A DNA stretch of 64,000 nt from Candidatus Delongbacteria bacterium (GCA_963663545.1 OY760505.1:1-64000), one strand, 5' to 3'; shown: positions 1 to 64,000, counted from the first letter of the stretch. Notes: generated from the sequence alone by a model not told the origin. Numbers and translations are program-made.

Positions 1-42
1 TTGTCCTGTCGATTTAGGGAGTTGAAATTGCGAGGCCTAGTT

Positions 43-90
43 CCGATTTCGACTCCGAAATCGATACCGATACCGATACCGATACCGATG
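43..90. repeat. Degenerate hexamer tandem array (YCGANN x8) containing a small hairpin
   Basis: Units ccgatt tcgact ccgaaa tcgata ccgata ccgata ccgata ccgatg; CGATTTCG-ACTC-CGAAATCG inverted repeat at 44-63. Confidence 0.85.
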
Positions 91-102
91 AAGAGGAAGA
101 GG

Positions 103-591
103 ATGAACAGCACCACCGGCGAGCAGCTGCGCGAGACGGGGATTGTAATTGCCGTGATACCCGCCGAGGGAAAGGACCCCGCGCGCGCACGCGTGCACCT
201 GGAAGTGGGCGATCACTGCGAACACTGCGCGGCCAAGATCCTCTGCAAGCCGGAAGATGGCGAGCGCCGTGTGCTGGAGTGCATCGACACCATCGGCGTG
301 CAGGTAGGCCAGCGCGTGCAGGTGATGGTGCCTGGCAATGAAGTGCTCAAGGCCAGCGCGCTGGTCTGGGGAATGCCGCTGCTGCTGCTGATAGTTGGAA
401 TCAGTCTTGGATGGCTGCTCTTGCCGGCCAAGGTGCCTGGCAAAGAACTTTGGTGCTTCCTGCTGGGCTTCGCGCTTTCGCTGGGCAGCCTGTTTGTGTT
501 ACGTAGCAGTCAACAGCGCAAAGGGGATGCCTCGACGCTACACGCCGACAGTCTGCTGAAGCCGCAGATCGTGGGGATCGTGGGGGAGTGA
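103..591 (+). CDS. RseC/MucC (SoxR-reducing system) family membrane protein
   Basis: RETGIVI...CEHCAAKILC motif, GQRVQV, two C-terminal TM helices; ATG at 103 after purine-rich GAGGAAGAGG (ORF-track N-terminal extension is the hexamer repeat). Confidence 0.75.
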   Translation: MNSTTGEQLRETGIVIAVIPAEGKDPARARVHLEVGDHCEHCAAKILCKPEDGERRVLECIDTIGVQVGQRVQVMVPGNEVLKASALVWGMPLLLLIVGISLGWLLLPAKVPGKELWCFLLGFALSLGSLFVLRSSQQRKGDASTLHADSLLKPQIVGIVGE

Positions 592-624
592 CCGGACAAA
601 CACGTGCACACAGGGGAGGGCATC

Positions 625-1078
625 ATGTACACATTCAAGTGGCTGCTGGCGGGCATCTTGCTGTCGCTGCTGGGCTCGGGCTGCATCAACACGGGTTGTT
701 ACCGGACAGGGCGATCCCTCGCACCCGGTGCCTTTGAGGCGGGCCTGAACATGACTCCCTACGTTGTATAGCTTGATTGCCAGCTCAAAACTGGGTCGAT
801 TGGAGCCCTACGCTTTTGCCACTTACTTTCGCGGCAGGGATCTGTTTACCGAAAAGGAGTCGCTGAACGATACCGCTCGCAATCACGCGCGGGCGTTTGG
901 GGGTGGCGTACGGATTGAATTGGGCAGGGGGCTTGCACTCTATCCTGAATATCGGGTCCTGCACTTTCAGGAGAGCAATGGCCCCAGAGCCCGAGCCCAT
1001 TTCGTCGGACTCGCGTTCAGTGGTGAAGTGAAGAACATCCTCCGCTACCTCGGCTTTCTGAAACACGACTCTCGTTGA
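625..1078 (+). pseudogene. Split lipoprotein / outer-membrane protein gene
   Basis: RBS GGGGAGG, ATG 625, signal peptide with lipobox (LLSLLGSG-C), TAG at 769-771; beta-strand-like C-terminal part continues in another frame (764..1078). Confidence 0.55.
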
Positions 1079-1178
1079 CCTCTCTCCTGCCCCTCTCTTT
1101 CTCGTGGATTCGTGACACAACACTGGCTACCTTCGTGTTGACACACGGATCACGGAAACAAGGATGCCAGGAAATCGG

Positions 1179-1280
1179 ATGCACATCAAATCCAGGTTTC
1201 AGCTGTTGGCGTCGGGCGCTTTGGGACTGCTGCTCTGCGGCTGCCGTTTTTTGCTTAAGGGCTCCTGGATGCCGGAGTAG
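1179..1280 (+). pseudogene. Orphan lipoprotein signal peptide (33 aa), likely a gene remnant
   Basis: MHIKSRFQLLASGALGLLLCG-CRFLLKGSWMPE*; basic n-region, hydrophobic h-region, lipobox, then stop. Confidence 0.35.
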
Positions 1281-1380
1281 ACTGTGTCACAAGAACAGCT
1301 TGGATCAGAGTCGCAATGATGCTAGTCTGAGAGCGCGAAGAGGAATCCGCATTCACAGGCGCAAAGGGGAGTGGGTCAGC

Positions 1381-3882
1381 ATGGGGTGCCTTCCACGGAA
1401 TACGCTTTGGTTACTACTGACAAGCTTGGGCCTGTTATTCCGTTGTCACGTGATACACGCCTTCGAGTTTGGAGATGAGATTGCGATTTCCGGCCAGCTG
1501 CAGGCACCGGGATTCTTGTGTCACGCCGATCTGGATGGGGATGGAGATGCGGACTTGCTCTGCACTTCAGGCTTGGACAACAAAGTGCTTTGGTACCCGT
1601 TTGAGGATGGTGATTATGCTTCACCGTGCGTTGTCAGTTCACAGATTGCCTATCCCACCAGCGCAGTTGCGGTCGATGTGGATCAGGATGGAGATCTGGA
1701 TTTGCTGGCTACTGCAGCCGGGAGCGGTGAGCTTGTGTTTTGTGAGGCCTTGGGTGGCGGTAGCTTTCTGGCACCGCGACCGCTTCTGCAGGGATTAGGC
1801 TGGCCGCGAGCGTTGCTCTGCGAGGATCTGGATGGCGACGAACACCTCGATGTGGCACTGACTTGCGCTGACGATGACCAGGTGCTGTGGTGTTCGCTAC
1901 GTCAGGATACACTGCTTTGTAACACACCAATTGTGATTGACGATAACTTGTATTCGGCCTGGAGTTTGGCGGCTGGCGACATCGATAACGACGGCGATCT
2001 GGATTTGCTGGCGGGTGGTATGCTTGATGATTGTGTGCGCTGGTATCGCAACGAAGACGGCGCGGGTTGTTACTCCCTGGCACAGCAACTCACCAACGAA
2101 GCCCACGGGCTACGCTCCGTGGCTCTGGCTGATCTGGACGGCGACAGCGATCTGGATGCGCTTTACGCTTCCGCGTGGGACGGCAGTGTGGCCTGGTTTC
2201 GCAACGCGGATTTCGCCGGACACTTTGGTGTGTGTCACATTCTGTCGGCACAGCTGCAGGGCGCCAGCATCGTTAAGCCGGTGGATCTTGATGCTGACAA
2301 TGACCTTGACCTGCTGGTAGCCGTCGCTGATACGGGTGCGGTCGTTGCGCTTGTGAACACAAACGGCCAAGCCACTTTCGCGGCTCCGCGCGTGCTGATG
2401 AATGACATTGTCGGCGTGCGCGCCATTGCGAACTACGATTGGAATAGCGACGGACTACCCGACTTTGCCGCTGTCTCTGAAGAGACGGGGCGGCTGCAAT
2501 GGACAACTGCACTGGGCAATCTGACCTACGATACTCCTCTGCGCATCGACACGAACCTGCTCGAACCAAGAAGAGTGTTGGCGGCTGATCTGGACGGTGA
2601 TACAGATGTGGATCTGCTGGCCAGTTTTGCCGGTGAAGGTGCCCTGGCCTGGTTTGAGAACGATGGCGCTGGTGCGTTTTCAACAGCGCAGATCATCGCT
2701 ACGCAACTCGATTCCGCTTTGGCAATCGATGTCTTTGACGTTGATGGAGATCAGTATCCGGATGTGATCGTCGGAGCCGCAGGCGCAGGCAGGGTCAATT
2801 GGTATCGCAACACAGAGGGACACGGCGCTTTTTCGACCGCAATCTGTCTGTGTGATACAGCACCGGGTGTGTGCTTTCTGGATCACGCGGATATCGATGG
2901 TGACGGGTATCAGGAACTGGCCCTGGCCTGCTATGCGGACAGCAGTGTGCGTATTGTGGACAACGAAGCCGGGACCTTCGCTTCGGTCGTGTATCACCTC
3001 GTCGGGATACCGAAGGTGAGCTGCGTACGTTTTGACGATCTGGATCAGGACGGCGATCAGGATCTAGCTGTTGGACGGCACGGGAGCTACACTTGCTGCG
3101 TGTTCAATGAGGAGGGTCTGGGTGGCTTCAGTGAGCTGACGCAGATCGCTTCCACGCATTGTAGCACCACGAGCATTGCCCTTTGTGATATTAACGGCGA
3201 TGGCATCAGCGATCTCTTGCGTGTCACAGATTACGCCGGTGCTGTTTTGTATCACGCGGGCAGTGGGGAGGGCCAGTTTGGTCCCGAGACCCTCCTCGAT
3301 CGCTTTGCGTTCGATCACCATGGCATCTGTCTGCTGGATGCGGACAGCGATGGCGATCTGGATCTGATAACGCCCTCGTATCACGAAGACTACAGTTTCC
3401 AGCAAGGCGGTGGTCTGGACTATTTTGAGTACCTGGGTCCAGCTGAGTTCGCGGAACCCCAGCGACTGCAAGCGTGCCTGCATGCGCCAACGTGTGTGGT
3501 TAGTGCTGATTTCAATGGCGATGGATTGCCGGACATTGCTGCTTGTTCCCGCGGTGACAGCAAGGTCGTTGTGTATCCGGGATTGGCCGAAAGCGAATTG
3601 CCTCATGCGTCGACGAAGCCGCAAGCTCTTGGCCTGCGCGCTTTTCCGAACCCCTTTAATCCTGTGACACGTATCGAGCTCGAATTGGCAGCGGGAGGAC
3701 CCAGCTGCATTCGTCTGCACGATCTGCTTGGGCGGCGCGTGATGCATGTGCATCAGGGCTATCTACGTGCGGGTCGGCACGAATTCCTGCTGGATGGCAG
3801 TGAGTTGTCCAGCGGTTTGTATTTCGTAGCAGCGCGAGTTGGTGATACACAGCAGGTGTTGCGTGTGAGTTTGCTGAAGTAG
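1381..3882 (+). CDS. Secreted FG-GAP/VCBS repeat beta-propeller protein with C-terminal secretion/sorting domain
   Basis: Many DxDGDGDxDL repeats; signal peptide after ATG 1381 (RBS AAGGGGAG); C-terminus AFPNPFNPVT...LSSGLYFV. Confidence 0.85.
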   Translation: MGCLPRNTLWLLLTSLGLLFRCHVIHAFEFGDEIAISGQLQAPGFLCHADLDGDGDADLLCTSGLDNKVLWYPFEDGDYASPCVVSSQIAYPTSAVAVDVDQDGDLDLLATAAGSGELVFCEALGGGSFLAPRPLLQGLGWPRALLCEDLDGDEHLDVALTCADDDQVLWCSLRQDTLLCNTPIVIDDNLYSAWSLAAGDIDNDGDLDLLAGGMLDDCVRWYRNEDGAGCYSLAQQLTNEAHGLRSVALADLDGDSDLDALYASAWDGSVAWFRNADFAGHFGVCHILSAQLQGASIVKPVDLDADNDLDLLVAVADTGAVVALVNTNGQATFAAPRVLMNDIVGVRAIANYDWNSDGLPDFAAVSEETGRLQWTTALGNLTYDTPLRIDTNLLEPRRVLAADLDGDTDVDLLASFAGEGALAWFENDGAGAFSTAQIIATQLDSALAIDVFDVDGDQYPDVIVGAAGAGRVNWYRNTEGHGAFSTAICLCDTAPGVCFLDHADIDGDGYQELALACYADSSVRIVDNEAGTFASVVYHLVGIPKVSCVRFDDLDQDGDQDLAVGRHGSYTCCVFNEEGLGGFSELTQIASTHCSTTSIALCDINGDGISDLLRVTDYAGAVLYHAGSGEGQFGPETLLDRFAFDHHGICLLDADSDGDLDLITPSYHEDYSFQQGGGLDYFEYLGPAEFAEPQRLQACLHAPTCVVSADFNGDGLPDIAACSRGDSKVVVYPGLAESELPHASTKPQALGLRAFPNPFNPVTRIELELAAGGPSCIRLHDLLGRRVMHVHQGYLRAGRHEFLLDGSELSSGLYFVAARVGDTQQVLRVSLLK

Positions 3883-3919
3883 TCCGAGAAGAAAATGCAC
3901 AAGCTTGTAGGTGGACAGC

Positions 3920-4522
3920 ATGAATCGTAGCCTCCTTTGCTGTTTGGTCTGGCTGGCGCTGGCGCTGGCGCTGGCGATGCGTTGTTTTGCTGCGGAAGCA
4001 CAGTATGCTCAACTAGCGATGGATCAGAATCTGCAGCAATCGCCGAAAGCCAAGCGCTCGCTGCGGCTTCAGGCTGGCCTTGGTGGTAGCAACATCGGCT
4101 TTGGCACCAGCCTGGGCGTGCAGATTCCACTGTGGCAACGAGATTTTTTACACATCGCGGTAACTTCCGATCGAGAGGTCCAATTCTTGAGTGGGCTTTT
4201 TGGTGGCCCCGAGAAGCCCGATGATCGTGCCTATGGCTTTCAAGTCTATTATGGCAAAGAGCTGCGCTCCTCGATTTTACATCTGCAGGCGGCACTGGGA
4301 GGTGGAGTACTCACTGTCCAGCGCTATGAGCAAGTTGATCCGCATGATTCATGGCAAGGCTACTATCAGTCCCAGAATGAGTCAGCCTCCTGTTTTGCCA
4401 CCCAGGTGCAGGGAGGGATTTTCATCCTACCCATGCTGGAACTGTTCACCCAGGGGGAGTGGCTGGTCACGCCTGATACAAATCTGTTTCGGGTGAGCTT
4501 CATGATTGGATTCGGGTTCTGA
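3920..4522 (+). CDS. Putative small outer-membrane beta-barrel protein
   Basis: Signal peptide, amphipathic strands, C-terminal Phe (MIGFGF). Confidence 0.65.
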   Translation: MNRSLLCCLVWLALALALAMRCFAAEAQYAQLAMDQNLQQSPKAKRSLRLQAGLGGSNIGFGTSLGVQIPLWQRDFLHIAVTSDREVQFLSGLFGGPEKPDDRAYGFQVYYGKELRSSILHLQAALGGGVLTVQRYEQVDPHDSWQGYYQSQNESASCFATQVQGGIFILPMLELFTQGEWLVTPDTNLFRVSFMIGFGF

Positions 4523-4536
4523 TTTGTGCCAGCTAC

Positions 4537-5145
4537 GTGACACACATCTTCTTCGGGAGGGACCGTAAGCAAAGTCTTAGGCTGTTGGGAGTATCGCTTC
4601 TATTCGTGACGACGCTCTCCAGTTTGGCCCTGGATCAGGAGCCGCAGCAGCGGAGAAAGGACAGCGAGTTGAGTTCGCGCTCGGCGCGTACGCAGTTTGG
4701 TGTTGGCAGAAGCCATTTGGGATCCAGTTTTGCCGGCTCCCTGCAGATTCCACTTCGCAGCGCAGACTTCCTACGATTTGAGTTTAGCCATGATCGCAAA
4801 ACCCAGCTTCTTAGTGGTCTGTTTGGCAGTCCGGAGAAACCGGACGACTATGCCTGAGAATTACTGCTGTGCTACGGAAGAGAGAGGCGACAGTCCATAT
4901 TGCACCTGCAGACCTCGCTTGGCGGAGGAGTCAAGTACCTCAAACGCTGGGCGTGGGTGGATTCGGACAATCACTGGCAAGGATACGCGAACTCGGTTGA
5001 GGGCTTCAGGCCTTGTGTCACACTGCAGGCCCAGACGGGATTGTTCATTCTGCCTACGTGGGAACATTCTCTTCAAGGGCAGTGGGAGGTTAGTTCCTGG
5101 GGTGATGTTTCTCGCGTTCTTGTAATGATTGGAACCGGGTACTAA
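4537..5145 (+). pseudogene. Tandem paralog of 3920..4522 interrupted by one in-frame TGA (4855-4857)
   Basis: Shares LSGLFGxPEKPDD, SILHLQxxLGGGV, WQGY, FILP and MIGxG[FY] with its neighbour; ORFs 4537..4857 and 4900..5145 are in the same frame. Confidence 0.8.
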
Positions 5146-5212
5146 TTGCCGCTCCTGCACACAATGCGTTCTTGGAAAGTGTCCAATTTCGCAGTGTTCA
5201 AAGCTCGAGGTG

Positions 5213-5256
5213 TCTGACCCCCACCTGGCACCCCTCTGACCCCCTCCTGACACGGG
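5213..5256. repeat. Four 11-bp-period degenerate repeats (YCTGRCMCCCN), REP-like
   Basis: TCTGACCCCCA / CCTGGCACCCC / TCTGACCCCCT / CCTGACACGGG between convergent genes. Confidence 0.65.
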
Positions 5257-5688
5257 TCAGAGCTTTTCCCAGCTGGCAACAGGTCCTTCGATGACAACAA
5301 AGAGCTGATGCGCAAGCGGAGTGCTTCCCGCGACATACTTCGCAAATCGCGCTGGATCACGAGTTTCCAGCTTGTTCAGCAAATGCCGCCATTCGTAGTC
5401 CAGTTGCCCCTGTGTCACGCTCAGGATCTCGACCGTCTCACGAAAGGGCAGGATGCGAGTGCGATCGAAGTTGTAGCCGCGCGCATCAGCCTCCTGCTGC
5501 ACGAAGCTCAAGTAGCGTGACACATTGCCCAGCGGATCAGCGCTTTCGCGAAAGCGCTTCAGCTGTGGGTGGTGTGTGTAACCTTTTGTCTTTCCCGCCA
5601 GTACCGCCTGGGCCAGCAGGGTCTCACGCCAGAGGGCCACTAGTCCTTTGGCGTCCAGCAGCGAAGGATGCAGCGACCAGATTCGCAT
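5257..5688 (-). CDS. Pyrimidine-dimer DNA glycosylase / endonuclease V (DenV-like) family protein
   Basis: MRIWSLHPSLLDAKGLVALWRETLLAQAVL..KTKGYxHHPQLxRF...GPVASWEK; RBS GGGGAG. Confidence 0.85.
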   Translation of the reverse strand: MRIWSLHPSLLDAKGLVALWRETLLAQAVLAGKTKGYTHHPQLKRFRESADPLGNVSRYLSFVQQEADARGYNFDRTRILPFRETVEILSVTQGQLDYEWRHLLNKLETRDPARFAKYVAGSTPLAHQLFVVIEGPVASWEKL

Positions 5689-5714
5689 GAACCACTCCCC
5701 TTGATTCTTGATTC

Positions 5715-6767
5715 TCAGGGCCAGAGACCTAGCGCCTGAGGTGGATCCTGGAGAGAGTACGTGGCAAACAGTCTGTCGCCGCGGAGCTCGGCAAGTTGCA
5801 TGGCGTCCATGCAAGCGGCGAACACGCGCGGTGCATGGCTGGAAACTGTGTCACAGACAACATCCAGCACGCCGTGGGGAAGAGACGTGTAGCGCAGGTC
5901 CGACATAGTGCTGCCATCGTAGCTCAGAAGCAAGCCTTCTTCTTCTCCTTGATTCAGCCAGCCACCAGCGGCCACCCAGATGCGGTTTTCGGCATCGACG
6001 GATAGGCGTCCTGGTGATGTTGCCACCTGCAGTGTGTCACAAGACTCGAGATGCGCCGGATCCACCCGCAGCATGTAGCCGGGACTTGTGTAATCGCCGG
6101 TGACAGATATCTGCAATTTGCCTGCTCGGTCGAGCAACAAAAACTGCGGATTGAGACCCAGCTGCAGGCTATCGAGTCTCGCACCGCTGGTGGCGTCCTG
6201 GACAAGTAGCTGGCCTGTGCCATAGGCATAGTGCGCAAAGTCGTAGCCGCTGCAAATGGTGTACACACGATCGTCGATCACCTGCAAACCGGCCGGTGCG
6301 ACTCCGCAGGGGAAGGAGTTCCTCGCGCCCGTGTCCACGTCGACGAGACTGATACTTCCCGCCAGCAGATTACTCACCAGCAGATGCCCATCGGAGCGCC
6401 AACTGGCGAAGTAAGGGTTCAGTCCGGACTCCAGACCCAGGTCCACGCTGCGCACAACTCGCACACCGCTGCTGTCTCGAGCAAAGACCAGCAGCTCGGA
6501 GCTCAGGCTATGTAACACGAACAGCTCATCGCTGCGTACTCCCAGCCAGTTAGCCGCGTAGCCTAGCCCCAGGCTCCCCGACAACCATTGCTCCTCGTTC
6601 AGCTCTAGGCAACGCAGACTTTGCATCCCCGCCACTGCCAGTAGGGCACCGGTTCTGGGTTCAGCGATAGGCGCGAGGGCGTCGTCATCACAAGCACTCA
6701 GGCATAGCAGGAAGGATAAGCCCAGCAGCCATTGTGTTACAGCCTTGACTTGCATCCGATTTACCAT
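5715..6767 (-). CDS. Beta-propeller lipoprotein, BtuG/YncE-like B12-binding candidate
   Basis: Lipobox LSA-C, propeller blades (GLNP, GVAP); last gene of the B12 capture cluster; start 6767 or 6755. Confidence 0.65.
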   Translation of the reverse strand: MVNRMQVKAVTQWLLGLSFLLCLSACDDDALAPIAEPRTGALLAVAGMQSLRCLELNEEQWLSGSLGLGYAANWLGVRSDELFVLHSLSSELLVFARDSSGVRVVRSVDLGLESGLNPYFASWRSDGHLLVSNLLAGSISLVDVDTGARNSFPCGVAPAGLQVIDDRVYTICSGYDFAHYAYGTGQLLVQDATSGARLDSLQLGLNPQFLLLDRAGKLQISVTGDYTSPGYMLRVDPAHLESCDTLQVATSPGRLSVDAENRIWVAAGGWLNQGEEEGLLLSYDGSTMSDLRYTSLPHGVLDVVCDTVSSHAPRVFAACMDAMQLAELRGDRLFATYSLQDPPQALGLWP

Positions 6768-8950
6768 GAACAGCTTACACCCGCATTCCAGCTTCGGCCT
6801 GGCTGAGGCATTCCGGCCAGCAGTTCCCATTGTTCATCCAGCAGATTTTCCACTCCGAGGCTCAGCGTATAGCTGCGATTTGTGAGGTTCCACTCTTGCC
6901 GTAGAGTGAAGTCCAATACTCCGTAAGGGGCCATACCGCCGCTCTGACTACCCGGGTCCAGGTTGCTCTCACTGGTGTAGCGGCGTCCAGCGGCCGACCA
7001 CTCTACATTAAGTGCAGGTCCGGGGCTCTGCAGGTACAGCTTGGCGTGTTCGTACCACAAGGCAGCAAAGGGGAGCCGCTTCCCGAAGTAAGGAGAACCG
7101 GGACTTGTATTCAGCGCCTGCTGCCAACTGTGTGACACAGTGCATTCCACACTCCAGTCTTGTCCCAAGGGACGTGATACATGCACCTGGAGTTCAAGTC
7201 CACGCACACGCGCTCTGGCAAGATTGTCCGGGAAGTATTGCCCTAGGTAATTGCTGCGCCAGATGACCAGGTCGCTGCTGTTTCGCTGATAGGCTTTGGC
7301 GCCCACTTCGCATTTCGCACGATGGAAGCAGGGGCGCACCGAGGCTGCTGCCTCGCACATCAGACTGCGCTCTGGGCGAAGATCTGGATTGCCCCGTGCC
7401 AGCACGCTTTCGCTGAGGAAGCGGCTGTTGAAATCCGGCAGCGAGAAACCGCGTGAGACACCGCCCTCAAGATGATAGCTCCCATCTTGACCTCCCGTCC
7501 AGGCCAGGTGCAAGTCTGCCGAGTAACCCCGATCCTGTCTTGTGTGTGATACACTGCGGTCGCGAGACAGGGCTGCACCCGCCCCGGTGGTCATGGAGAA
7601 CCCGTGATTAGCGTTCACTTGTTGCCGCAGTTCCAGCGCCACCCGGTCGCGCAGCACCTTGCCGTCGAGCAGGTCGGCGTCCACGTCGGCACGCTCGTCC
7701 AGCGAACGAAAACTCTGGTGTTCTGCCTGCGCCTGCACTTGAGGCCGGAAACCCGCTGCCGGCAGCAGAGAGGCGAAACGCAGTCCCGATTGGTATTCGC
7801 GCAGACGAGTCGGCAGGTGATACACAATGCTTCCGGTCCACGGATTCCACTGCAAGGCCGGGTTGTCCAAGCCATGACGTGCACGCCAGTACTCGAATTG
7901 TTGGCGACGGCCCGCCCGGTCCAACCATGACACACGAGCTCGTCCCAGAAACCGCTGTTGGCTTGCTTCGGTGGCCGGTGGCAGGTACAAGGGGCTGGGC
8001 GATCCTGTCTGCAGCAGATCCGCCTGTAACAGCAGATTCAGATCACCTTTGGGGCTTGTGTGATCCAACTTGAGCAAAGCCTGCTCGCGTTGTGTGTCAT
8101 TGTTCAAGCGCTGTCGCTGCTCACCATTCTCGGCCAGATAACTGAAATCGTTGTCCGCTTGCGCGTGATGCAGCCAAAGTGCGCCCTGCAGCGAGCCCAC
8201 CTTTGTCGAGAGTCGTAATCCGGCACGATGTGCGTTCCAGGAGCCCGAGTGCAGAGTCAGCTCACCGCGCGCGCTGGTTGGGCTGGAGTAGAGGCGTATC
8301 ACGCCCCCGGCACCTGCTGCTGCACCTGGTCCAGCTTGAATCTCTACTCGTGACACAGATCCCGGTGGAAGCTGGTTCAGATCCGCGGCCTCACCTGCAG
8401 CCGTGGAAAGCGGGAGCCCGTCCAGCAACACTTGCACCTGATCGGGGCGACATCCGCGTAAACTGGCCACGGCGCGTCCCCGCGCATCACGACGCACTTC
8501 CACTCCAGGTAAGCGTTCCAGCGCCAATGCCAACGGCGTGGCACGATCTGCTGCCGATTCGAAAAGACTAAGACTGTACTGAGTCGCCGCCGTGCTTTCG
8601 CTATTTCCAACTACAACAAGTTCCGGTGCCAGAAGCGTGGCCGGTGTCAGCGCCAGATGCAATTCCTGTTGCTGATCAGCGGGGAGAGTTAGCTCTCTTT
8701 CGAGTGTCACATAGCCCAAATGCGTGACACGTAATAGACAATTTCCGTTGGCGGGCGTGTGTAACAGAAAGCGTCCCTGCGTATCACAGGCGCTTCCTTG
8801 ATCGAACTCGGGTAATCTCACATGGGCGCTCGGTAGCGGTAACTGGGTTTCTGCATCAATAACGACGCCGCGCAGTTGGGCGCCGAAGCCTTGTGCAACG
8901 AGCAGAAGCCAACACAACAGTGGCAGCATCAGACGCAGGTTTTGCTTCAT
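6761..8950 (-). CDS. TonB-dependent receptor, likely cobalamin (BtuB-like)
   Basis: N-terminal GxVxDAETxxPLP domain, plug (LPGV, LRG, VLLDG, VSRVEI), GNPDLRPE, VENLLD...PGR, terminal Trp; downstream of cobalamin riboswitch. Confidence 0.85.
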   Translation of the reverse strand: MKQNLRLMLPLLCWLLLVAQGFGAQLRGVVIDAETQLPLPSAHVRLPEFDQGSACDTQGRFLLHTPANGNCLLRVTHLGYVTLERELTLPADQQQELHLALTPATLLAPELVVVGNSESTAATQYSLSLFESAADRATPLALALERLPGVEVRRDARGRAVASLRGCRPDQVQVLLDGLPLSTAAGEAADLNQLPPGSVSRVEIQAGPGAAAGAGGVIRLYSSPTSARGELTLHSGSWNAHRAGLRLSTKVGSLQGALWLHHAQADNDFSYLAENGEQRQRLNNDTQREQALLKLDHTSPKGDLNLLLQADLLQTGSPSPLYLPPATEASQQRFLGRARVSWLDRAGRRQQFEYWRARHGLDNPALQWNPWTGSIVYHLPTRLREYQSGLRFASLLPAAGFRPQVQAQAEHQSFRSLDERADVDADLLDGKVLRDRVALELRQQVNANHGFSMTTGAGAALSRDRSVSHTRQDRGYSADLHLAWTGGQDGSYHLEGGVSRGFSLPDFNSRFLSESVLARGNPDLRPERSLMCEAAASVRPCFHRAKCEVGAKAYQRNSSDLVIWRSNYLGQYFPDNLARARVRGLELQVHVSRPLGQDWSVECTVSHSWQQALNTSPGSPYFGKRLPFAALWYEHAKLYLQSPGPALNVEWSAAGRRYTSESNLDPGSQSGGMAPYGVLDFTLRQEWNLTNRSYTLSLGVENLLDEQWELLAGMPQPGRSWNAGVSCSW

Positions 8951-9816
8951 GGCATCAGCAGAATTCGCTGTTGCAGAAGCAGCTCGTCGCAGCTGGCACG
9001 CAGTAGATAAAGGCCTGAAGCGAGACCGCGCGAAGATAGATCCAGTCGTGTGTCACGCGAAAAGCTCTGAAAGCGGGCAACGCAGGCACCCTGCAGATTG
9101 TATAGCTCCAGCTGCCACCTGCCTGGTCGAGGCAGTTTCAGTGCAAGGATGCCGTGACTCGGGTTCGGTCCTGCAAAAAGCGAAGGCCTTGTCTTTGCCG
9201 GTGCAGGATTGAGCACGCTCGTGGCTTGGTGCAGGGCTGCCAGGGCGTCCAGATCAAAGGATGTTCCATCGTCATTAACACGGTCGGAGGCATCCGTGAT
9301 ACGCACATACCCAGCAGAAGAAAGCCCGGTGAGTGCCAGATCAAATGTATCACCGCCGCTCTGGCCCGGGTCAAGAGGATTGCAACTCCCGCAGGTGGGT
9401 GTTACACCAGCCAGGCCGTCGAAACTCTGCGCATCAAAGGGATATTCGATCCACTCCGCGCCGTCCTCGCTGAAAGCCAGAATGCCCGCCTCGATGAACG
9501 TGTCCCCTTCCTCACCCACCAGCATGGCGTTTTCGAAGACGGTCAAGTCGGGACCAGCACCGTCCGTCAGCGGAGGATCAAAACGTAGCACGATGCTGCC
9601 ACCGGTTCCCAGCGAAAGCAGTTCCGCGGGATCTGCCGAAGGAACCCGCTCACTGGCTGTGCTGTCGGGCGGACCGAGCACGTTAGCAGGGAAGTAGGCC
9701 TGGCCAAAACCGGCTCCCGGACCGTACTCCACCGAGACCACCCCCACTGGCCAGGGCGAGGCCAGCGCGTGACACAAGGGAAACAGTCCCAGTAGAAGCC
9801 GCAACCTGCTGCGCAT
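8947..9816 (-). CDS. Secreted cell-surface protein (BtuH-like domain) with C-terminal secretion domain
   Basis: SLGTGGSIVLRFD..DGAGPDLTVFEN...GGDTFDL..YVRITD..FDLDA; C-terminus GPNP...LYNLQG...ASGLYLL. Confidence 0.6.
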   Translation of the reverse strand: MRSRLRLLLGLFPLCHALASPWPVGVVSVEYGPGAGFGQAYFPANVLGPPDSTASERVPSADPAELLSLGTGGSIVLRFDPPLTDGAGPDLTVFENAMLVGEEGDTFIEAGILAFSEDGAEWIEYPFDAQSFDGLAGVTPTCGSCNPLDPGQSGGDTFDLALTGLSSAGYVRITDASDRVNDDGTSFDLDALAALHQATSVLNPAPAKTRPSLFAGPNPSHGILALKLPRPGRWQLELYNLQGACVARFQSFSRDTRLDLSSRGLASGLYLLRASCDELLLQQRILLMP

Positions 9817-11075
9817 CAGCGAACCAGGCTGATACGTTCAACGGCGCTCTGACCGGCCATTTGCAGCTGAACCAGATACACACCGGAAGCAAGTTGTCGC
9901 CCATCCAGGGCCAGACGATGGGTGCCTGCTTCGAAATGGCCCGCAGCCAGCCGGTTCACACACTGGCCGCGCAGATTGTAGACGGCAAGTGTAAGCGATC
10001 CGCCATGCTGTAGTTCGAAACTCAGCCAGGTGCTAGGATTGAAGGGATTCGGCGAGGCAGGAGCCAGACTGAATTGCGCCGGTGTTCGATCGGGTCGAAG
10101 AGCGCTCTCGGTCTCCACCGCCAGCAGGTCGAGCACCGGTGCACCCGTCGTGTAACTCTGCAGCGGCTCCCAGAGTTCGCTGTAACACGTGATCTCGCCG
10201 ACCAGCGTGCCCACCCAGATTCCGCTTTCGCCCTGGGCTACCTGGGCTGCGGCTGTCAACGGAGGCGTTGGCAGCAGGCTGAAACTGGCCAGATCCACCA
10301 GCTGCAGTGCGGGCGTGCCCGTCGCGTAGGCGTCGGCAAGCGCCAGCCGTTGCCCTGCCAGCTCCACCATTTCGGAGGGATTGCCTTCCAGCGCCAGGAC
10401 GCCGTCCACTTCAACACCTGTAATGCGATACAAACTTGCGGCCTGAGGCGGGTTCGTCCAGGAGCTGCCCGAACAGAGCACGTAGAGGTAGCCGTCGCTG
10501 GCTTCCAGCACCAGCTGCGGATTTACCCCCACTGTAAGGTGTCCTTCCTCGTCGCTGTTCAAGTTGTGCCAGAAGAGGTGATTGCCACTGCCGTAGCCGC
10601 TTTCGCAAGCAAACAGACAGGCATCGCTTTCGCGGTAGTACACGCCCTGGGGTAGATTCAGATCGTTGTAAGAGGCGCTGATTTCGCCCAGCGCATCCAG
10701 CAGCACCACGCGGTTCTCGGCCAGCAGACTGACAAAACAGCCTGCGTCCGTCTCCTGTGCGCCCCAGGGGCTGGAGAAGTCGGGCAGTGCGAGGGCGGCG
10801 ACGTCAAGGGCCACGCCTTCTTCGTTCCAGCTCAGCGCCCGCAGTCCGGCTCCCTCGCCGGTGTAGACGCTTCCGGAGTGGACAATCAGACACTGACTTT
10901 CGCCTTCGCGCACCGGACTGAAGGCATTGGGCGTGTCCGGCAACGCCAGGCTTTCACCACTGCAATTGACGGTGTGATACAAAAAGGAATTGCTGTAACC
11001 GCAAAGGGCCAGCAGGCTTTCGGCACGGGCCTGCAGACCCGCGCAGACGCAGGCCAGAACAAAAAAGCGCAACAT
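9816..11075 (-). CDS. Secreted beta-propeller protein (BtuG-like) with C-terminal secretion domain
   Basis: Signal peptide, VGVNPQ/GNP blades, SPNPFNPST...ASGVYLV tail; RBS GGGAGG. Confidence 0.7.
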   Translation of the reverse strand: MLRFFVLACVCAGLQARAESLLALCGYSNSFLYHTVNCSGESLALPDTPNAFSPVREGESQCLIVHSGSVYTGEGAGLRALSWNEEGVALDVAALALPDFSSPWGAQETDAGCFVSLLAENRVVLLDALGEISASYNDLNLPQGVYYRESDACLFACESGYGSGNHLFWHNLNSDEEGHLTVGVNPQLVLEASDGYLYVLCSGSSWTNPPQAASLYRITGVEVDGVLALEGNPSEMVELAGQRLALADAYATGTPALQLVDLASFSLLPTPPLTAAAQVAQGESGIWVGTLVGEITCYSELWEPLQSYTTGAPVLDLLAVETESALRPDRTPAQFSLAPASPNPFNPSTWLSFELQHGGSLTLAVYNLRGQCVNRLAAGHFEAGTHRLALDGRQLASGVYLVQLQMAGQSAVERISLVR

Positions 11076-11136
11076 GGAATCCTCCCGAGTTCCACCCGGA
11101 GGACACGACGCTGCGCTCAGAAGAATTCGGCTGCGC

Positions 11137-11335
11137 CACTCCTGTCCCCCGGGAGTGTCTGATCACCTGGGTCGGTCTCCGGACTTGCGCCTCGTCCTTG
11201 CGCGACGCCTTCCCACCGGCTCCACCCGATCCTTTTCAGGCGATGGTTTGCCGGCAGTGGCCGTTGTCGCGTTCGTCCGCGCTTACCGTGGCGGGGGCCG
11301 CTCCCGAATTGCACGGGATTCCCGTTACCCAGATG
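11137..11335 (-). promoter_or_regulatory. Cobalamin riboswitch
   Basis: Minus strand: CATCTGGGT..GGGAA TCCCG TGCAAT TCGGGA..GCCCCCGCCACGGTAA..GCCACTG..GGGAAGG..AAGTCCGGAGACC..ACCCAGGTG; downstream CACTCC/GGAGTG hairpin whose CGGGGG loop can kiss CCCCCG. Confidence 0.93.
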
Positions 11336-11454
11336 CTGTCAATGAAGGCCCAAGATAGCCATGCGGCAGGGCTTGAACAAGGAAGAAGGTGTCCATGCTG
11401 TGCAAAAGCAGGGGATTCAGTACCTTAATTGCTTCGTACGAAAAGTGGGATGAC

Positions 11455-12132
11455 ATGAAGATCGAGCTATCCTTTGAGCAGCGAGAGTGCCTGGCAACGG
11501 CCATCCGCAATGCGCCATTTCCGCTCTCCGTGTACAACTACAGCAACAACAAGCTGGAAGAGCTGGCCTCGCGTGAAGTCCACGAAGAGTACATTCGCAA
11601 GCAATTGACTTCCGAGGACGTGGACGAAGTCTGCGACGGCCTGTCCAATGTGCTTCTGTGGGGCTATTTGCGCAGCGACACCGAGTCCTTTCGTGTCTAT
11701 GATTTCCGCCGGCGCGTCAATCGCCAGCAACTGATTCGTGTGCGCAACCTGATTCAGGAGATCAAAGGCCCTTCGCTCGTACCGCTGGAGCGGGTGCGTC
11801 TGCCGCTGTTTACCTGCCTGTCGCAGTTCACCCACATTCGCGCCTTTCTGGAGCCTGCCACTTACACTGTGCTGGATCCGGAGCTGATGACCTTGCACGA
11901 GACGGGCATCGCCACTGTCTTCAGCCGCATGCAAAACACGACCATCGCCATTCCCGCCAATCTGCGCAACGAGGCTGCCTATGATCGCTGGTGCAAAATC
12001 TGCGCTGTGCTGGGGAGTGCACTACCTCGCTCGGGTGTAACGCCGATGGATGTTTCATTGGGCATTGTGCGTTTGGTGCAGGTTCACAACCCGGATGATG
12101 CGGCGCGCCTGGTTCGTCTGGGCGAAGGCTAA
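11455..12132 (+). CDS. Hypothetical protein, possibly helix-hairpin-helix glycosylase-like fold
   Basis: Clean ORF with host-like codons; LxWG...LPxFxxxSxFTHIxxFLxPxxYxVLD resembles HhH-type motifs; start could be 11395. Confidence 0.55.
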   Translation: MKIELSFEQRECLATAIRNAPFPLSVYNYSNNKLEELASREVHEEYIRKQLTSEDVDEVCDGLSNVLLWGYLRSDTESFRVYDFRRRVNRQQLIRVRNLIQEIKGPSLVPLERVRLPLFTCLSQFTHIRAFLEPATYTVLDPELMTLHETGIATVFSRMQNTTIAIPANLRNEAAYDRWCKICAVLGSALPRSGVTPMDVSLGIVRLVQVHNPDDAARLVRLGEG

Positions 12133-12234
12133 TCTCGGCGAAAGCGCAACGCCGCAGGCTTGAATCGACACCCAAGAACGCCGCGACCATGGCGTGGAAC
12201 TCAGAGTCGGGGCACAATTTCTATATTGGCACGC

Positions 12235-13011
12235 ATGGCAAACATCATCGCCTTAGCAAACCAGAAGGGCGGGGTTGGCAAGACCACCACCGCTGTTAAT
12301 CTGGCCGCGTGCATCGCGGCAGCGGAACGTCGTGTGCTGCTGGTGGATATGGACCCGCAGGCCAACGCCACTTCCGGCGTGGGCGTGGATCGTGATCCCC
12401 AGCGCCCTTGCGTCTACGAGGCGCTGCTGGACGCCAGTCGCAGCCACGACAGCATCGTCAAGACCAGCATGAGTTTCCTGGACCTGATGCCCAGCGACGT
12501 TCGTCTGGTGGGTGCCGAAGTGGAGCTGGTCAGCGCGCTGGCTCGCGAGTATCGGCTGCAGAAGGTGCTGGCCCAGGTGGGCGCTGACTACGACTACATC
12601 CTTATCGATTGCCCGCCCAGCCTGGGACTGCTGACCGTCAACACGCTGACGGCGGCGGACGGGGTGGTGATTCCCATTCAGGCCGAGTACTACGCCCTCG
12701 AAGGGCTCAGCCAGTTGCTGAATACCGTTGAGCTGGTACGCGACAGCCTGAATCCGCGCCTTGTGATACGCGGCGTGCTGTTGACCATGTACGACCAGCG
12801 CCTGCGCCTGTGCAACATGGTCCGCGAGGAGCTGGAAGCGCACTTCGGCGAGCAGCTCTATCACACCATCATTCCGCGTAACGTGAAGCTGGGCGAAGCC
12901 CCCAGCCACGGCAAGCCGATCCTTCTTTACGACGCCGGCAGCGCGGGAGCGCAGAATTACATCGCCCTGGCCCAGGAGATCCTCGATGAGCAAAGCGAAG
13001 CCGCTGGGTAA
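12235..13011 (+). CDS. parA: Chromosome partitioning ATPase ParA/Soj
   Basis: [10 protein letters not shown] deviant Walker [32 protein letters not shown]. Confidence 0.97.
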
Positions 13012-13861
13012 AGGCCTAAGCGCCCTGATCCAGAAAAAGGAAGAAGCCCCCCATCCGCAACCCGCAGACCAGGGCGGCGAGCGCGTCCGCGAGCTGGCGC
13101 TTGAGGAAGTGCGCGTCAACCCCGACCAGCCGCGCCGTGATTTCGACGGCGAAGCTCTGGACGAACTGACCGCCAGTGTGCGCGAGCAAGGTGTGTTACA
13201 GCCGATTCTGGTTTTCGCCGAACACGGCGGCTACACGATCATTGCCGGCGAGCGCCGCTATCGTGCCAGTGTGCGCGCGGGACGAAAGCGCATTCCCGCC
13301 CTCGTGCGCCCCAAACCCGAAGCCCGCGAACTGCTGCAGTTGGCGCTGATCGAGAACATTCAGCGCGAGGATCTGAACCCCCTCGATCTGGCCTCAGGCT
13401 ATCGTAGTCTGATTGAAGAATACGGCATGACCCAGGAGGAGCTGGCCACGGTTGTGGGCAAGAAGCGCGCCACCGTCGCCAACACACTGCGTCTGGTCAA
13501 GCTGCCCGCCGTGATCAAGGTCAGCCTCAAGAGCGGCGAAATCAGCATGGGGCATGCGCGCGCGCTGCTGGGTGTGGTCAGCGACGACGACAAAGTGCAT
13601 CTGTGGCAGATCTGCGTTCGCAAGCATTTAAGCGTGCGTCAACTCGAGGATCTAGTTCAGCGAAGCAAGCAGGAACCCGCGCCGGGCAAGCCGAAGGTGG
13701 TCAAACCCTTCGATATCCTTGAGGCGGAAGACCGCATTCGCGACAGCCTGGGCACCCGCGTACAGATTACGCCCAATCGCAACCGTGGCGCCATCAGCAT
13801 CAACTATGACAGCAAGGACGAGCTGGACCGCCTACTGGAGATGCTCACCAGCATATCCTAG
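12986..13861 (+). CDS. parB: Chromosome partitioning protein ParB/Spo0J
   Basis: [50 protein letters not shown]. Confidence 0.97.
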
Positions 13862-13920
13862 TGGCCGCTTTCTTCGTCCGCGGAGCGCAACTTCACCCAC
13901 CGAATCCTTGGGAGGTACCC

Positions 13921-15159
13921 GTGAAACTGATCCTCTTTGAAGACGATCGGGCCGGAGATTTCTACCCACTGACCGAGATGCACGCCGTCTGGGACTTGCG
14001 CGTCGGACTGGGTACGCTGCGTCAGCGCATCGAGTGGCGGCTGGCATTGCGCGCCGAGGGCGGCATCTGTCGCGATGAGCTTGCTGCTGTGGCGGCTGAG
14101 GAGGGTCTCGGAGCCCCCGAACTGAAGGCGGGCGAAGAGCTGCTGCTTGTCAACGCGCGCCTGCTGGACTTCGATCCGCAGATCGTCCAGTCGCTGGAGC
14201 TCGGTCAATGTCTGGTGCAGGAGGAGACGCTGCTGGCGGCGCGCCTGCACAGCGAGGATCTGGAGAGCTTCGTCGGCGCAGAGGGCGCGGAATCCATCGA
14301 GTTGGATGTGCTGGAACCGTCCGATCCGTGGCCGCTGGCATCTCGATTGTGGGAACTGGTGCACTACCAGCCCGAGGCTGTAGCCGCTGACTTGCCCTGG
14401 TGGGACGAGGCGACTGAATCCGGCTCTGCCGATCTTCCGGAAGGCGTGATCCACCAGGGCGGAGGCCAGTTGCGCCTTGGACGTGATACAAAGATTGCGC
14501 CTTTCGTAGTTATTGACAGCAGTGCGGGCGCTGTAGTCATTGACGACGGCGTTGAAGTAATGCCCTTCTGCTACATCGAAGGCCCGTGTTACATCGGCCC
14601 GAAGTGTCGGCTGAAAACGCATACGCGCCTCTACGGCGGAAGCCATCTGGGGCCCGTCTGCCGCATCGCCGGTGAAGTGGCCGAGAGCCTTCTTCTGGGC
14701 TACGCCAACAAGCAGCACGACGGTTTTCTGGGGCATGCGGTGCTGGGCGAATGGGTCAACCTGGGCGCCGACAGCAACAACAGCGATTTGAAGAACAACT
14801 ACGGCAACGTGCGCGTGAGCGTGCGCGGCGAAAGCGTCAATACCGGCGAGCGCTTTGTGGGGCTGATGATGGGCGACCACAGCAAATGCGGCATCAACAC
14901 CATGTTCAACACCGGCACCGTCTGTGGCGTCTTCGCCAACATTTGGGGCGGAGGTTTTCCTGCAAAGGAAATTCCGCCTTTCAGCTGGGGCGGCCCGCAG
15001 GATTCCGTGATCCAGTACAAACTGGAGCAGGCCCTGTCAACGGCGGCCACAGTGTGCGGACGACGCGGGCGCGAGTTCAGCCCCGCTCGCCAGGAACTAG
15101 TTCGCGTTCTCTTTCGTAGATACGGTTTTCAATTCTGGTCCCAGGAGGAGCAGGCATGA
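13921..15159 (+). CDS. GlmU-like putative sugar nucleotidyltransferase with hexapeptide repeats
   Basis: ILFED..FYPLT, ANKQHDGFLGH, LGADSNNSDLKNNY, GDHSKCGIN; RBS GGAGG before GTG 13921. Confidence 0.85.
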   Translation: MKLILFEDDRAGDFYPLTEMHAVWDLRVGLGTLRQRIEWRLALRAEGGICRDELAAVAAEEGLGAPELKAGEELLLVNARLLDFDPQIVQSLELGQCLVQEETLLAARLHSEDLESFVGAEGAESIELDVLEPSDPWPLASRLWELVHYQPEAVAADLPWWDEATESGSADLPEGVIHQGGGQLRLGRDTKIAPFVVIDSSAGAVVIDDGVEVMPFCYIEGPCYIGPKCRLKTHTRLYGGSHLGPVCRIAGEVAESLLLGYANKQHDGFLGHAVLGEWVNLGADSNNSDLKNNYGNVRVSVRGESVNTGERFVGLMMGDHSKCGINTMFNTGTVCGVFANIWGGGFPAKEIPPFSWGGPQDSVIQYKLEQALSTAATVCGRRGREFSPARQELVRVLFRRYGFQFWSQEEQA

Positions 15160-15758
15160 ACAGGACGAGCTTGTATCACCACATCGCCCTTGTGGCGTTG
15201 ATGGCGCTGACCCTTTTTTCTTTTGGTTGCAAGTCGAAGACCAGCCCGGTTGCGCTGAGTGACGAAACCGGTGTGGTGGCCGAAGTGGACAGCGCCGCGC
15301 TCGTACCACAGGAACTGGCCGTGGACAGCGCGTTGATCGCCGAAGAGGAACTGCTGATCAGCGAGCGCGAGCGTGCCCTGGAAGCCGAGCGCGTGCGCAA
15401 GCAGCAATACGATGCCGATCTGGCGACGATCAAGCCCATCTATTTCGACTTCGACCGCTCCCAGCTGCGCGGTGATGCCCGTGTTACACTGGACGCCAAC
15501 GGTCGTGTGCTGGAGCGTCAGAGCGCGTTGGAGCTCCTGATCGAGGGCCACTGCGACGAGAACGGTTCCGTGGCCTACAATCTGGCCTTGGGTGACCGTC
15601 GCGCAAAAGCGGCGCGCGATTATCTGGTGAACCTGGGCGTCGATGCCAGTCGCCTGCGGACGATTTCCTACGGCAAGAGCAAGCCCGCGGTGGTTGGCAA
15701 TAGCGAAGCGGCCTGGGCGAAGAACCGCCGCTGCGAATTCAAACCCGTTGAACAGTAG
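15156..15758 (+). CDS. pal: Peptidoglycan-associated lipoprotein
   Basis: Lipobox SFG-C; IYFDFD, IEGHCDE, YNLALGDRRA, ISYGK, NRR. Confidence 0.93.
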   Translation: MNRTSLYHHIALVALMALTLFSFGCKSKTSPVALSDETGVVAEVDSAALVPQELAVDSALIAEEELLISERERALEAERVRKQQYDADLATIKPIYFDFDRSQLRGDARVTLDANGRVLERQSALELLIEGHCDENGSVAYNLALGDRRAKAARDYLVNLGVDASRLRTISYGKSKPAVVGNSEAAWAKNRRCEFKPVEQ

Positions 15759-15767
15759 AGGCCTCGC

Positions 15768-16409
15768 ATGCAGTTGCTGAGCATCCTGCGCGATGCCACA
15801 CCCTTCTCACTGGCAATTCTGGCCTTGCTGGCGCTGGCCTCGCTTGTTTCATGGACGGTCATTTTTGAGCGCGCTGGCTTCTTTGCGCGCGCCAAACGTG
15901 CGGGTAGTGATTTCGCCCGGTTGGCAGCCAACTCAACTCGTATCACAGAGTTGCTGGAACTGGCGCAGCGGCATCCGGCTTCACTGGCTGCGCGTAGTTT
16001 GTATCACGCGTCACAGAGTATGCCGGAGAAGGCCTATGATGATTCGGCGCGCTGGGAGCAGCATCTGCAACGCGCGGGACTTCGCGAGCTGGAGCAGGGG
16101 CGTCGCTACCTGAGTCTGTTGGCTACCATGAGCTCGGCCAGTCCCTTTGTCGGGCTGCTGGGAACGGTCTGGGGCGTGATGGTGGCTTTTCTGCGCATCG
16201 GTTCCAGCCAGGGACAGGCTATGCTCGAGGTGGTCGGCCCCGGCATTGCCGAAGCGCTCATTGCAACGGTAGCGGGTCTGGCGACGGCCATTCCAGCGAC
16301 GGTGGCCTACAATTTCTTCCTGGCCGCACTGCGTCGTCAACAGCGCTTCATTGAGGATGCCGCCTCGGGTCTCCTGATGCTCGCAGCCGCCGAGGAGGAT
16401 CAGGCGTGA
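15768..16409 (+). CDS. tolQ: TolQ/ExbB proton-channel protein
   Basis: SPFVGLLGTVWGVM, PGIAEALIATVAGL. Confidence 0.88.
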   Translation: MQLLSILRDATPFSLAILALLALASLVSWTVIFERAGFFARAKRAGSDFARLAANSTRITELLELAQRHPASLAARSLYHASQSMPEKAYDDSARWEQHLQRAGLRELEQGRRYLSLLATMSSASPFVGLLGTVWGVMVAFLRIGSSQGQAMLEVVGPGIAEALIATVAGLATAIPATVAYNFFLAALRRQQRFIEDAASGLLMLAAAEEDQA

Positions 16410-16852
16410 AGCTTCACGTGGAAGAAGGCGAGCTTAGCGAGATCAACGTCACACCGCTCGTGGATGTCTTTCTGGTGCTGCTGGTGATCTTCATGATCAC
16501 CGCGCCCGTGCTGAAGACCGCGTTGGAAGTAGGTCTGCCGCCAGCGGACACCTCGGTTCCTCAGTTGGCGGGTGGTATTGTGGTAGAGCTCGATGCAGGC
16601 GGCAGTCTGATGGTGGATGGACGCGCTGTGGCACCCGTTGATCTGGTGGCGACACTGCACCAGAAGCACGCACGAGCAGCCGGTGATACAAGCGGCGTGC
16701 CCATCTTTCTGGCCGCAGACAAGCGTGCCCCTTACGGAGATGTAGTTGCAGTGCTGGATCGCATGCGCCTGGAGGGCTTTCCGGATGTGGGCCTGCTGAC
16801 CGATGAGAACGGTACGGCAAAGCAGAACTCGCGCGACAGGAAGCGGCGATGA
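16406..16852 (+). CDS. tolR: TolR/ExbD protein
   Basis: SEINVTPLVDVFLVLLVIFMITAP, AADKRAPYG. Confidence 0.88.
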   Translation: MKLHVEEGELSEINVTPLVDVFLVLLVIFMITAPVLKTALEVGLPPADTSVPQLAGGIVVELDAGGSLMVDGRAVAPVDLVATLHQKHARAAGDTSGVPIFLAADKRAPYGDVVAVLDRMRLEGFPDVGLLTDENGTAKQNSRDRKRR

Positions 16853-17706
16853 GTGTGATACAGGCAGAGCGCTCTATGCAAGACAAGGCCAGCGCGCGCT
16901 GGCCTTTTGTGCTCTCGCTGTGTCTTCACGCGGCAGCACTTCTGCTGTTGGGGCTGCGTTTGGAAATGCCTGCACCGGAGCCGCACTTCAGTTTGCGCAT
17001 GGTGCGTCTTGCCGGTGGTGGCAGCGGAAAACCGGGCTGGGCAACTGAGGCACCTGCCCCGGCTCCCGTGTCACAGCAGACGCCTGCTACGAAACCGCTA
17101 AGGGACAGTCGACCACAGCCGGAAGCACCGGTCGCAAAACCTGCAGCGAAACCAGCCCCCAGACAGCTGCCGACGAGTACAGCAAGCGTAGAGCGCGAAG
17201 CGCCCGTGTTACGCGATGAAACCACATCTACCACGCCAATTCCGGCTGAAACAGTGCAGCGAGAAGAGAGAGAAGGAACCACTGCGGAAACTGTGTCACA
17301 TACGAATGCGCCTGCGATAGCAAGTACAAACACTTCCTCCGACGATGCGGGCACAGGCAGGGAGCATACCCTGGTGACACAAGCCGGACCGGCCGGAGCG
17401 GGCCGGGGTGCTGTTGCCGATGAGCAGGGTCTGCCTGGACTCGGTGCCTGGCTAGGACGCGTCGAATCGCAGATTCAGCAACGCTTTCAGTATCCGGCAC
17501 GTGATACGGGCGCGCGTGCAGTGTTCCACTTCTACATCGAACGCGACGGCAGCGTGAGCGATCTGACTCTGACCCAGTCCAGCGAGCTGCCAGGCCTGGA
17601 TCACGCCGGTCGTAGCGCCATTACCCGCGCCGTCTGTCCGCCGCTGCCCGCCTCTTTCCGGCACAGCCGCTTGGGCGTCACCTTCACATTTGTGGACGAA
17701 CGATGA
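16849..17706 (+). CDS. TolA/TonB-family energy transducer
   Basis: SLCLH TM anchor, Pro/Ala/Thr-rich linker, TonB-C-like domain (IERDG..QSS..LD). Confidence 0.8.
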   Translation: MSVIQAERSMQDKASARWPFVLSLCLHAAALLLLGLRLEMPAPEPHFSLRMVRLAGGGSGKPGWATEAPAPAPVSQQTPATKPLRDSRPQPEAPVAKPAAKPAPRQLPTSTASVEREAPVLRDETTSTTPIPAETVQREEREGTTAETVSHTNAPAIASTNTSSDDAGTGREHTLVTQAGPAGAGRGAVADEQGLPGLGAWLGRVESQIQQRFQYPARDTGARAVFHFYIERDGSVSDLTLTQSSELPGLDHAGRSAITRAVCPPLPASFRHSRLGVTFTFVDER

Positions 17707-19028
17707 GAACCACTACTTCTTTGATCCTACTGCTGCAGTTGTTCCTGTGCTGTTTGCCCAAGGGATTGACGGCGCAGCTCATTTTTTCCGAGGGCGTTCC
17801 TGAGGTGCAGCTTGAGGCGCGAACGCTGAGCTATTTTCGCCCTACTCTGGTGTTTGACCCACCCGCTGCAGACGCTCCTGTGCAGGAGTTGTTTACGCGC
17901 CGCCTGCGCGAAGACCTTGTGCTGAGTGGCTACCTGTACGTTGTGGATCCGCAGGAGATGGATTCCAGCCTGGCTGCGCAAACCACTGTGCTGCACTGGG
18001 CCTATGCTGATGCCTTTGACACGAGCCCGATGCCCGCCTGGCAAGCGCACGCCACACTGCGTGCCGCAGAGGACGAGCAAGCCTGGGGCGAGTGGTTGCA
18101 GCCGGTGGGCGGACAGGGGGATCCACTGCTGCAGGCGGACGGCTTGGCGATTACCCTGCTGCGTGAACTTACCGGCTACGAACCTGTGCTGGATAGCCGC
18201 CTGCTCTATGTGGAACCCGCTGCCGAAGCCAGTCAGCTAGTGGCCGTCGATTTGCGCGGGGGCGGGCGCGAATACCTGACCCGCTCGGCGAGCTACAAAT
18301 ACTCACCGGCCTGGTCGCCTGATGCAGAGTGGCTGGCCTGGATCGTGATACGGCCCGGCACAGGTGCAGATCTCTTTGTTGCTTCAACCACCAAGGGAGG
18401 CACGAGAGCCGTTCTGGCCGGACCCGATTCCGAAGCCGCTCCCGCCTGGTCACCCGACGGCGAATGGCTGGCCTATGCCTCAACCGTGAGCGCTAACACA
18501 GACATCTATTTGCTGAGCGGCGCTTTTGCCCGCGGCGAGGAATCTCAGCCGGGCAGCCGCCGCCTTAGTTTCAGCCAAGGCATCGATACCAATCCCTCCT
18601 GGTCGCCGGACTCCCGCAGCCTGGTGTTCAGCAGCGATCGTGGCGGAAGTCAACAGTTGTACCTTGTGGGCGTAGAAGGCCTGGAGGAACGTCGCATCAG
18701 CTACTGGGGCGGCGCCTGCGACTGCCCAAGCTGGTCGCCCGACGGCGAGTGGATCGCCTTTGTGATGCGTGAAGGGAAAGGCTATCAGCTCTTTCTGACG
18801 CGTCCCGATGGCAGCGAACTGGTGCGTCTGAGCGACGAAGCCGGCAATCACTTCGATCCTGTCTGGTCGCCCGACAGCCAGCAGTTGGCCTACGGGTGGC
18901 GCGATCAGGTCTGGATTTGCTTTGCCGACGGTACTGGCAAACGCGTGCTTTGCAGCAAGGGGTTCAACCCGGTGTGGAGTCCGCGTTCTGCGCTGCGTGA
19001 TACAAGTCAATCTGAGTACGGGGAATAA
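17703..19028 (+). CDS. tolB: TolB-like beta-propeller
   Basis: Repeated PxWSPDG (PD40) motifs; tol operon context. Confidence 0.85.
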   Translation: MRTTTSLILLLQLFLCCLPKGLTAQLIFSEGVPEVQLEARTLSYFRPTLVFDPPAADAPVQELFTRRLREDLVLSGYLYVVDPQEMDSSLAAQTTVLHWAYADAFDTSPMPAWQAHATLRAAEDEQAWGEWLQPVGGQGDPLLQADGLAITLLRELTGYEPVLDSRLLYVEPAAEASQLVAVDLRGGGREYLTRSASYKYSPAWSPDAEWLAWIVIRPGTGADLFVASTTKGGTRAVLAGPDSEAAPAWSPDGEWLAYASTVSANTDIYLLSGAFARGEESQPGSRRLSFSQGIDTNPSWSPDSRSLVFSSDRGGSQQLYLVGVEGLEERRISYWGGACDCPSWSPDGEWIAFVMREGKGYQLFLTRPDGSELVRLSDEAGNHFDPVWSPDSQQLAYGWRDQVWICFADGTGKRVLCSKGFNPVWSPRSALRDTSQSEYGE

Positions 19029-19029
19029 C

Positions 19030-19866
19030 ATGAGCAGTGTTGTAGCACGCGTGATCCAACTATGTGGGCTGCTTTCCTTGATGTGGCTCGCTTCCTGTGC
19101 CAGCCGCGAAGAGGTGCTGGGTTTCCAGCAGGATCATCTGCGCATCCAGGAAGGACTGCAGGAGCAGCAGCACGCCCTGGCCCGCACTGACAGTTTGCTG
19201 CAGTTGCAGTTGGCCTACCTCAGCGAACGTGCCCACGAAAGCGAGTTGGTGTTACGCAGCCTCAAGGCCGATCAGTTGCAGACCGCAGAGGAGTTGCACA
19301 CTCTCATTGGCACCATTACAGCCTCGCTGGAAGACGCCAGCGTCTACAACCGCCGCCTGGCGCAGAAGGTAGACGAGCTCAACCTGATCCTGGCGCGGCA
19401 GGGATTGAGGCAGGAGCGCGACAGTCTGGCTGAAGATCCGGCCTGGCTTTACAATCAGGCGACCTTGGATCTTTATCGCGGCTTTCCCGAGTTGGCCCGT
19501 GCCGGCTTCCGTGAGTACCTGGCGCGTTTTCCCGAGGGAGAAGAGGCGGCCAACTGTCGTTACTGGATTGCCGACACCTGGATTAGTGAGCAGCAGGCCG
19601 ATTCGGCCCGTACTGTCCTGCGCGACTTCATTGCACAGTATCCGCAGCACAAGCGAAAACCCGCCGCACTCTTGCGCTTGGGACTGCTGGAAGCCGCTGC
19701 CGGGGAAGCCGACGCTGCCCATGAAACGCTGAATCTTGTGATACAGGAAGCTCCCGAAAGCGCCGAAGCGCGGCTGGCCCGGGAACGCCTGCTGGAGTGG
19801 CAGGAACAGACCGCAGCCGACGGCAACCAGGGAGAACACCCGACAACTAAGGAGCCCACACCATGA
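19030..19866 (+). CDS. cpoB: CpoB/YbgF-like TPR lipoprotein
   Basis: Lipobox LAS-C, coiled coil, TPR with YW and P..K.PAALL. Confidence 0.75.
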   Translation: MSSVVARVIQLCGLLSLMWLASCASREEVLGFQQDHLRIQEGLQEQQHALARTDSLLQLQLAYLSERAHESELVLRSLKADQLQTAEELHTLIGTITASLEDASVYNRRLAQKVDELNLILARQGLRQERDSLAEDPAWLYNQATLDLYRGFPELARAGFREYLARFPEGEEAANCRYWIADTWISEQQADSARTVLRDFIAQYPQHKRKPAALLRLGLLEAAAGEADAAHETLNLVIQEAPESAEARLARERLLEWQEQTAADGNQGEHPTTKEPTP

Positions 19867-20240
19867 GCGCACCACGTCACGGTCTGGATTATGTCGAGAT
19901 CACCTGCAAGGATCTGGAAGCCTGTCGCAGCTTCTACCAAGATGCCTTTGACTGGAAGTTCAGCGAGTTCGGCAGCGACTACCTGAGTTTCAACGATGGT
20001 CGTATGCGCGGCGGACTGGTTCGCGCCGAAGAAGCGAAACTTGGCGGTCCCCTGTTGGTGCTCTACAGCGACGATCTGCTCTTCTCGACACGCCGTGTGA
20101 TTGCGGCGGGCGGACGTATCACGCGGGATATCTTTGCGTTCCCGGGTGGATTCCGCTTTCACTTTAGCGATCCGGAAGGGCGCGAGCTGGCTGTGTGGTC
20201 GGATCAGGATCCCAGCGATAGCACGCCCATGCAACCCTGA
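19863..20240 (+). CDS. VOC/glyoxalase family protein
   Basis: DYVEI..FY..AFDW...FPGGFRFHFSDPEGRELAVWS. Confidence 0.9.
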   Translation: MSAPRHGLDYVEITCKDLEACRSFYQDAFDWKFSEFGSDYLSFNDGRMRGGLVRAEEAKLGGPLLVLYSDDLLFSTRRVIAAGGRITRDIFAFPGGFRFHFSDPEGRELAVWSDQDPSDSTPMQP

Positions 20241-20243
20241 GGG

Positions 20244-20522
20244 TTATTCCGTCTCGTCGTCAACATGAGGCGGATCGCTTGGAGCCTGTTCCAGACTATC
20301 GCGCAATTCTGCCAGCAGACGGCGAACATGGGCGGCGTGTTCCTCGGGCACGAAAAGCTCCCCCCACCCCTGCTGGGTTTGAAACATGCCGTCGAGGGCT
20401 GAATCGTGATAGCTGCGCAAGGCATAAGGAATCTGCTCTTCGTGCAGCAGGGCCTCGATGGCGCTTACTTCCACGTCGTCATTGAGGATATCCACCCGTG
20501 TGGCGTGGTCTTGGTTCTGCAT
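20244..20522 (-). CDS. DUF2007-like (putative signal-transducing) small protein
   Basis: LLHEEQIPY.LRSYHDSALDGMFQ...GWGELFVPEE. Confidence 0.7.
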   Translation of the reverse strand: MQNQDHATRVDILNDDVEVSAIEALLHEEQIPYALRSYHDSALDGMFQTQQGWGELFVPEEHAAHVRRLLAELRDSLEQAPSDPPHVDDETE

Positions 20523-20551
20523 GGAGTGCTCCCGTAATCTTGTCCGAGAAA

Positions 20552-20764
20552 ATGCTGATTCTGCTGGTATCAAGCACGCATCAAGCCCTGGCGGCTGAAG
20601 AAATTCTGCTGAACGCCGGTGTAGAGGTGCGATTGACTCCGGTTCCGCGAGCGATCGCCAGCGATTGCGGCATTTGCCTTCGTGTATCACAAGAGGAAGG
20701 CGAACGAGCAAAGGCGCTTCTGCGGGAGCGCAGTATTGAACTGGCCGGTACGCATCTGCTTTAG
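20552..20764 (+). CDS. DUF3343 family protein
   Basis: STHQAL.AE..L....RLTPVPRAIASDCGICL; start may be TTG 20540. Confidence 0.85.
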   Translation: MLILLVSSTHQALAAEEILLNAGVEVRLTPVPRAIASDCGICLRVSQEEGERAKALLRERSIELAGTHLL

Positions 20765-20793
20765 CTGGGTCCGGCCAGAACTGGAGAAAGATC

Positions 20794-21402
20794 ATGTTGC
20801 AGTTGGACCTGCGTGGACGTCCCTGTCCCGAACCCGTTCTTGAAGTCCGCAAAGCGCTGATGGAGCACAGCGAGCTGGAAGTCCTGCTCGACAGCACTAC
20901 CAGTGTGGCCAATGTGTCACGGCTTGCCCGCAGCAGTGCTTGCAGCATCGAGGAAGTGGAACGGGGTGATCACAGCCTGCTGATCCTGCGTCGCGAGGAC
21001 AAGGCGGAGGCGCAGTCGACGCCTTCCGTAACTGAGACGCGTGAAGCGGACGCCGCGGTGCAACAGGGCCCGCATGTGTTGGTGCTGTCTGCAGACACCA
21101 TGGGGCGCGGAGACGACGAACTGGGGCATGTTCTGATGCGTGCTTTCGTCTCTACGCTGCGCGAATTCGACCCGCTGCCAGCGCGCATCATTCTATACAA
21201 CTCAGCCGTCAAGCTGGCGGTGCAGGATTCAGCCGCGCTGAAGGATCTTCAGGAGCTCGTCGAGCGAGGTGTTGATCTGCTGGCCTGTGGCACCTGCTTG
21301 AAGCATTTCGCGCTGACAGAACAGTTGGCGGTGGGCCGCGTCTCCAATATGTACGAGATCGCGGGCGAGCTGATCGGCGCTGCCCGGCTTAGCTCTCTCT
21401 AG
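20794..21402 (+). CDS. yedF: Sulfurtransferase-like selenium metabolism protein YedF (SirA + DsrE domains)
   Basis: LDLRGRPCPEPV, MGRGDDELG..LM, YNSAVKL, ACGTCL, VSNMYEI. Confidence 0.88.
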   Translation: MLQLDLRGRPCPEPVLEVRKALMEHSELEVLLDSTTSVANVSRLARSSACSIEEVERGDHSLLILRREDKAEAQSTPSVTETREADAAVQQGPHVLVLSADTMGRGDDELGHVLMRAFVSTLREFDPLPARIILYNSAVKLAVQDSAALKDLQELVERGVDLLACGTCLKHFALTEQLAVGRVSNMYEIAGELIGAARLSSL

Positions 21403-21467
21403 CCACTCTTTTCTACCTTATACGGTTTGCAGCCGCCACAGAGCGTGGCAAGCACCCTCATGAGGAT

Positions 21468-24287
21468 ATGATGAAGCAATTCACTTTGTACAACCGGATC
21501 ACGGCCGCAGCGATCTTTTTGATTGCCTTCGTGCTGTACCTCTTGACCATGTCGCCCACGGTGAGCTTCTGGGACTGCGGCGAGTTCATTGCGGCCAGTC
21601 GCAGCCTCAGTGTTCCGCATCCGCCCGGAGCGCCCTTCTTTCTGCTGGTAGGCCGGTTGTTTACCCTGTTTCCCTTCATCGCCGACATGGGCGCACGCGT
21701 CAACCTCCTGAGTGTGGTCACCAGCGCTTTGACTGTGGCCCTACTCTATCTGACCGTGATCCATCTCATTCGCCAATGGAAGCCCATTGAGAAAATGGGT
21801 CTGGTGGAAATCCTGGGCGCGGCGGTGGGCGCTCTTGTTTTTATGGCCAGTGACAGCTTCTGGTTCAATGCCGTCGAAGCCGAGGTCTACGCCATTTCAA
21901 TGCTCTTTACCGCGCTGGTGGTCTGGCTGGCCTTTGTCTGGCAAGATTTCGAAGCTCGCGGCCACCACGACGGGGATCGCATTTTTCTGCTGATCTTCTA
22001 CATCATCGGTCTGGCGATTGGCGTGCATCTGCTCAATGTGCTGGCGCTGCCGATGGTCTTCATGGTCATCTGGTTCCATCGCAGCCAGAGTCCCACCAAG
22101 AACATGAACCGCTTCCTGTTGATCTGGGGCGCCTGCGTGCTCTCGATTCTGCCCATCTATCCCGGCGTTGTGCTCTGGTTGCCCAAGCTGGTCGCCGCGG
22201 GTGGAAGTTCGGGTGACATTCTGTTGCTGGCCCTTCTGCTGGGTCTGGTGGGTGTGTTTATCTATGGACTGCGCAAAGGCAACCGCACCCTAAGCTTAGC
22301 TTCCGCGGCTATGCTGCTGGTGCTGCTGGGCTATCTGAGCTACATCCTCATCCTGGTGCGCAGCGGGCTCAATCCTCCGCTGGACGAGAACGATCCCCAG
22401 ACCATCAAAGGCCTCATCGCTTATCTGAGTCGCGAGCAATACGGCAGCGAATCCATTACAGATCAACTCCTCAAGCGCAAAGCGCCCTTCTGGTCTTATC
22501 AGATCCAGTACATGTACTTGCGCTATCTGGGCTGGCAGTTCATCGGTCATGACGCACTCACTGGCGCGGTCAAAGTGGCTCAGCTCTGGGGACTGCCGAT
22601 GCTGGTCGGTTTGTGGGGCGTTGTGCACCATTTCAACCGCGACTGGAAGCGCGCCTTTACGCTGACCAATCTCTTTCTGCTGACAGGTCTGGCCATTGTC
22701 GTCTACTTGAACCAGAACGATCCTCAGCCCCGCGAGCGCGACTACAGCTATGTGGGCAGCTTCTATGCCTTCGCGCTCTGGATCGGAGTTGGCGCCGCCG
22801 CCCTGCTTGAGGATTTGAGCCGCGTGGTGGGCAAGTACCGGCGCTTCCTGGTTCCTGCTGCCGCTGTGATTCTGCTACTGGCCTTGCCCGTGCGCATGGT
22901 CTACGCCAACTACTTCACCCATGATCGCTCGGGCAATTACGTAGCCTGGGATTACGCCCGCAACAGCTTAGCCATGCTGGAGCCCAACGCCATCCTCTTC
23001 ACCAACGGCGACAACGACACCTTTCCGTTGTGGTACATGCAGATCGTCGAAGGCTTCCGCACCGATGTACGCGTTGTCAACCTGAGCCTGCTGAATACAG
23101 GCTGGTACGCGCGTCAATTGCGAGATGCCGAGCCCACGGTGCCTCTGCCCTCGGATTTCACCAACGATGATTTCATCGCCCAGGCGCTGGATGGAACCGA
23201 CCGCGTGGCCTTTGCCTGGCGCTATTGGGGACCGGAAAGCTGGCGCGATCGCGACGGCAAGCCCCTGCCGCGAGAGAACTGGTACAAGGTGCCCTTTGCG
23301 GACGCGGACGGCAATCGCTACTCGGTTACGGTGGAGCCGACGGTGTTCATCAACCTGGGAGATGGCGGCAATGGCAACAACTTCCTGCGCGTGCAGGATC
23401 GCATGATCCTGGAGATCCTGCGGGCCAACAAGTGGCAGCGTCCCATTTACTTCGCCGTGACCGTGGCGCAGAACAGCTTCGTCGGCTTCCGGTCGAACCT
23501 GCGCATGGACGGCCTGGCCTATCGTGTCATGGATCGCCCGCAGCGCCAGCAGATCGCGGATCAGGTGCTGGACGAAAATCTGAGCCTCTTTGAGCAGAAC
23601 ATGCGCGGGCTCGATGATGCCTCCGTCTACTTCGACGACAACATTCAGAAGCTGGTGCAGAACTACCGCAGTGCCTATGTGCAGCTGGCCCTCGAACGCA
23701 ACGACCGAGGCGACAAGGCGGGAGCGCTGGACCTGCTGCAGCGCATGGACAAGTACCTGCCCGAGAGTGTGGTCCCCCCCTTCAACTTGCAGCTCAGCTT
23801 GCAACTTGGCGCGCTCTTCTATCGCCTGGGTGATGAGGACGCTTTGCGCAGCCGGCTTGAGGCGGCGCCTTCTTATGAGGGCGGTTTGAGTCTGGACGAT
23901 CGCTTCATGCTGGCCAGCACCTGGTTGGATCCCATGAAGGATCTGGACCGTGCCCTGCAGATTCTGGAGCCGCTAGCCCGCATGGAGCCCGGTGGACAAA
24001 TGGCCTTCGACGTGGCCCTGACGCTGGATCAGGCCGGATACACCGACCAGGCCATTGCGCGCTACAAGGCTGTGCTCAGCGAAAATCCGGAATTCCAGAA
24101 CGCGGTGGCAGCCTTGGTGCGTTCCTACGAGAGCCAGAACCAGTACGCTGAAGCCGTCGTGGTTTTGGAAGACTGGCTGAAGAGGCATCCTGAAGATCCG
24201 ACCGCTCAGCGCCGTTTGGAAAACTATCGCGAACGCGCCCGTGCAGCGGAGGTGGAAGCCGGGGAGGCTGCAGGCAGCGGTGAGTGA
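21468..24287 (+). CDS. DUF2723 (TMEM260-like) GT-C membrane protein with C-terminal TPRs
   Basis: SFWDCGEFI..VPHPPGAP, AVEAEVY, QPRERDY, FTNGDNDTFPLWY, RTDVRVVNLSLL. Confidence 0.9.
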   Translation: MMKQFTLYNRITAAAIFLIAFVLYLLTMSPTVSFWDCGEFIAASRSLSVPHPPGAPFFLLVGRLFTLFPFIADMGARVNLLSVVTSALTVALLYLTVIHLIRQWKPIEKMGLVEILGAAVGALVFMASDSFWFNAVEAEVYAISMLFTALVVWLAFVWQDFEARGHHDGDRIFLLIFYIIGLAIGVHLLNVLALPMVFMVIWFHRSQSPTKNMNRFLLIWGACVLSILPIYPGVVLWLPKLVAAGGSSGDILLLALLLGLVGVFIYGLRKGNRTLSLASAAMLLVLLGYLSYILILVRSGLNPPLDENDPQTIKGLIAYLSREQYGSESITDQLLKRKAPFWSYQIQYMYLRYLGWQFIGHDALTGAVKVAQLWGLPMLVGLWGVVHHFNRDWKRAFTLTNLFLLTGLAIVVYLNQNDPQPRERDYSYVGSFYAFALWIGVGAAALLEDLSRVVGKYRRFLVPAAAVILLLALPVRMVYANYFTHDRSGNYVAWDYARNSLAMLEPNAILFTNGDNDTFPLWYMQIVEGFRTDVRVVNLSLLNTGWYARQLRDAEPTVPLPSDFTNDDFIAQALDGTDRVAFAWRYWGPESWRDRDGKPLPRENWYKVPFADADGNRYSVTVEPTVFINLGDGGNGNNFLRVQDRMILEILRANKWQRPIYFAVTVAQNSFVGFRSNLRMDGLAYRVMDRPQRQQIADQVLDENLSLFEQNMRGLDDASVYFDDNIQKLVQNYRSAYVQLALERNDRGDKAGALDLLQRMDKYLPESVVPPFNLQLSLQLGALFYRLGDEDALRSRLEAAPSYEGGLSLDDRFMLASTWLDPMKDLDRALQILEPLARMEPGGQMAFDVALTLDQAGYTDQAIARYKAVLSENPEFQNAVAALVRSYESQNQYAEAVVVLEDWLKRHPEDPTAQRRLENYRERARAAEVEAGEAAGSGE

Positions 24288-25446
24288 TGCGGCCCTTACG
24301 ATGTCGCTCCTGAACGGGGAGCAGGTTCTTCCCGCCTGGTCCGCGCGTTCTGCCGAGGCTGCGGGGGTAATGGTTGTCATTCCCCACTGCGGCGGAATGC
24401 AGATCCTGGATGCCTGTCTGCGCAGTCTGGCGCAAAGTCGGCATCCTATGCGCGTGCTGCTGGTGGACAATGCTTCGCCCGACGAGAGCGTGCAGATGCT
24501 GCAGCGCCGTTTTCCCTGGGTGGAACTCGCTGAGCAGAAGCACAACCTGGGCTTCGCCGGTGGCTGCAACGCTGGTTTGCGTCTGGCGCTTCAGGAGAGA
24601 GACTGCCGCTGGGCGCTGCTGCTGAACAACGACACCACCGTAGAGGCCGATTGGCTGGACGAACTGCTCAAGGTGGGCGAGAGCCGCGAAGACATTGCCG
24701 CTGTGCAGCCGCTGTTGCTTTCCATTCCCAATCCGGGCATGCTGGATTACAGCGGTGCCGCCGGTGGACAACTGGACGTCTGTGCTTTTCCCTTTGCGCT
24801 GGGACGTATTGCCGATCGCATCGAGGAGGACAGCGGTTTCTACCACGAACCACGGGCCTTGGCCTGGGCTTCGGGCACTGCCTGTCTACTGCGCTGTGAT
24901 GCCCTGCGCGAATCCGGACTACTGGAAGAGAGCTTCTTCATGCACATGGAGGAGATCGATCTGGACTGGCGACTGCGTCTGTTGGGCTGGCACCTGCTGT
25001 CGGCGCCTGCCGCGCGCGTGTATCACCACAGTGGTTACAGTCTGGGCGCCGGCCGACCGCTGAAGGTCTTTCTAAATCACCGCAACAGCCTGCGTATGCT
25101 TGTGCGCAACGCGGCTTGTGTCACGCTGTGGCGCCGTCTTCCGCAGAGACTGCTGCTCGATCTGCTGGCCATTGTTCATTATACCCTCAAAGGTCGTCCG
25201 GATCATAGCCTGGCGGCGCTGAAAGGGCTAGGGTCCTTTCTGGTGGGACTTCCCGCCACTTTGCGTGAGCGTCGACAGATTCAGCAAGGTCGTCGTGTGG
25301 CCGAGGCGGAGATCCAAGGACAGCACTATCCGGGTTCCATTGCACTGGCGGCCTTTGTGCATGGTGCGAAGACGTGTTCCGACTTGAACTGGCAGCCCCC
25401 GCTTGCAGGAGAGCTGCCCCACTTCAGGAGAGGCAATGAGCGCTGA
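24280..25446 (+). CDS. Glycosyltransferase family 2
   Basis: VDNAS, NLGFAGGCN, LLNNDT, FMHMEEIDL. Confidence 0.9.
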   Translation: MSDAALTMSLLNGEQVLPAWSARSAEAAGVMVVIPHCGGMQILDACLRSLAQSRHPMRVLLVDNASPDESVQMLQRRFPWVELAEQKHNLGFAGGCNAGLRLALQERDCRWALLLNNDTTVEADWLDELLKVGESREDIAAVQPLLLSIPNPGMLDYSGAAGGQLDVCAFPFALGRIADRIEEDSGFYHEPRALAWASGTACLLRCDALRESGLLEESFFMHMEEIDLDWRLRLLGWHLLSAPAARVYHHSGYSLGAGRPLKVFLNHRNSLRMLVRNAACVTLWRRLPQRLLLDLLAIVHYTLKGRPDHSLAALKGLGSFLVGLPATLRERRQIQQGRRVAEAEIQGQHYPGSIALAAFVHGAKTCSDLNWQPPLAGELPHFRRGNER

Positions 25447-26200
25447 GATCCGCTTGAGCGTCGTGATTCCGGCCTACAACGAAGAGCAGCGTATCGCTCC
25501 CAGTCTGCGCAAGGCCGTGGAAGTGCTGGCGCGCCTGGTGCCTGAATTCGAGGTGCTGGTGGTGGATGACGGCTCACGGGACAGAACAGTGGACGTCGCT
25601 CGTGCTGCGGTAGAAGAAAGTGCCGGGGGTGCGGGGCGTTTTCGTGCTTTGATCAACGAGAAGAATTTGGGCAAAGGCGGCGCGGTGCGGCGCGGTATGT
25701 TGGACGCACGTGGCCATTACGTGCTGTTTTGTGATGCGGACGAGAGCACGCCCATGAGTAGCATCGAACGCTTTCTGCCCGAGATGGACGCCGACAAGCC
25801 TGTTGTCATCGGCACGCGCAAGAATCAAGACGCGCACATTGCCCGGCATCAACCCTGGTTGCGCGAAACCATGGGCAAGGGCTTCACCTGGCTAGCCAAA
25901 TGCCTCATTGGTGTACAGGTGAGCGATTTTACCTGCGGCTTCAAGGTCTTCCGCCGTGATGCAGCCCAGGCCATCTTCAGTCGCCAGACGCTGGCCGACT
26001 GGAGCTTTGACGCGGAGATCCTCTTTCTGGCCGGTCACCTGGGCTATGCCATTTGCGAAGTTCCCGTGACCTGGACCAACGACGAAGATACACGCGTGCG
26101 TCTTTTGCGTGATACATGGGACAGCTTGCTGGGGCTGCTGACGATTCGTCGCAAGAAGTTGCGCGGTGAGTACGGCGAAGCCCGGACCGGAGGTGCGTGA
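25436..26200 (+). CDS. Polyprenyl-phosphate glycosyltransferase (dolichyl-P-glucose synthase-like GT2)
   Basis: VIPAYNEE, VDDGSRD, GKGGAVRRGM, FCDAD, DFTCGFK, WSFDAE. Confidence 0.88.
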   Translation: MSAEIRLSVVIPAYNEEQRIAPSLRKAVEVLARLVPEFEVLVVDDGSRDRTVDVARAAVEESAGGAGRFRALINEKNLGKGGAVRRGMLDARGHYVLFCDADESTPMSSIERFLPEMDADKPVVIGTRKNQDAHIARHQPWLRETMGKGFTWLAKCLIGVQVSDFTCGFKVFRRDAAQAIFSRQTLADWSFDAEILFLAGHLGYAICEVPVTWTNDEDTRVRLLRDTWDSLLGLLTIRRKKLRGEYGEARTGGA

Positions 26201-28569
26201 TGCAGGAGACTCTGACACAGCAAGCCGGGAAAACAGCAGCGGAGCCTGGTACGTCGTCCCGGGAGTGGGCCTTGTGGCGGGTCACAATTCTCGGACGCCG
26301 TCTGCGCGTCGATCTGCTGCTGGTCCTTGTGCTGTTGCTGGCGGCTGGTGTACGCCTCTTTGCACTGAACTGGGGCTGGACGGATTTTTCGCCCCTGCCC
26401 GCGCAAGAGCGTCCCGCGCAGACCTTCAACAATTTCCATCCGGATGAGGCCAGCAACCTGCGTGTAGCACGCAATATGTACACCAGCGGCAACTGGCGTC
26501 CCACGGGCGAGCTCTACGGCCAAACCTTCGATTACAGTCTCTACGGCGCGGCGCCCATTTATCTGCACATTGCGGCCACTTGGGTCAGCAGCCTCTTTGG
26601 CGATTTCACGCCCTTCGACCTGGATGACGAATACAGCGAGATGCGCAGCTACGTGGCTGTGCGCTGGCTGACCGCACTGCTGGGGCTGGCTTGTGTTCCC
26701 CTCGTCTACTGGGCGGCACTTCTTTTGTATGGACGACGTGCGGCCCTGCTGGCGGCGTTGTTGCTGGCTTTTTCGGCCTTTCACGCTCAGAGCGGGCGCT
26801 TTGGCACCGTGGACATTCCGATGGTGTTTTTCTCCTGCTGGAGTTTTGCCCACAGCGCGCGTTATCTGCGCTACGGCAAATGGCGCGACATTCTGCTGGC
26901 TGCCCTTGCGGCGGGATTGGCGCTGGCCTCCAAGATCAACTCCCTGTTGATCGTTGTTCCCATCATCGCGGCGGAATTGATGCGCGGAGCCGAAGTGCTA
27001 CATGTGCAACAAGGTGATACAAAACGCTGGTGGTTGACCGCTGGCTGGCTGCGCTACTTGTTTTCGCTACGCCTCGTTAGCGCTGGAGTGCTGACGATTG
27101 CCGTGTTCCTGATCCTCAATCCCTATGTCTTTCTGGACTTCCACAACTACCTCTATGGCAACCAGGCCTTCGGCCTGATGGACAATGTGCGCAACGTGCG
27201 TGGCGAATTCTTCAAGACCTTCCAGATCCAGTTCGAGCAGATCAACCCGTGGAGCTTCCTCGTGACGAAGGTACTGCCCTGGGCCTGTGGTCTGCCGCAG
27301 ATGTTGTTGGCAGGACTGGGACTGCTGTTTATGCTGTGGCGTCGTAAGCGCGCCGATCTGTTGCTGCTGGCCTGGCTGCTACCCATGTTAGCGATGACGG
27401 GCAATGCGCAGGTCATGTACATGCGCTACGCACTTCCGCTGTTACCGCCCATTGCGCTGGCGTCTTCCATTCTGTTGGATGGCCTGATGGATGGACGCTG
27501 GCTGGAGCCAGGATCGGGAAGGACACTCGTTCGTGTATCACGCAGTGTTGGAGTTGTGCTGACGCTGGTCGCGGTGATACTAAGCGGAGCCTGGACCTGC
27601 GCGCTGGCCTCCGTGCACCGCGTCGAAGACAGCCGGATCAGCGCCGGTCGCTATCTGGCAGAAGTACTCCCCGACGGCGTCGGCCTCTTGCACGAGCGCA
27701 GCGCTAACAGCATCAAGCCCGTGATCCACATGCCGCGCTACAACAACGTGTGCCTGGAAGGTCCCACGGTGATACACGCCACGGGCAATCTGGCCGCCGA
27801 TCAGCTCGACTACCTGGCCGGTCGTTTGGATCAGGTACAGTGGGCGGCCATTCTCGAGAGCAACCGCAAGCTTGGATTCGAGCGAAGCGGGCGTTATCCG
27901 GGTCCTGAACTCTTTTACCGCGACCTTTTCGCGGGCAAGCTGGGCTTTGTCGTCGACACCGTTTTTCAGACACTGCCGCGCATTGCCGGTATGGCCATCG
28001 ACGATCGTCCGGCGGAGTTCAGCCTGCGCTACTACGATCATGATGCGATCTATGTCTTTCGTCGCACAGAGCCGACTCGGCTGTGGGAGCAGGTGAAGTT
28101 GCTGAAGGAGGAGTTACGCGGTCTTGAGCGCGCCCCCGACTTCTACGCTGCACGCGCGCAGAGCGCGCTCGCTGCCGGCAATCTGCAGCAGGCACGGGAC
28201 CTGGCCGCGCAGGGTCTGCAGTGGGGACAGCAAACCATGGTGCCCGGAGAGCGTGCGCCACGCGGGGCTGCCGAATTCTATGGCCTTCTGGGCCAGGTCT
28301 TTGCTTTGAGTGCGGGACGGCAACTGGAAGCGGGGCAAGGGGCTCAAGTGCAGCAAAGCCTGCAGCAGGCGCAACAGTTTTTGCAGCAAGCTCTGCAGCT
28401 AGACGCACTCAAGCCCGGAAGTCGCGCCGCTGACCTGGGCTTCATGTTCCTGCAGTTTGGTCAGCGCGAAGCTGCTCTGGCGCTGCTCCAACAGGCACGC
28501 GGTGCCGCCCTTTCCGATCCGGCTTTGGATGAGCTGCAAGTGCAGCTTAGCCTGGAGATGCAACCATGA
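26200..28569 (+). CDS. GT-C (ArnT/PMT-like, family 39) membrane glycosyltransferase with TPR-like tail
   Basis: FHPDE, many TM helices, FGTVD, LASK, MRYALP. Confidence 0.8.
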   Translation: MQETLTQQAGKTAAEPGTSSREWALWRVTILGRRLRVDLLLVLVLLLAAGVRLFALNWGWTDFSPLPAQERPAQTFNNFHPDEASNLRVARNMYTSGNWRPTGELYGQTFDYSLYGAAPIYLHIAATWVSSLFGDFTPFDLDDEYSEMRSYVAVRWLTALLGLACVPLVYWAALLLYGRRAALLAALLLAFSAFHAQSGRFGTVDIPMVFFSCWSFAHSARYLRYGKWRDILLAALAAGLALASKINSLLIVVPIIAAELMRGAEVLHVQQGDTKRWWLTAGWLRYLFSLRLVSAGVLTIAVFLILNPYVFLDFHNYLYGNQAFGLMDNVRNVRGEFFKTFQIQFEQINPWSFLVTKVLPWACGLPQMLLAGLGLLFMLWRRKRADLLLLAWLLPMLAMTGNAQVMYMRYALPLLPPIALASSILLDGLMDGRWLEPGSGRTLVRVSRSVGVVLTLVAVILSGAWTCALASVHRVEDSRISAGRYLAEVLPDGVGLLHERSANSIKPVIHMPRYNNVCLEGPTVIHATGNLAADQLDYLAGRLDQVQWAAILESNRKLGFERSGRYPGPELFYRDLFAGKLGFVVDTVFQTLPRIAGMAIDDRPAEFSLRYYDHDAIYVFRRTEPTRLWEQVKLLKEELRGLERAPDFYAARAQSALAAGNLQQARDLAAQGLQWGQQTMVPGERAPRGAAEFYGLLGQVFALSAGRQLEAGQGAQVQQSLQQAQQFLQQALQLDALKPGSRAADLGFMFLQFGQREAALALLQQARGAALSDPALDELQVQLSLEMQP

Positions 28570-29597
28570 AGAAGGTTCTGACACGATTGATTCCGCTGCT
28601 GCTGCTTGTACTGACGCTTGGGTGCAGCAAGCCGCCGGCCTTTGGCGATATGTTTCGTGTCGCCATTTTTGCGGACGACGATACCTGGAAAAAAGTGCAA
28701 CCGGCGGTGGAGGAGGTCTTCAACGCACGCTGGATCACGCCTCAGGACGAGCGCCAGATCGAGTTTCTGCGTGCTGATCCGGCTGAGCTGCAGGAGTTCT
28801 TTAATCGCCGCGACTTGCTGTTGATCATGTGTGGCGAGGCGGAAGGACCCGTGGGTGAGTTTCTGCAGCAGGCGCTTTCGTCCGATGTGCGCTCGCGCAT
28901 TCAGCGCGAAGAGGGCTTTCTCTTCAAGCGCGATGATGCCTTTGCCCGCGGACAACGCGTGGTCATTTGCGCGGCGCCGAACCTGCTCTCCTTCCTAACG
29001 CAATTCAAAGCGCGCGGAGACGAAATTCGCGGTTTGTTCATTGAGCACAATCGTCAGGTGCAAGCAGAGTACTTGTGGCGGGAGGAGGCATCGCAGGAAT
29101 GCGCCGACAGCCTGTTTAACTCCAGTGGTCTTAGCTTGCGCGTGCCGCAGGAGTGGTTCGTGGTACAGGATAGCGCCGAGCCGCGTTTTCTGCGCCTGCG
29201 TGCCTTGAGTCCCGACCGCTGGATCACCGTGCATTGGGTTGACGGCGACGACAGCCTGCGCGGAAGCGAAGACGGCCTGCGTGAAGTACGCCAGCGTCTG
29301 GGGCGCGCTTACTGGGACAAAGACTACAGCGAAAAGGACTGGGGACGCTTCAGCGCCTGCGAACTGGCCGGGCATCCGGCGCAACTCTTCGAGGGCTTGT
29401 GGGGCACGGACGAGTATCTGGGGGGAGGCCCCTTCCTTTTCTGGTCGCTTTACATGCCCGCCGAAGGCGAGCGGCCAGCGCGGACGTATTATATTGACGC
29501 CGCGGTGCTTAATCCTGCTGGTCCGAAGTCGCCGCTTCTGCACCAGCTCAGCACCCTTGTGAATACCCTGCAAGTGCAACCGCTCAACGAGGAATGA
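28566..29597 (+). CDS. DUF4837-like lipoprotein
   Basis: Lipobox TLG-C, TPQDE, FARGQ, GLW...GGGPF. Confidence 0.65.
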   Translation: MKKVLTRLIPLLLLVLTLGCSKPPAFGDMFRVAIFADDDTWKKVQPAVEEVFNARWITPQDERQIEFLRADPAELQEFFNRRDLLLIMCGEAEGPVGEFLQQALSSDVRSRIQREEGFLFKRDDAFARGQRVVICAAPNLLSFLTQFKARGDEIRGLFIEHNRQVQAEYLWREEASQECADSLFNSSGLSLRVPQEWFVVQDSAEPRFLRLRALSPDRWITVHWVDGDDSLRGSEDGLREVRQRLGRAYWDKDYSEKDWGRFSACELAGHPAQLFEGLWGTDEYLGGGPFLFWSLYMPAEGERPARTYYIDAAVLNPAGPKSPLLHQLSTLVNTLQVQPLNEE

Positions 29598-29604
29598 TGC
29601 CCGC

Positions 29605-30069
29605 ATGACACATCGCGTCCTGATTCTCATCGGATCCGAGAGCGACCGCGAGACCTTCAACGCATCGCTGCCTTTTTACGAGTACTTCGGCATTCAGGCG
29701 GAGATCATCGTATCCAGCGCGCATCGCAATGCGGCTCGTACAGCGGAGTTGGCGATGACGGCCCGCGAAAAGGGGTATTGTGCCCTTGTCTGCGGAGCGG
29801 GTATGGCGGCGCATTTGGCGGGCGTAGTCGCCGCGCACAGCACGCTGCCGGTGATCGGCGTGCCGCTGGATGCAGGCGGCTTGGGAGGCATGGATTCGCT
29901 GCTGGCCACGGTGCAGATGCCGGCGGGAATTCCAGTGGCAACCCTGGCCATCGGCAAAGCGGGAGCTCGCAACGCGGCCGTATTGGTGGCACGCATTTTA
30001 TCCCTGGGCGATCGCGCACTGGTCGCGCGTCTCGATGAGTTTATGGCGCAGGGAGCCAGCCTCAAGTGA
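29605..30069 (+). CDS. purE: N5-CAIR mutase
   Basis: [34 protein letters not shown]. Confidence 0.95.
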
Positions 30070-30974
30070 AGGCGCGTGTGTTACTGACAGGCTGCCACGG
30101 GCGCTTGGGCCAGCATTTGTTGCGCAGATTGCTGCCCAGCTTCAGTGTGCTGGGCGTTGGCGTGGAAGAGCACAGTTTTGTCGCACATCCCGATTTCCAC
30201 TATGCGCGAGTTGAGAGCGTGGGCCGACGCGATTTCCGCCCGCTCTTTCAGGATTTCCACCCGGACTACGTGCTGAACGCGGCAGCCTGGACCGACGTCG
30301 ATGGAGCGGAGGGCCACCGCGACGCCTGCTGGAAGATCAACGTCGACCTGGTGCGCACGCTGCAAGAGTGCAGCCGCTCGCGCAATGTCTGGCTGGGGCA
30401 GCCCAGCACCGACTATGTCTTTTCAGGCGGCGGCGCCCGTGAAGTTGACGATCGTCCCGAGTCGGTGGGCGTGTATGCCCAGAGCAAGCTGGCAGCCGAG
30501 AATCTGCTGCGCGGCAGCGGACAGCCGGTGGGCGTCTTTCGCACCAGCGTACTCTACGGAAAAGGCTACCGGCTGAAGACCGATTTCTGCAGCTGGGTGG
30601 CCGAAGGCCTGAGCGAGGGACGCACCTTGCGTGTCGTCACCGACCAGATCTCCAATGCCTGTTGGGCGATGGAGTTGGCGACAGTCATGATAACGGCGAT
30701 GGAACGCAGACGCACGGGCGTGTATCACGTCGCTTCGCCGGAAATTGTATCACGCTTTGCCCTGGCCCGGCAGATTGCCACTCTGCTGGGAGTGGATCCG
30801 GAACAGATTCAGCCCGCAGTGACGGCGGAGTTGAATCAATTGGCTGCGCGGCCGTTGGACGGTGGCCTTTTGACCCGACGCAGCGAACAAGCTCTCGGCC
30901 TGCGATTCCGTCCTCTGGCGGAAGCTCTGAAGGCCTGGCACGAGGATCGTCCCGAAACTTGGTCACTCAACTGA
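30066..30974 (+). CDS. dTDP-4-dehydrorhamnose reductase-like SDR
   Basis: [34 protein letters not shown]. Confidence 0.85.
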
Positions 30975-30984
30975 GGATGGTGAG

Positions 30985-31710
30985 TTGAGCAGTATCACAC
31001 GCGTACTGGTAATTGTGCCGACCTACGACGAAGTCGACAATGTCGAGCGCATCGCTGCACAAATTCTTGCTCAGGATGAGCGACTCGACCTGTTGATTGT
31101 GGACGACAACAGCCCCGACGGCACGGGCGAGCTGGCCGACAACATGTCCGCCGCCAATGGCCGTATTCACGTGATACATCGCGCGGGCAAGCTGGGACTG
31201 GGAACCGCCTACGTGGCCGGTTTCAAGTGGGCCATTGCGCAGGGCTACGACGCCGTTTGCGAAATGGACGCCGACTTCTCGCATGACCCCAATGTGCTCA
31301 AGGTTTTCCTCAAGGAAATCGAAGACCACGACCTGGTGATAGGCAGTCGGTACAAGACGGGCGTGAACGTGGTCAACTGGCCGCTTTCGCGTCTGCTGCT
31401 GTCCTACGGCGCCAGCATCTACACGCGCGTGATCACCGGTCTGCCCATTCACGATCCGACGGCGGGATTCAAAATCTTCCGCCGCGCCACACTGGAACAG
31501 CTCGACCTGGACGAGATCCGTTCGGGCGGCTATAGCTTCCAGATCGAAGTGCACTTCAAAGTCTGGCGCAAAGGTCTGCGCATTCACGAAGTGCCCATCA
31601 TTTTCTACGATCGCACTCACGGTACCAGCAAGATGTCCAAGGCCATCGTGCGCGAAGCCGTCTGGATGGTGTGGAAGCTCAAGCTGCTGGCGCTGCTGGG
31701 CCGCTTGTAG
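30985..31710 (+). CDS. Polyprenol monophosphomannose synthase (Ppm1/DPM1-like GT2)
   Basis: VDDNSPDGTG, KLGLGTAY, MDADFSHDP, GYSFQIE, SKMS. Confidence 0.9.
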   Translation: MSSITRVLVIVPTYDEVDNVERIAAQILAQDERLDLLIVDDNSPDGTGELADNMSAANGRIHVIHRAGKLGLGTAYVAGFKWAIAQGYDAVCEMDADFSHDPNVLKVFLKEIEDHDLVIGSRYKTGVNVVNWPLSRLLLSYGASIYTRVITGLPIHDPTAGFKIFRRATLEQLDLDEIRSGGYSFQIEVHFKVWRKGLRIHEVPIIFYDRTHGTSKMSKAIVREAVWMVWKLKLLALLGRL

Positions 31711-31727
31711 CGGGAAGGAGAGTTCCT

Positions 31728-32690
31728 ATGGCTGTTGAGGCCATTCTTGATTTTGAAAAGCCCATTTTGGAATTGGAGCGCCGCCTGGAGGAGGTGCGTG
31801 CGCTAGCTCGCGACGCGGGCATCAATTCCACCCGCGAGATCAACCAGCTCGAGAAGAAGCTGGCCAAATTGCGCGCGGACACCTATCAGCGGCTGAGCGG
31901 TTGGCAGACGGTGCAGCTGGCGCGTCATCCGCGCCGCCCCTACACGCTGGATTACGTCGAGCGCATCTGCAGCAGCTTTCAGGAACTGCACGGCGATCGC
32001 GCCTTTGCCGACGACCACAGTATCGTGGCCGGTCTGGGACGCATCGGTGACACAAATCTGGCGATCATCGGACACCAGAAGGGGCGTGATACAAAGTCCA
32101 ATATCTATCGCAATTTCGGCATGCCGCAGCCCGAGGGCTACCGCAAGGCGCTGCGTGTGATGCAGACCGCCGAGCGTTTCGGTCTGCCGGTGTTGACCTT
32201 GGTGGATACTTCAGGCGCCTATCCCGGTCTGGGTGCGGAAGCGCGTGGGCAGGCTGAGGCTATTGCCCGTAATCTCTTCGAAATGGCCCGTTTGAAAGTG
32301 CCCATCGTCACCGTTGTTGTGGGCGAAGGCGGATCTGGTGGCGCATTGGCGCTGGCCGTCGCCGACCGTGTGTTGATGTTCCGCCACTCGATTTACAGCG
32401 TGATCAGCCCCGAGGGCTGCGCGTCCATTCTTTTCCGCGACGCGGGCAAAGCCCAGGAGGCCGCCGAGGCCATGCAGATCACCGCTGGCAGATTGTTAGA
32501 GCGTGGCATCGTCGACGAGGTACTCGATGAGCCCGAAGGTGGCGCACATCGCGATTGGGACGCAGCTGCCCGAACCTTGCAAGCCGCAGTGATGGGCCAT
32601 TTCAACGAGCTGAGCGCCCTGCCAGTGGACGAGCTGGTGACGCGGCGCATCGCCAAGTTTGATGCGATGGGAGAGTGGGAGCTTGCCTGA
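31728..32690 (+). CDS. accA: Acetyl-CoA carboxylase carboxyltransferase alpha subunit
   Basis: LDFEKPI, ARHPRRP, HQKGRDTK, RNFGMP.PEGYRKA, GEGGSGGAL. Confidence 0.97.
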   Translation: MAVEAILDFEKPILELERRLEEVRALARDAGINSTREINQLEKKLAKLRADTYQRLSGWQTVQLARHPRRPYTLDYVERICSSFQELHGDRAFADDHSIVAGLGRIGDTNLAIIGHQKGRDTKSNIYRNFGMPQPEGYRKALRVMQTAERFGLPVLTLVDTSGAYPGLGAEARGQAEAIARNLFEMARLKVPIVTVVVGEGGSGGALALAVADRVLMFRHSIYSVISPEGCASILFRDAGKAQEAAEAMQITAGRLLERGIVDEVLDEPEGGAHRDWDAAARTLQAAVMGHFNELSALPVDELVTRRIAKFDAMGEWELA

Positions 32691-33171
32691 GTCCCGTCTT
32701 CCGGCCGCCGACAGTGCAGGCTTTCGCGTCATCGATCGCATTCGCGTGCGCTACGCCGAGACGGACCAGATGGGCTACGCCTACTACGGCCACGCGGCCA
32801 CCTGGTTCGAGCTGGCGCGCACAGGCCTTCTCAGGCTTGCCGGGCGTACTTATCGCAGCATCGAAGAGCAGGATGAACTCATTTTGCCTGTGCTCGAAAT
32901 GAATATTGTGTATCACCAGGCAGCCCACTACGACGATGAACTCACGCTGCTGGCGCGCTGCGATGTATCACAGGATCACCGCGGTCGTCCTTCCCGTCTG
33001 CGCTTCCGCATGGAGTTCCAGATTTGCCGTGACACAGAGCTGCTCTACGAGGGCCACACGCTGCACTGCTTCCTCAGGCGTGATACACGAAGACCGGCCA
33101 ACATGCCTTCGTGGTTCCTGGAGCTTTTGCAGCAGTTGAACAGTAGCAGAGGAGATCAGACTCATGCATGA
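32683..33171 (+). CDS. YbgC/FadM-family acyl-CoA thioesterase
   Basis: RVRYAETDQMG..YYG...WFELAR, YDDEL. Confidence 0.88.
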   Translation: MPESRLPAADSAGFRVIDRIRVRYAETDQMGYAYYGHAATWFELARTGLLRLAGRTYRSIEEQDELILPVLEMNIVYHQAAHYDDELTLLARCDVSQDHRGRPSRLRFRMEFQICRDTELLYEGHTLHCFLRRDTRRPANMPSWFLELLQQLNSSRGDQTHA

Positions 33172-33325
33172 CAAGCTCCAAGAATGGTTGCCTTTTTTGT
33201 GCTGCCCGTTGTGTCGCGGTGAGTTGGAACTGCAGCGGGAGGCACTCTATTGCTGTGCTTGCGAGCGTGCCTATCCCATCATCGACGGAATTCCTGATCT
33301 GGTGCCGCCGGAGCGAGAGGACTGA
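33164..33325 (+). CDS. Trm112/YcaR family protein (53 aa, not in ORF track)
   Basis: MHDKLQEWLPFLCCPLCRGELELQREALYCCACERAYPIIDGIPDLVPPERED*; RBS GGAGA. Confidence 0.85.
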   Translation: MHDKLQEWLPFLCCPLCRGELELQREALYCCACERAYPIIDGIPDLVPPERED

Positions 33326-33382
33326 GGGCCGTTGGTCCGGCGCGCTTTGTTATCTTGACCGAAACTTTTCTGGAGAAGAATC

Positions 33383-33679
33383 ATGCCCCTTTTTGCCCAA
33401 GCCGCTGCAAGTCCCAATCCGCTGGGAATGATGCTGCCCTTCATCGTCATGATCGCCATCATCTACTTCCTGATCATTCGTCCGCAAAACAAGCGGCAGA
33501 AAGAGCATCAGAAGATGGTCGAAGCGCTGGTCAAGGGCGATCGCATTTTAACCAACGGCGGCCTTTACGGCACTGTCAAGGATATCAAGGAAGACATCGT
33601 GATCGTGAAGATTGCGGAAGGCGCGAATGTAGAACTTGCCCGTTCGGCAATCTCTGCGGTTATTCGCAAAAAGGACTAG
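33383..33679 (+). CDS. yajC: Preprotein translocase subunit YajC
   Basis: YFLIIRPQ.KRQKEH, KGD.I.T.GGLYG. Confidence 0.95.
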   Translation: MPLFAQAAASPNPLGMMLPFIVMIAIIYFLIIRPQNKRQKEHQKMVEALVKGDRILTNGGLYGTVKDIKEDIVIVKIAEGANVELARSAISAVIRKKD

Positions 33680-33709
33680 GCCGCCTGTCGGTACTGTGAA
33701 AGGAAGAGG

Positions 33710-34213
33710 ATGGACTACGACGTACGTATCATCGGCGATCCCGTGTTACGCCGTAAAGCCGAAACCGTTACCGTCTTCGACGAAGAGCTGAAAGCGCTGG
33801 CTCAGGATATGCTGGAAACCATGGTCGACTCCGATGGAGTAGGTCTGGCCGCGCCCCAGGTGGGCATCAGCAAACGCCTGCTGGTGGTGGGCATTCCCGA
33901 CGAAGAGGATAAGCTGCATTTCGCCGCCTTTGTGAATCCGCGCATTCTCGAGCAGCGCGGCAACGTGGTGATGGAAGAAGGCTGCTTGAGTGTGCCGGGC
34001 ATCCGCGAGGATGTGGAGCGCCCTGAAAGCATCCGCTTGAGCTGGCAGGATCTGGACGGCGAGCAGTACGAAGGCTGGCTCACCGATCTGGACGCTCGCG
34101 TGTTACAGCACGAGATGGATCACCTCGAGGGCGTGCTTTTTATCGATCGCATCAGTCCCGCACGGCGCACTACGCTGAAGAGTCGCCTGAATGATCTGAA
34201 GCGGCAGGACTAA
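33710..34213 (+). CDS. def: Peptide deformylase
   Basis: GVGLAAPQVG, EGCLSVP, QHEMDHL. Confidence 0.97.
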   Translation: MDYDVRIIGDPVLRRKAETVTVFDEELKALAQDMLETMVDSDGVGLAAPQVGISKRLLVVGIPDEEDKLHFAAFVNPRILEQRGNVVMEEGCLSVPGIREDVERPESIRLSWQDLDGEQYEGWLTDLDARVLQHEMDHLEGVLFIDRISPARRTTLKSRLNDLKRQD

Positions 34214-35152
34214 ATGGCCGGGCTGGTTTTCATGGGCAGTCCGGGGTTCGCACTGCCAAGCCTGGATGCACTGGTGGCGGCTGGCCATGACCTTCGTCTG
34301 GTGGTCAGTCGGCCTGATCAACCTGCCGGGCGTGGTCGCAAGCTGCGTCCGACCGAGGTCAGTGCCCGAGCGCTGGAGCTTGGATTACCGCTATGTCGCC
34401 CTGTGCGCATGCGCGATCCTGGTTTTCTGGCCGAGCTGCGCGGCACCGAGGCCGAGCTGTTTGTCGTGGTGGCCTTTCGCCTGCTGCCCGGACGCATTCT
34501 CAAAATGCCAAGTCTGGGTGCCTTCAACTTGCACGGAAGCCTGCTACCCGCTTATCGCGGCGCGGCTCCCATTCAACACGCTTTAATGGACGGCAAGGCC
34601 AGCACGGGTCTGACCACTTTCCTGCTGGACCGCGGCGTGGATACAGGCGGCATTCTGCTACAGGAAACCACACCTATTTCTACCGGCGACGACCTGGGTA
34701 GCCTGCACGATCGCATGGCGGTTCAGGGAGCCGCTTTGGTGGTGCGCACGGTGGAGGGGCTGCTGGCGGGAACACTGACGGCGACTTCCCAACCCGAAGG
34801 CAACTGGCCCCTGGCGCCGCGCATCGAAGCCGATACACGCCGCATTGACTGGCACAGGGCTGCCAACATGCTGCACAATCAGGTGCGTGCGCTTTCGCCC
34901 GTACCTGCTGCGCTGTGCCGACTGCACGACCGCTGGTTGAAGCTTTTCGCCACGCGCGTTGAAGAATTGCCGACGGACGATAGCGCCCCCGCACCCGGCA
35001 CGGTTCTGGAAACGGGAGGCGAAGGCCCCCTGGTGGCCTGTGGCGCACGTGCACTGCGTATTCTGGAACTGGCTCCCGAAGGCAAACGACGTATGCGCGC
35101 CGCCGACTGGCTGCGTGGTTACAAGCTGGAAATCGGCGAACAGATGGAGTGA
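34214..35152 (+). CDS. fmt: Methionyl-tRNA formyltransferase
   Basis: VFMGSP.FA, PD.PAGRG, NLHGSLLP.YRGAAPI. Confidence 0.96.
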   Translation: MAGLVFMGSPGFALPSLDALVAAGHDLRLVVSRPDQPAGRGRKLRPTEVSARALELGLPLCRPVRMRDPGFLAELRGTEAELFVVVAFRLLPGRILKMPSLGAFNLHGSLLPAYRGAAPIQHALMDGKASTGLTTFLLDRGVDTGGILLQETTPISTGDDLGSLHDRMAVQGAALVVRTVEGLLAGTLTATSQPEGNWPLAPRIEADTRRIDWHRAANMLHNQVRALSPVPAALCRLHDRWLKLFATRVEELPTDDSAPAPGTVLETGGEGPLVACGARALRILELAPEGKRRMRAADWLRGYKLEIGEQME

Positions 35153-35174
35153 ACAACTGTACCGAGGAGGTAGC

Positions 35175-35954
35175 ATGAAGTCTATTCTATTCTCACTGAT
35201 GCTTCTACCCCTGCTGAGTACCGGGCTACAGGCAGCGACGAGTTTTGATGATCTGCTGGACGAGGTCATCGTCAACACCAATGCCGAATTGGAAACCTAC
35301 GTTCAGCCGCTGGCTGACGCTCTGGCACAAGGCGCGAGTACGGCCACATTTCATAGCGCCGGATCCAAGGGGCTACTGGGCCTGGATCTGGGCGTCAAGC
35401 TGCAAACCCTGTCCTTCGGTTCTGGCGATCAGGAAGGCATCCTGGATCAGAGCGAGGCCAATGCGGCCGTGCTGCCGGTGCTCTTTGTCAACAAAGGCCT
35501 GGTGGCGGGCTGGATGGTGGGCGTGCGCGGCATGAGCCTCAAGCTGAGCGACGAGGTGGGTACGTTGACGTTGTTGGGCGGTGCGGTACGCTGGGAAGTG
35601 AATGAACTCTTCGATATCCCGCTCGTGATGCCGCGCATTGGTTTGCAGGCGAACTACAACCGCCTGAGTGTGGGCGAATACCTGCAAACGGATGCCCTTA
35701 GCTTCGACCTGTTGGTCTCCAAGCAACTGCTGATTTTGGGTCCCTACGCGGGCTACAGCTACGGCAAGGCGACGACAAATCTGGATTTCACCAGCCGCAG
35801 CAATCTGCCCGTAGACATGGATCTGGACAGTGATATCAGCCGCCTGACCCTGGGCCTGAACATCACGCCCTTCCCGCTTTTGCGAATCAATGCTGAGTAC
35901 AGTATGGGCACCTACGATACCTATACCGTGGGCTTGCTGTTCGATCTCTTTTAG
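35175..35954 (+). CDS. Putative outer-membrane beta-barrel protein (DUF6588-like)
   Basis: RBS GAGGAGG, signal peptide, alternating beta-strands, terminal Phe. Confidence 0.65.
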   Translation: MKSILFSLMLLPLLSTGLQAATSFDDLLDEVIVNTNAELETYVQPLADALAQGASTATFHSAGSKGLLGLDLGVKLQTLSFGSGDQEGILDQSEANAAVLPVLFVNKGLVAGWMVGVRGMSLKLSDEVGTLTLLGGAVRWEVNELFDIPLVMPRIGLQANYNRLSVGEYLQTDALSFDLLVSKQLLILGPYAGYSYGKATTNLDFTSRSNLPVDMDLDSDISRLTLGLNITPFPLLRINAEYSMGTYDTYTVGLLFDLF

Positions 35955-35962
35955 GACCGCGC

Positions 35963-37105
35963 GTGGCAGGAGTATTGATCATCGGTTCCACCGGCTCCAT
36001 CGGTGAGAACACATTGAAGGTGCTGGAACAGCATGCGGAGGAATTCTCCGTTGCCGGACTGAGCGCGCATAGCCGCTGGCAGCGCCTGGTAGAGCAGGCT
36101 CTTGCTTACAAACCACAGTTTGTTCACATCAGCGAGGAGCACTTTGATCGGGTCAAGGAGGCGCTGAGCGGCAGCGGAATTGAAGTCCTCTGCGGTTGGC
36201 GCGAACTGGTCGAAGCGCCGGCACGTCCCGAAGTGGAGGTGCTGGTTTCTGCCATCGTCGGCGTACGCGGGCTTGAGCCTCTGCTGACGGGCATTCGCCA
36301 CAAGCGCCGCGTCTGTTTTGCCAACAAGGAGCCGCTGGTCAGTGCCGGAGAGCTGGTGATGCGCGAGGCTGCGGCTTCAGGGTGCATTCTGCTGCCCATC
36401 GACAGCGAGCACAGCGCCATTCTGCAGTGCATTCAAGGTGAGGCGCACGAGGATCTGCGCCGCGTGATCCTGACGGCGTCTGGTGGACCTTTTCGCCTGG
36501 CCAGTCGAGTGGAGTTCCTCGGTGCCGGACTCGAGCAGGCGCTGAAGCATCCTACCTGGTCGATGGGGGCCAAAATCACCATCGACTCAGCCACCATGAT
36601 GAACAAGGGGCTCGAAATCATCGAGGCCTGTTGGCTCTATCGTCTGCCGGAAATCTCCGTTGGCGTACTGTTGCATCCGCAATCGATCGTGCACTCCATG
36701 GTTGAATTCCGCGATGGCAGTGTAAAGGCGCAACTGGGGTTGCCCGATATGCGCATTCCCATTCAGTACGCGCTCAGCTGGCCCAGGCGTCTCGAACTCG
36801 AGATGCCGGTGCCTGATTGGGCGGCCATGGGGGCGTTGGAGTTTGCGGAACCCGACACGGACAAGTTCCGTTCGTTGACGATTGCGCGCGAGTGTTCGCG
36901 CCTGGGCGGTGCTTACGCTTGTGTCATGAATGCGGCCAATGAAGCGGCTGTAGCGCGCTTTCTTGAAGGCGGCATGCCACTGGGGCGCATCCTGGAGTTG
37001 GTCGAAGATGAGCTGGCCGCTTACTCGGGACAGCACAAAAGCCTTGAAGAACTCATCGAATTGAGCGAGGATATTCAACACCGGGTGCGGTCCCGGACTA
37101 GCTGA
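35963..37105 (+). CDS. dxr: 1-deoxy-D-xylulose-5-phosphate reductoisomerase
   Basis: GSTGSIG, ANKE, PIDSEHSA, TASGGPF, HPTWSMGAKITIDSATMMNKGLE. Confidence 0.97.
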   Translation: MAGVLIIGSTGSIGENTLKVLEQHAEEFSVAGLSAHSRWQRLVEQALAYKPQFVHISEEHFDRVKEALSGSGIEVLCGWRELVEAPARPEVEVLVSAIVGVRGLEPLLTGIRHKRRVCFANKEPLVSAGELVMREAAASGCILLPIDSEHSAILQCIQGEAHEDLRRVILTASGGPFRLASRVEFLGAGLEQALKHPTWSMGAKITIDSATMMNKGLEIIEACWLYRLPEISVGVLLHPQSIVHSMVEFRDGSVKAQLGLPDMRIPIQYALSWPRRLELEMPVPDWAAMGALEFAEPDTDKFRSLTIARECSRLGGAYACVMNAANEAAVARFLEGGMPLGRILELVEDELAAYSGQHKSLEELIELSEDIQHRVRSRTS

Positions 37106-37120
37106 AATCACAGGAATCTC

Positions 37121-38236
37121 ATGCTGACCCTGTTCTCCTTCATCATTGTCATCGGCATCATTATCACGGTTCACGAAGCGGGCCACTTCCTTGCTGCGCG
37201 CGCCGTCGGTATTCGCGTGGAGACTTTCTCCATTGGCTTTGGACCCGCCATCTATCGCTGGCAGCGCGGCGAAACCGAGTACCGTGTAGCCTGGATTCCG
37301 CTGGGCGGCTATGTGAAAATGGCGGGAATGATCGACGAAAGCCTGGACGAGCAGTCCGTCACGGGGGCGCCCGACGAGTTCATGTCGAAGAATTTCCTGC
37401 AGAAGAGCCTGGTGATTCTGGCTGGCGTGATCATGAACTTCGTTCTGGCCATCGTGTTGTTTACAACCCATGCCTGGTTTCAGGGAGTGCAAGAGCCCGT
37501 CGATCGGCCCTTGATCGGTGGAGTGGATGCGAATCAACCCGCCTACGCTGCCGGGCTGCGCGAAGGCGATCTTATTCTTAGCATCGAAGGCCGTAATGTG
37601 GACTCCTGGGTGGCCATGGCGGAGGAAATTCGTCAGCATCCCGAAGAACAGATTCAATTGTATGTGCTACGTGATACAGACTCGCTGCTGGTGCTCGTAA
37701 CTCCCGCACTAGTGCCCGCACCCAGCGGCAAGGAACAGGTGGGCGCCATCGGCATCATCCCCACCTACGAGACGCATCGCGTCGGTTTGATCTCGGGTCT
37801 GCGGGCGGGTACGCTGCAAACCTACGGCGTCATGTCAGCGGTCACCGGTACTCTTCGTGCGCTGATGACGGGTAACGCAGGGCTACGTGACCTGGGCGGA
37901 CCCCTCTTTATCGCTCAGCTTTCGGGCGAAAGCGCACGCAACGGCGTCTGGAGTTTTCTGGCCTTTTTGGCATTCATTTCCGTCAACATCGGTTTTCTGA
38001 ACCTCCTGCCCATTCCCGCACTTGACGGCGGCCACATGGTGTACATCTTCGTGGAAGGCCTGATGCGGCGACCTCTTCCGGTCAAGTTGAAATTGTGGAT
38101 CCAGCAGGTGGGCATGATCCTGCTGTTGGTACTGATGCTCATTATCCTGAAGAATGATGTTGTGCGCGTTTTCCAGCGGCATCAGAATACGTCACCTGCC
38201 ACGGAGCAGCTCCAGGAGACGGGAGAGCAGCCGTGA
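37121..38236 (+). CDS. rseP: RIP metalloprotease RseP
   Basis: HEAGH, PLGGYVKM, PDZ domain, NLLPIPALDGG. Confidence 0.95.
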   Translation: MLTLFSFIIVIGIIITVHEAGHFLAARAVGIRVETFSIGFGPAIYRWQRGETEYRVAWIPLGGYVKMAGMIDESLDEQSVTGAPDEFMSKNFLQKSLVILAGVIMNFVLAIVLFTTHAWFQGVQEPVDRPLIGGVDANQPAYAAGLREGDLILSIEGRNVDSWVAMAEEIRQHPEEQIQLYVLRDTDSLLVLVTPALVPAPSGKEQVGAIGIIPTYETHRVGLISGLRAGTLQTYGVMSAVTGTLRALMTGNAGLRDLGGPLFIAQLSGESARNGVWSFLAFLAFISVNIGFLNLLPIPALDGGHMVYIFVEGLMRRPLPVKLKLWIQQVGMILLLVLMLIILKNDVVRVFQRHQNTSPATEQLQETGEQP

Positions 38237-39633
38237 TTCGTGTGACGCTGTGCCTTCTGCTGGCCTTGTGCTTGCGTCAGGCCTGGGCCACACCTGATGC
38301 CGATACTCTGGACCGCATTGACCGCTTGGCGATCACAGCTTCGCTTAGTGAAATGGAGCAGGACTACGAGCGGGCGGCTGGCATTTGGCGACATCTGCTT
38401 CAGCTTGATCCCGAATGCGCCCAAGCTGTCGATGCCCTCTGGGATCTGGCGCTGGAGTTACGCGACGAAAACCTGCTGTTAAGCTGTGGCAAATGGTACA
38501 GCAGCCATTGGCCCTACAATCCAGAGCGAACCGCCGACTATGTGGATTTCTGCTACCGCAGTGGCAGAAGTCAACAGGTTGACGAGACACTGGACAGTCT
38601 GCCCGACTCAACCTGTATCCCCTTGCGCGTGCAGTTGCTGCTTGATCGCGACCGCTTGCGCGAGGCTGGCAAAGCGCTGGGGCGTTATTCGCGTCAGCCG
38701 CTGTCGCGTATTCTGGGTGACTATTATCAGGAAGACTACTTCTGGGAGCTCATCTTCGAATGGGGGCGTCGCGCCGAGCGGCTGAGCGCGGCCATCAAGC
38801 TCATTGATCGTTTTGCTGCTGCAGAATCCAGCGCGGCGGCGCAGATGACGCGCGCGCGCCTGTATTACCTGCTCGAGCGCGAGGACGCGGGCCGCGGTGC
38901 GCTTGAGAAGGCACTCAAACTGAATCCTGATTACCTGGAGGCATGGCTGCTTTTAGGGCGGATCCATCTCTATCGCAAAGAATACGAGCAATCGGTGCAG
39001 GCCTATCAACGGGCGGCGGACCTCGTCCCGGATGACCCGGAAGTGCTGCGCTATCTGGCCATTGCGTTGAGTTATGCAGGACGCAGCGCCGAAGCGGGTG
39101 AACTGCATGCGACACTGGTTAGCCGGTTTCCTATGGTGCAATCCCTCTGGGCCGATTACGGCACCTGGCTCGATCGGGCTGGCAATTTTGAGAAAGCACG
39201 CATCGTTTACGAGAAAGCGATTGAGGCTTTTGGTCAGGAGTCGTCGCCAGCGCTGCTGAACAACCTTGCCTTTCTGCTGGCCAATCAAGGTGTTGAAATG
39301 GATCGTGCCCTGATGCTGGTTACCCGCGCCCTGGATACGGATCCCGTTTCGGCCAGTTTTCTCGACACCAAGGGCTGGATTTTCTTCCGCATGGGACGGA
39401 TGCAAGAAGCACGCGCTTATCTGGAGCAGGCCTTCCGGCAAATGCCCGAATCCGGCGAGATTCAGTATCACATGGGTGAATTGGAACTACAGGCCGGCAA
39501 CGTGGATCTTGCCCGCGAATACTGGGAGCGCGCGCTCAAACTTGAACCTGGCATGAAAGTGATACATGAGCGTCTTGAAAGCCTCGAAGAACAGGACAGT
39601 GTTCCTGTGAGGAGTGAACATGATCCCAAGTGA
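38233..39633 (+). CDS. Exported TPR protein
   Basis: Signal peptide, TPRs, LNNLAF..A, FLDTKGW. Confidence 0.85.
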   Translation: MIRVTLCLLLALCLRQAWATPDADTLDRIDRLAITASLSEMEQDYERAAGIWRHLLQLDPECAQAVDALWDLALELRDENLLLSCGKWYSSHWPYNPERTADYVDFCYRSGRSQQVDETLDSLPDSTCIPLRVQLLLDRDRLREAGKALGRYSRQPLSRILGDYYQEDYFWELIFEWGRRAERLSAAIKLIDRFAAAESSAAAQMTRARLYYLLEREDAGRGALEKALKLNPDYLEAWLLLGRIHLYRKEYEQSVQAYQRAADLVPDDPEVLRYLAIALSYAGRSAEAGELHATLVSRFPMVQSLWADYGTWLDRAGNFEKARIVYEKAIEAFGQESSPALLNNLAFLLANQGVEMDRALMLVTRALDTDPVSASFLDTKGWIFFRMGRMQEARAYLEQAFRQMPESGEIQYHMGELELQAGNVDLAREYWERALKLEPGMKVIHERLESLEEQDSVPVRSEHDPK

Positions 39634-40969
39634 CCCCAAACAGCTTCAGCTGCAAATGGAGCAGGTCCTGGACCTGTGCAAAGAATGCGATCTGGCCGAC
39701 GTCCGCATCGACACTTCCTACGAGGCACTTTCGCGTTTTGCCAATAACAACATCCAGCAGAATGTCGCCCAGACGGGCACCGGCCTGACACTGGTGTTGA
39801 AAGAAAACGGCCGTCAAGCTACCGGCAACACGAATCGCCTGGACAAAGACAGTCTGCGGCGTCTGGTGGAAAGCACACGCTTTGCGGCCAGCAAGCAGAA
39901 GCCGATGGCGGAGGATGTGCCGCTGGTGGCTGCCTGCCCGACGGCGCACAAAGATTCGTTGGACCCCGCCACGGCAGAACTGAGTCCGGAGGAGAAGGCG
40001 CGTGACATCGGCCTGATCTGCGAGGCCGCTCGCGAGCAGGAAATGGTGGCTCACGGTATTTATCGCAACGGCTACACTCAGTTTGCCATGGCAAACAGCG
40101 CGGGGCTGTACTGCAGTTTCCAATCCTCTTCCGCGGCGGTTTCGGCAACGGTCGAGGGCGTGGATTCCACCGGTTGGGCCGAGCAGGAAAACCGCAAGGC
40201 CTCCGTGTTGCAAGTGGGCCAGGTGGCGCAGGAGGCGACGGAAATCGCTTTGCGCAGCCGCAATCCCCAGCCTTTGGAACCGGGCGTGTACGAGGTTGTA
40301 TTGCCGCCGGCGGGTGTGGCTGATTTGCTGATGTTTCTGTCCTATTCCGCCTTCAACGCAAAGGCGCTGCAGGATGGCACCAGCCCGATGGCGGGCAAGC
40401 TGGGGCAGAAGTTGTTTTCGGAGCACTTCTCGCTTAGCGATGACTTTGCTCATCCGCTGATCGACGGCATGCCCTTCGATTTCGAAGGTGTATCACGCCA
40501 GGCGGTCAAGTTGATCGAGCGGGGCGTCTTCAGCAATCCCGTGTACGATTTGAGCACGGCAAAGAAGGCGGGTACCGTCAGTACTGGCCACGGTTTGCCG
40601 CGGCCCAACTCCCACGGCCCGGTGGCGCTGAATCTAGTGATCGAGCCCGGATCCAGCAGTCTGGAAGAAATGATCGCCAACACCAAGCGCGGCTTGTTGG
40701 TGACACATCTGCATTACACCAACATGGTGGATCCTTCGGAGCTGACGCTGACGGGTATGACCCGCGACGGTCTGTTTTTGATCGAGAACGGCAAGCTCTC
40801 GCACCCCGTACGCAACATGCGCTTCACCGACAGTCTGTACCAGATTTTCGGCAGCATTAGTGCTGTGGGGCATGAACAGCAGTATCATGGCGGGTTTTTT
40901 GGCGGTGGTGGAGTGCTAAGCGCCATCAAGGTCGATCGCTTCCGCATGAGCAGCGAGAGCAGCTTCTAG
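39620..40969 (+). CDS. TldD/PmbA family protein (PmbA/TldE-like partner)
   Basis: RFANNNIQQN, PFDFEG, STGH, TGMTRDG.FLIENG; no HExxxH. Confidence 0.88.
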   Translation: MIPSDPKQLQLQMEQVLDLCKECDLADVRIDTSYEALSRFANNNIQQNVAQTGTGLTLVLKENGRQATGNTNRLDKDSLRRLVESTRFAASKQKPMAEDVPLVAACPTAHKDSLDPATAELSPEEKARDIGLICEAAREQEMVAHGIYRNGYTQFAMANSAGLYCSFQSSSAAVSATVEGVDSTGWAEQENRKASVLQVGQVAQEATEIALRSRNPQPLEPGVYEVVLPPAGVADLLMFLSYSAFNAKALQDGTSPMAGKLGQKLFSEHFSLSDDFAHPLIDGMPFDFEGVSRQAVKLIERGVFSNPVYDLSTAKKAGTVSTGHGLPRPNSHGPVALNLVIEPGSSSLEEMIANTKRGLLVTHLHYTNMVDPSELTLTGMTRDGLFLIENGKLSHPVRNMRFTDSLYQIFGSISAVGHEQQYHGGFFGGGGVLSAIKVDRFRMSSESSF

Positions 40970-41007
40970 TCTGCGCTTTGGTCGAGGATCCACTTCGGGA
41001 GATCACA

Positions 41008-42447
41008 ATGCAACACCTTCTGGAACTTGCCCTGGAAAGCGCACAACGAGCGGGTGCGGACTGGGCTGATATACGCATTATCGCGACGCGCCAGGAAGGC
41101 CTGTTTACGCAGGATGGCGAGCTCGGCGCGCTGAACAATTCGGACGATCTGGGTTACGGTATTCGTGTGCTGGTCAAGGGCGCCTGGGGCTTCGCCGCCA
41201 GTGATCGCATGGACGCCGACTCGGTAATGCAAACCGCCAAGCTGGCCGTGCGCATCGCCAGCGCCAGTGCCCAACTCAATTCTGAAACCGTGCGCTTGGC
41301 CACCGAGCCCGCCTGGCAGGATATCTGGCAGACACCGGTTCAGCTGGACCCCTTCAAGGTTTCCATCGAAGACAAGTTGGCGCTGCTGTTTGAAGCCGAC
41401 AGCATTTTGCGCAAAGATCCGCGCATCAAACGCGCCAATGGCAAGCTGGCCTTCAAGCGCGAGCATCAGTGGCACGCCACAAGCGAGGGCGCTCGTATCG
41501 AGCAGATCCTGCTGCGCTCCAGCGCGGGAATCACCGTAACCGCCATCGAGGATGGCAAACAGCAGATCCGCGGCTACCCTATGTCTCACGGAGGCGGCAA
41601 CATGTGCGCCGGGTGGGAATACGTGCAGGCGCTGGATCTGGTAGGCAACGCGGAGCGCATTCGCGAAGAAGCCCTTGCGCTACTTTCTGCGCCGAAGTGC
41701 CCTTCGGGCCGCTACGACTTGATTCTGCTGCCGCGTCAGCTGGTGCTGCAGATCCACGAATCCGTGGGGCACGCTACCGAGCTGGACCGAGTGCTGGGCT
41801 ACGAAGCCAATTACGCAGGCACTTCCTTTGCCACAACCGAGAAGCTGGGCCACTTCCAGTACGGCAGTTCCCTTGTCAATCTAGTGGCCGACGGCACCGT
41901 GCCCGGCGGGCTGGCGACCCAGGGCTACGATGACGATGGCGTACGTCAGGGACGCTGGCACATTGTGCAACAGGGCATTCTCAAGGGCTACATGACCAAT
42001 CGCGAGTTGGCGCACCGCATCGGTGAAGACGCAAGCCGCGGCTGCAATCGGGCCGATGGTTGGAACAACCTGCCCATCACGCGCATCAACAATCTTTCGC
42101 TGATGCCGGGCAATTCCAGCCTTGAAGAGCTCATTGCCGGCGTGGACGACGGAGTCATGATGGACTGCAACAAGTCCTGGTCCATCGACCAACGTCGCCT
42201 GAACTTCCAGTTCGGCTGCGAAATCGGCTGGCGCATCAAGGGCGGTAAGGTGGTCGGTCTGGTGCAGAACCCCACGTATCAGGGTATGACACCCGAGTTC
42301 TGGAATGCCTGCGACGGCATTGCCAGCTTCGACGAATGGGAGCTTGTGGGCGTAGCCAACTGCGGCAAAGGTCAACCGGGACAGACGGCGGAGATGAGCC
42401 ACGGCAGTGCGCCAGCGCGTTTCCGGCAGATTGAGGTGGGCATCTAG
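41008..42447 (+). CDS. tldD: TldD family metalloprotease
   Basis: GYGIRVL..GAWGFA, IHESVGH, DDDG, CGKGQPGQ...SHG. Confidence 0.9.
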   Translation: MQHLLELALESAQRAGADWADIRIIATRQEGLFTQDGELGALNNSDDLGYGIRVLVKGAWGFAASDRMDADSVMQTAKLAVRIASASAQLNSETVRLATEPAWQDIWQTPVQLDPFKVSIEDKLALLFEADSILRKDPRIKRANGKLAFKREHQWHATSEGARIEQILLRSSAGITVTAIEDGKQQIRGYPMSHGGGNMCAGWEYVQALDLVGNAERIREEALALLSAPKCPSGRYDLILLPRQLVLQIHESVGHATELDRVLGYEANYAGTSFATTEKLGHFQYGSSLVNLVADGTVPGGLATQGYDDDGVRQGRWHIVQQGILKGYMTNRELAHRIGEDASRGCNRADGWNNLPITRINNLSLMPGNSSLEELIAGVDDGVMMDCNKSWSIDQRRLNFQFGCEIGWRIKGGKVVGLVQNPTYQGMTPEFWNACDGIASFDEWELVGVANCGKGQPGQTAEMSHGSAPARFRQIEVGI

Positions 42448-42471
42448 AACCGCCTATCCATTGAAATGCAG

Positions 42472-42499
42472 AAGCCCCTCCCGCGTGGAGGGGTTTTTT
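42472..42499 (+). terminator. Intrinsic terminator
   Basis: AAGCCCCTCC-cgcgt-GGAGGGGTTT followed by more T. Confidence 0.85.
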
Positions 42500-42700
42500 G
42501 CTGTGCTGGATTTCTTGATAGAGACAACAATAATAACAGAATGATCAGGTTGTTCAATTGCGGTCACCGGCGAGTGAATATCATATGCAGATGGCCGAAT
42601 CTTTACGGTTGTCCTATTTGAAATCTGAACAATATCCAATGGCATACACATTGCGCTAGCAGCCTCAAGTATGTTCACCGAGCACCAAAGGAGGAAGCGT

Positions 42701-44398
42701 ATGCAACGGGTTCGAGTGCTGCTCTTGTGGTTCACACTGCTATGCGGGCTGCCGCTTCAGGCGGCCATGGTTACAGGGGTGCTTTCCAATTTCGATGTGC
42801 ACAACTTCACGAACGAGGACGCCAACGATTTTCACATGATCATTCGCGGGGTTACCTGCACCGATGTGATCAACACCATGAGCCCACCGGGGTGGCTTTT
42901 TAATTGCACGGAGTTGCCTGACGGAAGTGTGGTGGTCAGCTGGCGACATCCTACGGATTACATTCCCCACTGCACCATGGCACATTTTGGCGTCGAGTTC
43001 CCCGGTCAACCCGACTTCTTCATTCTGGCCGCGTATTGGACAAAGGATGGTCGTGTGCTCTTTCCCTGGCTGAGCTTCGTCAACCAGCGCTGGGAGGGGA
43101 GCGCTGAATGCTGGGTTGGGGACCTGGTGGATGGCTACGCACCCGGGATCGGTCTGGACGGTGTCATCATCGACCGCGACTTCATTCTGATGCCGGAGCC
43201 GCTGCCTTTGCCGGATCTGATGTGGGATGACCTGGCCGGACTCATGTGGGATCCAGGTCCGCCGCCCGAAGTGTTGCCGCTGGATCCGGGGCTGGCCGTG
43301 CCATTGCCCATTCCCGTGATACCTGAAGAGACCGGCGCCATACTGGTACGCTATCCTGTAACGGACGCGAGCACAGGCGCACTGGCCGCACGCTTTACCA
43401 ACGAGCTGGTGTTGAATCCGGACTTCTACCTCCCACCGACGCGCATGTTCAGCAATTTCGATGTCTTCAACAATTCTGGCATTTGCGTGAATGACTTCCA
43501 TTTAAGTCTGCGCGGTATCACCTGTCTTGAAGTGACGGACTTCTACCTTCCCGCTGGCTGGGTTGCCACCTGCTTTCCACATCCCGACGGCCTGGGTTGT
43601 GATCTAATCTGGACCTGCATTGACGGAAGCTGTGTGGATCCCGGCTCGATGGTTCACTTCGGCTACGGAATCAATGGACCCAACCTGGTGAACTTCAGCA
43701 TTCGCGCCGCCTACTGGACCTACAACGGCGTACCCATTCCGCCGGCCATCAGCTTCGTCAACCAGACCTGGAACTGGCAGGACCCGTGGATGAGCGAAGA
43801 CTTGGTCTGGGGTGGCACGCCACTCACCGATCCCTTCGGTGTGGAAGTGCGCCGCGACTGGGGTACGCTTGTCGATCCACTGCCATTGCCTGATCTGACC
43901 TGGGGCAATCTGGAGGAGCTGATTCCCTGGCAGCCTGCCGATCTTGAGCCGCTAACCTTGCCGCCCGATCCCAGCTACACCGTTCCCTATTACTTTGAAC
44001 CGGAAATTACCGGTCAGGCGGGCGCGCTCTTCATTCGTTATGAGGTCATTGATTCCACTGGCGATGTGCAGTTGCGCTTCAGCAACGAGGCGCTCATTGA
44101 GCCGGTACGCATTCCTCCCATCGAGGACCTGACGATAACCTACATGGGAATGCCCACGCCCGAGCTGGCACAGTTCCGCCTGGAATGGACGCCACCGCCG
44201 CTGCCACTACCGCAGCCGATTCGGTTCACGATTTACGAAGGTCCTGAGCCCTACGAACCCATCGATACACCCATCGGCTGGACCGTCGACAGCTTCTTTG
44301 ATGTCTTTGTCGAAGTGGATATGGCCGTTGAACCCGCCAACCGCCGTACTTTCTACCGTGTCACGGCGGATTACATTGAACCAAGTCGACGCGACTGA
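42701..44398 (+). CDS. Secreted protein with two tandem ~220-aa repeats of unknown family
   Basis: RBS AGGAGGA, signal peptide; both repeats share SNFDV.N..NDFH..RG.TC, HFG, AAYWT, SFVNQ.W, PLPLPDL.W, RY.V.D, RF.NE. Confidence 0.85.
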   Translation: MQRVRVLLLWFTLLCGLPLQAAMVTGVLSNFDVHNFTNEDANDFHMIIRGVTCTDVINTMSPPGWLFNCTELPDGSVVVSWRHPTDYIPHCTMAHFGVEFPGQPDFFILAAYWTKDGRVLFPWLSFVNQRWEGSAECWVGDLVDGYAPGIGLDGVIIDRDFILMPEPLPLPDLMWDDLAGLMWDPGPPPEVLPLDPGLAVPLPIPVIPEETGAILVRYPVTDASTGALAARFTNELVLNPDFYLPPTRMFSNFDVFNNSGICVNDFHLSLRGITCLEVTDFYLPAGWVATCFPHPDGLGCDLIWTCIDGSCVDPGSMVHFGYGINGPNLVNFSIRAAYWTYNGVPIPPAISFVNQTWNWQDPWMSEDLVWGGTPLTDPFGVEVRRDWGTLVDPLPLPDLTWGNLEELIPWQPADLEPLTLPPDPSYTVPYYFEPEITGQAGALFIRYEVIDSTGDVQLRFSNEALIEPVRIPPIEDLTITYMGMPTPELAQFRLEWTPPPLPLPQPIRFTIYEGPEPYEPIDTPIGWTVDSFFDVFVEVDMAVEPANRRTFYRVTADYIEPSRRD

Positions 44399-44416
44399 TT
44401 TGGAGACGAATTCAAC

Positions 44417-44444
44417 AGGGGCGGCGCAACCGCCCCTTTTCTTT
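44417..44444 (+). terminator. Intrinsic terminator
   Basis: AGGGGCGG-cgcaa-CCGCCCCT then TTTCTTT. Confidence 0.85.
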
Positions 44445-44601
44445 GGAACGAAAATTCGCTGCAGCTTTGGTAGGCGGAACCATTTTTACGAGTTTGCTGT
44501 TGGCCGCCAGATCCGCTGAGAAGCGGACCAGACCATTGACACTTGGACTGGAAGGCTTGCTGATTCTGCCGATAGTAGAGCAAAAGGAAAAGAGGCATAG
44601 G

Positions 44602-47037
44602 ATGCACAGCAAGTTTTCACCGAACGTGCAGAAAGTGATCCAGTACTCGCGCGAAGAAGCGCTGCGGCTGGGTCAGGATTACATCGGGAGCGAGCACCTG
44701 CTGTTGGGAATCGTGCGCCTGGGCGACGGCACCGCCTGGCAGATTCTGCAGCAACTCGAGGTGGATCCCGCGGCGCTGCGTGAGATGATCGAAGAGATCG
44801 TCGACAGCACCGACAACATCATGAAGATCGGCAACATCCCCTTTACCAAGAAGGCCGAGCGCGTGCTCAAGGTCACCTATATGGAGGGGCGCAGTTTCAA
44901 TGCCGAGACCATTGGCACCGAGCATCTGCTCTTGGCCATCGCCAAAGAGGATGACGGCGTAGCCAGTCAGGTGTTGGCCAATTTCAACCTGAGCTACGCG
45001 AATATTCGCGCGCAGTTGGAATCCATGGACGCACCGGCAGGCAGCGGCAAGGCTCAGGGCGATCGCTCCAAGACGCCAGCGCTGGATCACTTTGGACGAG
45101 ATCTCACACAGCTCGCGCGTGAGGGACGACTGGATCCGATCATTGGTCGCGAAGAAGAAATCGAGCGCGTCGCTCAGGTACTTGCCCGGCGCAAGAAGAA
45201 CAATCCGGTGCTGATTGGCGAACCCGGCGTAGGTAAAACGGCCATCGCCGAGGGATTGGCGCTGCGCATCATCGAGCGCAAGGTCAGCCGTGTGTTGTAC
45301 AACAAGCGTGTGATCGCCCTGGATCTGGGTGCCATTGTCGCAGGAACCAAGTACCGTGGCCAGTTTGAAGAGCGCGTGAAAAGTCTGATGCTCGAGCTCG
45401 AGAAGCACGACGATATCATTGTCTTCCTGGACGAGCTGCACACCATCGTTGGCGCGGGTAGTGCTTCCGGAAGCTTGGACGCCAGCAACATGTTCAAACC
45501 CGCTTTGGCGCGCGGTGAGATTCAGTGCATCGGCGCGACTACGCTGGACGAGTACCGCCAGCACATCGAAAAGGATGGAGCGCTGGAACGCCGCTTCCAG
45601 AAGATCGTAGTGGAGGCGCCCAGTGTCGACGAGACCATCAGCATTCTGATGGGGCTCAAGGAGCGCTACGAGCAGCATCACCAGATCACCTACACCGAGG
45701 AATCGCTGCGTCAGGCCGTGTACTTGAGTGATCGCTACATCAGTGATCGCATGCTTCCCGACAAGGCCATCGATGTGCTGGATGAGACCGGCAGTCGCAT
45801 GCATCTGGCGCACATTGTAGTACCGGACCGTGTGGTGGAGCTGGAGCGCGAAATCGAGGAGCTCGCCCGCCGCAAGGAAGAGCTGGTAGAGCAGCAGAAT
45901 TACGAAGGCGCCGCCGAGGTGCGTGACCGCAAGCTCAAGCTGGAAGTTGAACTGGCCACCGAGCGTGACGCCTGGGAGGAGACGGCCAGCGAGAACCGCA
46001 TTGAAGTGACCGCCGAAGACGTGGCCGTTGTGGTCAGTCAGATGACGGGCATTCCCGTGGACAAGGTGACCGTGGACGAAAGCGAGCGTCTTCTGCGCAT
46101 GCAGGAGGAGCTGGGGCGCCGCATCATCGGCCAGTCCGAGGCCATCGACATTCTTTGCCGCAGCATTCGTCGCAGCCGCGCGGGCTTCAAGAGCCCCGAC
46201 CGGCCCATCGGCAGCTACCTCTTCCTGGGCCCGACTGGCATCGGCAAGACCGAGTTGGCCAAGGTGCTGGCGGAGGTCATGTTCGGCGACGAGAACGCGC
46301 TGATCCGCATCGACATGAGCGAATACATGGAGAAGTTCGCAGTCAGCCGTCTGATCGGTGCTCCTCCCGGCTATGTCGGATTTGAAGAGGGCGGCCAACT
46401 TACGGAGAAGGTGCGGCGACGTCCTTACTCCATCGTGCTCTTCGATGAGGTGGAAAAGGCTCACCCCGAGGTCTTCAACATCCTACTGCAGGTGCTGGAC
46501 GACGGCCAGCTCACCGACAGCAACGGTCGCAAGGTGGACTTTCGCAACACCATCATCATCATGACCTCAAACATGGGGACACGCGATCTGGTGAAGGAGT
46601 CCGCCATCGGCTTCGGTGGCCGCTCGGGCGAGCCTCCAAGTCGCGATGTGATGCGCGGCGATATTATGAAGGAAGTGAGACGCCATTTCCGTCCCGAATT
46701 CCTCAACCGCATCGACGAGACCATCGTTTTCAACATGCTGGGCAAGGAATCCATTGAGCGCATTCTGGACTTGCGCATCGAGGAACTGAAATCCAGGCTG
46801 GCCAGCCGCGGTATTCATCTGAGCATCGATCAGGCCGCAAACATAAAACTGGTGCAGGACGGCTACAGTCCGGTTGTGGGTGCACGCCCGTTGCGCCGTC
46901 TGCTGGAGCGCGAGGTAGAGGACCCGGTGGCCGAGAGTGTGCTGCGCGGTGAATTCCTTGCCGGCAGTCACGTACAGGTGAGCGTGGACGGCGACAAGTT
47001 GGTCTTCACTCCCGATGAGCCCGTGGAACAGGAATAG
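44602..47037 (+). CDS. clpC: ATP-dependent Clp protease ATP-binding subunit ClpC
   Basis: Clp-N repeats, [11 protein letters not shown] coil ([11 protein letters not shown]), [18 protein letters not shown]. Confidence 0.95.
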
Positions 47038-47063
47038 CCTGTCAATTTGTGTCACGACAACAC

Positions 47064-47091
47064 AGAGGGGCGGCTGCATGCTGCCCCTTTT
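47064..47091 (+). terminator. Intrinsic terminator after clpC
   Basis: AGGGGCGGC-tgcat-GCTGCCCCT then TTT. Confidence 0.8.
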
Positions 47092-47110
47092 CGTATTACC
47101 TTGTAGCTGC

Positions 47111-47193
<83 letters not shown>

Positions 47194-47310
47194 TTCTGCT
47201 AACAGCTTCAAAACAAACTATTTACACGGGATTTCAAAACGGAAGTGCGGCTTCTTCTGTGTCAGTCGTGGCGCGAGAATCGCCAGAAACACCCCTGATT
47301 TGAGTGATTC

Positions 47311-47340
47311 TGTGTGCATATTGTGTGCAATCTGTGCGCA
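47311..47340. repeat. Three TGTGYGCA repeats at 11-bp spacing, probable integrase arm-type sites
   Basis: TGTGTGCA 47311, TGTGTGCA 47322, TGTGCGCA 47333, between att core and integrase stop. Confidence 0.6.
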
Positions 47341-47352
47341 GAATCTCCCGAT

Positions 47353-47778
47353 TCACCAGGGTACCTCGATCATGTTTGCGACTCGTTTCAGGGTTTGCAG
47401 GTGCGCGTGGTCATAGGTGCCCGTGATCACCCCCCACGTTGCGCCTAGCAGACTATGCCCCACCCACCTGGCCACATCCTCCGTTGGAACACCTGCGGCA
47501 CGCAGATCTGTGACCAGCGTGTGGCGGATTCCATGCAGTGGCTGAGCAATCTCAATTCCCAGTTCACGGACTGCGCCCTGGACGGCTCTGTAGTGTGCAT
47601 CCTGTCGAACCGTCCATGTACCCGCCCAGGCATCCAAAACGCTTTCCAGGACCGGGAATAGGGCTACCACTGTGCTGTCAACTTCGGCCGGAAGAAGCAG
47701 CGCTGCAACAGCATGCTGCGCCAGTGGTGTGATACAGATGCCAACCTGGACTTCGTGGATGTGGCCACGCCGCTGCAC
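47353..47778 (-). pseudogene. Tyrosine recombinase/integrase C-terminal remnant
   Basis: LHGIRHT (HxxR), WVGH, TGTYDH (catalytic Tyr); no intact N-terminal part in frame. Confidence 0.85.
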
Positions 47779-47990
47779 TGAAAGTGGGCGTCCGCGTCCT
47801 GCGTGGTACCTAGCCGACAGCCTGCACTTGAGTGAGGCCGGCTATCCGCACTGGAATGAAGTCGTGGGGAAGTGCTAGGAGAGTAGCCGTGAATCGGTGA
47901 GGGGCATGCTTTCCAGTATTCGCGCACTGTAGCCGGTACGATAGTTGCCAGCTGCTCGCTGAGTTCACTTCATTCACGGGAGCCCCGCTG

Positions 47991-48476
47991 ATGAGTAAAA
48001 CGCCTACCAGTGCTGCCCAGGCCGCTTCAGCGACAGCACACAGTTGCATTCCCTGGCAGACATCGACGGATTGCCAGACGGTTTCTGCTAGTGAGAGCGC
48101 AAGTTTCGCCAGTGAGCTTCGGTCCGTACAGTCTGCGAACGACGCCACAGCAACGACTGCCAGACCGGATGCCGCCTGCATGACGCCCAATGAGATGATT
48201 CGCTATTCGCAGGAGCTCTTCGACGGCGGTGAAATCAGCTCAAAGCAACACCTGATGCTGCTTGCTGCCTGTCTTGTGTTCGGCAGCATTGACGAGGACG
48301 GGATCTACACACCGCCAAGCGATGCTGAGATAGAACGTTTCAACAACACGCCAATGGACTTCCTGCAGTATTCCCAGGACCGCATCGATTTCCTGGAATC
48401 GATTGGAGATACGGTTTCCGCGGAAAGCGGCTACGAGGAATGGAAGGAGCTGCTGCTAATCCTGAAGGGACTTTAA
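47991..48476 (+). CDS. Hypothetical island protein (5' end uncertain or truncated)
   Basis: Protein-like acidic C-terminal ~100 aa (MTPNEM...EEWKELLLILKGL); no clear RBS. Confidence 0.55.
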   Translation: MSKTPTSAAQAASATAHSCIPWQTSTDCQTVSASESASFASELRSVQSANDATATTARPDAACMTPNEMIRYSQELFDGGEISSKQHLMLLAACLVFGSIDEDGIYTPPSDAEIERFNNTPMDFLQYSQDRIDFLESIGDTVSAESGYEEWKELLLILKGL

Positions 48477-48567
48477 GTCGCCTAGATTCCTGCCAGCTCT
48501 TTTCTCCGAAAAAAGTTCCAAAACGATTGTACACGAGAAGAGGGAGCCAACTGTCTCCGCTCGGGCC

Positions 48568-48816
48568 TCAGCCCTTCTCTCGATTCACGTGGACAATGCC
48601 AATCAACCTCCCCATCCCATCACGCCCAAGGACGGAGACAGAGATCTCCTTGCCCAAAATAGGCTCTGGTCCTAGGTCCGCACCGCAGAACATGGGATGG
48701 ACGCGCTCTGTAGTGCTATAGGCAGTGGTGTTGCTGCTGCGCTGCTCTGTCACTGTGATCTCAATGGTTTCCGCTTGAAGGACGCGTGTAACAAGTCCCC
48801 GTAGAAAATCAGGCAT
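48568..48816 (-). CDS. Short degenerate thermonuclease (SNase OB-fold)-like protein
   Basis: GLVTRVLQAETIEI resembles VxxVxDGDTI; LGKEISV...RDGMGRLIGIV resembles xRDxYGRxxA; RBS GGGAG. Confidence 0.55.
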   Translation of the reverse strand: MPDFLRGLVTRVLQAETIEITVTEQRSSNTTAYSTTERVHPMFCGADLGPEPILGKEISVSVLGRDGMGRLIGIVHVNREKG

Positions 48817-49274
48817 CCCGTCTCCCTAAATCCAACCAATGCAGGGAAGCGAGAAGATACCCTCTCGGCTCTTTGGTCGAATCACTTCATGATGTTATTC
48901 AAGATTCCGGTTGGGCGTAGCGATCACAATCCTGGTTCAGATAGGAGGAAAGTGGCCTTCAGCTGTGAATATATGTAGTAGCTTAGCTTTGAGCAAGAGA
49001 TAGTTTTGTCATGATTCCTGCGCTCAGTATGCGGTGAAACGTGAACTCCCCAGACCGAAGAAGCGGGAGCTGTCGGTAGCATTTACTCCGTCATGGCCTG
49101 GAGAGGAAGAGGCTAAACCGCAGGCATTGGCGATAGGATGGAGGATCTAGTCTCCCACGCACCAGTCTGGGGAGCATTTCGATGTTCCCATTACGAACAG
49201 ACAATATGACACTGTGGAAGTACACGTTGCGGGCATTGAGTTCGTGATTCACAGATTTGCAATGGGGAGAGACC

Positions 49275-49430
49275 ATGCAGCGAAGTTTTAGTCGAACGAT
49301 TCTTCTGGTTGTCTACGGCGTTGCGATGGCGATCCTGCTGTTCACGCGCTCGTTCCTTGAGGCAGGAATACTAACAGCGGTCTTTGCGTGGCAGTTTTAC
49401 CGGATGAGTCGAAAACGCGAGAAGCGATAG
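49275..49430 (+). CDS. Small two-helix membrane protein (51 aa, not in ORF track)
   Basis: RBS GGGGAG; MQRSFSRTILLVVYGVAMAILLFTRSFLEAGILTAVFAWQFYRMSRKREKR*. Confidence 0.6.
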   Translation: MQRSFSRTILLVVYGVAMAILLFTRSFLEAGILTAVFAWQFYRMSRKREKR

Positions 49431-49438
49431 CCAAGCAG

Positions 49439-49490
<52 letters not shown>

Positions 49491-49762
49491 GAGGAAGCCG
49501 CGCGCCCGCCCTTTCTGCTTGCAGAATCACGCTGTAATCTTTAGTCTTAGGCTCACATTGACCCACGGTTCAGCCGGTGTCCCCCTGAAGCATGCGCGCC
49601 TCGCAGAAGTACCGGCGATACCTAATCTTCACTTCTCTTTGTGCTGCAACCCGATTCCACGAGGTGCAGGTCCGGCTGACCTCAATGTGATTACGCCCGA
49701 CATGTTCATGCTGCTGCGTGATACAGGCTGAGGCTCAAGGATCTGCACAAAGGGAGGTCACC

Positions 49763-51517
49763 GTGTCCACTATTGGTGATACAAGAAGCGACTCCTCCGA
49801 ACTTGATCGCTATCAGCGTACTACGGCAGCGCTCTTTCGCCTGCTGGAATACGCTACAAATCACAGTTCGCAGGAACTGCTGCAGGAGTTTCTGGACGAA
49901 GCCGAGACCCTTACCGGAAGCAAAATCGGATTCTTTCACTACGTCGAGGAAGATCAGGTCACTCTGTCACTGCAGACCTGGTCCAGCAACACACTGCGCA
50001 ATTGCAGCGCGCCGGGCGCCGGGACACACTATCCGATCAACAACGCCGGTGTCTGGGTGGATTGCGTTCGCGTGGGTGCTCCCGTGATACACAACGACTA
50101 CGCCACTATGTCGGGCAAACGCGGCTTGCCCGAAGGCCACGCAGAAGTCATTCGCGAACTGGTCGTTCCCGTGATACGCGGCGGAAAGCTCAAAGCCATC
50201 TTGGGCGTCGGTAACAAGGCGGAATTCTATGACGATGGTGACCAGCAGGTTGTATCACAGTTGGCGAGTCTAGCCTGGGAGACCGTTGAGCGAAAGCGTC
50301 GCGAAGAAGAACGTGACCATCTGCGTGGTGAATTGACTCAGTCCCAGAAACTGGAATCCATTGGTCGTCTGGCAGGTGGAGTGGCACACGACTACAACAA
50401 TATGCTCACCGTGATACAGGGGCATCTTGATCTGGCAATCCAGTCCATTGACCGTGAAAGCGAATTGTATCACGATCTGCAGGAAGCCTACCGTGCAGCA
50501 GAACGATCAGCCGCTTTGACGCGTCAGCTACTGGCCTTCGCGCGAAAGCAGGCCACTATCCCCAAACACGTGCAAGTGAACGAAAGCATCGAGGATATGC
50601 TGGGCATGCTTCGGCGAATTCTGGGAGAGGGGATCGAACTCTGCTGGCAGCCGAGCGAACACCCGGCCTGTGTCTTCATGGATCCCACCCAGCTGGACCA
50701 GGTGCTGGCGAACTTGTGCGTCAATGCCCGTGACGCACTATCCGGACACGGGCGTATTCTGGTGCGTACTCGCGAGATCGAACTGGATGCTGTGGATTGC
50801 CATTCGCATGCAGACGCACGACCGGGCCGCTTCTTGCTACTCAGCGTCTACGATAACGGTTGCGGGATCGCTCCGGATCAGCTTCCGCACATCTTTGAGC
50901 CTTTCTACACGAACAAGGAATCTGGCCTGGGCACAGGACTGGGATTGGCTACCGTGTACGGCATCGTGCAGCAGAACGGCGGTTTCATCGAGGTGGATAG
51001 CACCCCCGGCAAAGGAAGCAGCTTCAACGTCTATTTTCCCCGTAGCGAGGGCGCCCCAGACCCGGAGTCAGAGGCACCAGTCCACTACCGGGATCAGGTG
51101 GGCGCGGAGACCATTCTGCTGGTGGAAGATGAACCCATGCTGCTCAGCCTGGCAACGCGCATTCTTCACTCATTGGGCTATCGCGTCTTTCCCGCTGCGG
51201 ACGCCGAGCAGGCCATCAGTCTGGGGCATCGCCTGGGGCCAGTTCTCAATTTGCTGATTACCGATGTGGTCATGCCCATGCAGAACGGTCAGGATCTGGC
51301 GCATTATCTGCGGCGCAGGAATCCGGAACTGAAAGTGCTCTACATTTCCGCCTACCCCGCACAAGTGCTTGAGGGAAATGACAACCCTAAGGAGCAAGCC
51401 ACTTTTCTGCAGAAGCCGTTCTCGGCACACGAGCTGGCAAGGAAAGTGCGCTTTGTCTTTGATGGCAGTTTGCACCGCGAATACAGAGTGATTCATAGTA
51501 ATAACGACATGAAATAA
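49763..51517 (+). CDS. Hybrid histidine kinase (GAF-HisKA-HATPase-REC)
   Basis: GVAHDYNN, NLCVNARDA, DNGCG, GTGLGL, LLVEDE, LITDVVMP; RBS GGGAGG before GTG 49763. Confidence 0.92.
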   Translation: MSTIGDTRSDSSELDRYQRTTAALFRLLEYATNHSSQELLQEFLDEAETLTGSKIGFFHYVEEDQVTLSLQTWSSNTLRNCSAPGAGTHYPINNAGVWVDCVRVGAPVIHNDYATMSGKRGLPEGHAEVIRELVVPVIRGGKLKAILGVGNKAEFYDDGDQQVVSQLASLAWETVERKRREEERDHLRGELTQSQKLESIGRLAGGVAHDYNNMLTVIQGHLDLAIQSIDRESELYHDLQEAYRAAERSAALTRQLLAFARKQATIPKHVQVNESIEDMLGMLRRILGEGIELCWQPSEHPACVFMDPTQLDQVLANLCVNARDALSGHGRILVRTREIELDAVDCHSHADARPGRFLLLSVYDNGCGIAPDQLPHIFEPFYTNKESGLGTGLGLATVYGIVQQNGGFIEVDSTPGKGSSFNVYFPRSEGAPDPESEAPVHYRDQVGAETILLVEDEPMLLSLATRILHSLGYRVFPAADAEQAISLGHRLGPVLNLLITDVVMPMQNGQDLAHYLRRRNPELKVLYISAYPAQVLEGNDNPKEQATFLQKPFSAHELARKVRFVFDGSLHREYRVIHSNNDMK

Positions 51518-51643
51518 TTCGTATCAAAAATAGTTAGGCTGCAGGAACATTGTCGTTATGAAGTAGTTTGAGCTCCCATCTGCTGCACGAAGAGCCCAAG
51601 GGTGGTGCGCAGGAAAGTGAAACAACAACTTTCGGAGATGAAA

Positions 51644-52351
51644 ATGGAACAGCAAGAAGTACACAGCATGCCCCGCATTGGTGATCAGGCCCCGTCCTTC
51701 AAGGCGGTGACCACTCAGGGTCCGATTGATTTTCCGGCGCAATACAAGGGGAGCTGGGTGATCCTATTCAGTCATCCTGCCGATTTTACACCGGTCTGCA
51801 CCTCCGAGTTCATGACCTTTGCGACCCTGCAGGAGAAGTTCAACAAGGCCAATACGCAGCTTGTGGGTCTCTCTGTTGACGGTTTGTACAGCCACATCGC
51901 CTGGTTGCGCACCATCAAGGAGAAGATCGAATACAAGGGCATGAAGGATGTCGAAGTGACCTTCCCGCTGATCGAGGATATCTCGATGAATGTGGCCAAG
52001 CTCTACGGCATGATTCAGCCCGGCGAGAGCACCACCCAGGCGGTGCGCGCTGTCTTCGTCATCGATCCCAAGGGCGTGGTTCGTACCGTATTGTACTACC
52101 CGCTGAGCCTGGGTCGGAACTTCGACGAGCTCTATCGTATCGTAGTGGCGCTGCAGACGGCCGATGAGTTTGGCGTGGCCACGCCCGCCGACTGGCAGCC
52201 CGGCGATGATGTAATCGTTCCGCCAGCCGGTTCCTGCGGCGTAGCCAAGGAGCGCATGGAGAACAAGGATGATGTGACCTGCCACGACTGGTTCTTCTGC
52301 ACGAAGCCCATTGACAAGGAAACCGTGTTGAAGCGTGTCCTGAAGAGCTGA
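51644..52351 (+). CDS. Peroxiredoxin (Prx6-type with C-terminal cysteines)
   Basis: FSHPADFTPVCTSE, GRNFDE, ATPADW, CHDWFFC. Confidence 0.95.
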   Translation: MEQQEVHSMPRIGDQAPSFKAVTTQGPIDFPAQYKGSWVILFSHPADFTPVCTSEFMTFATLQEKFNKANTQLVGLSVDGLYSHIAWLRTIKEKIEYKGMKDVEVTFPLIEDISMNVAKLYGMIQPGESTTQAVRAVFVIDPKGVVRTVLYYPLSLGRNFDELYRIVVALQTADEFGVATPADWQPGDDVIVPPAGSCGVAKERMENKDDVTCHDWFFCTKPIDKETVLKRVLKS

Positions 52352-52372
52352 TGTGATACAAGACCTAACGCG

Positions 52373-52400
52373 AAGCCCCGGCCAACACCGGGGCTTTTCT
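52373..52400 (+). terminator. Intrinsic terminator between convergent genes
   Basis: AAGCCCCGG-ccaaca-CCGGGGCTT then TTCT. Confidence 0.85.
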
Positions 52401-52419
52401 ATGCAAGCAAAAATGTCAC

Positions 52420-55380
52420 CTACGTTGTTGAAGCGGGAGGTAGCAGGACTTTGAAGCTGCTGCCTATTCCCGGCTCACTCTCGACAAGAATGCGACCGCC
52501 ATGTTGGTGCACGATGCCGTGTACCGTCGCTAGGCCCAACCCTGTCCCCTTGCCTTCTTCCTTTGTGGTAAAGAAGGGCTCAAAGAGTCGTGTCCGGACT
52601 TCTTCGCTCATGCCTATGCCCGTGTCACGAATCTCAAGCATTACCCACTCTGCATCGTGCTTGTCAGAGTCGCCGTTGTGATACATCGAAGTACAAATGG
52701 AGAGCTGCCCGCCTTTGGGCATTGCATCACGCGCATTGAGCACAAGATTCAATAACACTTGCTTGATCTGGCTGGCATCGGCGAAAAGCGGTGTGATACG
52801 GTCACCCAGTTGCATATCCAAATGCGTGTGACCCGCCAGACCACGGCGCAGCAGATCCAGCACTTCCAGGATGAGATCATTCAGCGATACGCGCATGAGT
52901 CGCAGTTCCTGCTGGCGACCGAAGGCAAGCAGTTGCTTCACTAGCGTTTGCGCCAGATCGGCACTTTGTCGAATGTGACTTAGCGAAGTGAGCTGGTCCT
53001 CTTCTTTCAGTTCATGGGCCAGTATTTCGCAGTAGCCGATAATGGGTGTGAGCAGGTTGTTCAGGTCATGTGCTACACCACCCGCCAGACTGCCCATGTT
53101 TTCCAGCCGCTGCCCGGCTTTGGCCTTTTCTTCGTAGCGTCGCAGTTCCGTTATATCCTGAAAAAGGCCGACCGCGGCAATGATTTTACCATCCTTGTCT
53201 CGTACTGGAGCCGCACTGCCGTGCAGTACTCGATGCAAACCCTGCGAATTCAGGATGACAGCTTCCTGGTTTTGTGTCACACAACCTTCGCGAATGGCGC
53301 GCACCAGCGGAGTTTGTTCCAGGCGCAGTTCCTCGCTCTGGCTGTTCCAGCTCTTCCAGATATGCATGAGTTCGCTGATGTGCAAGCCCTCGAAGGAGGA
53401 GCATTCAGAACTGAAGGATTGGTTGGTGGTAATATTGGTTAGCCGGACGCGCAAATCAGTGCCGATGATGATCATGGCAATGGGCGACTGCTCAAGTGCT
53501 GAGTGTAGCAGTCCTTCCAGCTCCTGGCGTGCACGTTCCAACTCGACCCAATCGCTGATATCATGGGCGACGATCATCAAGGCCTTGTCTTCTTCCCAAT
53601 GAATCAGTGTGGCGCTAGGCTCAATCCAGTGCCCGTTGATGATCTTCACCTGTAGACGTTCCGTGAGCGCTTTGCCCTCAAGCAGCGCTTGCCTTTTCTG
53701 AGCCACAGCTTCTCTGAATTCGGGAGCCAGAAGACTGCTGTATTCCATACCGATCAGGGTTGCCGGATCCTGATTCATCATGTGTCCACACTTGGTGTTG
53801 GCAAAGACCACTTTGCGATCCTTAACCACCAGAATCGCCTCGTTGGCATTTTCGATCAGGCTGCGGTATTTGTCCTCGCGATGGGCGAGCTCGGAGTACA
53901 GCTCCTCGCGTTCTCTGCGCCTAAGAAGTGCGTGTGTCACAAGAATCGACGTGGTCGCCGTCAAGAGAGCGCCCAGGATGCTGACGAGGAGGCTAAGACC
54001 TTCCAGGTAGCCGGTCGGGGTCTGCGTACTACAAACGCGCAGGGCCAGCGTCTGACCGAACACATAGACTGGCCAAGTGGTGCAAGGCCCGATACCCAGT
54101 GGTCCACACGCCGGCACCAGGACCCGATTTGTGTTGTCAGGGCGAATCAATAGAAGCTCTTGCACGAAGGGAAGCGATCTGGAGCCTGGATGCGTCGGCA
54201 TCATCAGTTCGCGATCCAGGTGCAACACTGCGCCAAGTTGCCTGAACTCGCCTTCCGGCGCAGGAAGGGGGAGGTAAAGGCGCAGACTAGGGCCATCGAA
54301 CTCGCCGTCACTTGTCCAGCCGCTTAAAATCCGCCGAGGCCCACTCTTTTCAGGCTGCCTCCAGGGAGCCAATTGCTCAAGTGGTCCCTGCAGAAGCGTG
54401 AATGTGGTCAGCTTCGTGCGCATGCTGTCTTGCGAAAGGTGCGCTAGCGAGCGCGTCACAGTCTCGCCACTGGCCTCCTGCGTGGCTACTTCCAGCAGAT
54501 TTGCCAGCCGAAACAAGTTTTGCTCTTGCTCCTGCAGTTGCCGGTTCAGCGTACCGACACATTGGCTTTCGGCCAACTCAACGAAATGACCTTCGCTCGT
54601 AAGCAGTTCGTGTTGGTGCACGAAGTACACACAACCTGCTGTCAGCGCGATACCCAGCAGCGGCACCAGCCAGCTTTCGGTCCAGCGGAGCCAGAAAGGA
54701 ATAGGCGGATGCATCAGTTCGCGCCAGCTCAGCAGCAGCCCGCCCAGCAGCAGGATCAGTACCGGGAGCAAGACCAAACTTATCCCCGTCACAAGAGCGT
54801 CGCGCAAACGAGCTCTCCAGCGGCTGGCTTCTATGTCCATCCCCAGTACCAGCCGGTCGCCGTCGTGTGTCACATGGGCAGCGAAGGCTGAGACAAAGGT
54901 GCCGTATTCGTCGGTGTAGGGGCCCGCCGTGCTTGCTTCCTGTCCGCCGAAAATCGGGAGAATTTCGTCCGGCGGCTGGTGATACAATTCGCCCAACGGA
55001 GAAGCTTGGGGATCACTGCGCGAATAGCTTTCCGGGCCGAAGTGGATGCCATCCTCTTCGAGCTTCATCAGATAAACACCGCGGCAGCCGACAATGGAAC
55101 GGCAGGTGGCAAAGAACTCGCAAAGGCGCTGATACTCAGCATTTGTGGAGTCGGCGGCGTCAAAGGATGGTGTTTTGTCGAGGCTCTGATGCAGTAGGTC
55201 GGTAACGGAGTGCAAGCGAAACAGCAGGTCGTCACGCATGTCGCGATCACACTCCTCCCGCTGCCACAATCCGGCCAGCATTGCGACTGGCAGGGTTATC
55301 AGTAGAAGAAGAAAGAGGTGTCGTGAGCCTTGAGCACCTGGTCCCTGGTGCTTTGCTGGCCAGCCGAAATTGGTCTGCAT
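52420..55380 (-). CDS. Membrane sensor histidine kinase with two PAS domains
   Basis: Periplasmic GPYTDEYGTFVS sensor, PAS/PAC, GVAHDLNN, GTGLGL; no receiver domain. Confidence 0.9.
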   Translation of the reverse strand: MQTNFGWPAKHQGPGAQGSRHLFLLLLITLPVAMLAGLWQREECDRDMRDDLLFRLHSVTDLLHQSLDKTPSFDAADSTNAEYQRLCEFFATCRSIVGCRGVYLMKLEEDGIHFGPESYSRSDPQASPLGELYHQPPDEILPIFGGQEASTAGPYTDEYGTFVSAFAAHVTHDGDRLVLGMDIEASRWRARLRDALVTGISLVLLPVLILLLGGLLLSWRELMHPPIPFWLRWTESWLVPLLGIALTAGCVYFVHQHELLTSEGHFVELAESQCVGTLNRQLQEQEQNLFRLANLLEVATQEASGETVTRSLAHLSQDSMRTKLTTFTLLQGPLEQLAPWRQPEKSGPRRILSGWTSDGEFDGPSLRLYLPLPAPEGEFRQLGAVLHLDRELMMPTHPGSRSLPFVQELLLIRPDNTNRVLVPACGPLGIGPCTTWPVYVFGQTLALRVCSTQTPTGYLEGLSLLVSILGALLTATTSILVTHALLRRREREELYSELAHREDKYRSLIENANEAILVVKDRKVVFANTKCGHMMNQDPATLIGMEYSSLLAPEFREAVAQKRQALLEGKALTERLQVKIINGHWIEPSATLIHWEEDKALMIVAHDISDWVELERARQELEGLLHSALEQSPIAMIIIGTDLRVRLTNITTNQSFSSECSSFEGLHISELMHIWKSWNSQSEELRLEQTPLVRAIREGCVTQNQEAVILNSQGLHRVLHGSAAPVRDKDGKIIAAVGLFQDITELRRYEEKAKAGQRLENMGSLAGGVAHDLNNLLTPIIGYCEILAHELKEEDQLTSLSHIRQSADLAQTLVKQLLAFGRQQELRLMRVSLNDLILEVLDLLRRGLAGHTHLDMQLGDRITPLFADASQIKQVLLNLVLNARDAMPKGGQLSICTSMYHNGDSDKHDAEWVMLEIRDTGIGMSEEVRTRLFEPFFTTKEEGKGTGLGLATVHGIVHQHGGRILVESEPGIGSSFKVLLPPASTT

Positions 55381-55461
55381 TCAGACTCCGAATAGGTCCC
55401 GCATGAAAGATGACTATGCTATCGGAATTGCTGAACTGAAGCTTGATGCAGGGACCAGCTT

Positions 55462-56949
55462 TCAAGAGAATGCGTGACGTGACACCTTTCGAAAATGAAA
55501 ACCGTAGACAGCCATCGTGATAGCAGTCGGGAGTTTCTGTGGGCAGTGAAAAATGCTGTGTGCAAACAAACGCCAATAATACCATCTCGCATGATCCAGA
55601 ATCCCCAGGCGCCAAATGCTTCGAACCAGTGCTTTCAGCATGGTTAGTGAAAACCGCGGACGCTGAGTGCGCGCAGGATGGAAATCTTTCAGAAATGCCT
55701 TGACGCGTCTGAAGTAGACATCTGGACGATACACGGTCTCAAGGATTTCCCGATATCCGCGTAACAATTCGCCATAGTCCATCTTCGGAATGAAGTTCAT
55801 TGTGCCGTCCATGTTATTGCCAGTAATGCCGGTGGCAAGCAGCCGATTCTCGCTGAACATTCGCTTGTACAACCGCGTTCCGATGGGAGCATTCAGCAGT
55901 CCGATCATGGCGGTTACAACTGAGCTATTACGGATGAAGTCAATCTGTTGATGGAAGACCGAGGTGGTATCGCTGTCAAAACCGACGATGAATCCCGCTG
56001 CAACACGCATTCCGTAGCGATGGAGGGTCCGCACGCTTTCTATCAGGTTTACGCTGAGGTTCTGTGACTTGCCGCATTCGCTAAGACTTTCTGTGTTGGG
56101 CGTTTCGATACCAAGGAACACGCACTCAAAACCGGCTTCGGCCATCAACGACATCAGCTCATGATCCTCGGCAAGTTCAACCGAGGCTTCTGTAGTAAAT
56201 AGAAAACGGGCACCGCTTGCTGCTTTCCAGCGGATGAGTGCTGGCAGCAACTCTTCCTTGAGGACGCGCGCCTTACCGATGAAATTGTCGTCCACGATGA
56301 AGATGTTGTTCTTCCAGCCAGCTTTGCGCAAGGCTTCCAGTTCGGCAATGAACTGAGCCGTTTGCTTTGTACGCGGGCGGTGTCCATTAAGCATGCCGAT
56401 ACTGCAGAACTCACAGTGATAAGGACATCCGCGGGAGTACTGAATGTTCATGCTGGCATAAGCCTTTATCTGCAGCAGGTCCCAGCGTGGAATAGGTGTG
56501 GCTGCAAGATCGGGGAAATCCGGTGAGGTATAGACCGTTTTTGCACAACCGGCCTCCAGGTCACGCAGGAAAAGCGGGAGCGTGATTTCGGCTTCATTTA
56601 GGACGTAATGGTCGATCCCTTGAAACCCCTCGCGGTTGGTGCTGAGCATGGGGCCACCAGCAACTACCTTTTTGCAGAGGGTCGTGCAGCGCACCAGCAC
56701 CTTCTGGAAGGATGAGCGCTGAATGTCCATACCGGTCAGGAAGACCATGTCTGCCCATCGCAAGTCCTTGTCTGTCAGTGACTCAATATCCATATCCACT
56801 AGTCTGCATTCCCAGCTGACAGGCAGCATGGCTGCTACAGTCAACAAGCCTAGAGGGGGGCCCGCCGCGCGCTTGGCGACAAAGGGTAGAGCATTGTGAT
56901 AGTTATGGAAGGTAGGAGGTGTTTTAGGGTTTACCAGCAGGATGCGCAT
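55462..56949 (-). CDS. B12-binding domain radical SAM protein (DUF4070-type)
   Basis: PPLGLLTVAAML, RGCPYHCEFC, IVDDNFIG, GFIVGFDSD. Confidence 0.92.
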   Translation of the reverse strand: MRILLVNPKTPPTFHNYHNALPFVAKRAAGPPLGLLTVAAMLPVSWECRLVDMDIESLTDKDLRWADMVFLTGMDIQRSSFQKVLVRCTTLCKKVVAGGPMLSTNREGFQGIDHYVLNEAEITLPLFLRDLEAGCAKTVYTSPDFPDLAATPIPRWDLLQIKAYASMNIQYSRGCPYHCEFCSIGMLNGHRPRTKQTAQFIAELEALRKAGWKNNIFIVDDNFIGKARVLKEELLPALIRWKAASGARFLFTTEASVELAEDHELMSLMAEAGFECVFLGIETPNTESLSECGKSQNLSVNLIESVRTLHRYGMRVAAGFIVGFDSDTTSVFHQQIDFIRNSSVVTAMIGLLNAPIGTRLYKRMFSENRLLATGITGNNMDGTMNFIPKMDYGELLRGYREILETVYRPDVYFRRVKAFLKDFHPARTQRPRFSLTMLKALVRSIWRLGILDHARWYYWRLFAHSIFHCPQKLPTAITMAVYGFHFRKVSRHAFS

Positions 56950-57263
56950 GGGAATCTCCTTGGAATGAATACGACCGATAGTTGGCGCTGAAGCCGTACC
57001 CGGGGGGATTCATGTAATAGGAGTCCCAGATCCAACTTTGCGAGAACGCTGCGAGTGGAAGGTGACGATTCCAGTTGGATTAGACTATCCTTTTCCGAGG
57101 TATCGCAAGATTCCACTTCCCCAGAACCTACTACCAGTCAAGGCTGAAGCAGGGGTCTTGTGTAATTATTTAGGAGAAGGGAAGCTGCATGTTCGCATTC
57201 GTCCAGCATTCGGGGGCTTTCAGGCGCGTTCAATCTCATCGTGATAATCCTATGGTGCGGAAT

Positions 57264-58148
57264 TCAGGGGATTGCATAGTGTGCCCAAGGATCGCGACAA
57301 ACAGTCGTGATACCAGCCTTGCTGGCATAGCAGTAAACACAGCCGTGAGCGCACTGATTGTAAATGCCGATGTCGCGCGCGCGTGCGCATCCGCAACCAG
57401 GACGCGTTGGTGCGCTGGCAATGGCGCCGGGCAGAAGTGTGTTGGCCTCTTCGAAAAAAGTGGCATCGATGCAGGCGGCACGCCGAATGCCCGGAGTTTG
57501 CAGAAGCTCCTCTTCGCAGCAGGCCAGCGGTTGCAGTTCGTTTTCCAATGCAATCTGCACTAGCTCCGCTGCCAGAGCGGCACGCATTTCGTGCGCGGGC
57601 GTGAAGACCAGCGAGTTCCCCTCGCCGTCGCGTGGCAGGCGAGCCTCAATCTTGCGGTAGCGATCCAGCCAACTTAGGTAGACGTAGTGTTGGTGGCCGC
57701 GCAGTTCCTTTGCCAGCTCAGCGAAGCGATTCAGCAGAAACTCGACGGGCGTCAACCGCGAAAGCAGCAAAGGATCAAAGCGCCAGCGTACGGCCTCCGG
57801 GCCTAATTCGTCAGCAAGCCTGAGCAAGTCGTCACGCGTCTCCTGCATCGGAGGAGCGTTGACTTCGAGTTCGCGCGGGTATCCCAGCAGACTTACCTGC
57901 ACCAGAATGCGCCGACGGCCGAAGAGCGCGTCTAGTTCGGGTAATGCCTGCAGGAGGGCGCCCGGGCGCCGCGTCCAGAAGACGACGCCGAGCAGTGCTT
58001 CGCTACGCAGGTCCACACGGGAGATCTGTCCGCCGATGGGATTGGGCACAGGAATCCAACCACGCCTGCACCAGCGCAGAAAGGCTGGCAGTTGAAATGC
58101 GGGCAGATCCATGCGTCGGCTGGCAGAGATGATCAGTCGCTTGTCCAT
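57264..58148 (-). CDS. DUF1848 family protein
   Basis: IISASRRxDLPAF, VFWT, WRFDP, CxC..DIG.Y..C.HGC.YCYA. Confidence 0.88.
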   Translation of the reverse strand: MDKRLIISASRRMDLPAFQLPAFLRWCRRGWIPVPNPIGGQISRVDLRSEALLGVVFWTRRPGALLQALPELDALFGRRRILVQVSLLGYPRELEVNAPPMQETRDDLLRLADELGPEAVRWRFDPLLLSRLTPVEFLLNRFAELAKELRGHQHYVYLSWLDRYRKIEARLPRDGEGNSLVFTPAHEMRAALAAELVQIALENELQPLACCEEELLQTPGIRRAACIDATFFEEANTLLPGAIASAPTRPGCGCARARDIGIYNQCAHGCVYCYASKAGITTVCRDPWAHYAIP

Positions 58149-58183
58149 AAGCTCTTGTGAACCCTCGACAAGGTCGGGCGACG

Positions 58184-59494
58184 TCAGCCCGTTGCCGGCG
58201 CCTCGTCCTGAAGTAACATTTCGCGTAGGCTCAATCCCTGGCGGTACATCAACCACGCTGCCAGGATCAGCAGGCAGGTGGCGCAGGCAAAGGTCGCATG
58301 CCAGCCGAAGGTGTTGCGCACAAACCAGCCCAGCAGCGGGCCCACCAAGCCACGCAATCCCGTCAGGGTGACATGGATTCCCTGATAGGTGGCGGCGCTT
58401 TCCTTGCCGGCAAAGACCAGGCTGGACATCGACCAGGCGACGGCCACGCCGCTCATGGCAATTCCCTGCAGCAGGAAGCTGGCCAGAAAGAGTGCGTTGC
58501 GCAAGGGGCCTTCCGGTACAAGCGAGCAACTCGCCAGCAGCAGCGGAAAGAACGCCAGCAGACCGAAGATGCGTGCGCAGAAACTGGCCGGGTCCAGCCG
58601 ATCGTGGTGTGCGCCCAGGTAGGGCAGACTGAAGATGCTGGACAAACGAAATGCCGCCACCTGCCCCAGCGAGATCATCGCGTAGCTCAGCCCCAGACCG
58701 GTGACCAGATAGCCGGGCTGCACCGTGCCCACCATGAAGAAGGCCAGGCCGTAGAGCATGAACTGCATTTCCCAGCGAAAGAAGGCGCGATTGCGATTCA
58801 GCAGGCTGCCCATGCGCAAAATGGGCTGATGTAGTCGACGCCAGTGGGGTAGAGCCAAACCCATCCAGCGCGGGCTACCCAGGACGGCGGCTTCACGATG
58901 CTCGTCCACCGGAACGCTGAACTGCAGAATGCGCTCCAGCACACCGAAGAGGGCGATAGCGGCGAACACCCAGCGCCAGTTCTCGCTGCCCGCATCCAAG
59001 AAATGGCCCAGCGGATAGCTGACCAGCAGGATGGTCAACGCGGTCAACGAGGCCAGTCGGCCATAAAGAAAGCTGCGCCTCTCGCGCGGATAGTTGGCCT
59101 GCATGATGCGGTTGCGCAGGGGAATGTTGAGGGAGTTGTGAAATTCGTACAGCAGCAAGAGCAGCAGCAGAAGCCGCATACTGCCCCAGGCGTACATAAG
59201 CGCGAGAGGGGCAACGCCGGCAAAAGCGCAGAGCAGAAAGAGGCGGTTCCAGCGACGCAGACGCGCGATCAACTCGGCCCAGTAGATCGAGAGTAAAAAG
59301 CATACCGGTGCCACCATCATTAGCAGCATGATGTGCAAATCATTGGCGCCCAGGCTCTTGGCGGCTATGGTGGCGATCAGGCTGGTTCCAGCCTGACTGA
59401 GGCCATCGATGTGGGCAGCGGGGATCTGGCGACCAAGGGTGCGACGAGCCAACTCAGGCAGCGTGTCCCAATCGAATAGACGGCGCAGGAACAA
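58184..59494 (-). CDS. MFS-type transporter
   Basis: About 12 TM helices, NYP..R, GLRGLVGP; start codon uncertain. Confidence 0.8.
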   Translation of the reverse strand: MFLRRLFDWDTLPELARRTLGRQIPAAHIDGLSQAGTSLIATIAAKSLGANDLHIMLLMMVAPVCFLLSIYWAELIARLRRWNRLFLLCAFAGVAPLALMYAWGSMRLLLLLLLLYEFHNSLNIPLRNRIMQANYPRERRSFLYGRLASLTALTILLVSYPLGHFLDAGSENWRWVFAAIALFGVLERILQFSVPVDEHREAAVLGSPRWMGLALPHWRRLHQPILRMGSLLNRNRAFFRWEMQFMLYGLAFFMVGTVQPGYLVTGLGLSYAMISLGQVAAFRLSSIFSLPYLGAHHDRLDPASFCARIFGLLAFFPLLLASCSLVPEGPLRNALFLASFLLQGIAMSGVAVAWSMSSLVFAGKESAATYQGIHVTLTGLRGLVGPLLGWFVRNTFGWHATFACATCLLILAAWLMYRQGLSLREMLLQDEAPATG

Positions 59495-59734
59495 GACGAA
59501 CTCCCGGGCGGACTACGTACCACTTGCCCTTCGGACAGGAATCAGTTGCTGTATCACGAAATACGTCCACCACCTTTGAAACCTTAAGTTCGCGAACTAC
59601 GGGCTAGGCGCAAAGTGGCTGAATTGTGTAGCGGAGGCTGCGGTTCGTATACCAAAAACTTTTTCAATCAAATCCAGAAAAAACAGAATTACGCCCTTGC
59701 TGTGTCGATAATGAGTGGGATCCAAGGAGAACTC

Positions 59735-60136
59735 GTGGAACGAAAAGACCTGTTTACTGTGGTGTTCGAGTCCATCGAACGGGACCTGGCCTACTACCGG
59801 GGACGGCAGATCAATGCACATTTCTACATGATCGGTTGTCAGGTGGTGCTCCTGGTTGCCTACATGGCCAACAGTACGCAGGGGAATTTGATTCTGCGCA
59901 TCCTCTTCACCCTTGGCTTCGGCTTCATCGCACGCATCAGCCTGATGGTCACCAAGAGCTTTCTGGAACGGGTGCACGACTTGTGGCGCAGGCGCGAGCT
60001 CTTGTTGAAACAGCAGGGGCTGCCCGAGGAGCTGGAGTTGCAGCTTCTGCATCGCCAGCCCTCCATCAGTCACCTGGGCGACCAGGCCTCGGTGATTGTA
60101 GCTGTGCTTTTCATCGCCATGTGCTGGCTGACCTGA
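59735..60136 (+). CDS. Hypothetical membrane protein
   Basis: RBS AAGGAGA before GTG 59735; three hydrophobic segments. Confidence 0.6.
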   Translation: MERKDLFTVVFESIERDLAYYRGRQINAHFYMIGCQVVLLVAYMANSTQGNLILRILFTLGFGFIARISLMVTKSFLERVHDLWRRRELLLKQQGLPEELELQLLHRQPSISHLGDQASVIVAVLFIAMCWLT

Positions 60137-60144
60137 ATCAATTC

Positions 60145-62040
60145 CTAGCGCTTTTCTATACGCACGAGTACAGCTGCCTCGTAGGCTCCCAGCTCAAGGC
60201 GCAGACTGCCATCAACCGCGCTTTTCATACGTCCGCCCTTGATAGCGTTGTACCACTCGCCTTCAGCTCCCGGACGCAGCTCGGTCTGGGCCAAACGGTT
60301 TGCCGGATTCATCACCACAACCACCCATTCGTCGCCCATGTAGCGCTCAAAAGCGTAGAGTCCGGTGTCGTCGTCCATGATCAGCGCATGGTAGTGGCCG
60401 CGCCGCAGTGCGATTTCCATGTTGCGAATGTGAATAAGCTTCTCGTACCACTTGCGCAGTTCGGCGTTGTAGCGGACCGGACACGCTTTTGGGCGTGGCG
60501 TACCGTCCGGCAGCAGCGTCTCGTCCTCATATGAGTAGTCGGGCCAGACCATGGGCTTGCGGCAATCGGGATCGTTGGCGCCCCACATACCAGCTTCGTC
60601 GCCGTAATACACCATTGGCGCACCTGGACAGGTCATCTGCAGCAGCAGCGCCATCTTGATGACTGCAGTATCGATGCGACCTGGAGCAGAGGTGTCGAAG
60701 TCGGGATTGCCGGATTGCGACCAACCGAAATAGGTGCCCCAATCGCGGAATGCGGGCCCACCGCCGTTTTTCACCTGGCTGGCCAAACGGGCAGAGTCAT
60801 GACTGTCCAGCAGATTTTGCATCACACTCAACCCCGGCTCGCCGAAGGCCTTGATCATCTCCTGCATGCGCTGGTCGAAGCTCGTGGGGGAGGGGGTCTT
60901 ACTTCTATCGTAGAGGAATTCAGCGACGGCAAAGGCGAAGTTGTAGTTCATCATTGCGTCGAACTCGTCGCCCTCGAGATAGGGTAAAAGCTCCGGCAAC
61001 GGTTCGATGACTTCGGCTACCAGGTAGGCCTGAGGATTGAGGCTGCGTACGTGAGCGCGCCACTTTTTCCAGAAGGGGTGTGATATACAGAAGGCCACAT
61101 CCAATCGCCAGCCGTCAATACCCTCGCGAAGGACGCCGTCAACCTCAGGCTTCAGCCAGCGCTCCGTTGCAGCAAAGATATAGTCGCGTACCGGCGGCAC
61201 CAACCCTTCCGCATCCTCGCGAAGCTCCGGCAATTCGCGTACACCGAACCAGCCCTCGTAGTCCAGCTCCTTTCCTGTAGCGGAATCCGGCCAGGCCTTG
61301 ACGGTGAACCAGTCGGCAAACTCGCTGGATCTGCCCTTCTGCTGCACATCGCGAAAGGCAAAGCTGGTCATGCCGAGGTGGTTGAAAACTCCGTCCAGGA
61401 TGAGATGCATGCCGCGAGCGTGAACCTGCTCCACCAGTTCCAGCAGCAGCAAGTCGGCGCTCGTCCATTTCCAGGTAGCTGGGTCAACAGGGTTCTCGTT
61501 TGCCATCAGCGCACGATCACCGACCGGATCGGGCCCCAGGGTAGGATCAACGTGATGATAATGCGCGCCGTCGTACTTGTGACTGGAAGGCGCGGTGAAG
61601 ACCGGGTTCAAATAAAGGGCGTTTACACCCAGTTCTTCCAGATAAGGCAGCGCATCCAGGATGCCCTGAATGTCGCCTCCGTAGCGGCGGCGCTGAATAT
61701 TGTGGCCCAGATCGTGGCCGTTGGCCTTTTCGTAGTCGGCGAGCGCGTACCAGTCGCTGGTCCAGGAGTGAATCTGCCAGGGTTCGCTCGCGTCGTGCGG
61801 CCAGGCGCCTTGCTGATCGGCAAGAGTCGGATCGTTGCTTGTGTCACCATTGCGGAAGCGCTCGGGGAAGATCTGATACCAGATTGCGTCACTGGCCCAG
61901 TCAGGCAGCTGATTTTGTTGCACCATGGCGGTGTGTTCCTTTTTCGTACCGCAGGCGAGGCAAAGCAGACACAAGGGTAGGAAGATCCAAACGCTGCGAT
62001 GCGCTAGGAAAGGCTTGAACAGCGGAAAAGTGGTAGACAT
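60145..62040 (-). CDS. GH13 alpha-amylase/neopullulanase-like lipoprotein
   Basis: Lipobox CLA-C, YQIFPERF.NGD, DGVFNH, DGWRLDVA, VAE, SHD, YYGDE. Confidence 0.92.
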   Translation of the reverse strand: MSTTFPLFKPFLAHRSVWIFLPLCLLCLACGTKKEHTAMVQQNQLPDWASDAIWYQIFPERFRNGDTSNDPTLADQQGAWPHDASEPWQIHSWTSDWYALADYEKANGHDLGHNIQRRRYGGDIQGILDALPYLEELGVNALYLNPVFTAPSSHKYDGAHYHHVDPTLGPDPVGDRALMANENPVDPATWKWTSADLLLLELVEQVHARGMHLILDGVFNHLGMTSFAFRDVQQKGRSSEFADWFTVKAWPDSATGKELDYEGWFGVRELPELREDAEGLVPPVRDYIFAATERWLKPEVDGVLREGIDGWRLDVAFCISHPFWKKWRAHVRSLNPQAYLVAEVIEPLPELLPYLEGDEFDAMMNYNFAFAVAEFLYDRSKTPSPTSFDQRMQEMIKAFGEPGLSVMQNLLDSHDSARLASQVKNGGGPAFRDWGTYFGWSQSGNPDFDTSAPGRIDTAVIKMALLLQMTCPGAPMVYYGDEAGMWGANDPDCRKPMVWPDYSYEDETLLPDGTPRPKACPVRYNAELRKWYEKLIHIRNMEIALRRGHYHALIMDDDTGLYAFERYMGDEWVVVVMNPANRLAQTELRPGAEGEWYNAIKGGRMKSAVDGSLRLELGAYEAAVLVRIEKR

Positions 62041-62104
62041 GCTCGACTCCCGAAAATGACAATGCCCCAACTTACCAGCCTGAGCCGATACTTGCGCTTC
62101 TTAA

Positions 62105-62131
62105 TTGATTCCTCCCTCTGGCCGATATAAT
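62105..62131 (+). promoter_or_regulatory. Possible sigma70 promoter
   Basis: TTGATT-15 nt-TATAAT upstream of GTG 62155; spacer is short. Confidence 0.4.
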
Positions 62132-62154
62132 TGTGTCAAGCTGGAAACCAAAGT

Positions 62155-64000
62155 GTGAGACACCTCGAGAAACTGCTTCATATTCCGGATCTGGACACCG
62201 CATCAGCCGCACCTTTGCATGTGCTGGGCGAGCGCGTGTTCCATTTGCTACTCAAGGCACTTTCACTGGTAGGACTGCCGGTAGCCGTGGCACTCTTCCT
62301 GCTGTGGCGGCAACACCCTGAAGTCGCCTATCTGGGAGAAGGCCTCCTCTTCTATCTGGTACTGAACTTCTTCGCCTTCATGCCTCGCATGGACCGTCGC
62401 CTGCGCCTGTATGGTGGTCTGCTGCTGATCTGGATCGCTAGCGCCGTCAGCGTGGCCATTCAGCTTCCACTCTGCAAAGGAACCCCCTGGCAGCTGTTTT
62501 TCAGTCTTGTAACGGCGGCCTTTGGCGGTACTTGGCTGGGGATCGCTTCGGTGGGTGTGAATCTGCTGACGCTTCTGGGTGTGCCCTGGTTGCGCGATCT
62601 GAAGCCGGTCATCTGCCCACTGCAGGAGGATCTGCTGGTTGCGGCTGGTTTTCTTCTGCTCAATCTTCTGACGGTAATCAGCGTTGGTCTGCTCATTCGC
62701 TGGCTGGCGCAGAGTCTGCACGCCGAGCGCCGTCTGAGTACCGAACTGAGGTCTGCCAATCTGCGTCTGGGCGAGGAAATCGAGCGGGGGCGTCGAGCAC
62801 AGGAAGAGGTTGCCCTGAGTGAGCGTCGTTACCGCCAACTTGTGGAGCACGCACCGCTGGCAATTCTGGCGGTGGACGATGAGGGGCGGGTGCAGGAGTT
62901 CAACGAGCGTTTTCGCGAAATCGCGGGACGCGAGGCACTGGTCGAGCGAGGCGTGCACATTGGCGAGCTCTCGCGCTTATGGTCGCAGGAGAGTCGCGAC
63001 GACATGCAGCGCTGCCTCACAGAGGGGAAAAGCCTGGTCAACCAGACGCTGGTGGAGCTTTCCGGAGAAGAACGATTGCTGCGCTATCACGTGGCGCCTT
63101 GGCCGATGGGGCAGGAGCGCTTCGGCATGCTTTCCGTAGTAGAGGACGTCAGTGATCGGCGCAATCTGGAGCGTCAGCTGCTGCACGCTCAGAAAATGGA
63201 AGCCATTGGTATTCTCGCCGGTGGCATTGCCCATGACTTCAACAACATTCTCGGCGCCATTCTGGGCTATGTAGAAATGCTCCTGATCGAGCTGGGCAGC
63301 GAGGGGCGCACGGGCGACAAGTTGGTCAGTATCCAGCGTGGTGCGCTGCGAGCGCGTGATCTGGTAAGCCAGATTCTTTCCTTCAGCCGCAAGCGCGGAC
63401 AAGAAACGCGCGTTGTCGCCATTGATAGCCTGGTACGTGAAGTACTCAAGCTTTTGCGCGCCACCTTGCCCTCTACGATCGAAATCCGACAGCAGATTCA
63501 GCGCGACTTGATGCTGAACGCGGACCCGGCGCAGTTGCATCAAGTGCTGATGAACCTTTGCACCAACGCGCATCACGCCATGGCCGACAAGGGAGGTGTG
63601 CTAGAGGTAAAAACCGAGCGTCTTGAGCCTACAGATCCTCGCTTGCGCACTTTCCCGCGCCTGATGGGGCCTTGTGTCTTGTTGACTGTGAGCGACAACG
63701 GCTGCGGCATGACACCCGAGGTACGCGATCAAATCTTTCTACCCTTCTTCACCACGAAGGGAGAAGGAGTCGGCACAGGCATGGGGCTGGCTGTAGTACA
63801 TGGAATTGTCCGAACGCATGGTGGTGAGATCTACGTTGAGAGCGAGTACGGCCAGGGCACGACCTTCAGCATTATTCTGCCGCTCGCGAGGGAGAACGAG
63901 GCCACGGAAGTGGAAGCGGACAGCGGAGCTGTGCGCGTCACTTCCAATCTGCCACTGGGCAGCGAGCGTATTCTATTGGTGGACGACGAGCGGGATCTGG
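62155..64000 (+). CDS. Membrane hybrid histidine kinase (partial, runs off window)
   Basis: Open frame 1: multi-TM N-terminus, PAS, QKMEAIGILAGGIAHDFNN, NLCTNA, GTGMGL, start of receiver ILLVDDE. Confidence 0.9.
   Translation, partial: MRHLEKLLHIPDLDTASAAPLHVLGERVFHLLLKALSLVGLPVAVALFLLWRQHPEVAYLGEGLLFYLVLNFFAFMPRMDRRLRLYGGLLLIWIASAVSVAIQLPLCKGTPWQLFFSLVTAAFGGTWLGIASVGVNLLTLLGVPWLRDLKPVICPLQEDLLVAAGFLLLNLLTVISVGLLIRWLAQSLHAERRLSTELRSANLRLGEEIERGRRAQEEVALSERRYRQLVEHAPLAILAVDDEGRVQEFNERFREIAGREALVERGVHIGELSRLWSQESRDDMQRCLTEGKSLVNQTLVELSGEERLLRYHVAPWPMGQERFGMLSVVEDVSDRRNLERQLLHAQKMEAIGILAGGIAHDFNNILGAILGYVEMLLIELGSEGRTGDKLVSIQRGALRARDLVSQILSFSRKRGQETRVVAIDSLVREVLKLLRATLPSTIEIRQQIQRDLMLNADPAQLHQVLMNLCTNAHHAMADKGGVLEVKTERLEPTDPRLRTFPRLMGPCVLLTVSDNGCGMTPEVRDQIFLPFFTTKGEGVGTGMGLAVVHGIVRTHGGEIYVESEYGQGTTFSIILPLARENEATEVEADSGAVRVTSNLPLGSERILLVDDERDL

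Follow-up and report, generated by a model that had tools for sequence, protein, structure and literature searches.

A dispersed, unpolarised GTGAYAC word in an uncultured FCB-group bacterium, tentatively compared with DNA uptake sequences

The stretch of DNA analysed here, 64 kb in length with a G+C content of 58.7% and referred to below as the window, carries numerous copies of a short word, BGTGAYACR, with GTGATACA as its core. The word is enriched irrespective of frame and strand, is present in relatives, is conserved at synonymous positions and has rewritten peptides; this points to a genome-wide, unpolarised, non-palindromic word maintained by a force acting on DNA, rather than on proteins or RNA. 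Because the excess survives synonymous shuffling, extends over five frames, recurs in relatives and is accompanied by synonymous conservation, the part of the earlier note's claim that proposed a recognition signal at the DNA level is supported. As to which of the options of uptake, methylation or repair, and chromosome organisation applies, we infer from known systems that the analogy with uptake sequences fits best, and the word is tentatively read as one kept by biased DNA uptake and recombination.

Abundance and form of the word

A recount found 97 copies of GTGAYAC in the window, 52 in plus and 45 in minus orientation, where the earlier note had claimed about 96 (52 and 44); the outermost lie at 154 and 61841-61847. 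Its figures of about 71 for GTGAYACA and about 17 for GTGAYACG were reproduced exactly (71 and 17 of the 97 copies), the others being GTGAYACC (n = 5) and GTGAYACT (n = 4). All sixteen of its example coordinates hold on rechecking, with the 7-mers of the minus-strand examples 1283 and 5411 starting at 1284 and 5412, and the 8-mers one base earlier. The density of GTGAYAC(A) is approximately 1-1.5 copies per kb. In an unbiased k-mer ranking of the window, GTGATACA (45 copies against 2.1 expected) and GTGACACA (26 against 1.5) head all 8-mers, and the single-mismatch variants GTGAAACA (1 against 1.9) and GTGAGACA (3 against 1.0) are not enriched.

The motif logo reads B-GTGAYAC-R, with less than 0.15 bit of information beyond positions -1 to +8; as the flanks are not conserved, GTGAYAC is a dispersed word rather than a repeat element, and no longer repeat families carrying it were found in the window. 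Positions G1, T2, G3 and C7 are strict, with variation tolerated at 4-6 and 8. A C/T transition separates GTGATAC from GTGACAC, the latter being an interrupted palindrome (GTG-N-CAC).

The excess was compared with Markov nulls of orders 0-5, each with 60 simulations. The 7-mer expectations were 13.3, 11.1, 11.3 and 14.6 at orders 0, 1, 2 and 3, and the 8-mer expectations 2.9, 2.8, 2.8 and 3.8, so that the ranges of 11-15 and about 3 agree with the approximately 14 and 3 that had previously been calculated; order 4 gave 25.3 and 8.2. The order 5 model, which is partly circular in being trained on the same 64 kb with the motif's own 6-mers included, gave 71.9 ± 9.0 7-mers (maximum 89) and 30.4 ± 4.6 8-mers (maximum 40), and the observed 97 and 71 exceed all 60 of its simulations. 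Within coding sequences, 200 shuffles were made of each kind: the 90 7-mers observed compare with 21.1 ± 3.7 (maximum 30) when synonymous codons are shuffled and 8.7 ± 2.7 when codon order is shuffled, and the 65 8-mers with 9.3 ± 2.6 and 2.0 ± 1.3, respectively.

Placement of the copies in the window

Curated coding sequences, which make up 90% of the window, hold 90 of the 97 copies, as would be anticipated from the earlier description of most copies as lying within CDSs in several frames. The coding copies comprise 24 and 24 in two sense frames and 13, 11 and 18 in three antisense frames, each of these five stop-free frames exceeding the synonymous shuffle 3- to 9-fold; the sixth, in which the motif would read TGA, has none. 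Of 49 ATA codons, 17 lie inside the motif. Copies are uniformly positioned along genes.

In the first half of the window, the rseC-like gene contains cGTGATACc (154..160, +), and the FG-GAP T9SS gene contains cGTGACACa (1112..1118, +; 1518..1524, -), tGTGACACa (1284..1290, -; 2232..2238, -), cGTGATACa (1450..1456, +; 3249..3255, -), gGTGATACa (2597..2603, +; 2991..2997, -; 3842..3848, +), tGTGATACa (2852..2858, +), tGTGACACg (3221..3227, -; 3664..3670, +) and cGTGATACg (3378..3384, -). Hypothetical genes hold tGTGACACa (5015..5021, -; 5848..5854, -; 6034..6040, -), and the TonB receptor gene tGTGACACa (7132..7138, +), cGTGATACa (7174..7180, +), tGTGATACa (7546..7552, +), gGTGATACa (7817..7823, +), cGTGATACg (8296..8302, -), cGTGACACa (8350..8356, +), tGTGACACt (8704..8710, -), cGTGACACg (8724..8730, +) and tGTGATACg (8781..8787, -). 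The T9SS-CTD protein gene follows with cGTGACACa (9050..9056, -; 9769..9775, +), cGTGATACg (9296..9302, +), gGTGATACa (9347..9353, -) and tGTGATACa (10974..10980, +), then parA with tGTGATACg (12763..12769, +), alt glmU with cGTGATACa (14483..14489, +) and pal with gGTGATACa (15173..15179, -). Among the tol genes, tolQ has tGTGATACg (15940..15946, -) and cGTGATACa (16001..16007, -); tolR has gGTGATACa (16683..16689, +); tolA has tGTGATACa (16855..16861, +), tGTGACACg (17068..17074, -), tGTGACACa (17293..17299, -), gGTGACACa (17374..17380, +) and cGTGATACg (17501..17507, +); and tolB has cGTGATACg (18345..18351, +) and cGTGATACa (18997..19003, +). Further along are tGTGATACa in ybgF (19738..19744, +), tGTGATACa (20684..20690, -) and cGTGACACa (20914..20920, -) in the DUF2007 protein gene, gGTGATACa (25020..25026, -) and cGTGACACa (25118..25124, -) in a glycosyltransferase gene, and cGTGATACa in a GT2 gene (26109..26115, +). 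The PMT-like gene has gGTGATACa (27014..27020, +; 27769..27775, +), cGTGATACa (27535..27541, -) and gGTGATACt (27574..27580, +); rmlD has cGTGATACa (30722..30728, -; 30747..30753, -); and GT2 has tGTGATACt (30992..30998, -) and cGTGATACa (31171..31177, +).

In the second half of the window, accA carries gGTGACACa (32047..32053, +) and cGTGATACa (32086..32092, +); the thioesterase gene gGTGATACa (32910..32916, -), tGTGATACa (32965..32971, -), cGTGACACa (33029..33035, +) and cGTGATACa (33080..33086, +); rseP cGTGATACa (37671..37677, +); the TPR protein gene tGTGATACt (39465..39471, -) and aGTGATACa (39559..39565, +), the sole copy with a preceding A; the pmbA-like gene cGTGATACa (40490..40496, -) and gGTGACACa (40700..40706, +); and the hypothetical gene of 575 aa cGTGATACc (43316..43322, +), gGTGATACc (43515..43521, -) and cGTGACACg (44358..44364, -). 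An integrase fragment within an att-flanked islet has tGTGATACa (47729..47735, +). The hybrid His kinase gene contains cGTGATACa (49718..49724, +; 50084..50090, +; 50411..50417, +; 50467..50473, -), gGTGATACa (49776..49782, +), cGTGATACg (50171..50177, +) and tGTGATACa (50252..50258, -), and the His kinase gene cGTGACACg (52622..52628, -), tGTGATACa (52678..52684, +), tGTGATACg (52793..52799, +), tGTGACACa (53274..53280, -; 53934..53940, -; 54867..54873, -) and gGTGATACa (54979..54985, +). The last coding copies are cGTGACACc in the B12/radical SAM protein gene (55479..55485, +), cGTGATACc in the DUF1848 protein gene (57307..57313, +) and gGTGACACa in the alpha-amylase family protein gene (61841..61847, -).

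Only seven of the 97 copies are intergenic, against about 10 expected, and the 97 copies do not favour intergenic or regulatory DNA. These seven are cGTGACACa (4537..4543, +; 5412..5418, -; 5517..5523, +), cGTGATACg (20116..20122, -), cGTGACACa in the gap between clpB and tRNA-Leu (47049..47055, -), tGTGATACa directly past the peroxiredoxin stop codon (52353..52359, +) and cGTGATACa (59551..59557, -). Terminator-like hits in the 1-20 kb part of the window are at chance level (14 against 15.6), and there is a single close inverted pair of motifs, within coding sequence (8704/8724). No quasi-periodicity of the copies is seen in the window, the gaps being over-dispersed (CV 1.33).

The near balance of orientations that had been claimed is borne out, the 52:45 split being without polarity (binomial p = 0.54). 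Of 16 bins of the window, 14 have positive GC skew, and the window therefore probably sits in a single replichore. The lack of polarity disfavours Chi or KOPS, in accordance with the earlier view that the motif is neither of these.

Conservation in related genomes

Two related loci, L001 and L002, are syntenic with the 12-30 kb part of the window at 37-79% protein identity, giving three genomes of the clade for comparison. In both, GTGATACA is the highest-scoring 8-mer (7 copies against 0.2 expected in L001, and 13 against 0.5 in L002), while in 78 unrelated loci totalling 1.27 Mb it is at expectation (18 against 21.1). The relatives carry essentially the T form alone; hence the Y described in the earlier note applies to the window genome, to which the GTGACACA form is specific, but not to its relatives. 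GTGATAC and GTGACAC replace each other at orthologous sites, at tolB column 385 and PMT column 597.

Across 5,217 alignment columns containing 18, 11 and 17 sites, ten pairs of sites are shared at six columns, compared with about 0.7 for random placement by a hand estimate. The copies at 16683 in tolR and 25020 in the glycosyltransferase gene have the motif in the same column of both L001 and L002, and those at 19738 in ybgF and 26109 in GT2 in the same column of L001. In 22 directional comparisons in which another genome encodes the identical aligned peptide, the motif occurs there 18 times, whereas codon usage predicts 2.6. In the three genomes, some sites hence keep the same bases at synonymous positions, which points to a DNA-level force on a word kept across the clade. 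Lineage-specific sites have replaced the ancestral peptide, a gain at a cost: the glmU site encodes LGRDTKI where the other genomes have IAPGAEI and VEAGAEI, and the PMT site PTVIHAT in place of PTVYRAD. No significant avoidance of constrained positions is detectable, either from conservation at lineage-specific sites (0.469, with a background of 0.544; P = 0.11) or from the per-gene correlation (rho = +0.18, p = 0.54, 14 genes).

Candidate forces maintaining the word

The DNA uptake sequences (DUS) of Neisseriaceae comprise GCCGTCTGAA and its dialects, with ComP as the receptor, and the uptake signal sequences (USS) of Pasteurellaceae have the core AAGTGCGGT with AT-rich flanking segments. 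Cyanobacterial HIP1, GCGATCGC, is a quasi-periodic perfect palindrome tied to orphan methylases, while Chi, KOPS and other architecture-imparting octamers are strongly replication-co-oriented and in modest excess. Like GTGAYACA, DUS are short non-palindromic words at about 1-2.5 copies per kb, found on both strands and inside genes, with one-nucleotide dialects between lineages, two forms in one genome and a frame in which TGA limits placement. PMC3630211 gives 2,245-5,918 DUS copies per genome, and describes the possible co-existence of two dialects differing by one nucleotide in a single genome and the restriction of placement by TGA in one frame. However, the sequences are unrelated, at 10-12 bp for DUS and 8-9 bp here, and DUS, unlike GTGAYACA, concentrate at terminators and in inverted pairs; terminator enrichment, often as inverted pairs and amounting to about half, is reported for both DUS and USS (bioRxiv 10.1101/2025.10.24.684340). 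USS share with GTGAYACA their use of several frames of coding sequence and their family-wide conservation with variants (PMC1626085), and the approximately 1,300 copies in H. influenzae represent a similar density (PMC5217627), but GTGAYACA has neither the flank signal of USS nor a link to the terminator stems that USS often form (PMC5217627). HIP1 is likewise a hyper-abundant octamer that occurs both inside and outside coding DNA and is conserved at individual sites and over a deep clade, with a function described as still debated (PMC5861425, PMC13756078); GTGATACA differs in being non-palindromic, with neither periodicity nor a methylase seen in the window. Chi, KOPS and the other architecture-imparting octamers, also over-represented, are recognised by DNA-processing machines, but their co-orientation with replication and modest excess contrast with a 52:45 split in an apparent single replichore and a 20- to 30-fold excess.

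That the excess stems from composition, from codon or dipeptide usage, from a mobile repeat or from an assembly artefact is extremely improbable, and this reading is largely refuted. Although the window-trained order 5 model yields 72 of the 97 7-mers, it contains the motif's 6-mers and is still exceeded in every simulation, and although protein sequences alone lift the expected number from 8.7 to 21.1, 7-mers remain in 4.3-fold and 8-mers in 7-fold excess after synonymous shuffling. Enrichment in five frames and on both strands, unconserved flanks, and the same word being top in two independently assembled relatives yet at expectation in the 78 other loci all argue in the same direction. It is also distinctly unlikely that the copies are binding sites of an abundant sequence-specific protein, nucleoid-associated or acting in chromosome organisation or segregation, under weak selection at each site. 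Conservation of sites at synonymous positions would suit such a protein, and the strict G1, T2, G3 and C7 beside tolerant positions 4-6 and 8 resemble a protein recognition profile; furthermore, the right half of canonical parS is GTGAAACA, one position off the word, and parAB lies in the window. Nevertheless, GTGAAACA itself is not enriched, no parS within three mismatches was found in the window, and the known chromosome-organising sites parS, matS, NBS and SBS occur in tens rather than thousands of copies per genome. The abundant sites, KOPS, SRS and Chi, are strongly polarised where GTGAYAC is not, and the intergenic or regulatory preference is absent.

A rather unlikely alternative is that the word is HIP1-like, serving as a target for at least one DNA methyltransferase or for a linked function in repair or recombination, with its hyper-abundance arising through selection or biased mismatch correction unrelated to DNA uptake. 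Very-short-patch-type repair produces modest biases only, well short of the 20- to 30-fold enrichment seen here. HIP1 is similarly over-represented, 15- to 300-fold with more than one copy per gene possible (PMC5861425), and is described as evolutionarily conserved and recognised by methylases (PMC13756078); GTGAYAC shares its hyper-abundance, use of all frames and positional conservation. The GTG-N-CAC symmetry of GTGACAC, and the C/T exchange at orthologous sites, a type of change expected from 5-methylcytosine deamination, would also fit. Against this, the non-palindromic GTGATAC predominates and is the sole form common to the clade, the window contains no methyltransferase or Vsr-like gene, and the gaps show no quasi-periodicity.

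By analogy with DUS and USS, we infer biased uptake and recombination as the maintaining force, a possible explanation that falls somewhat short of being probable. A DNA uptake or transformation apparatus would preferentially bind fragments with the word, and word-bearing alleles would therefore be imported and recombined more frequently; the word would then build up wherever the protein tolerates it, persist at its sites and drift into lineage 'dialects'. Weighing against the uptake model, GTGAYAC here does not favour the terminators and inverted pairs that DUS and USS do, its 8-9 bp are shorter than DUS or USS (9-12 bp), and the predicted avoidance of constrained positions is not significant; no genes for competence, a type IV pilus or a receptor are found in the 64 kb window. 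Natural competence is reported for Riemerella, a member of the wider FCB group (PMC7965970), and an uptake word of this kind would belong to an uncultured FCB-group bacterium, rather than to a betaproteobacterium like the carriers of DUS.

Abundance and anatomy of the motif

The window (64,000 bp, 58.7% G+C), which lies on a 3.72-Mb contig extending for ~3.66 Mb beyond it, contains 97 copies of GTGAYAC, 52 on the plus strand and 45 on the minus strand. The base that follows is A in 71 cases, G in 17, C in five and T in four. These figures bear out the copy numbers given in an earlier note for the 7-mer and its extended forms, and the individual copies it had located are all genuine. When 8-mers are ranked without prior expectation against an order-3 Markov model, the two highest-scoring words are the T-form core GTGATACA (45 copies against 2.1 expected) and the C-form GTGACACA (26 against 1.5), and those ranked next are mostly overlaps of the same motif.

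Simulation of 60 sequences for each order of Markov model gave expectations of 11-15 7-mers and about 3-4 8-mers at orders 0 to 3, and of 25 and 8 at order 4, as against the 97 and 71 observed. At order 5 these rise to 72 ± 9 (maximum 89) and 30 ± 4.6 (maximum 40), values that do not constitute an independent null, because the model was derived from these very 64 kb and its 6-mers are the motif itself (GTGATA and TGATAC each occur 75 times). The over-representation originally noticed nevertheless survives this motif-containing training, with both observed counts exceeding every order-5 simulation. A better null is provided by shuffling synonymous codons (200 shuffles), which leaves every protein and its codon usage unchanged; under this treatment too the excess persists, with 90 coding 7-mers against 21.1 ± 3.7 (maximum 30) and 65 coding 8-mers against 9.3 ± 2.6. 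Shuffling codon order lowers the expectation in coding sequence to 8.7 7-mers and 2.0 8-mers. As the excess over these shuffles holds both overall and frame by frame, a dipeptide or codon artefact is ruled out, and that the enrichment is artefactual at all seems scarcely credible.

Alignment of all 97 copies gives the consensus B-GTGAYAC-R, with C in 46, T in 31, G in 19 and A in a single copy at position -1, and A in 71 and G in 17 at position +8. All other flanking positions fall below 0.15 bit, such that conservation is limited to this core, within which positions 1-3 and 7 are strict. Two single-mismatch variants named beforehand for comparison occur at expectation (GTGAAACA, 1 against 1.9; GTGAGACA, 3 against 1.0), while three other one-off variants are mildly enriched in the window: GTGATACG (11 against 2.3), GTGATCCA (14 against 4.4) and GTGTTACA (9 against 1.0). 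The description of the motif as non-palindromic stands for the T form, GTGATAC and GTGATACA, but not for the minor GTGACAC form, which is an interrupted palindrome, GTG-N-CAC.

The motif is a dispersed oligomer rather than a REP- or MITE-like element: no longer repeat family containing it was found in the window, and the weakness of the flanks and the coding location of 90 of the 97 copies likewise argue against a dispersed repeat. A relationship to parS, a 16-bp palindrome with GTGAAACA half-sites that is present in few copies per genome, was also considered. No match within three mismatches of the consensus is present in the window, and with GTGAAACA itself not enriched, a ParB half-site was rejected.

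Distribution along the window

The 49 coding sequences curated from open reading frames and NCBIfam and Pfam hits account for 90% of the window and contain 90 of the 97 copies; seven are intergenic, against about 10 expected, hence there is no intergenic preference. All five frames that avoid the TGA within the motif are occupied (24 and 24 copies in the sense frames, 13, 11 and 18 in the antisense frames), with a 3-9 fold enrichment over the synonymous shuffle in each, in agreement with the earlier impression that most copies sit inside coding sequences in several frames. Of the 49 ATA codons in the curated genes, 17 lie inside the motif. A transcript-level signal is ruled out by the presence of 48 copies in sense and 42 in antisense orientation and by the uniform distribution of copies within genes (KS p = 0.98 and 0.67).

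The near balance of orientation first described is likewise upheld (p = 0.54), with no switch across eight 8-kb bins, while GC skew has the same sign in 14 of 16 bins. Chi and KOPS are strongly strand-biased with respect to replication, whereas 54% of copies here are on the plus strand (n = 97); polarity of this type, relative to either strand or replichore, is therefore excluded. Just one close inverted pair is found (8704/8724), separated by 20 bp and within a coding sequence. No association with terminators is observed between 1 and 20 kb, terminator-like hits numbering 14 against 15.6 in shuffles.

The spacing of copies is significantly over-dispersed (coefficient of variation of the gaps 1.33, against 0.98 ± 0.10). 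The genes richest in the motif, at 4-8 copies per kb, encode an FG-GAP/T9SS protein, a TonB receptor, TolA and a thioesterase, whereas clpB, dxr, def, fmt, tldD, parB, purE, the peroxiredoxin gene and a 2.8-kb TMEM260-TPR gene have none. Motif-free stretches extend over 4.1 kb at the TMEM260-TPR gene (20914-25020), 4.6 kb at def-fmt-DUF6588-dxr (33080-37671) and 2.7 kb at clpB (44358-47049). The first impression that conserved genes lack the motif was not confirmed by a formal test on 14 genes syntenic with relatives: conservation at lineage-specific sites was 0.469 against a background of 0.544 (P = 0.11), and motif content per gene did not correlate with conservation (rho = +0.18, p = 0.54). 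In these 14 genes, then, protein conservation does not account for the over-dispersion. The FG-GAP repeat protein (1075-3882, plus strand, 935 aa) carries, with 13 copies (4.6 per kb), one of the highest motif loads of any gene; it has a weak match to a T9SS sorting domain, below the Pfam gathering score, and internal 41-nt DNA repeats that encode calcium-binding-like D-x-D-x-D-G-D repeats.

The densest region is the first 10 kb (1-10000), with 3.3 copies per kb. The ratio of C to T forms is 18:15 in this region and 16:48 elsewhere (Fisher p = 0.0066, for a partition chosen post hoc), but a runs test gives only p = 0.069. This C-form-rich region could be DNA imported from a lineage with another dialect, or could simply contain less constrained genes.

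The gene content of the window is that of an ordinary chromosome, and includes parAB, an alternative glmU, tol-pal, accA, def-fmt, dxr, rseP, clpB, a tRNA-Leu, histidine kinases and a cobalamin riboswitch with a TonB receptor. The riboswitch (11153-11369, minus strand; Rfam, 97 bits) lies upstream of an operon (6761-11075, minus strand) that includes the TonB-dependent receptor and two proteins with T9SS C-terminal sorting domains, and the region 6761-11369 probably serves to scavenge B12. The 3' 52 nt of tRNA-Leu(TAA) (47145-47196) are perfectly repeated at 49439-49490. G+C is lower between the two copies, where a short open reading frame (47353-47778, minus strand) has a weak phage-integrase match (Pfam, E = 2.9e-5, under the gathering score). 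The stretch 47111-49490 resembles a small integrated element, now decayed, bounded by attL and attR. It has one copy of the motif in its roughly 2.3 kb, where the average density of the window predicts about 3.4, but is too short for this to be informative.

Relatives and conservation of sites

The T9SS sorting domains, together with DUF4837, point to the FCB superphylum. The nearest named relatives of ParB and AccA are in MAGs labelled Calditrichaeota (62% and 70% identity, respectively) and Delongbacteria (57% and 69%), and genomes of the clade hold ParB relatives at 56-89% identity. A genome scan with TolB as the query yielded, among the matches listed, two related loci: L001 (46% TolB identity, 67% G+C) and L002 (41%, 57.5% G+C). 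Both are syntenic with the part of the window between 12 and 30 kb, with protein identities of 37-79%. Their label of 'uncultured Bacteroidaceae' is probably unreliable, given a G+C content of 57-67% and the labels of the nearest ParB and AccA relatives.

In both loci GTGATACA emerges, with no prior, as the highest-scoring 8-mer (7 against 0.2 in L001, 13 against 0.5 in L002), so that the enrichment recurs in related genomes as it does in the window. By contrast, the 78 unrelated loci, from many phyla and totalling 1.27 Mb, contain 18 copies against 21.1 expected, and the word is absent from 63 of all 80 loci. The motif is hence a property of the clade, as represented by the three genomes compared. 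The relatives have almost only the T form, with GTGACACA present 26 times in the window and in neither of them; the degenerate Y in the motif as first described therefore holds for the window, where both forms occur, but is a feature of this lineage rather than of its relatives. Of the secondary words, GTGATCCA is mildly enriched in L001 and L002 (6 against 1.6 in each) and GTGTTACA is enriched in L002 (5 against 0.3); such words may derive from the motif by decay or represent near-cognate forms of it.

When the codons of 14 orthologous genes are aligned across the three genomes (5,217 columns), the window contributes 18 motif sites, L001 11 and L002 17. The sites coincide at six columns: tolR column 94 and glycosyltransferase column 216 in all three genomes, ybgF column 234 and GT2 column 228 in the window and L001, and tolB column 385 and PMT column 597 in L001 and L002. 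This amounts to 10 shared site pairs, against a hand-estimated 0.7 or so for random placement. Of the 22 directional comparisons in which the other genome encodes the same aligned peptide, 18 retain the motif, where the codon usage of that other genome predicts 2.6, which implies that synonymous positions are maintained. The majority of sites, however, are confined to one lineage, and at many of them the ancestral peptide has been replaced, as with LGRDTKI in glmU (IAPGAEI and VEAGAEI in the other genomes), PTVIHAT in PMT (PTVYRAD and PTIYRAD) and GNRDTAR in TMEM260 of L002 (GDKAGAL and GNGGEAL). Hence the word arises at a cost to the protein and is then retained.

Possible mechanisms and significance

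Abundant genomic words fall into several classes: polarised octamers (Chi, KOPS and SRS), the palindromic HIP1, repeat elements, and the uptake sequences of Neisseriaceae (DUS) and Pasteurellaceae (USS). The motif most resembles the last of these, being a short non-palindromic word at around one per kb (97 7-mers and 71 8-mers, where 11-15 and about 3 are expected), present on both strands with no replication polarity (52:45), and spread with dialects across a clade, here known from three genomes. Density, placement in several coding frames and the constraint imposed by TGA are also shared, as far as the accessible text of two studies of these systems describes them (PMC5217627, PMC3630211). 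The second of these, in the portion available, describes Neisseriaceae DUS dialects that differ by one nucleotide and can co-exist in one genome (PMC3630211), to which the occurrence of GTGACACA beside GTGATACA is a parallel.

These shared traits place biased uptake first among the mechanisms, as a tentative choice: preferential uptake and recombination of motif-bearing DNA would maintain the word, a form of molecular drive. Several caveats apply. Neither competence genes nor a receptor for the motif were found within the 64-kb window, and the motif is shorter than DUS and USS. It also lacks the terminator and inverted-pair placement that is typical, if not strictly defining, of these sequences, terminator association being described as usual in the part of a recent preprint that could be consulted (bioRxiv 10.1101/2025.10.24.684340). 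Drive would be expected to leave sites away from constrained positions; such a tendency is weakly seen but is not significant, and neither supports nor refutes drive. A mechanism linked to methylation or repair, as for HIP1, would share both the hyper-abundance and the conservation of sites beyond coding constraint (18 of 22 against 2.6 in this clade). However, HIP1 is a palindrome tied to methylases, whereas GTGATACA is not palindromic and no methyltransferase was found within the 64-kb window, making this explanation an unlikely one. That the copies are sites for an abundant DNA-binding protein is more doubtful again, and most of the remaining probability is assigned to a mechanism not yet described.

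The kind of feature is already known, but the word itself, the lineage that carries it and the missing terminator association are new. No prior description of the word as a genomic repeat was found, the top full-text matches on both strands (the first 20 of 725, 15 of 80 and 15 of 559) being primers and unrelated text, and it does not appear in the accessible parts of two surveys of abundant oligomers. Sequence-biased DNA uptake is, to our knowledge, documented in two proteobacterial families only, and the available portion of a 2025 comparative preprint still treats only these (bioRxiv 10.1101/2025.10.24.684340). It is conceivable, though we would not call it probable, that GTGATACA is a third, independently evolved uptake or self-recognition sequence, the first outside the Proteobacteria, in a deep uncultured FCB lineage, with live dialect evolution as GTGACACA arises in the window genome and with a receptor unrelated to ComP.

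How and why uptake-type motifs arise is a long-standing question, and this motif provides a separate case of it that is open to experiment. Sharing the signature of uptake sequences in an unrelated, uncultured lineage, it would be an independent replicate on which to test models of drive against selection. It would also serve as a simple marker of native versus imported DNA in MAGs of the clade, and as a bait, through motif and mutant oligonucleotides, for a new DNA receptor or methylase. If its function is not uptake, the motif would instead be a non-palindromic counterpart of HIP1, likewise unexplained. Were the uptake interpretation true, it would imply that natural transformation biased towards DNA of their own kind is frequent in environmental bacteria of which only metagenomes are known.
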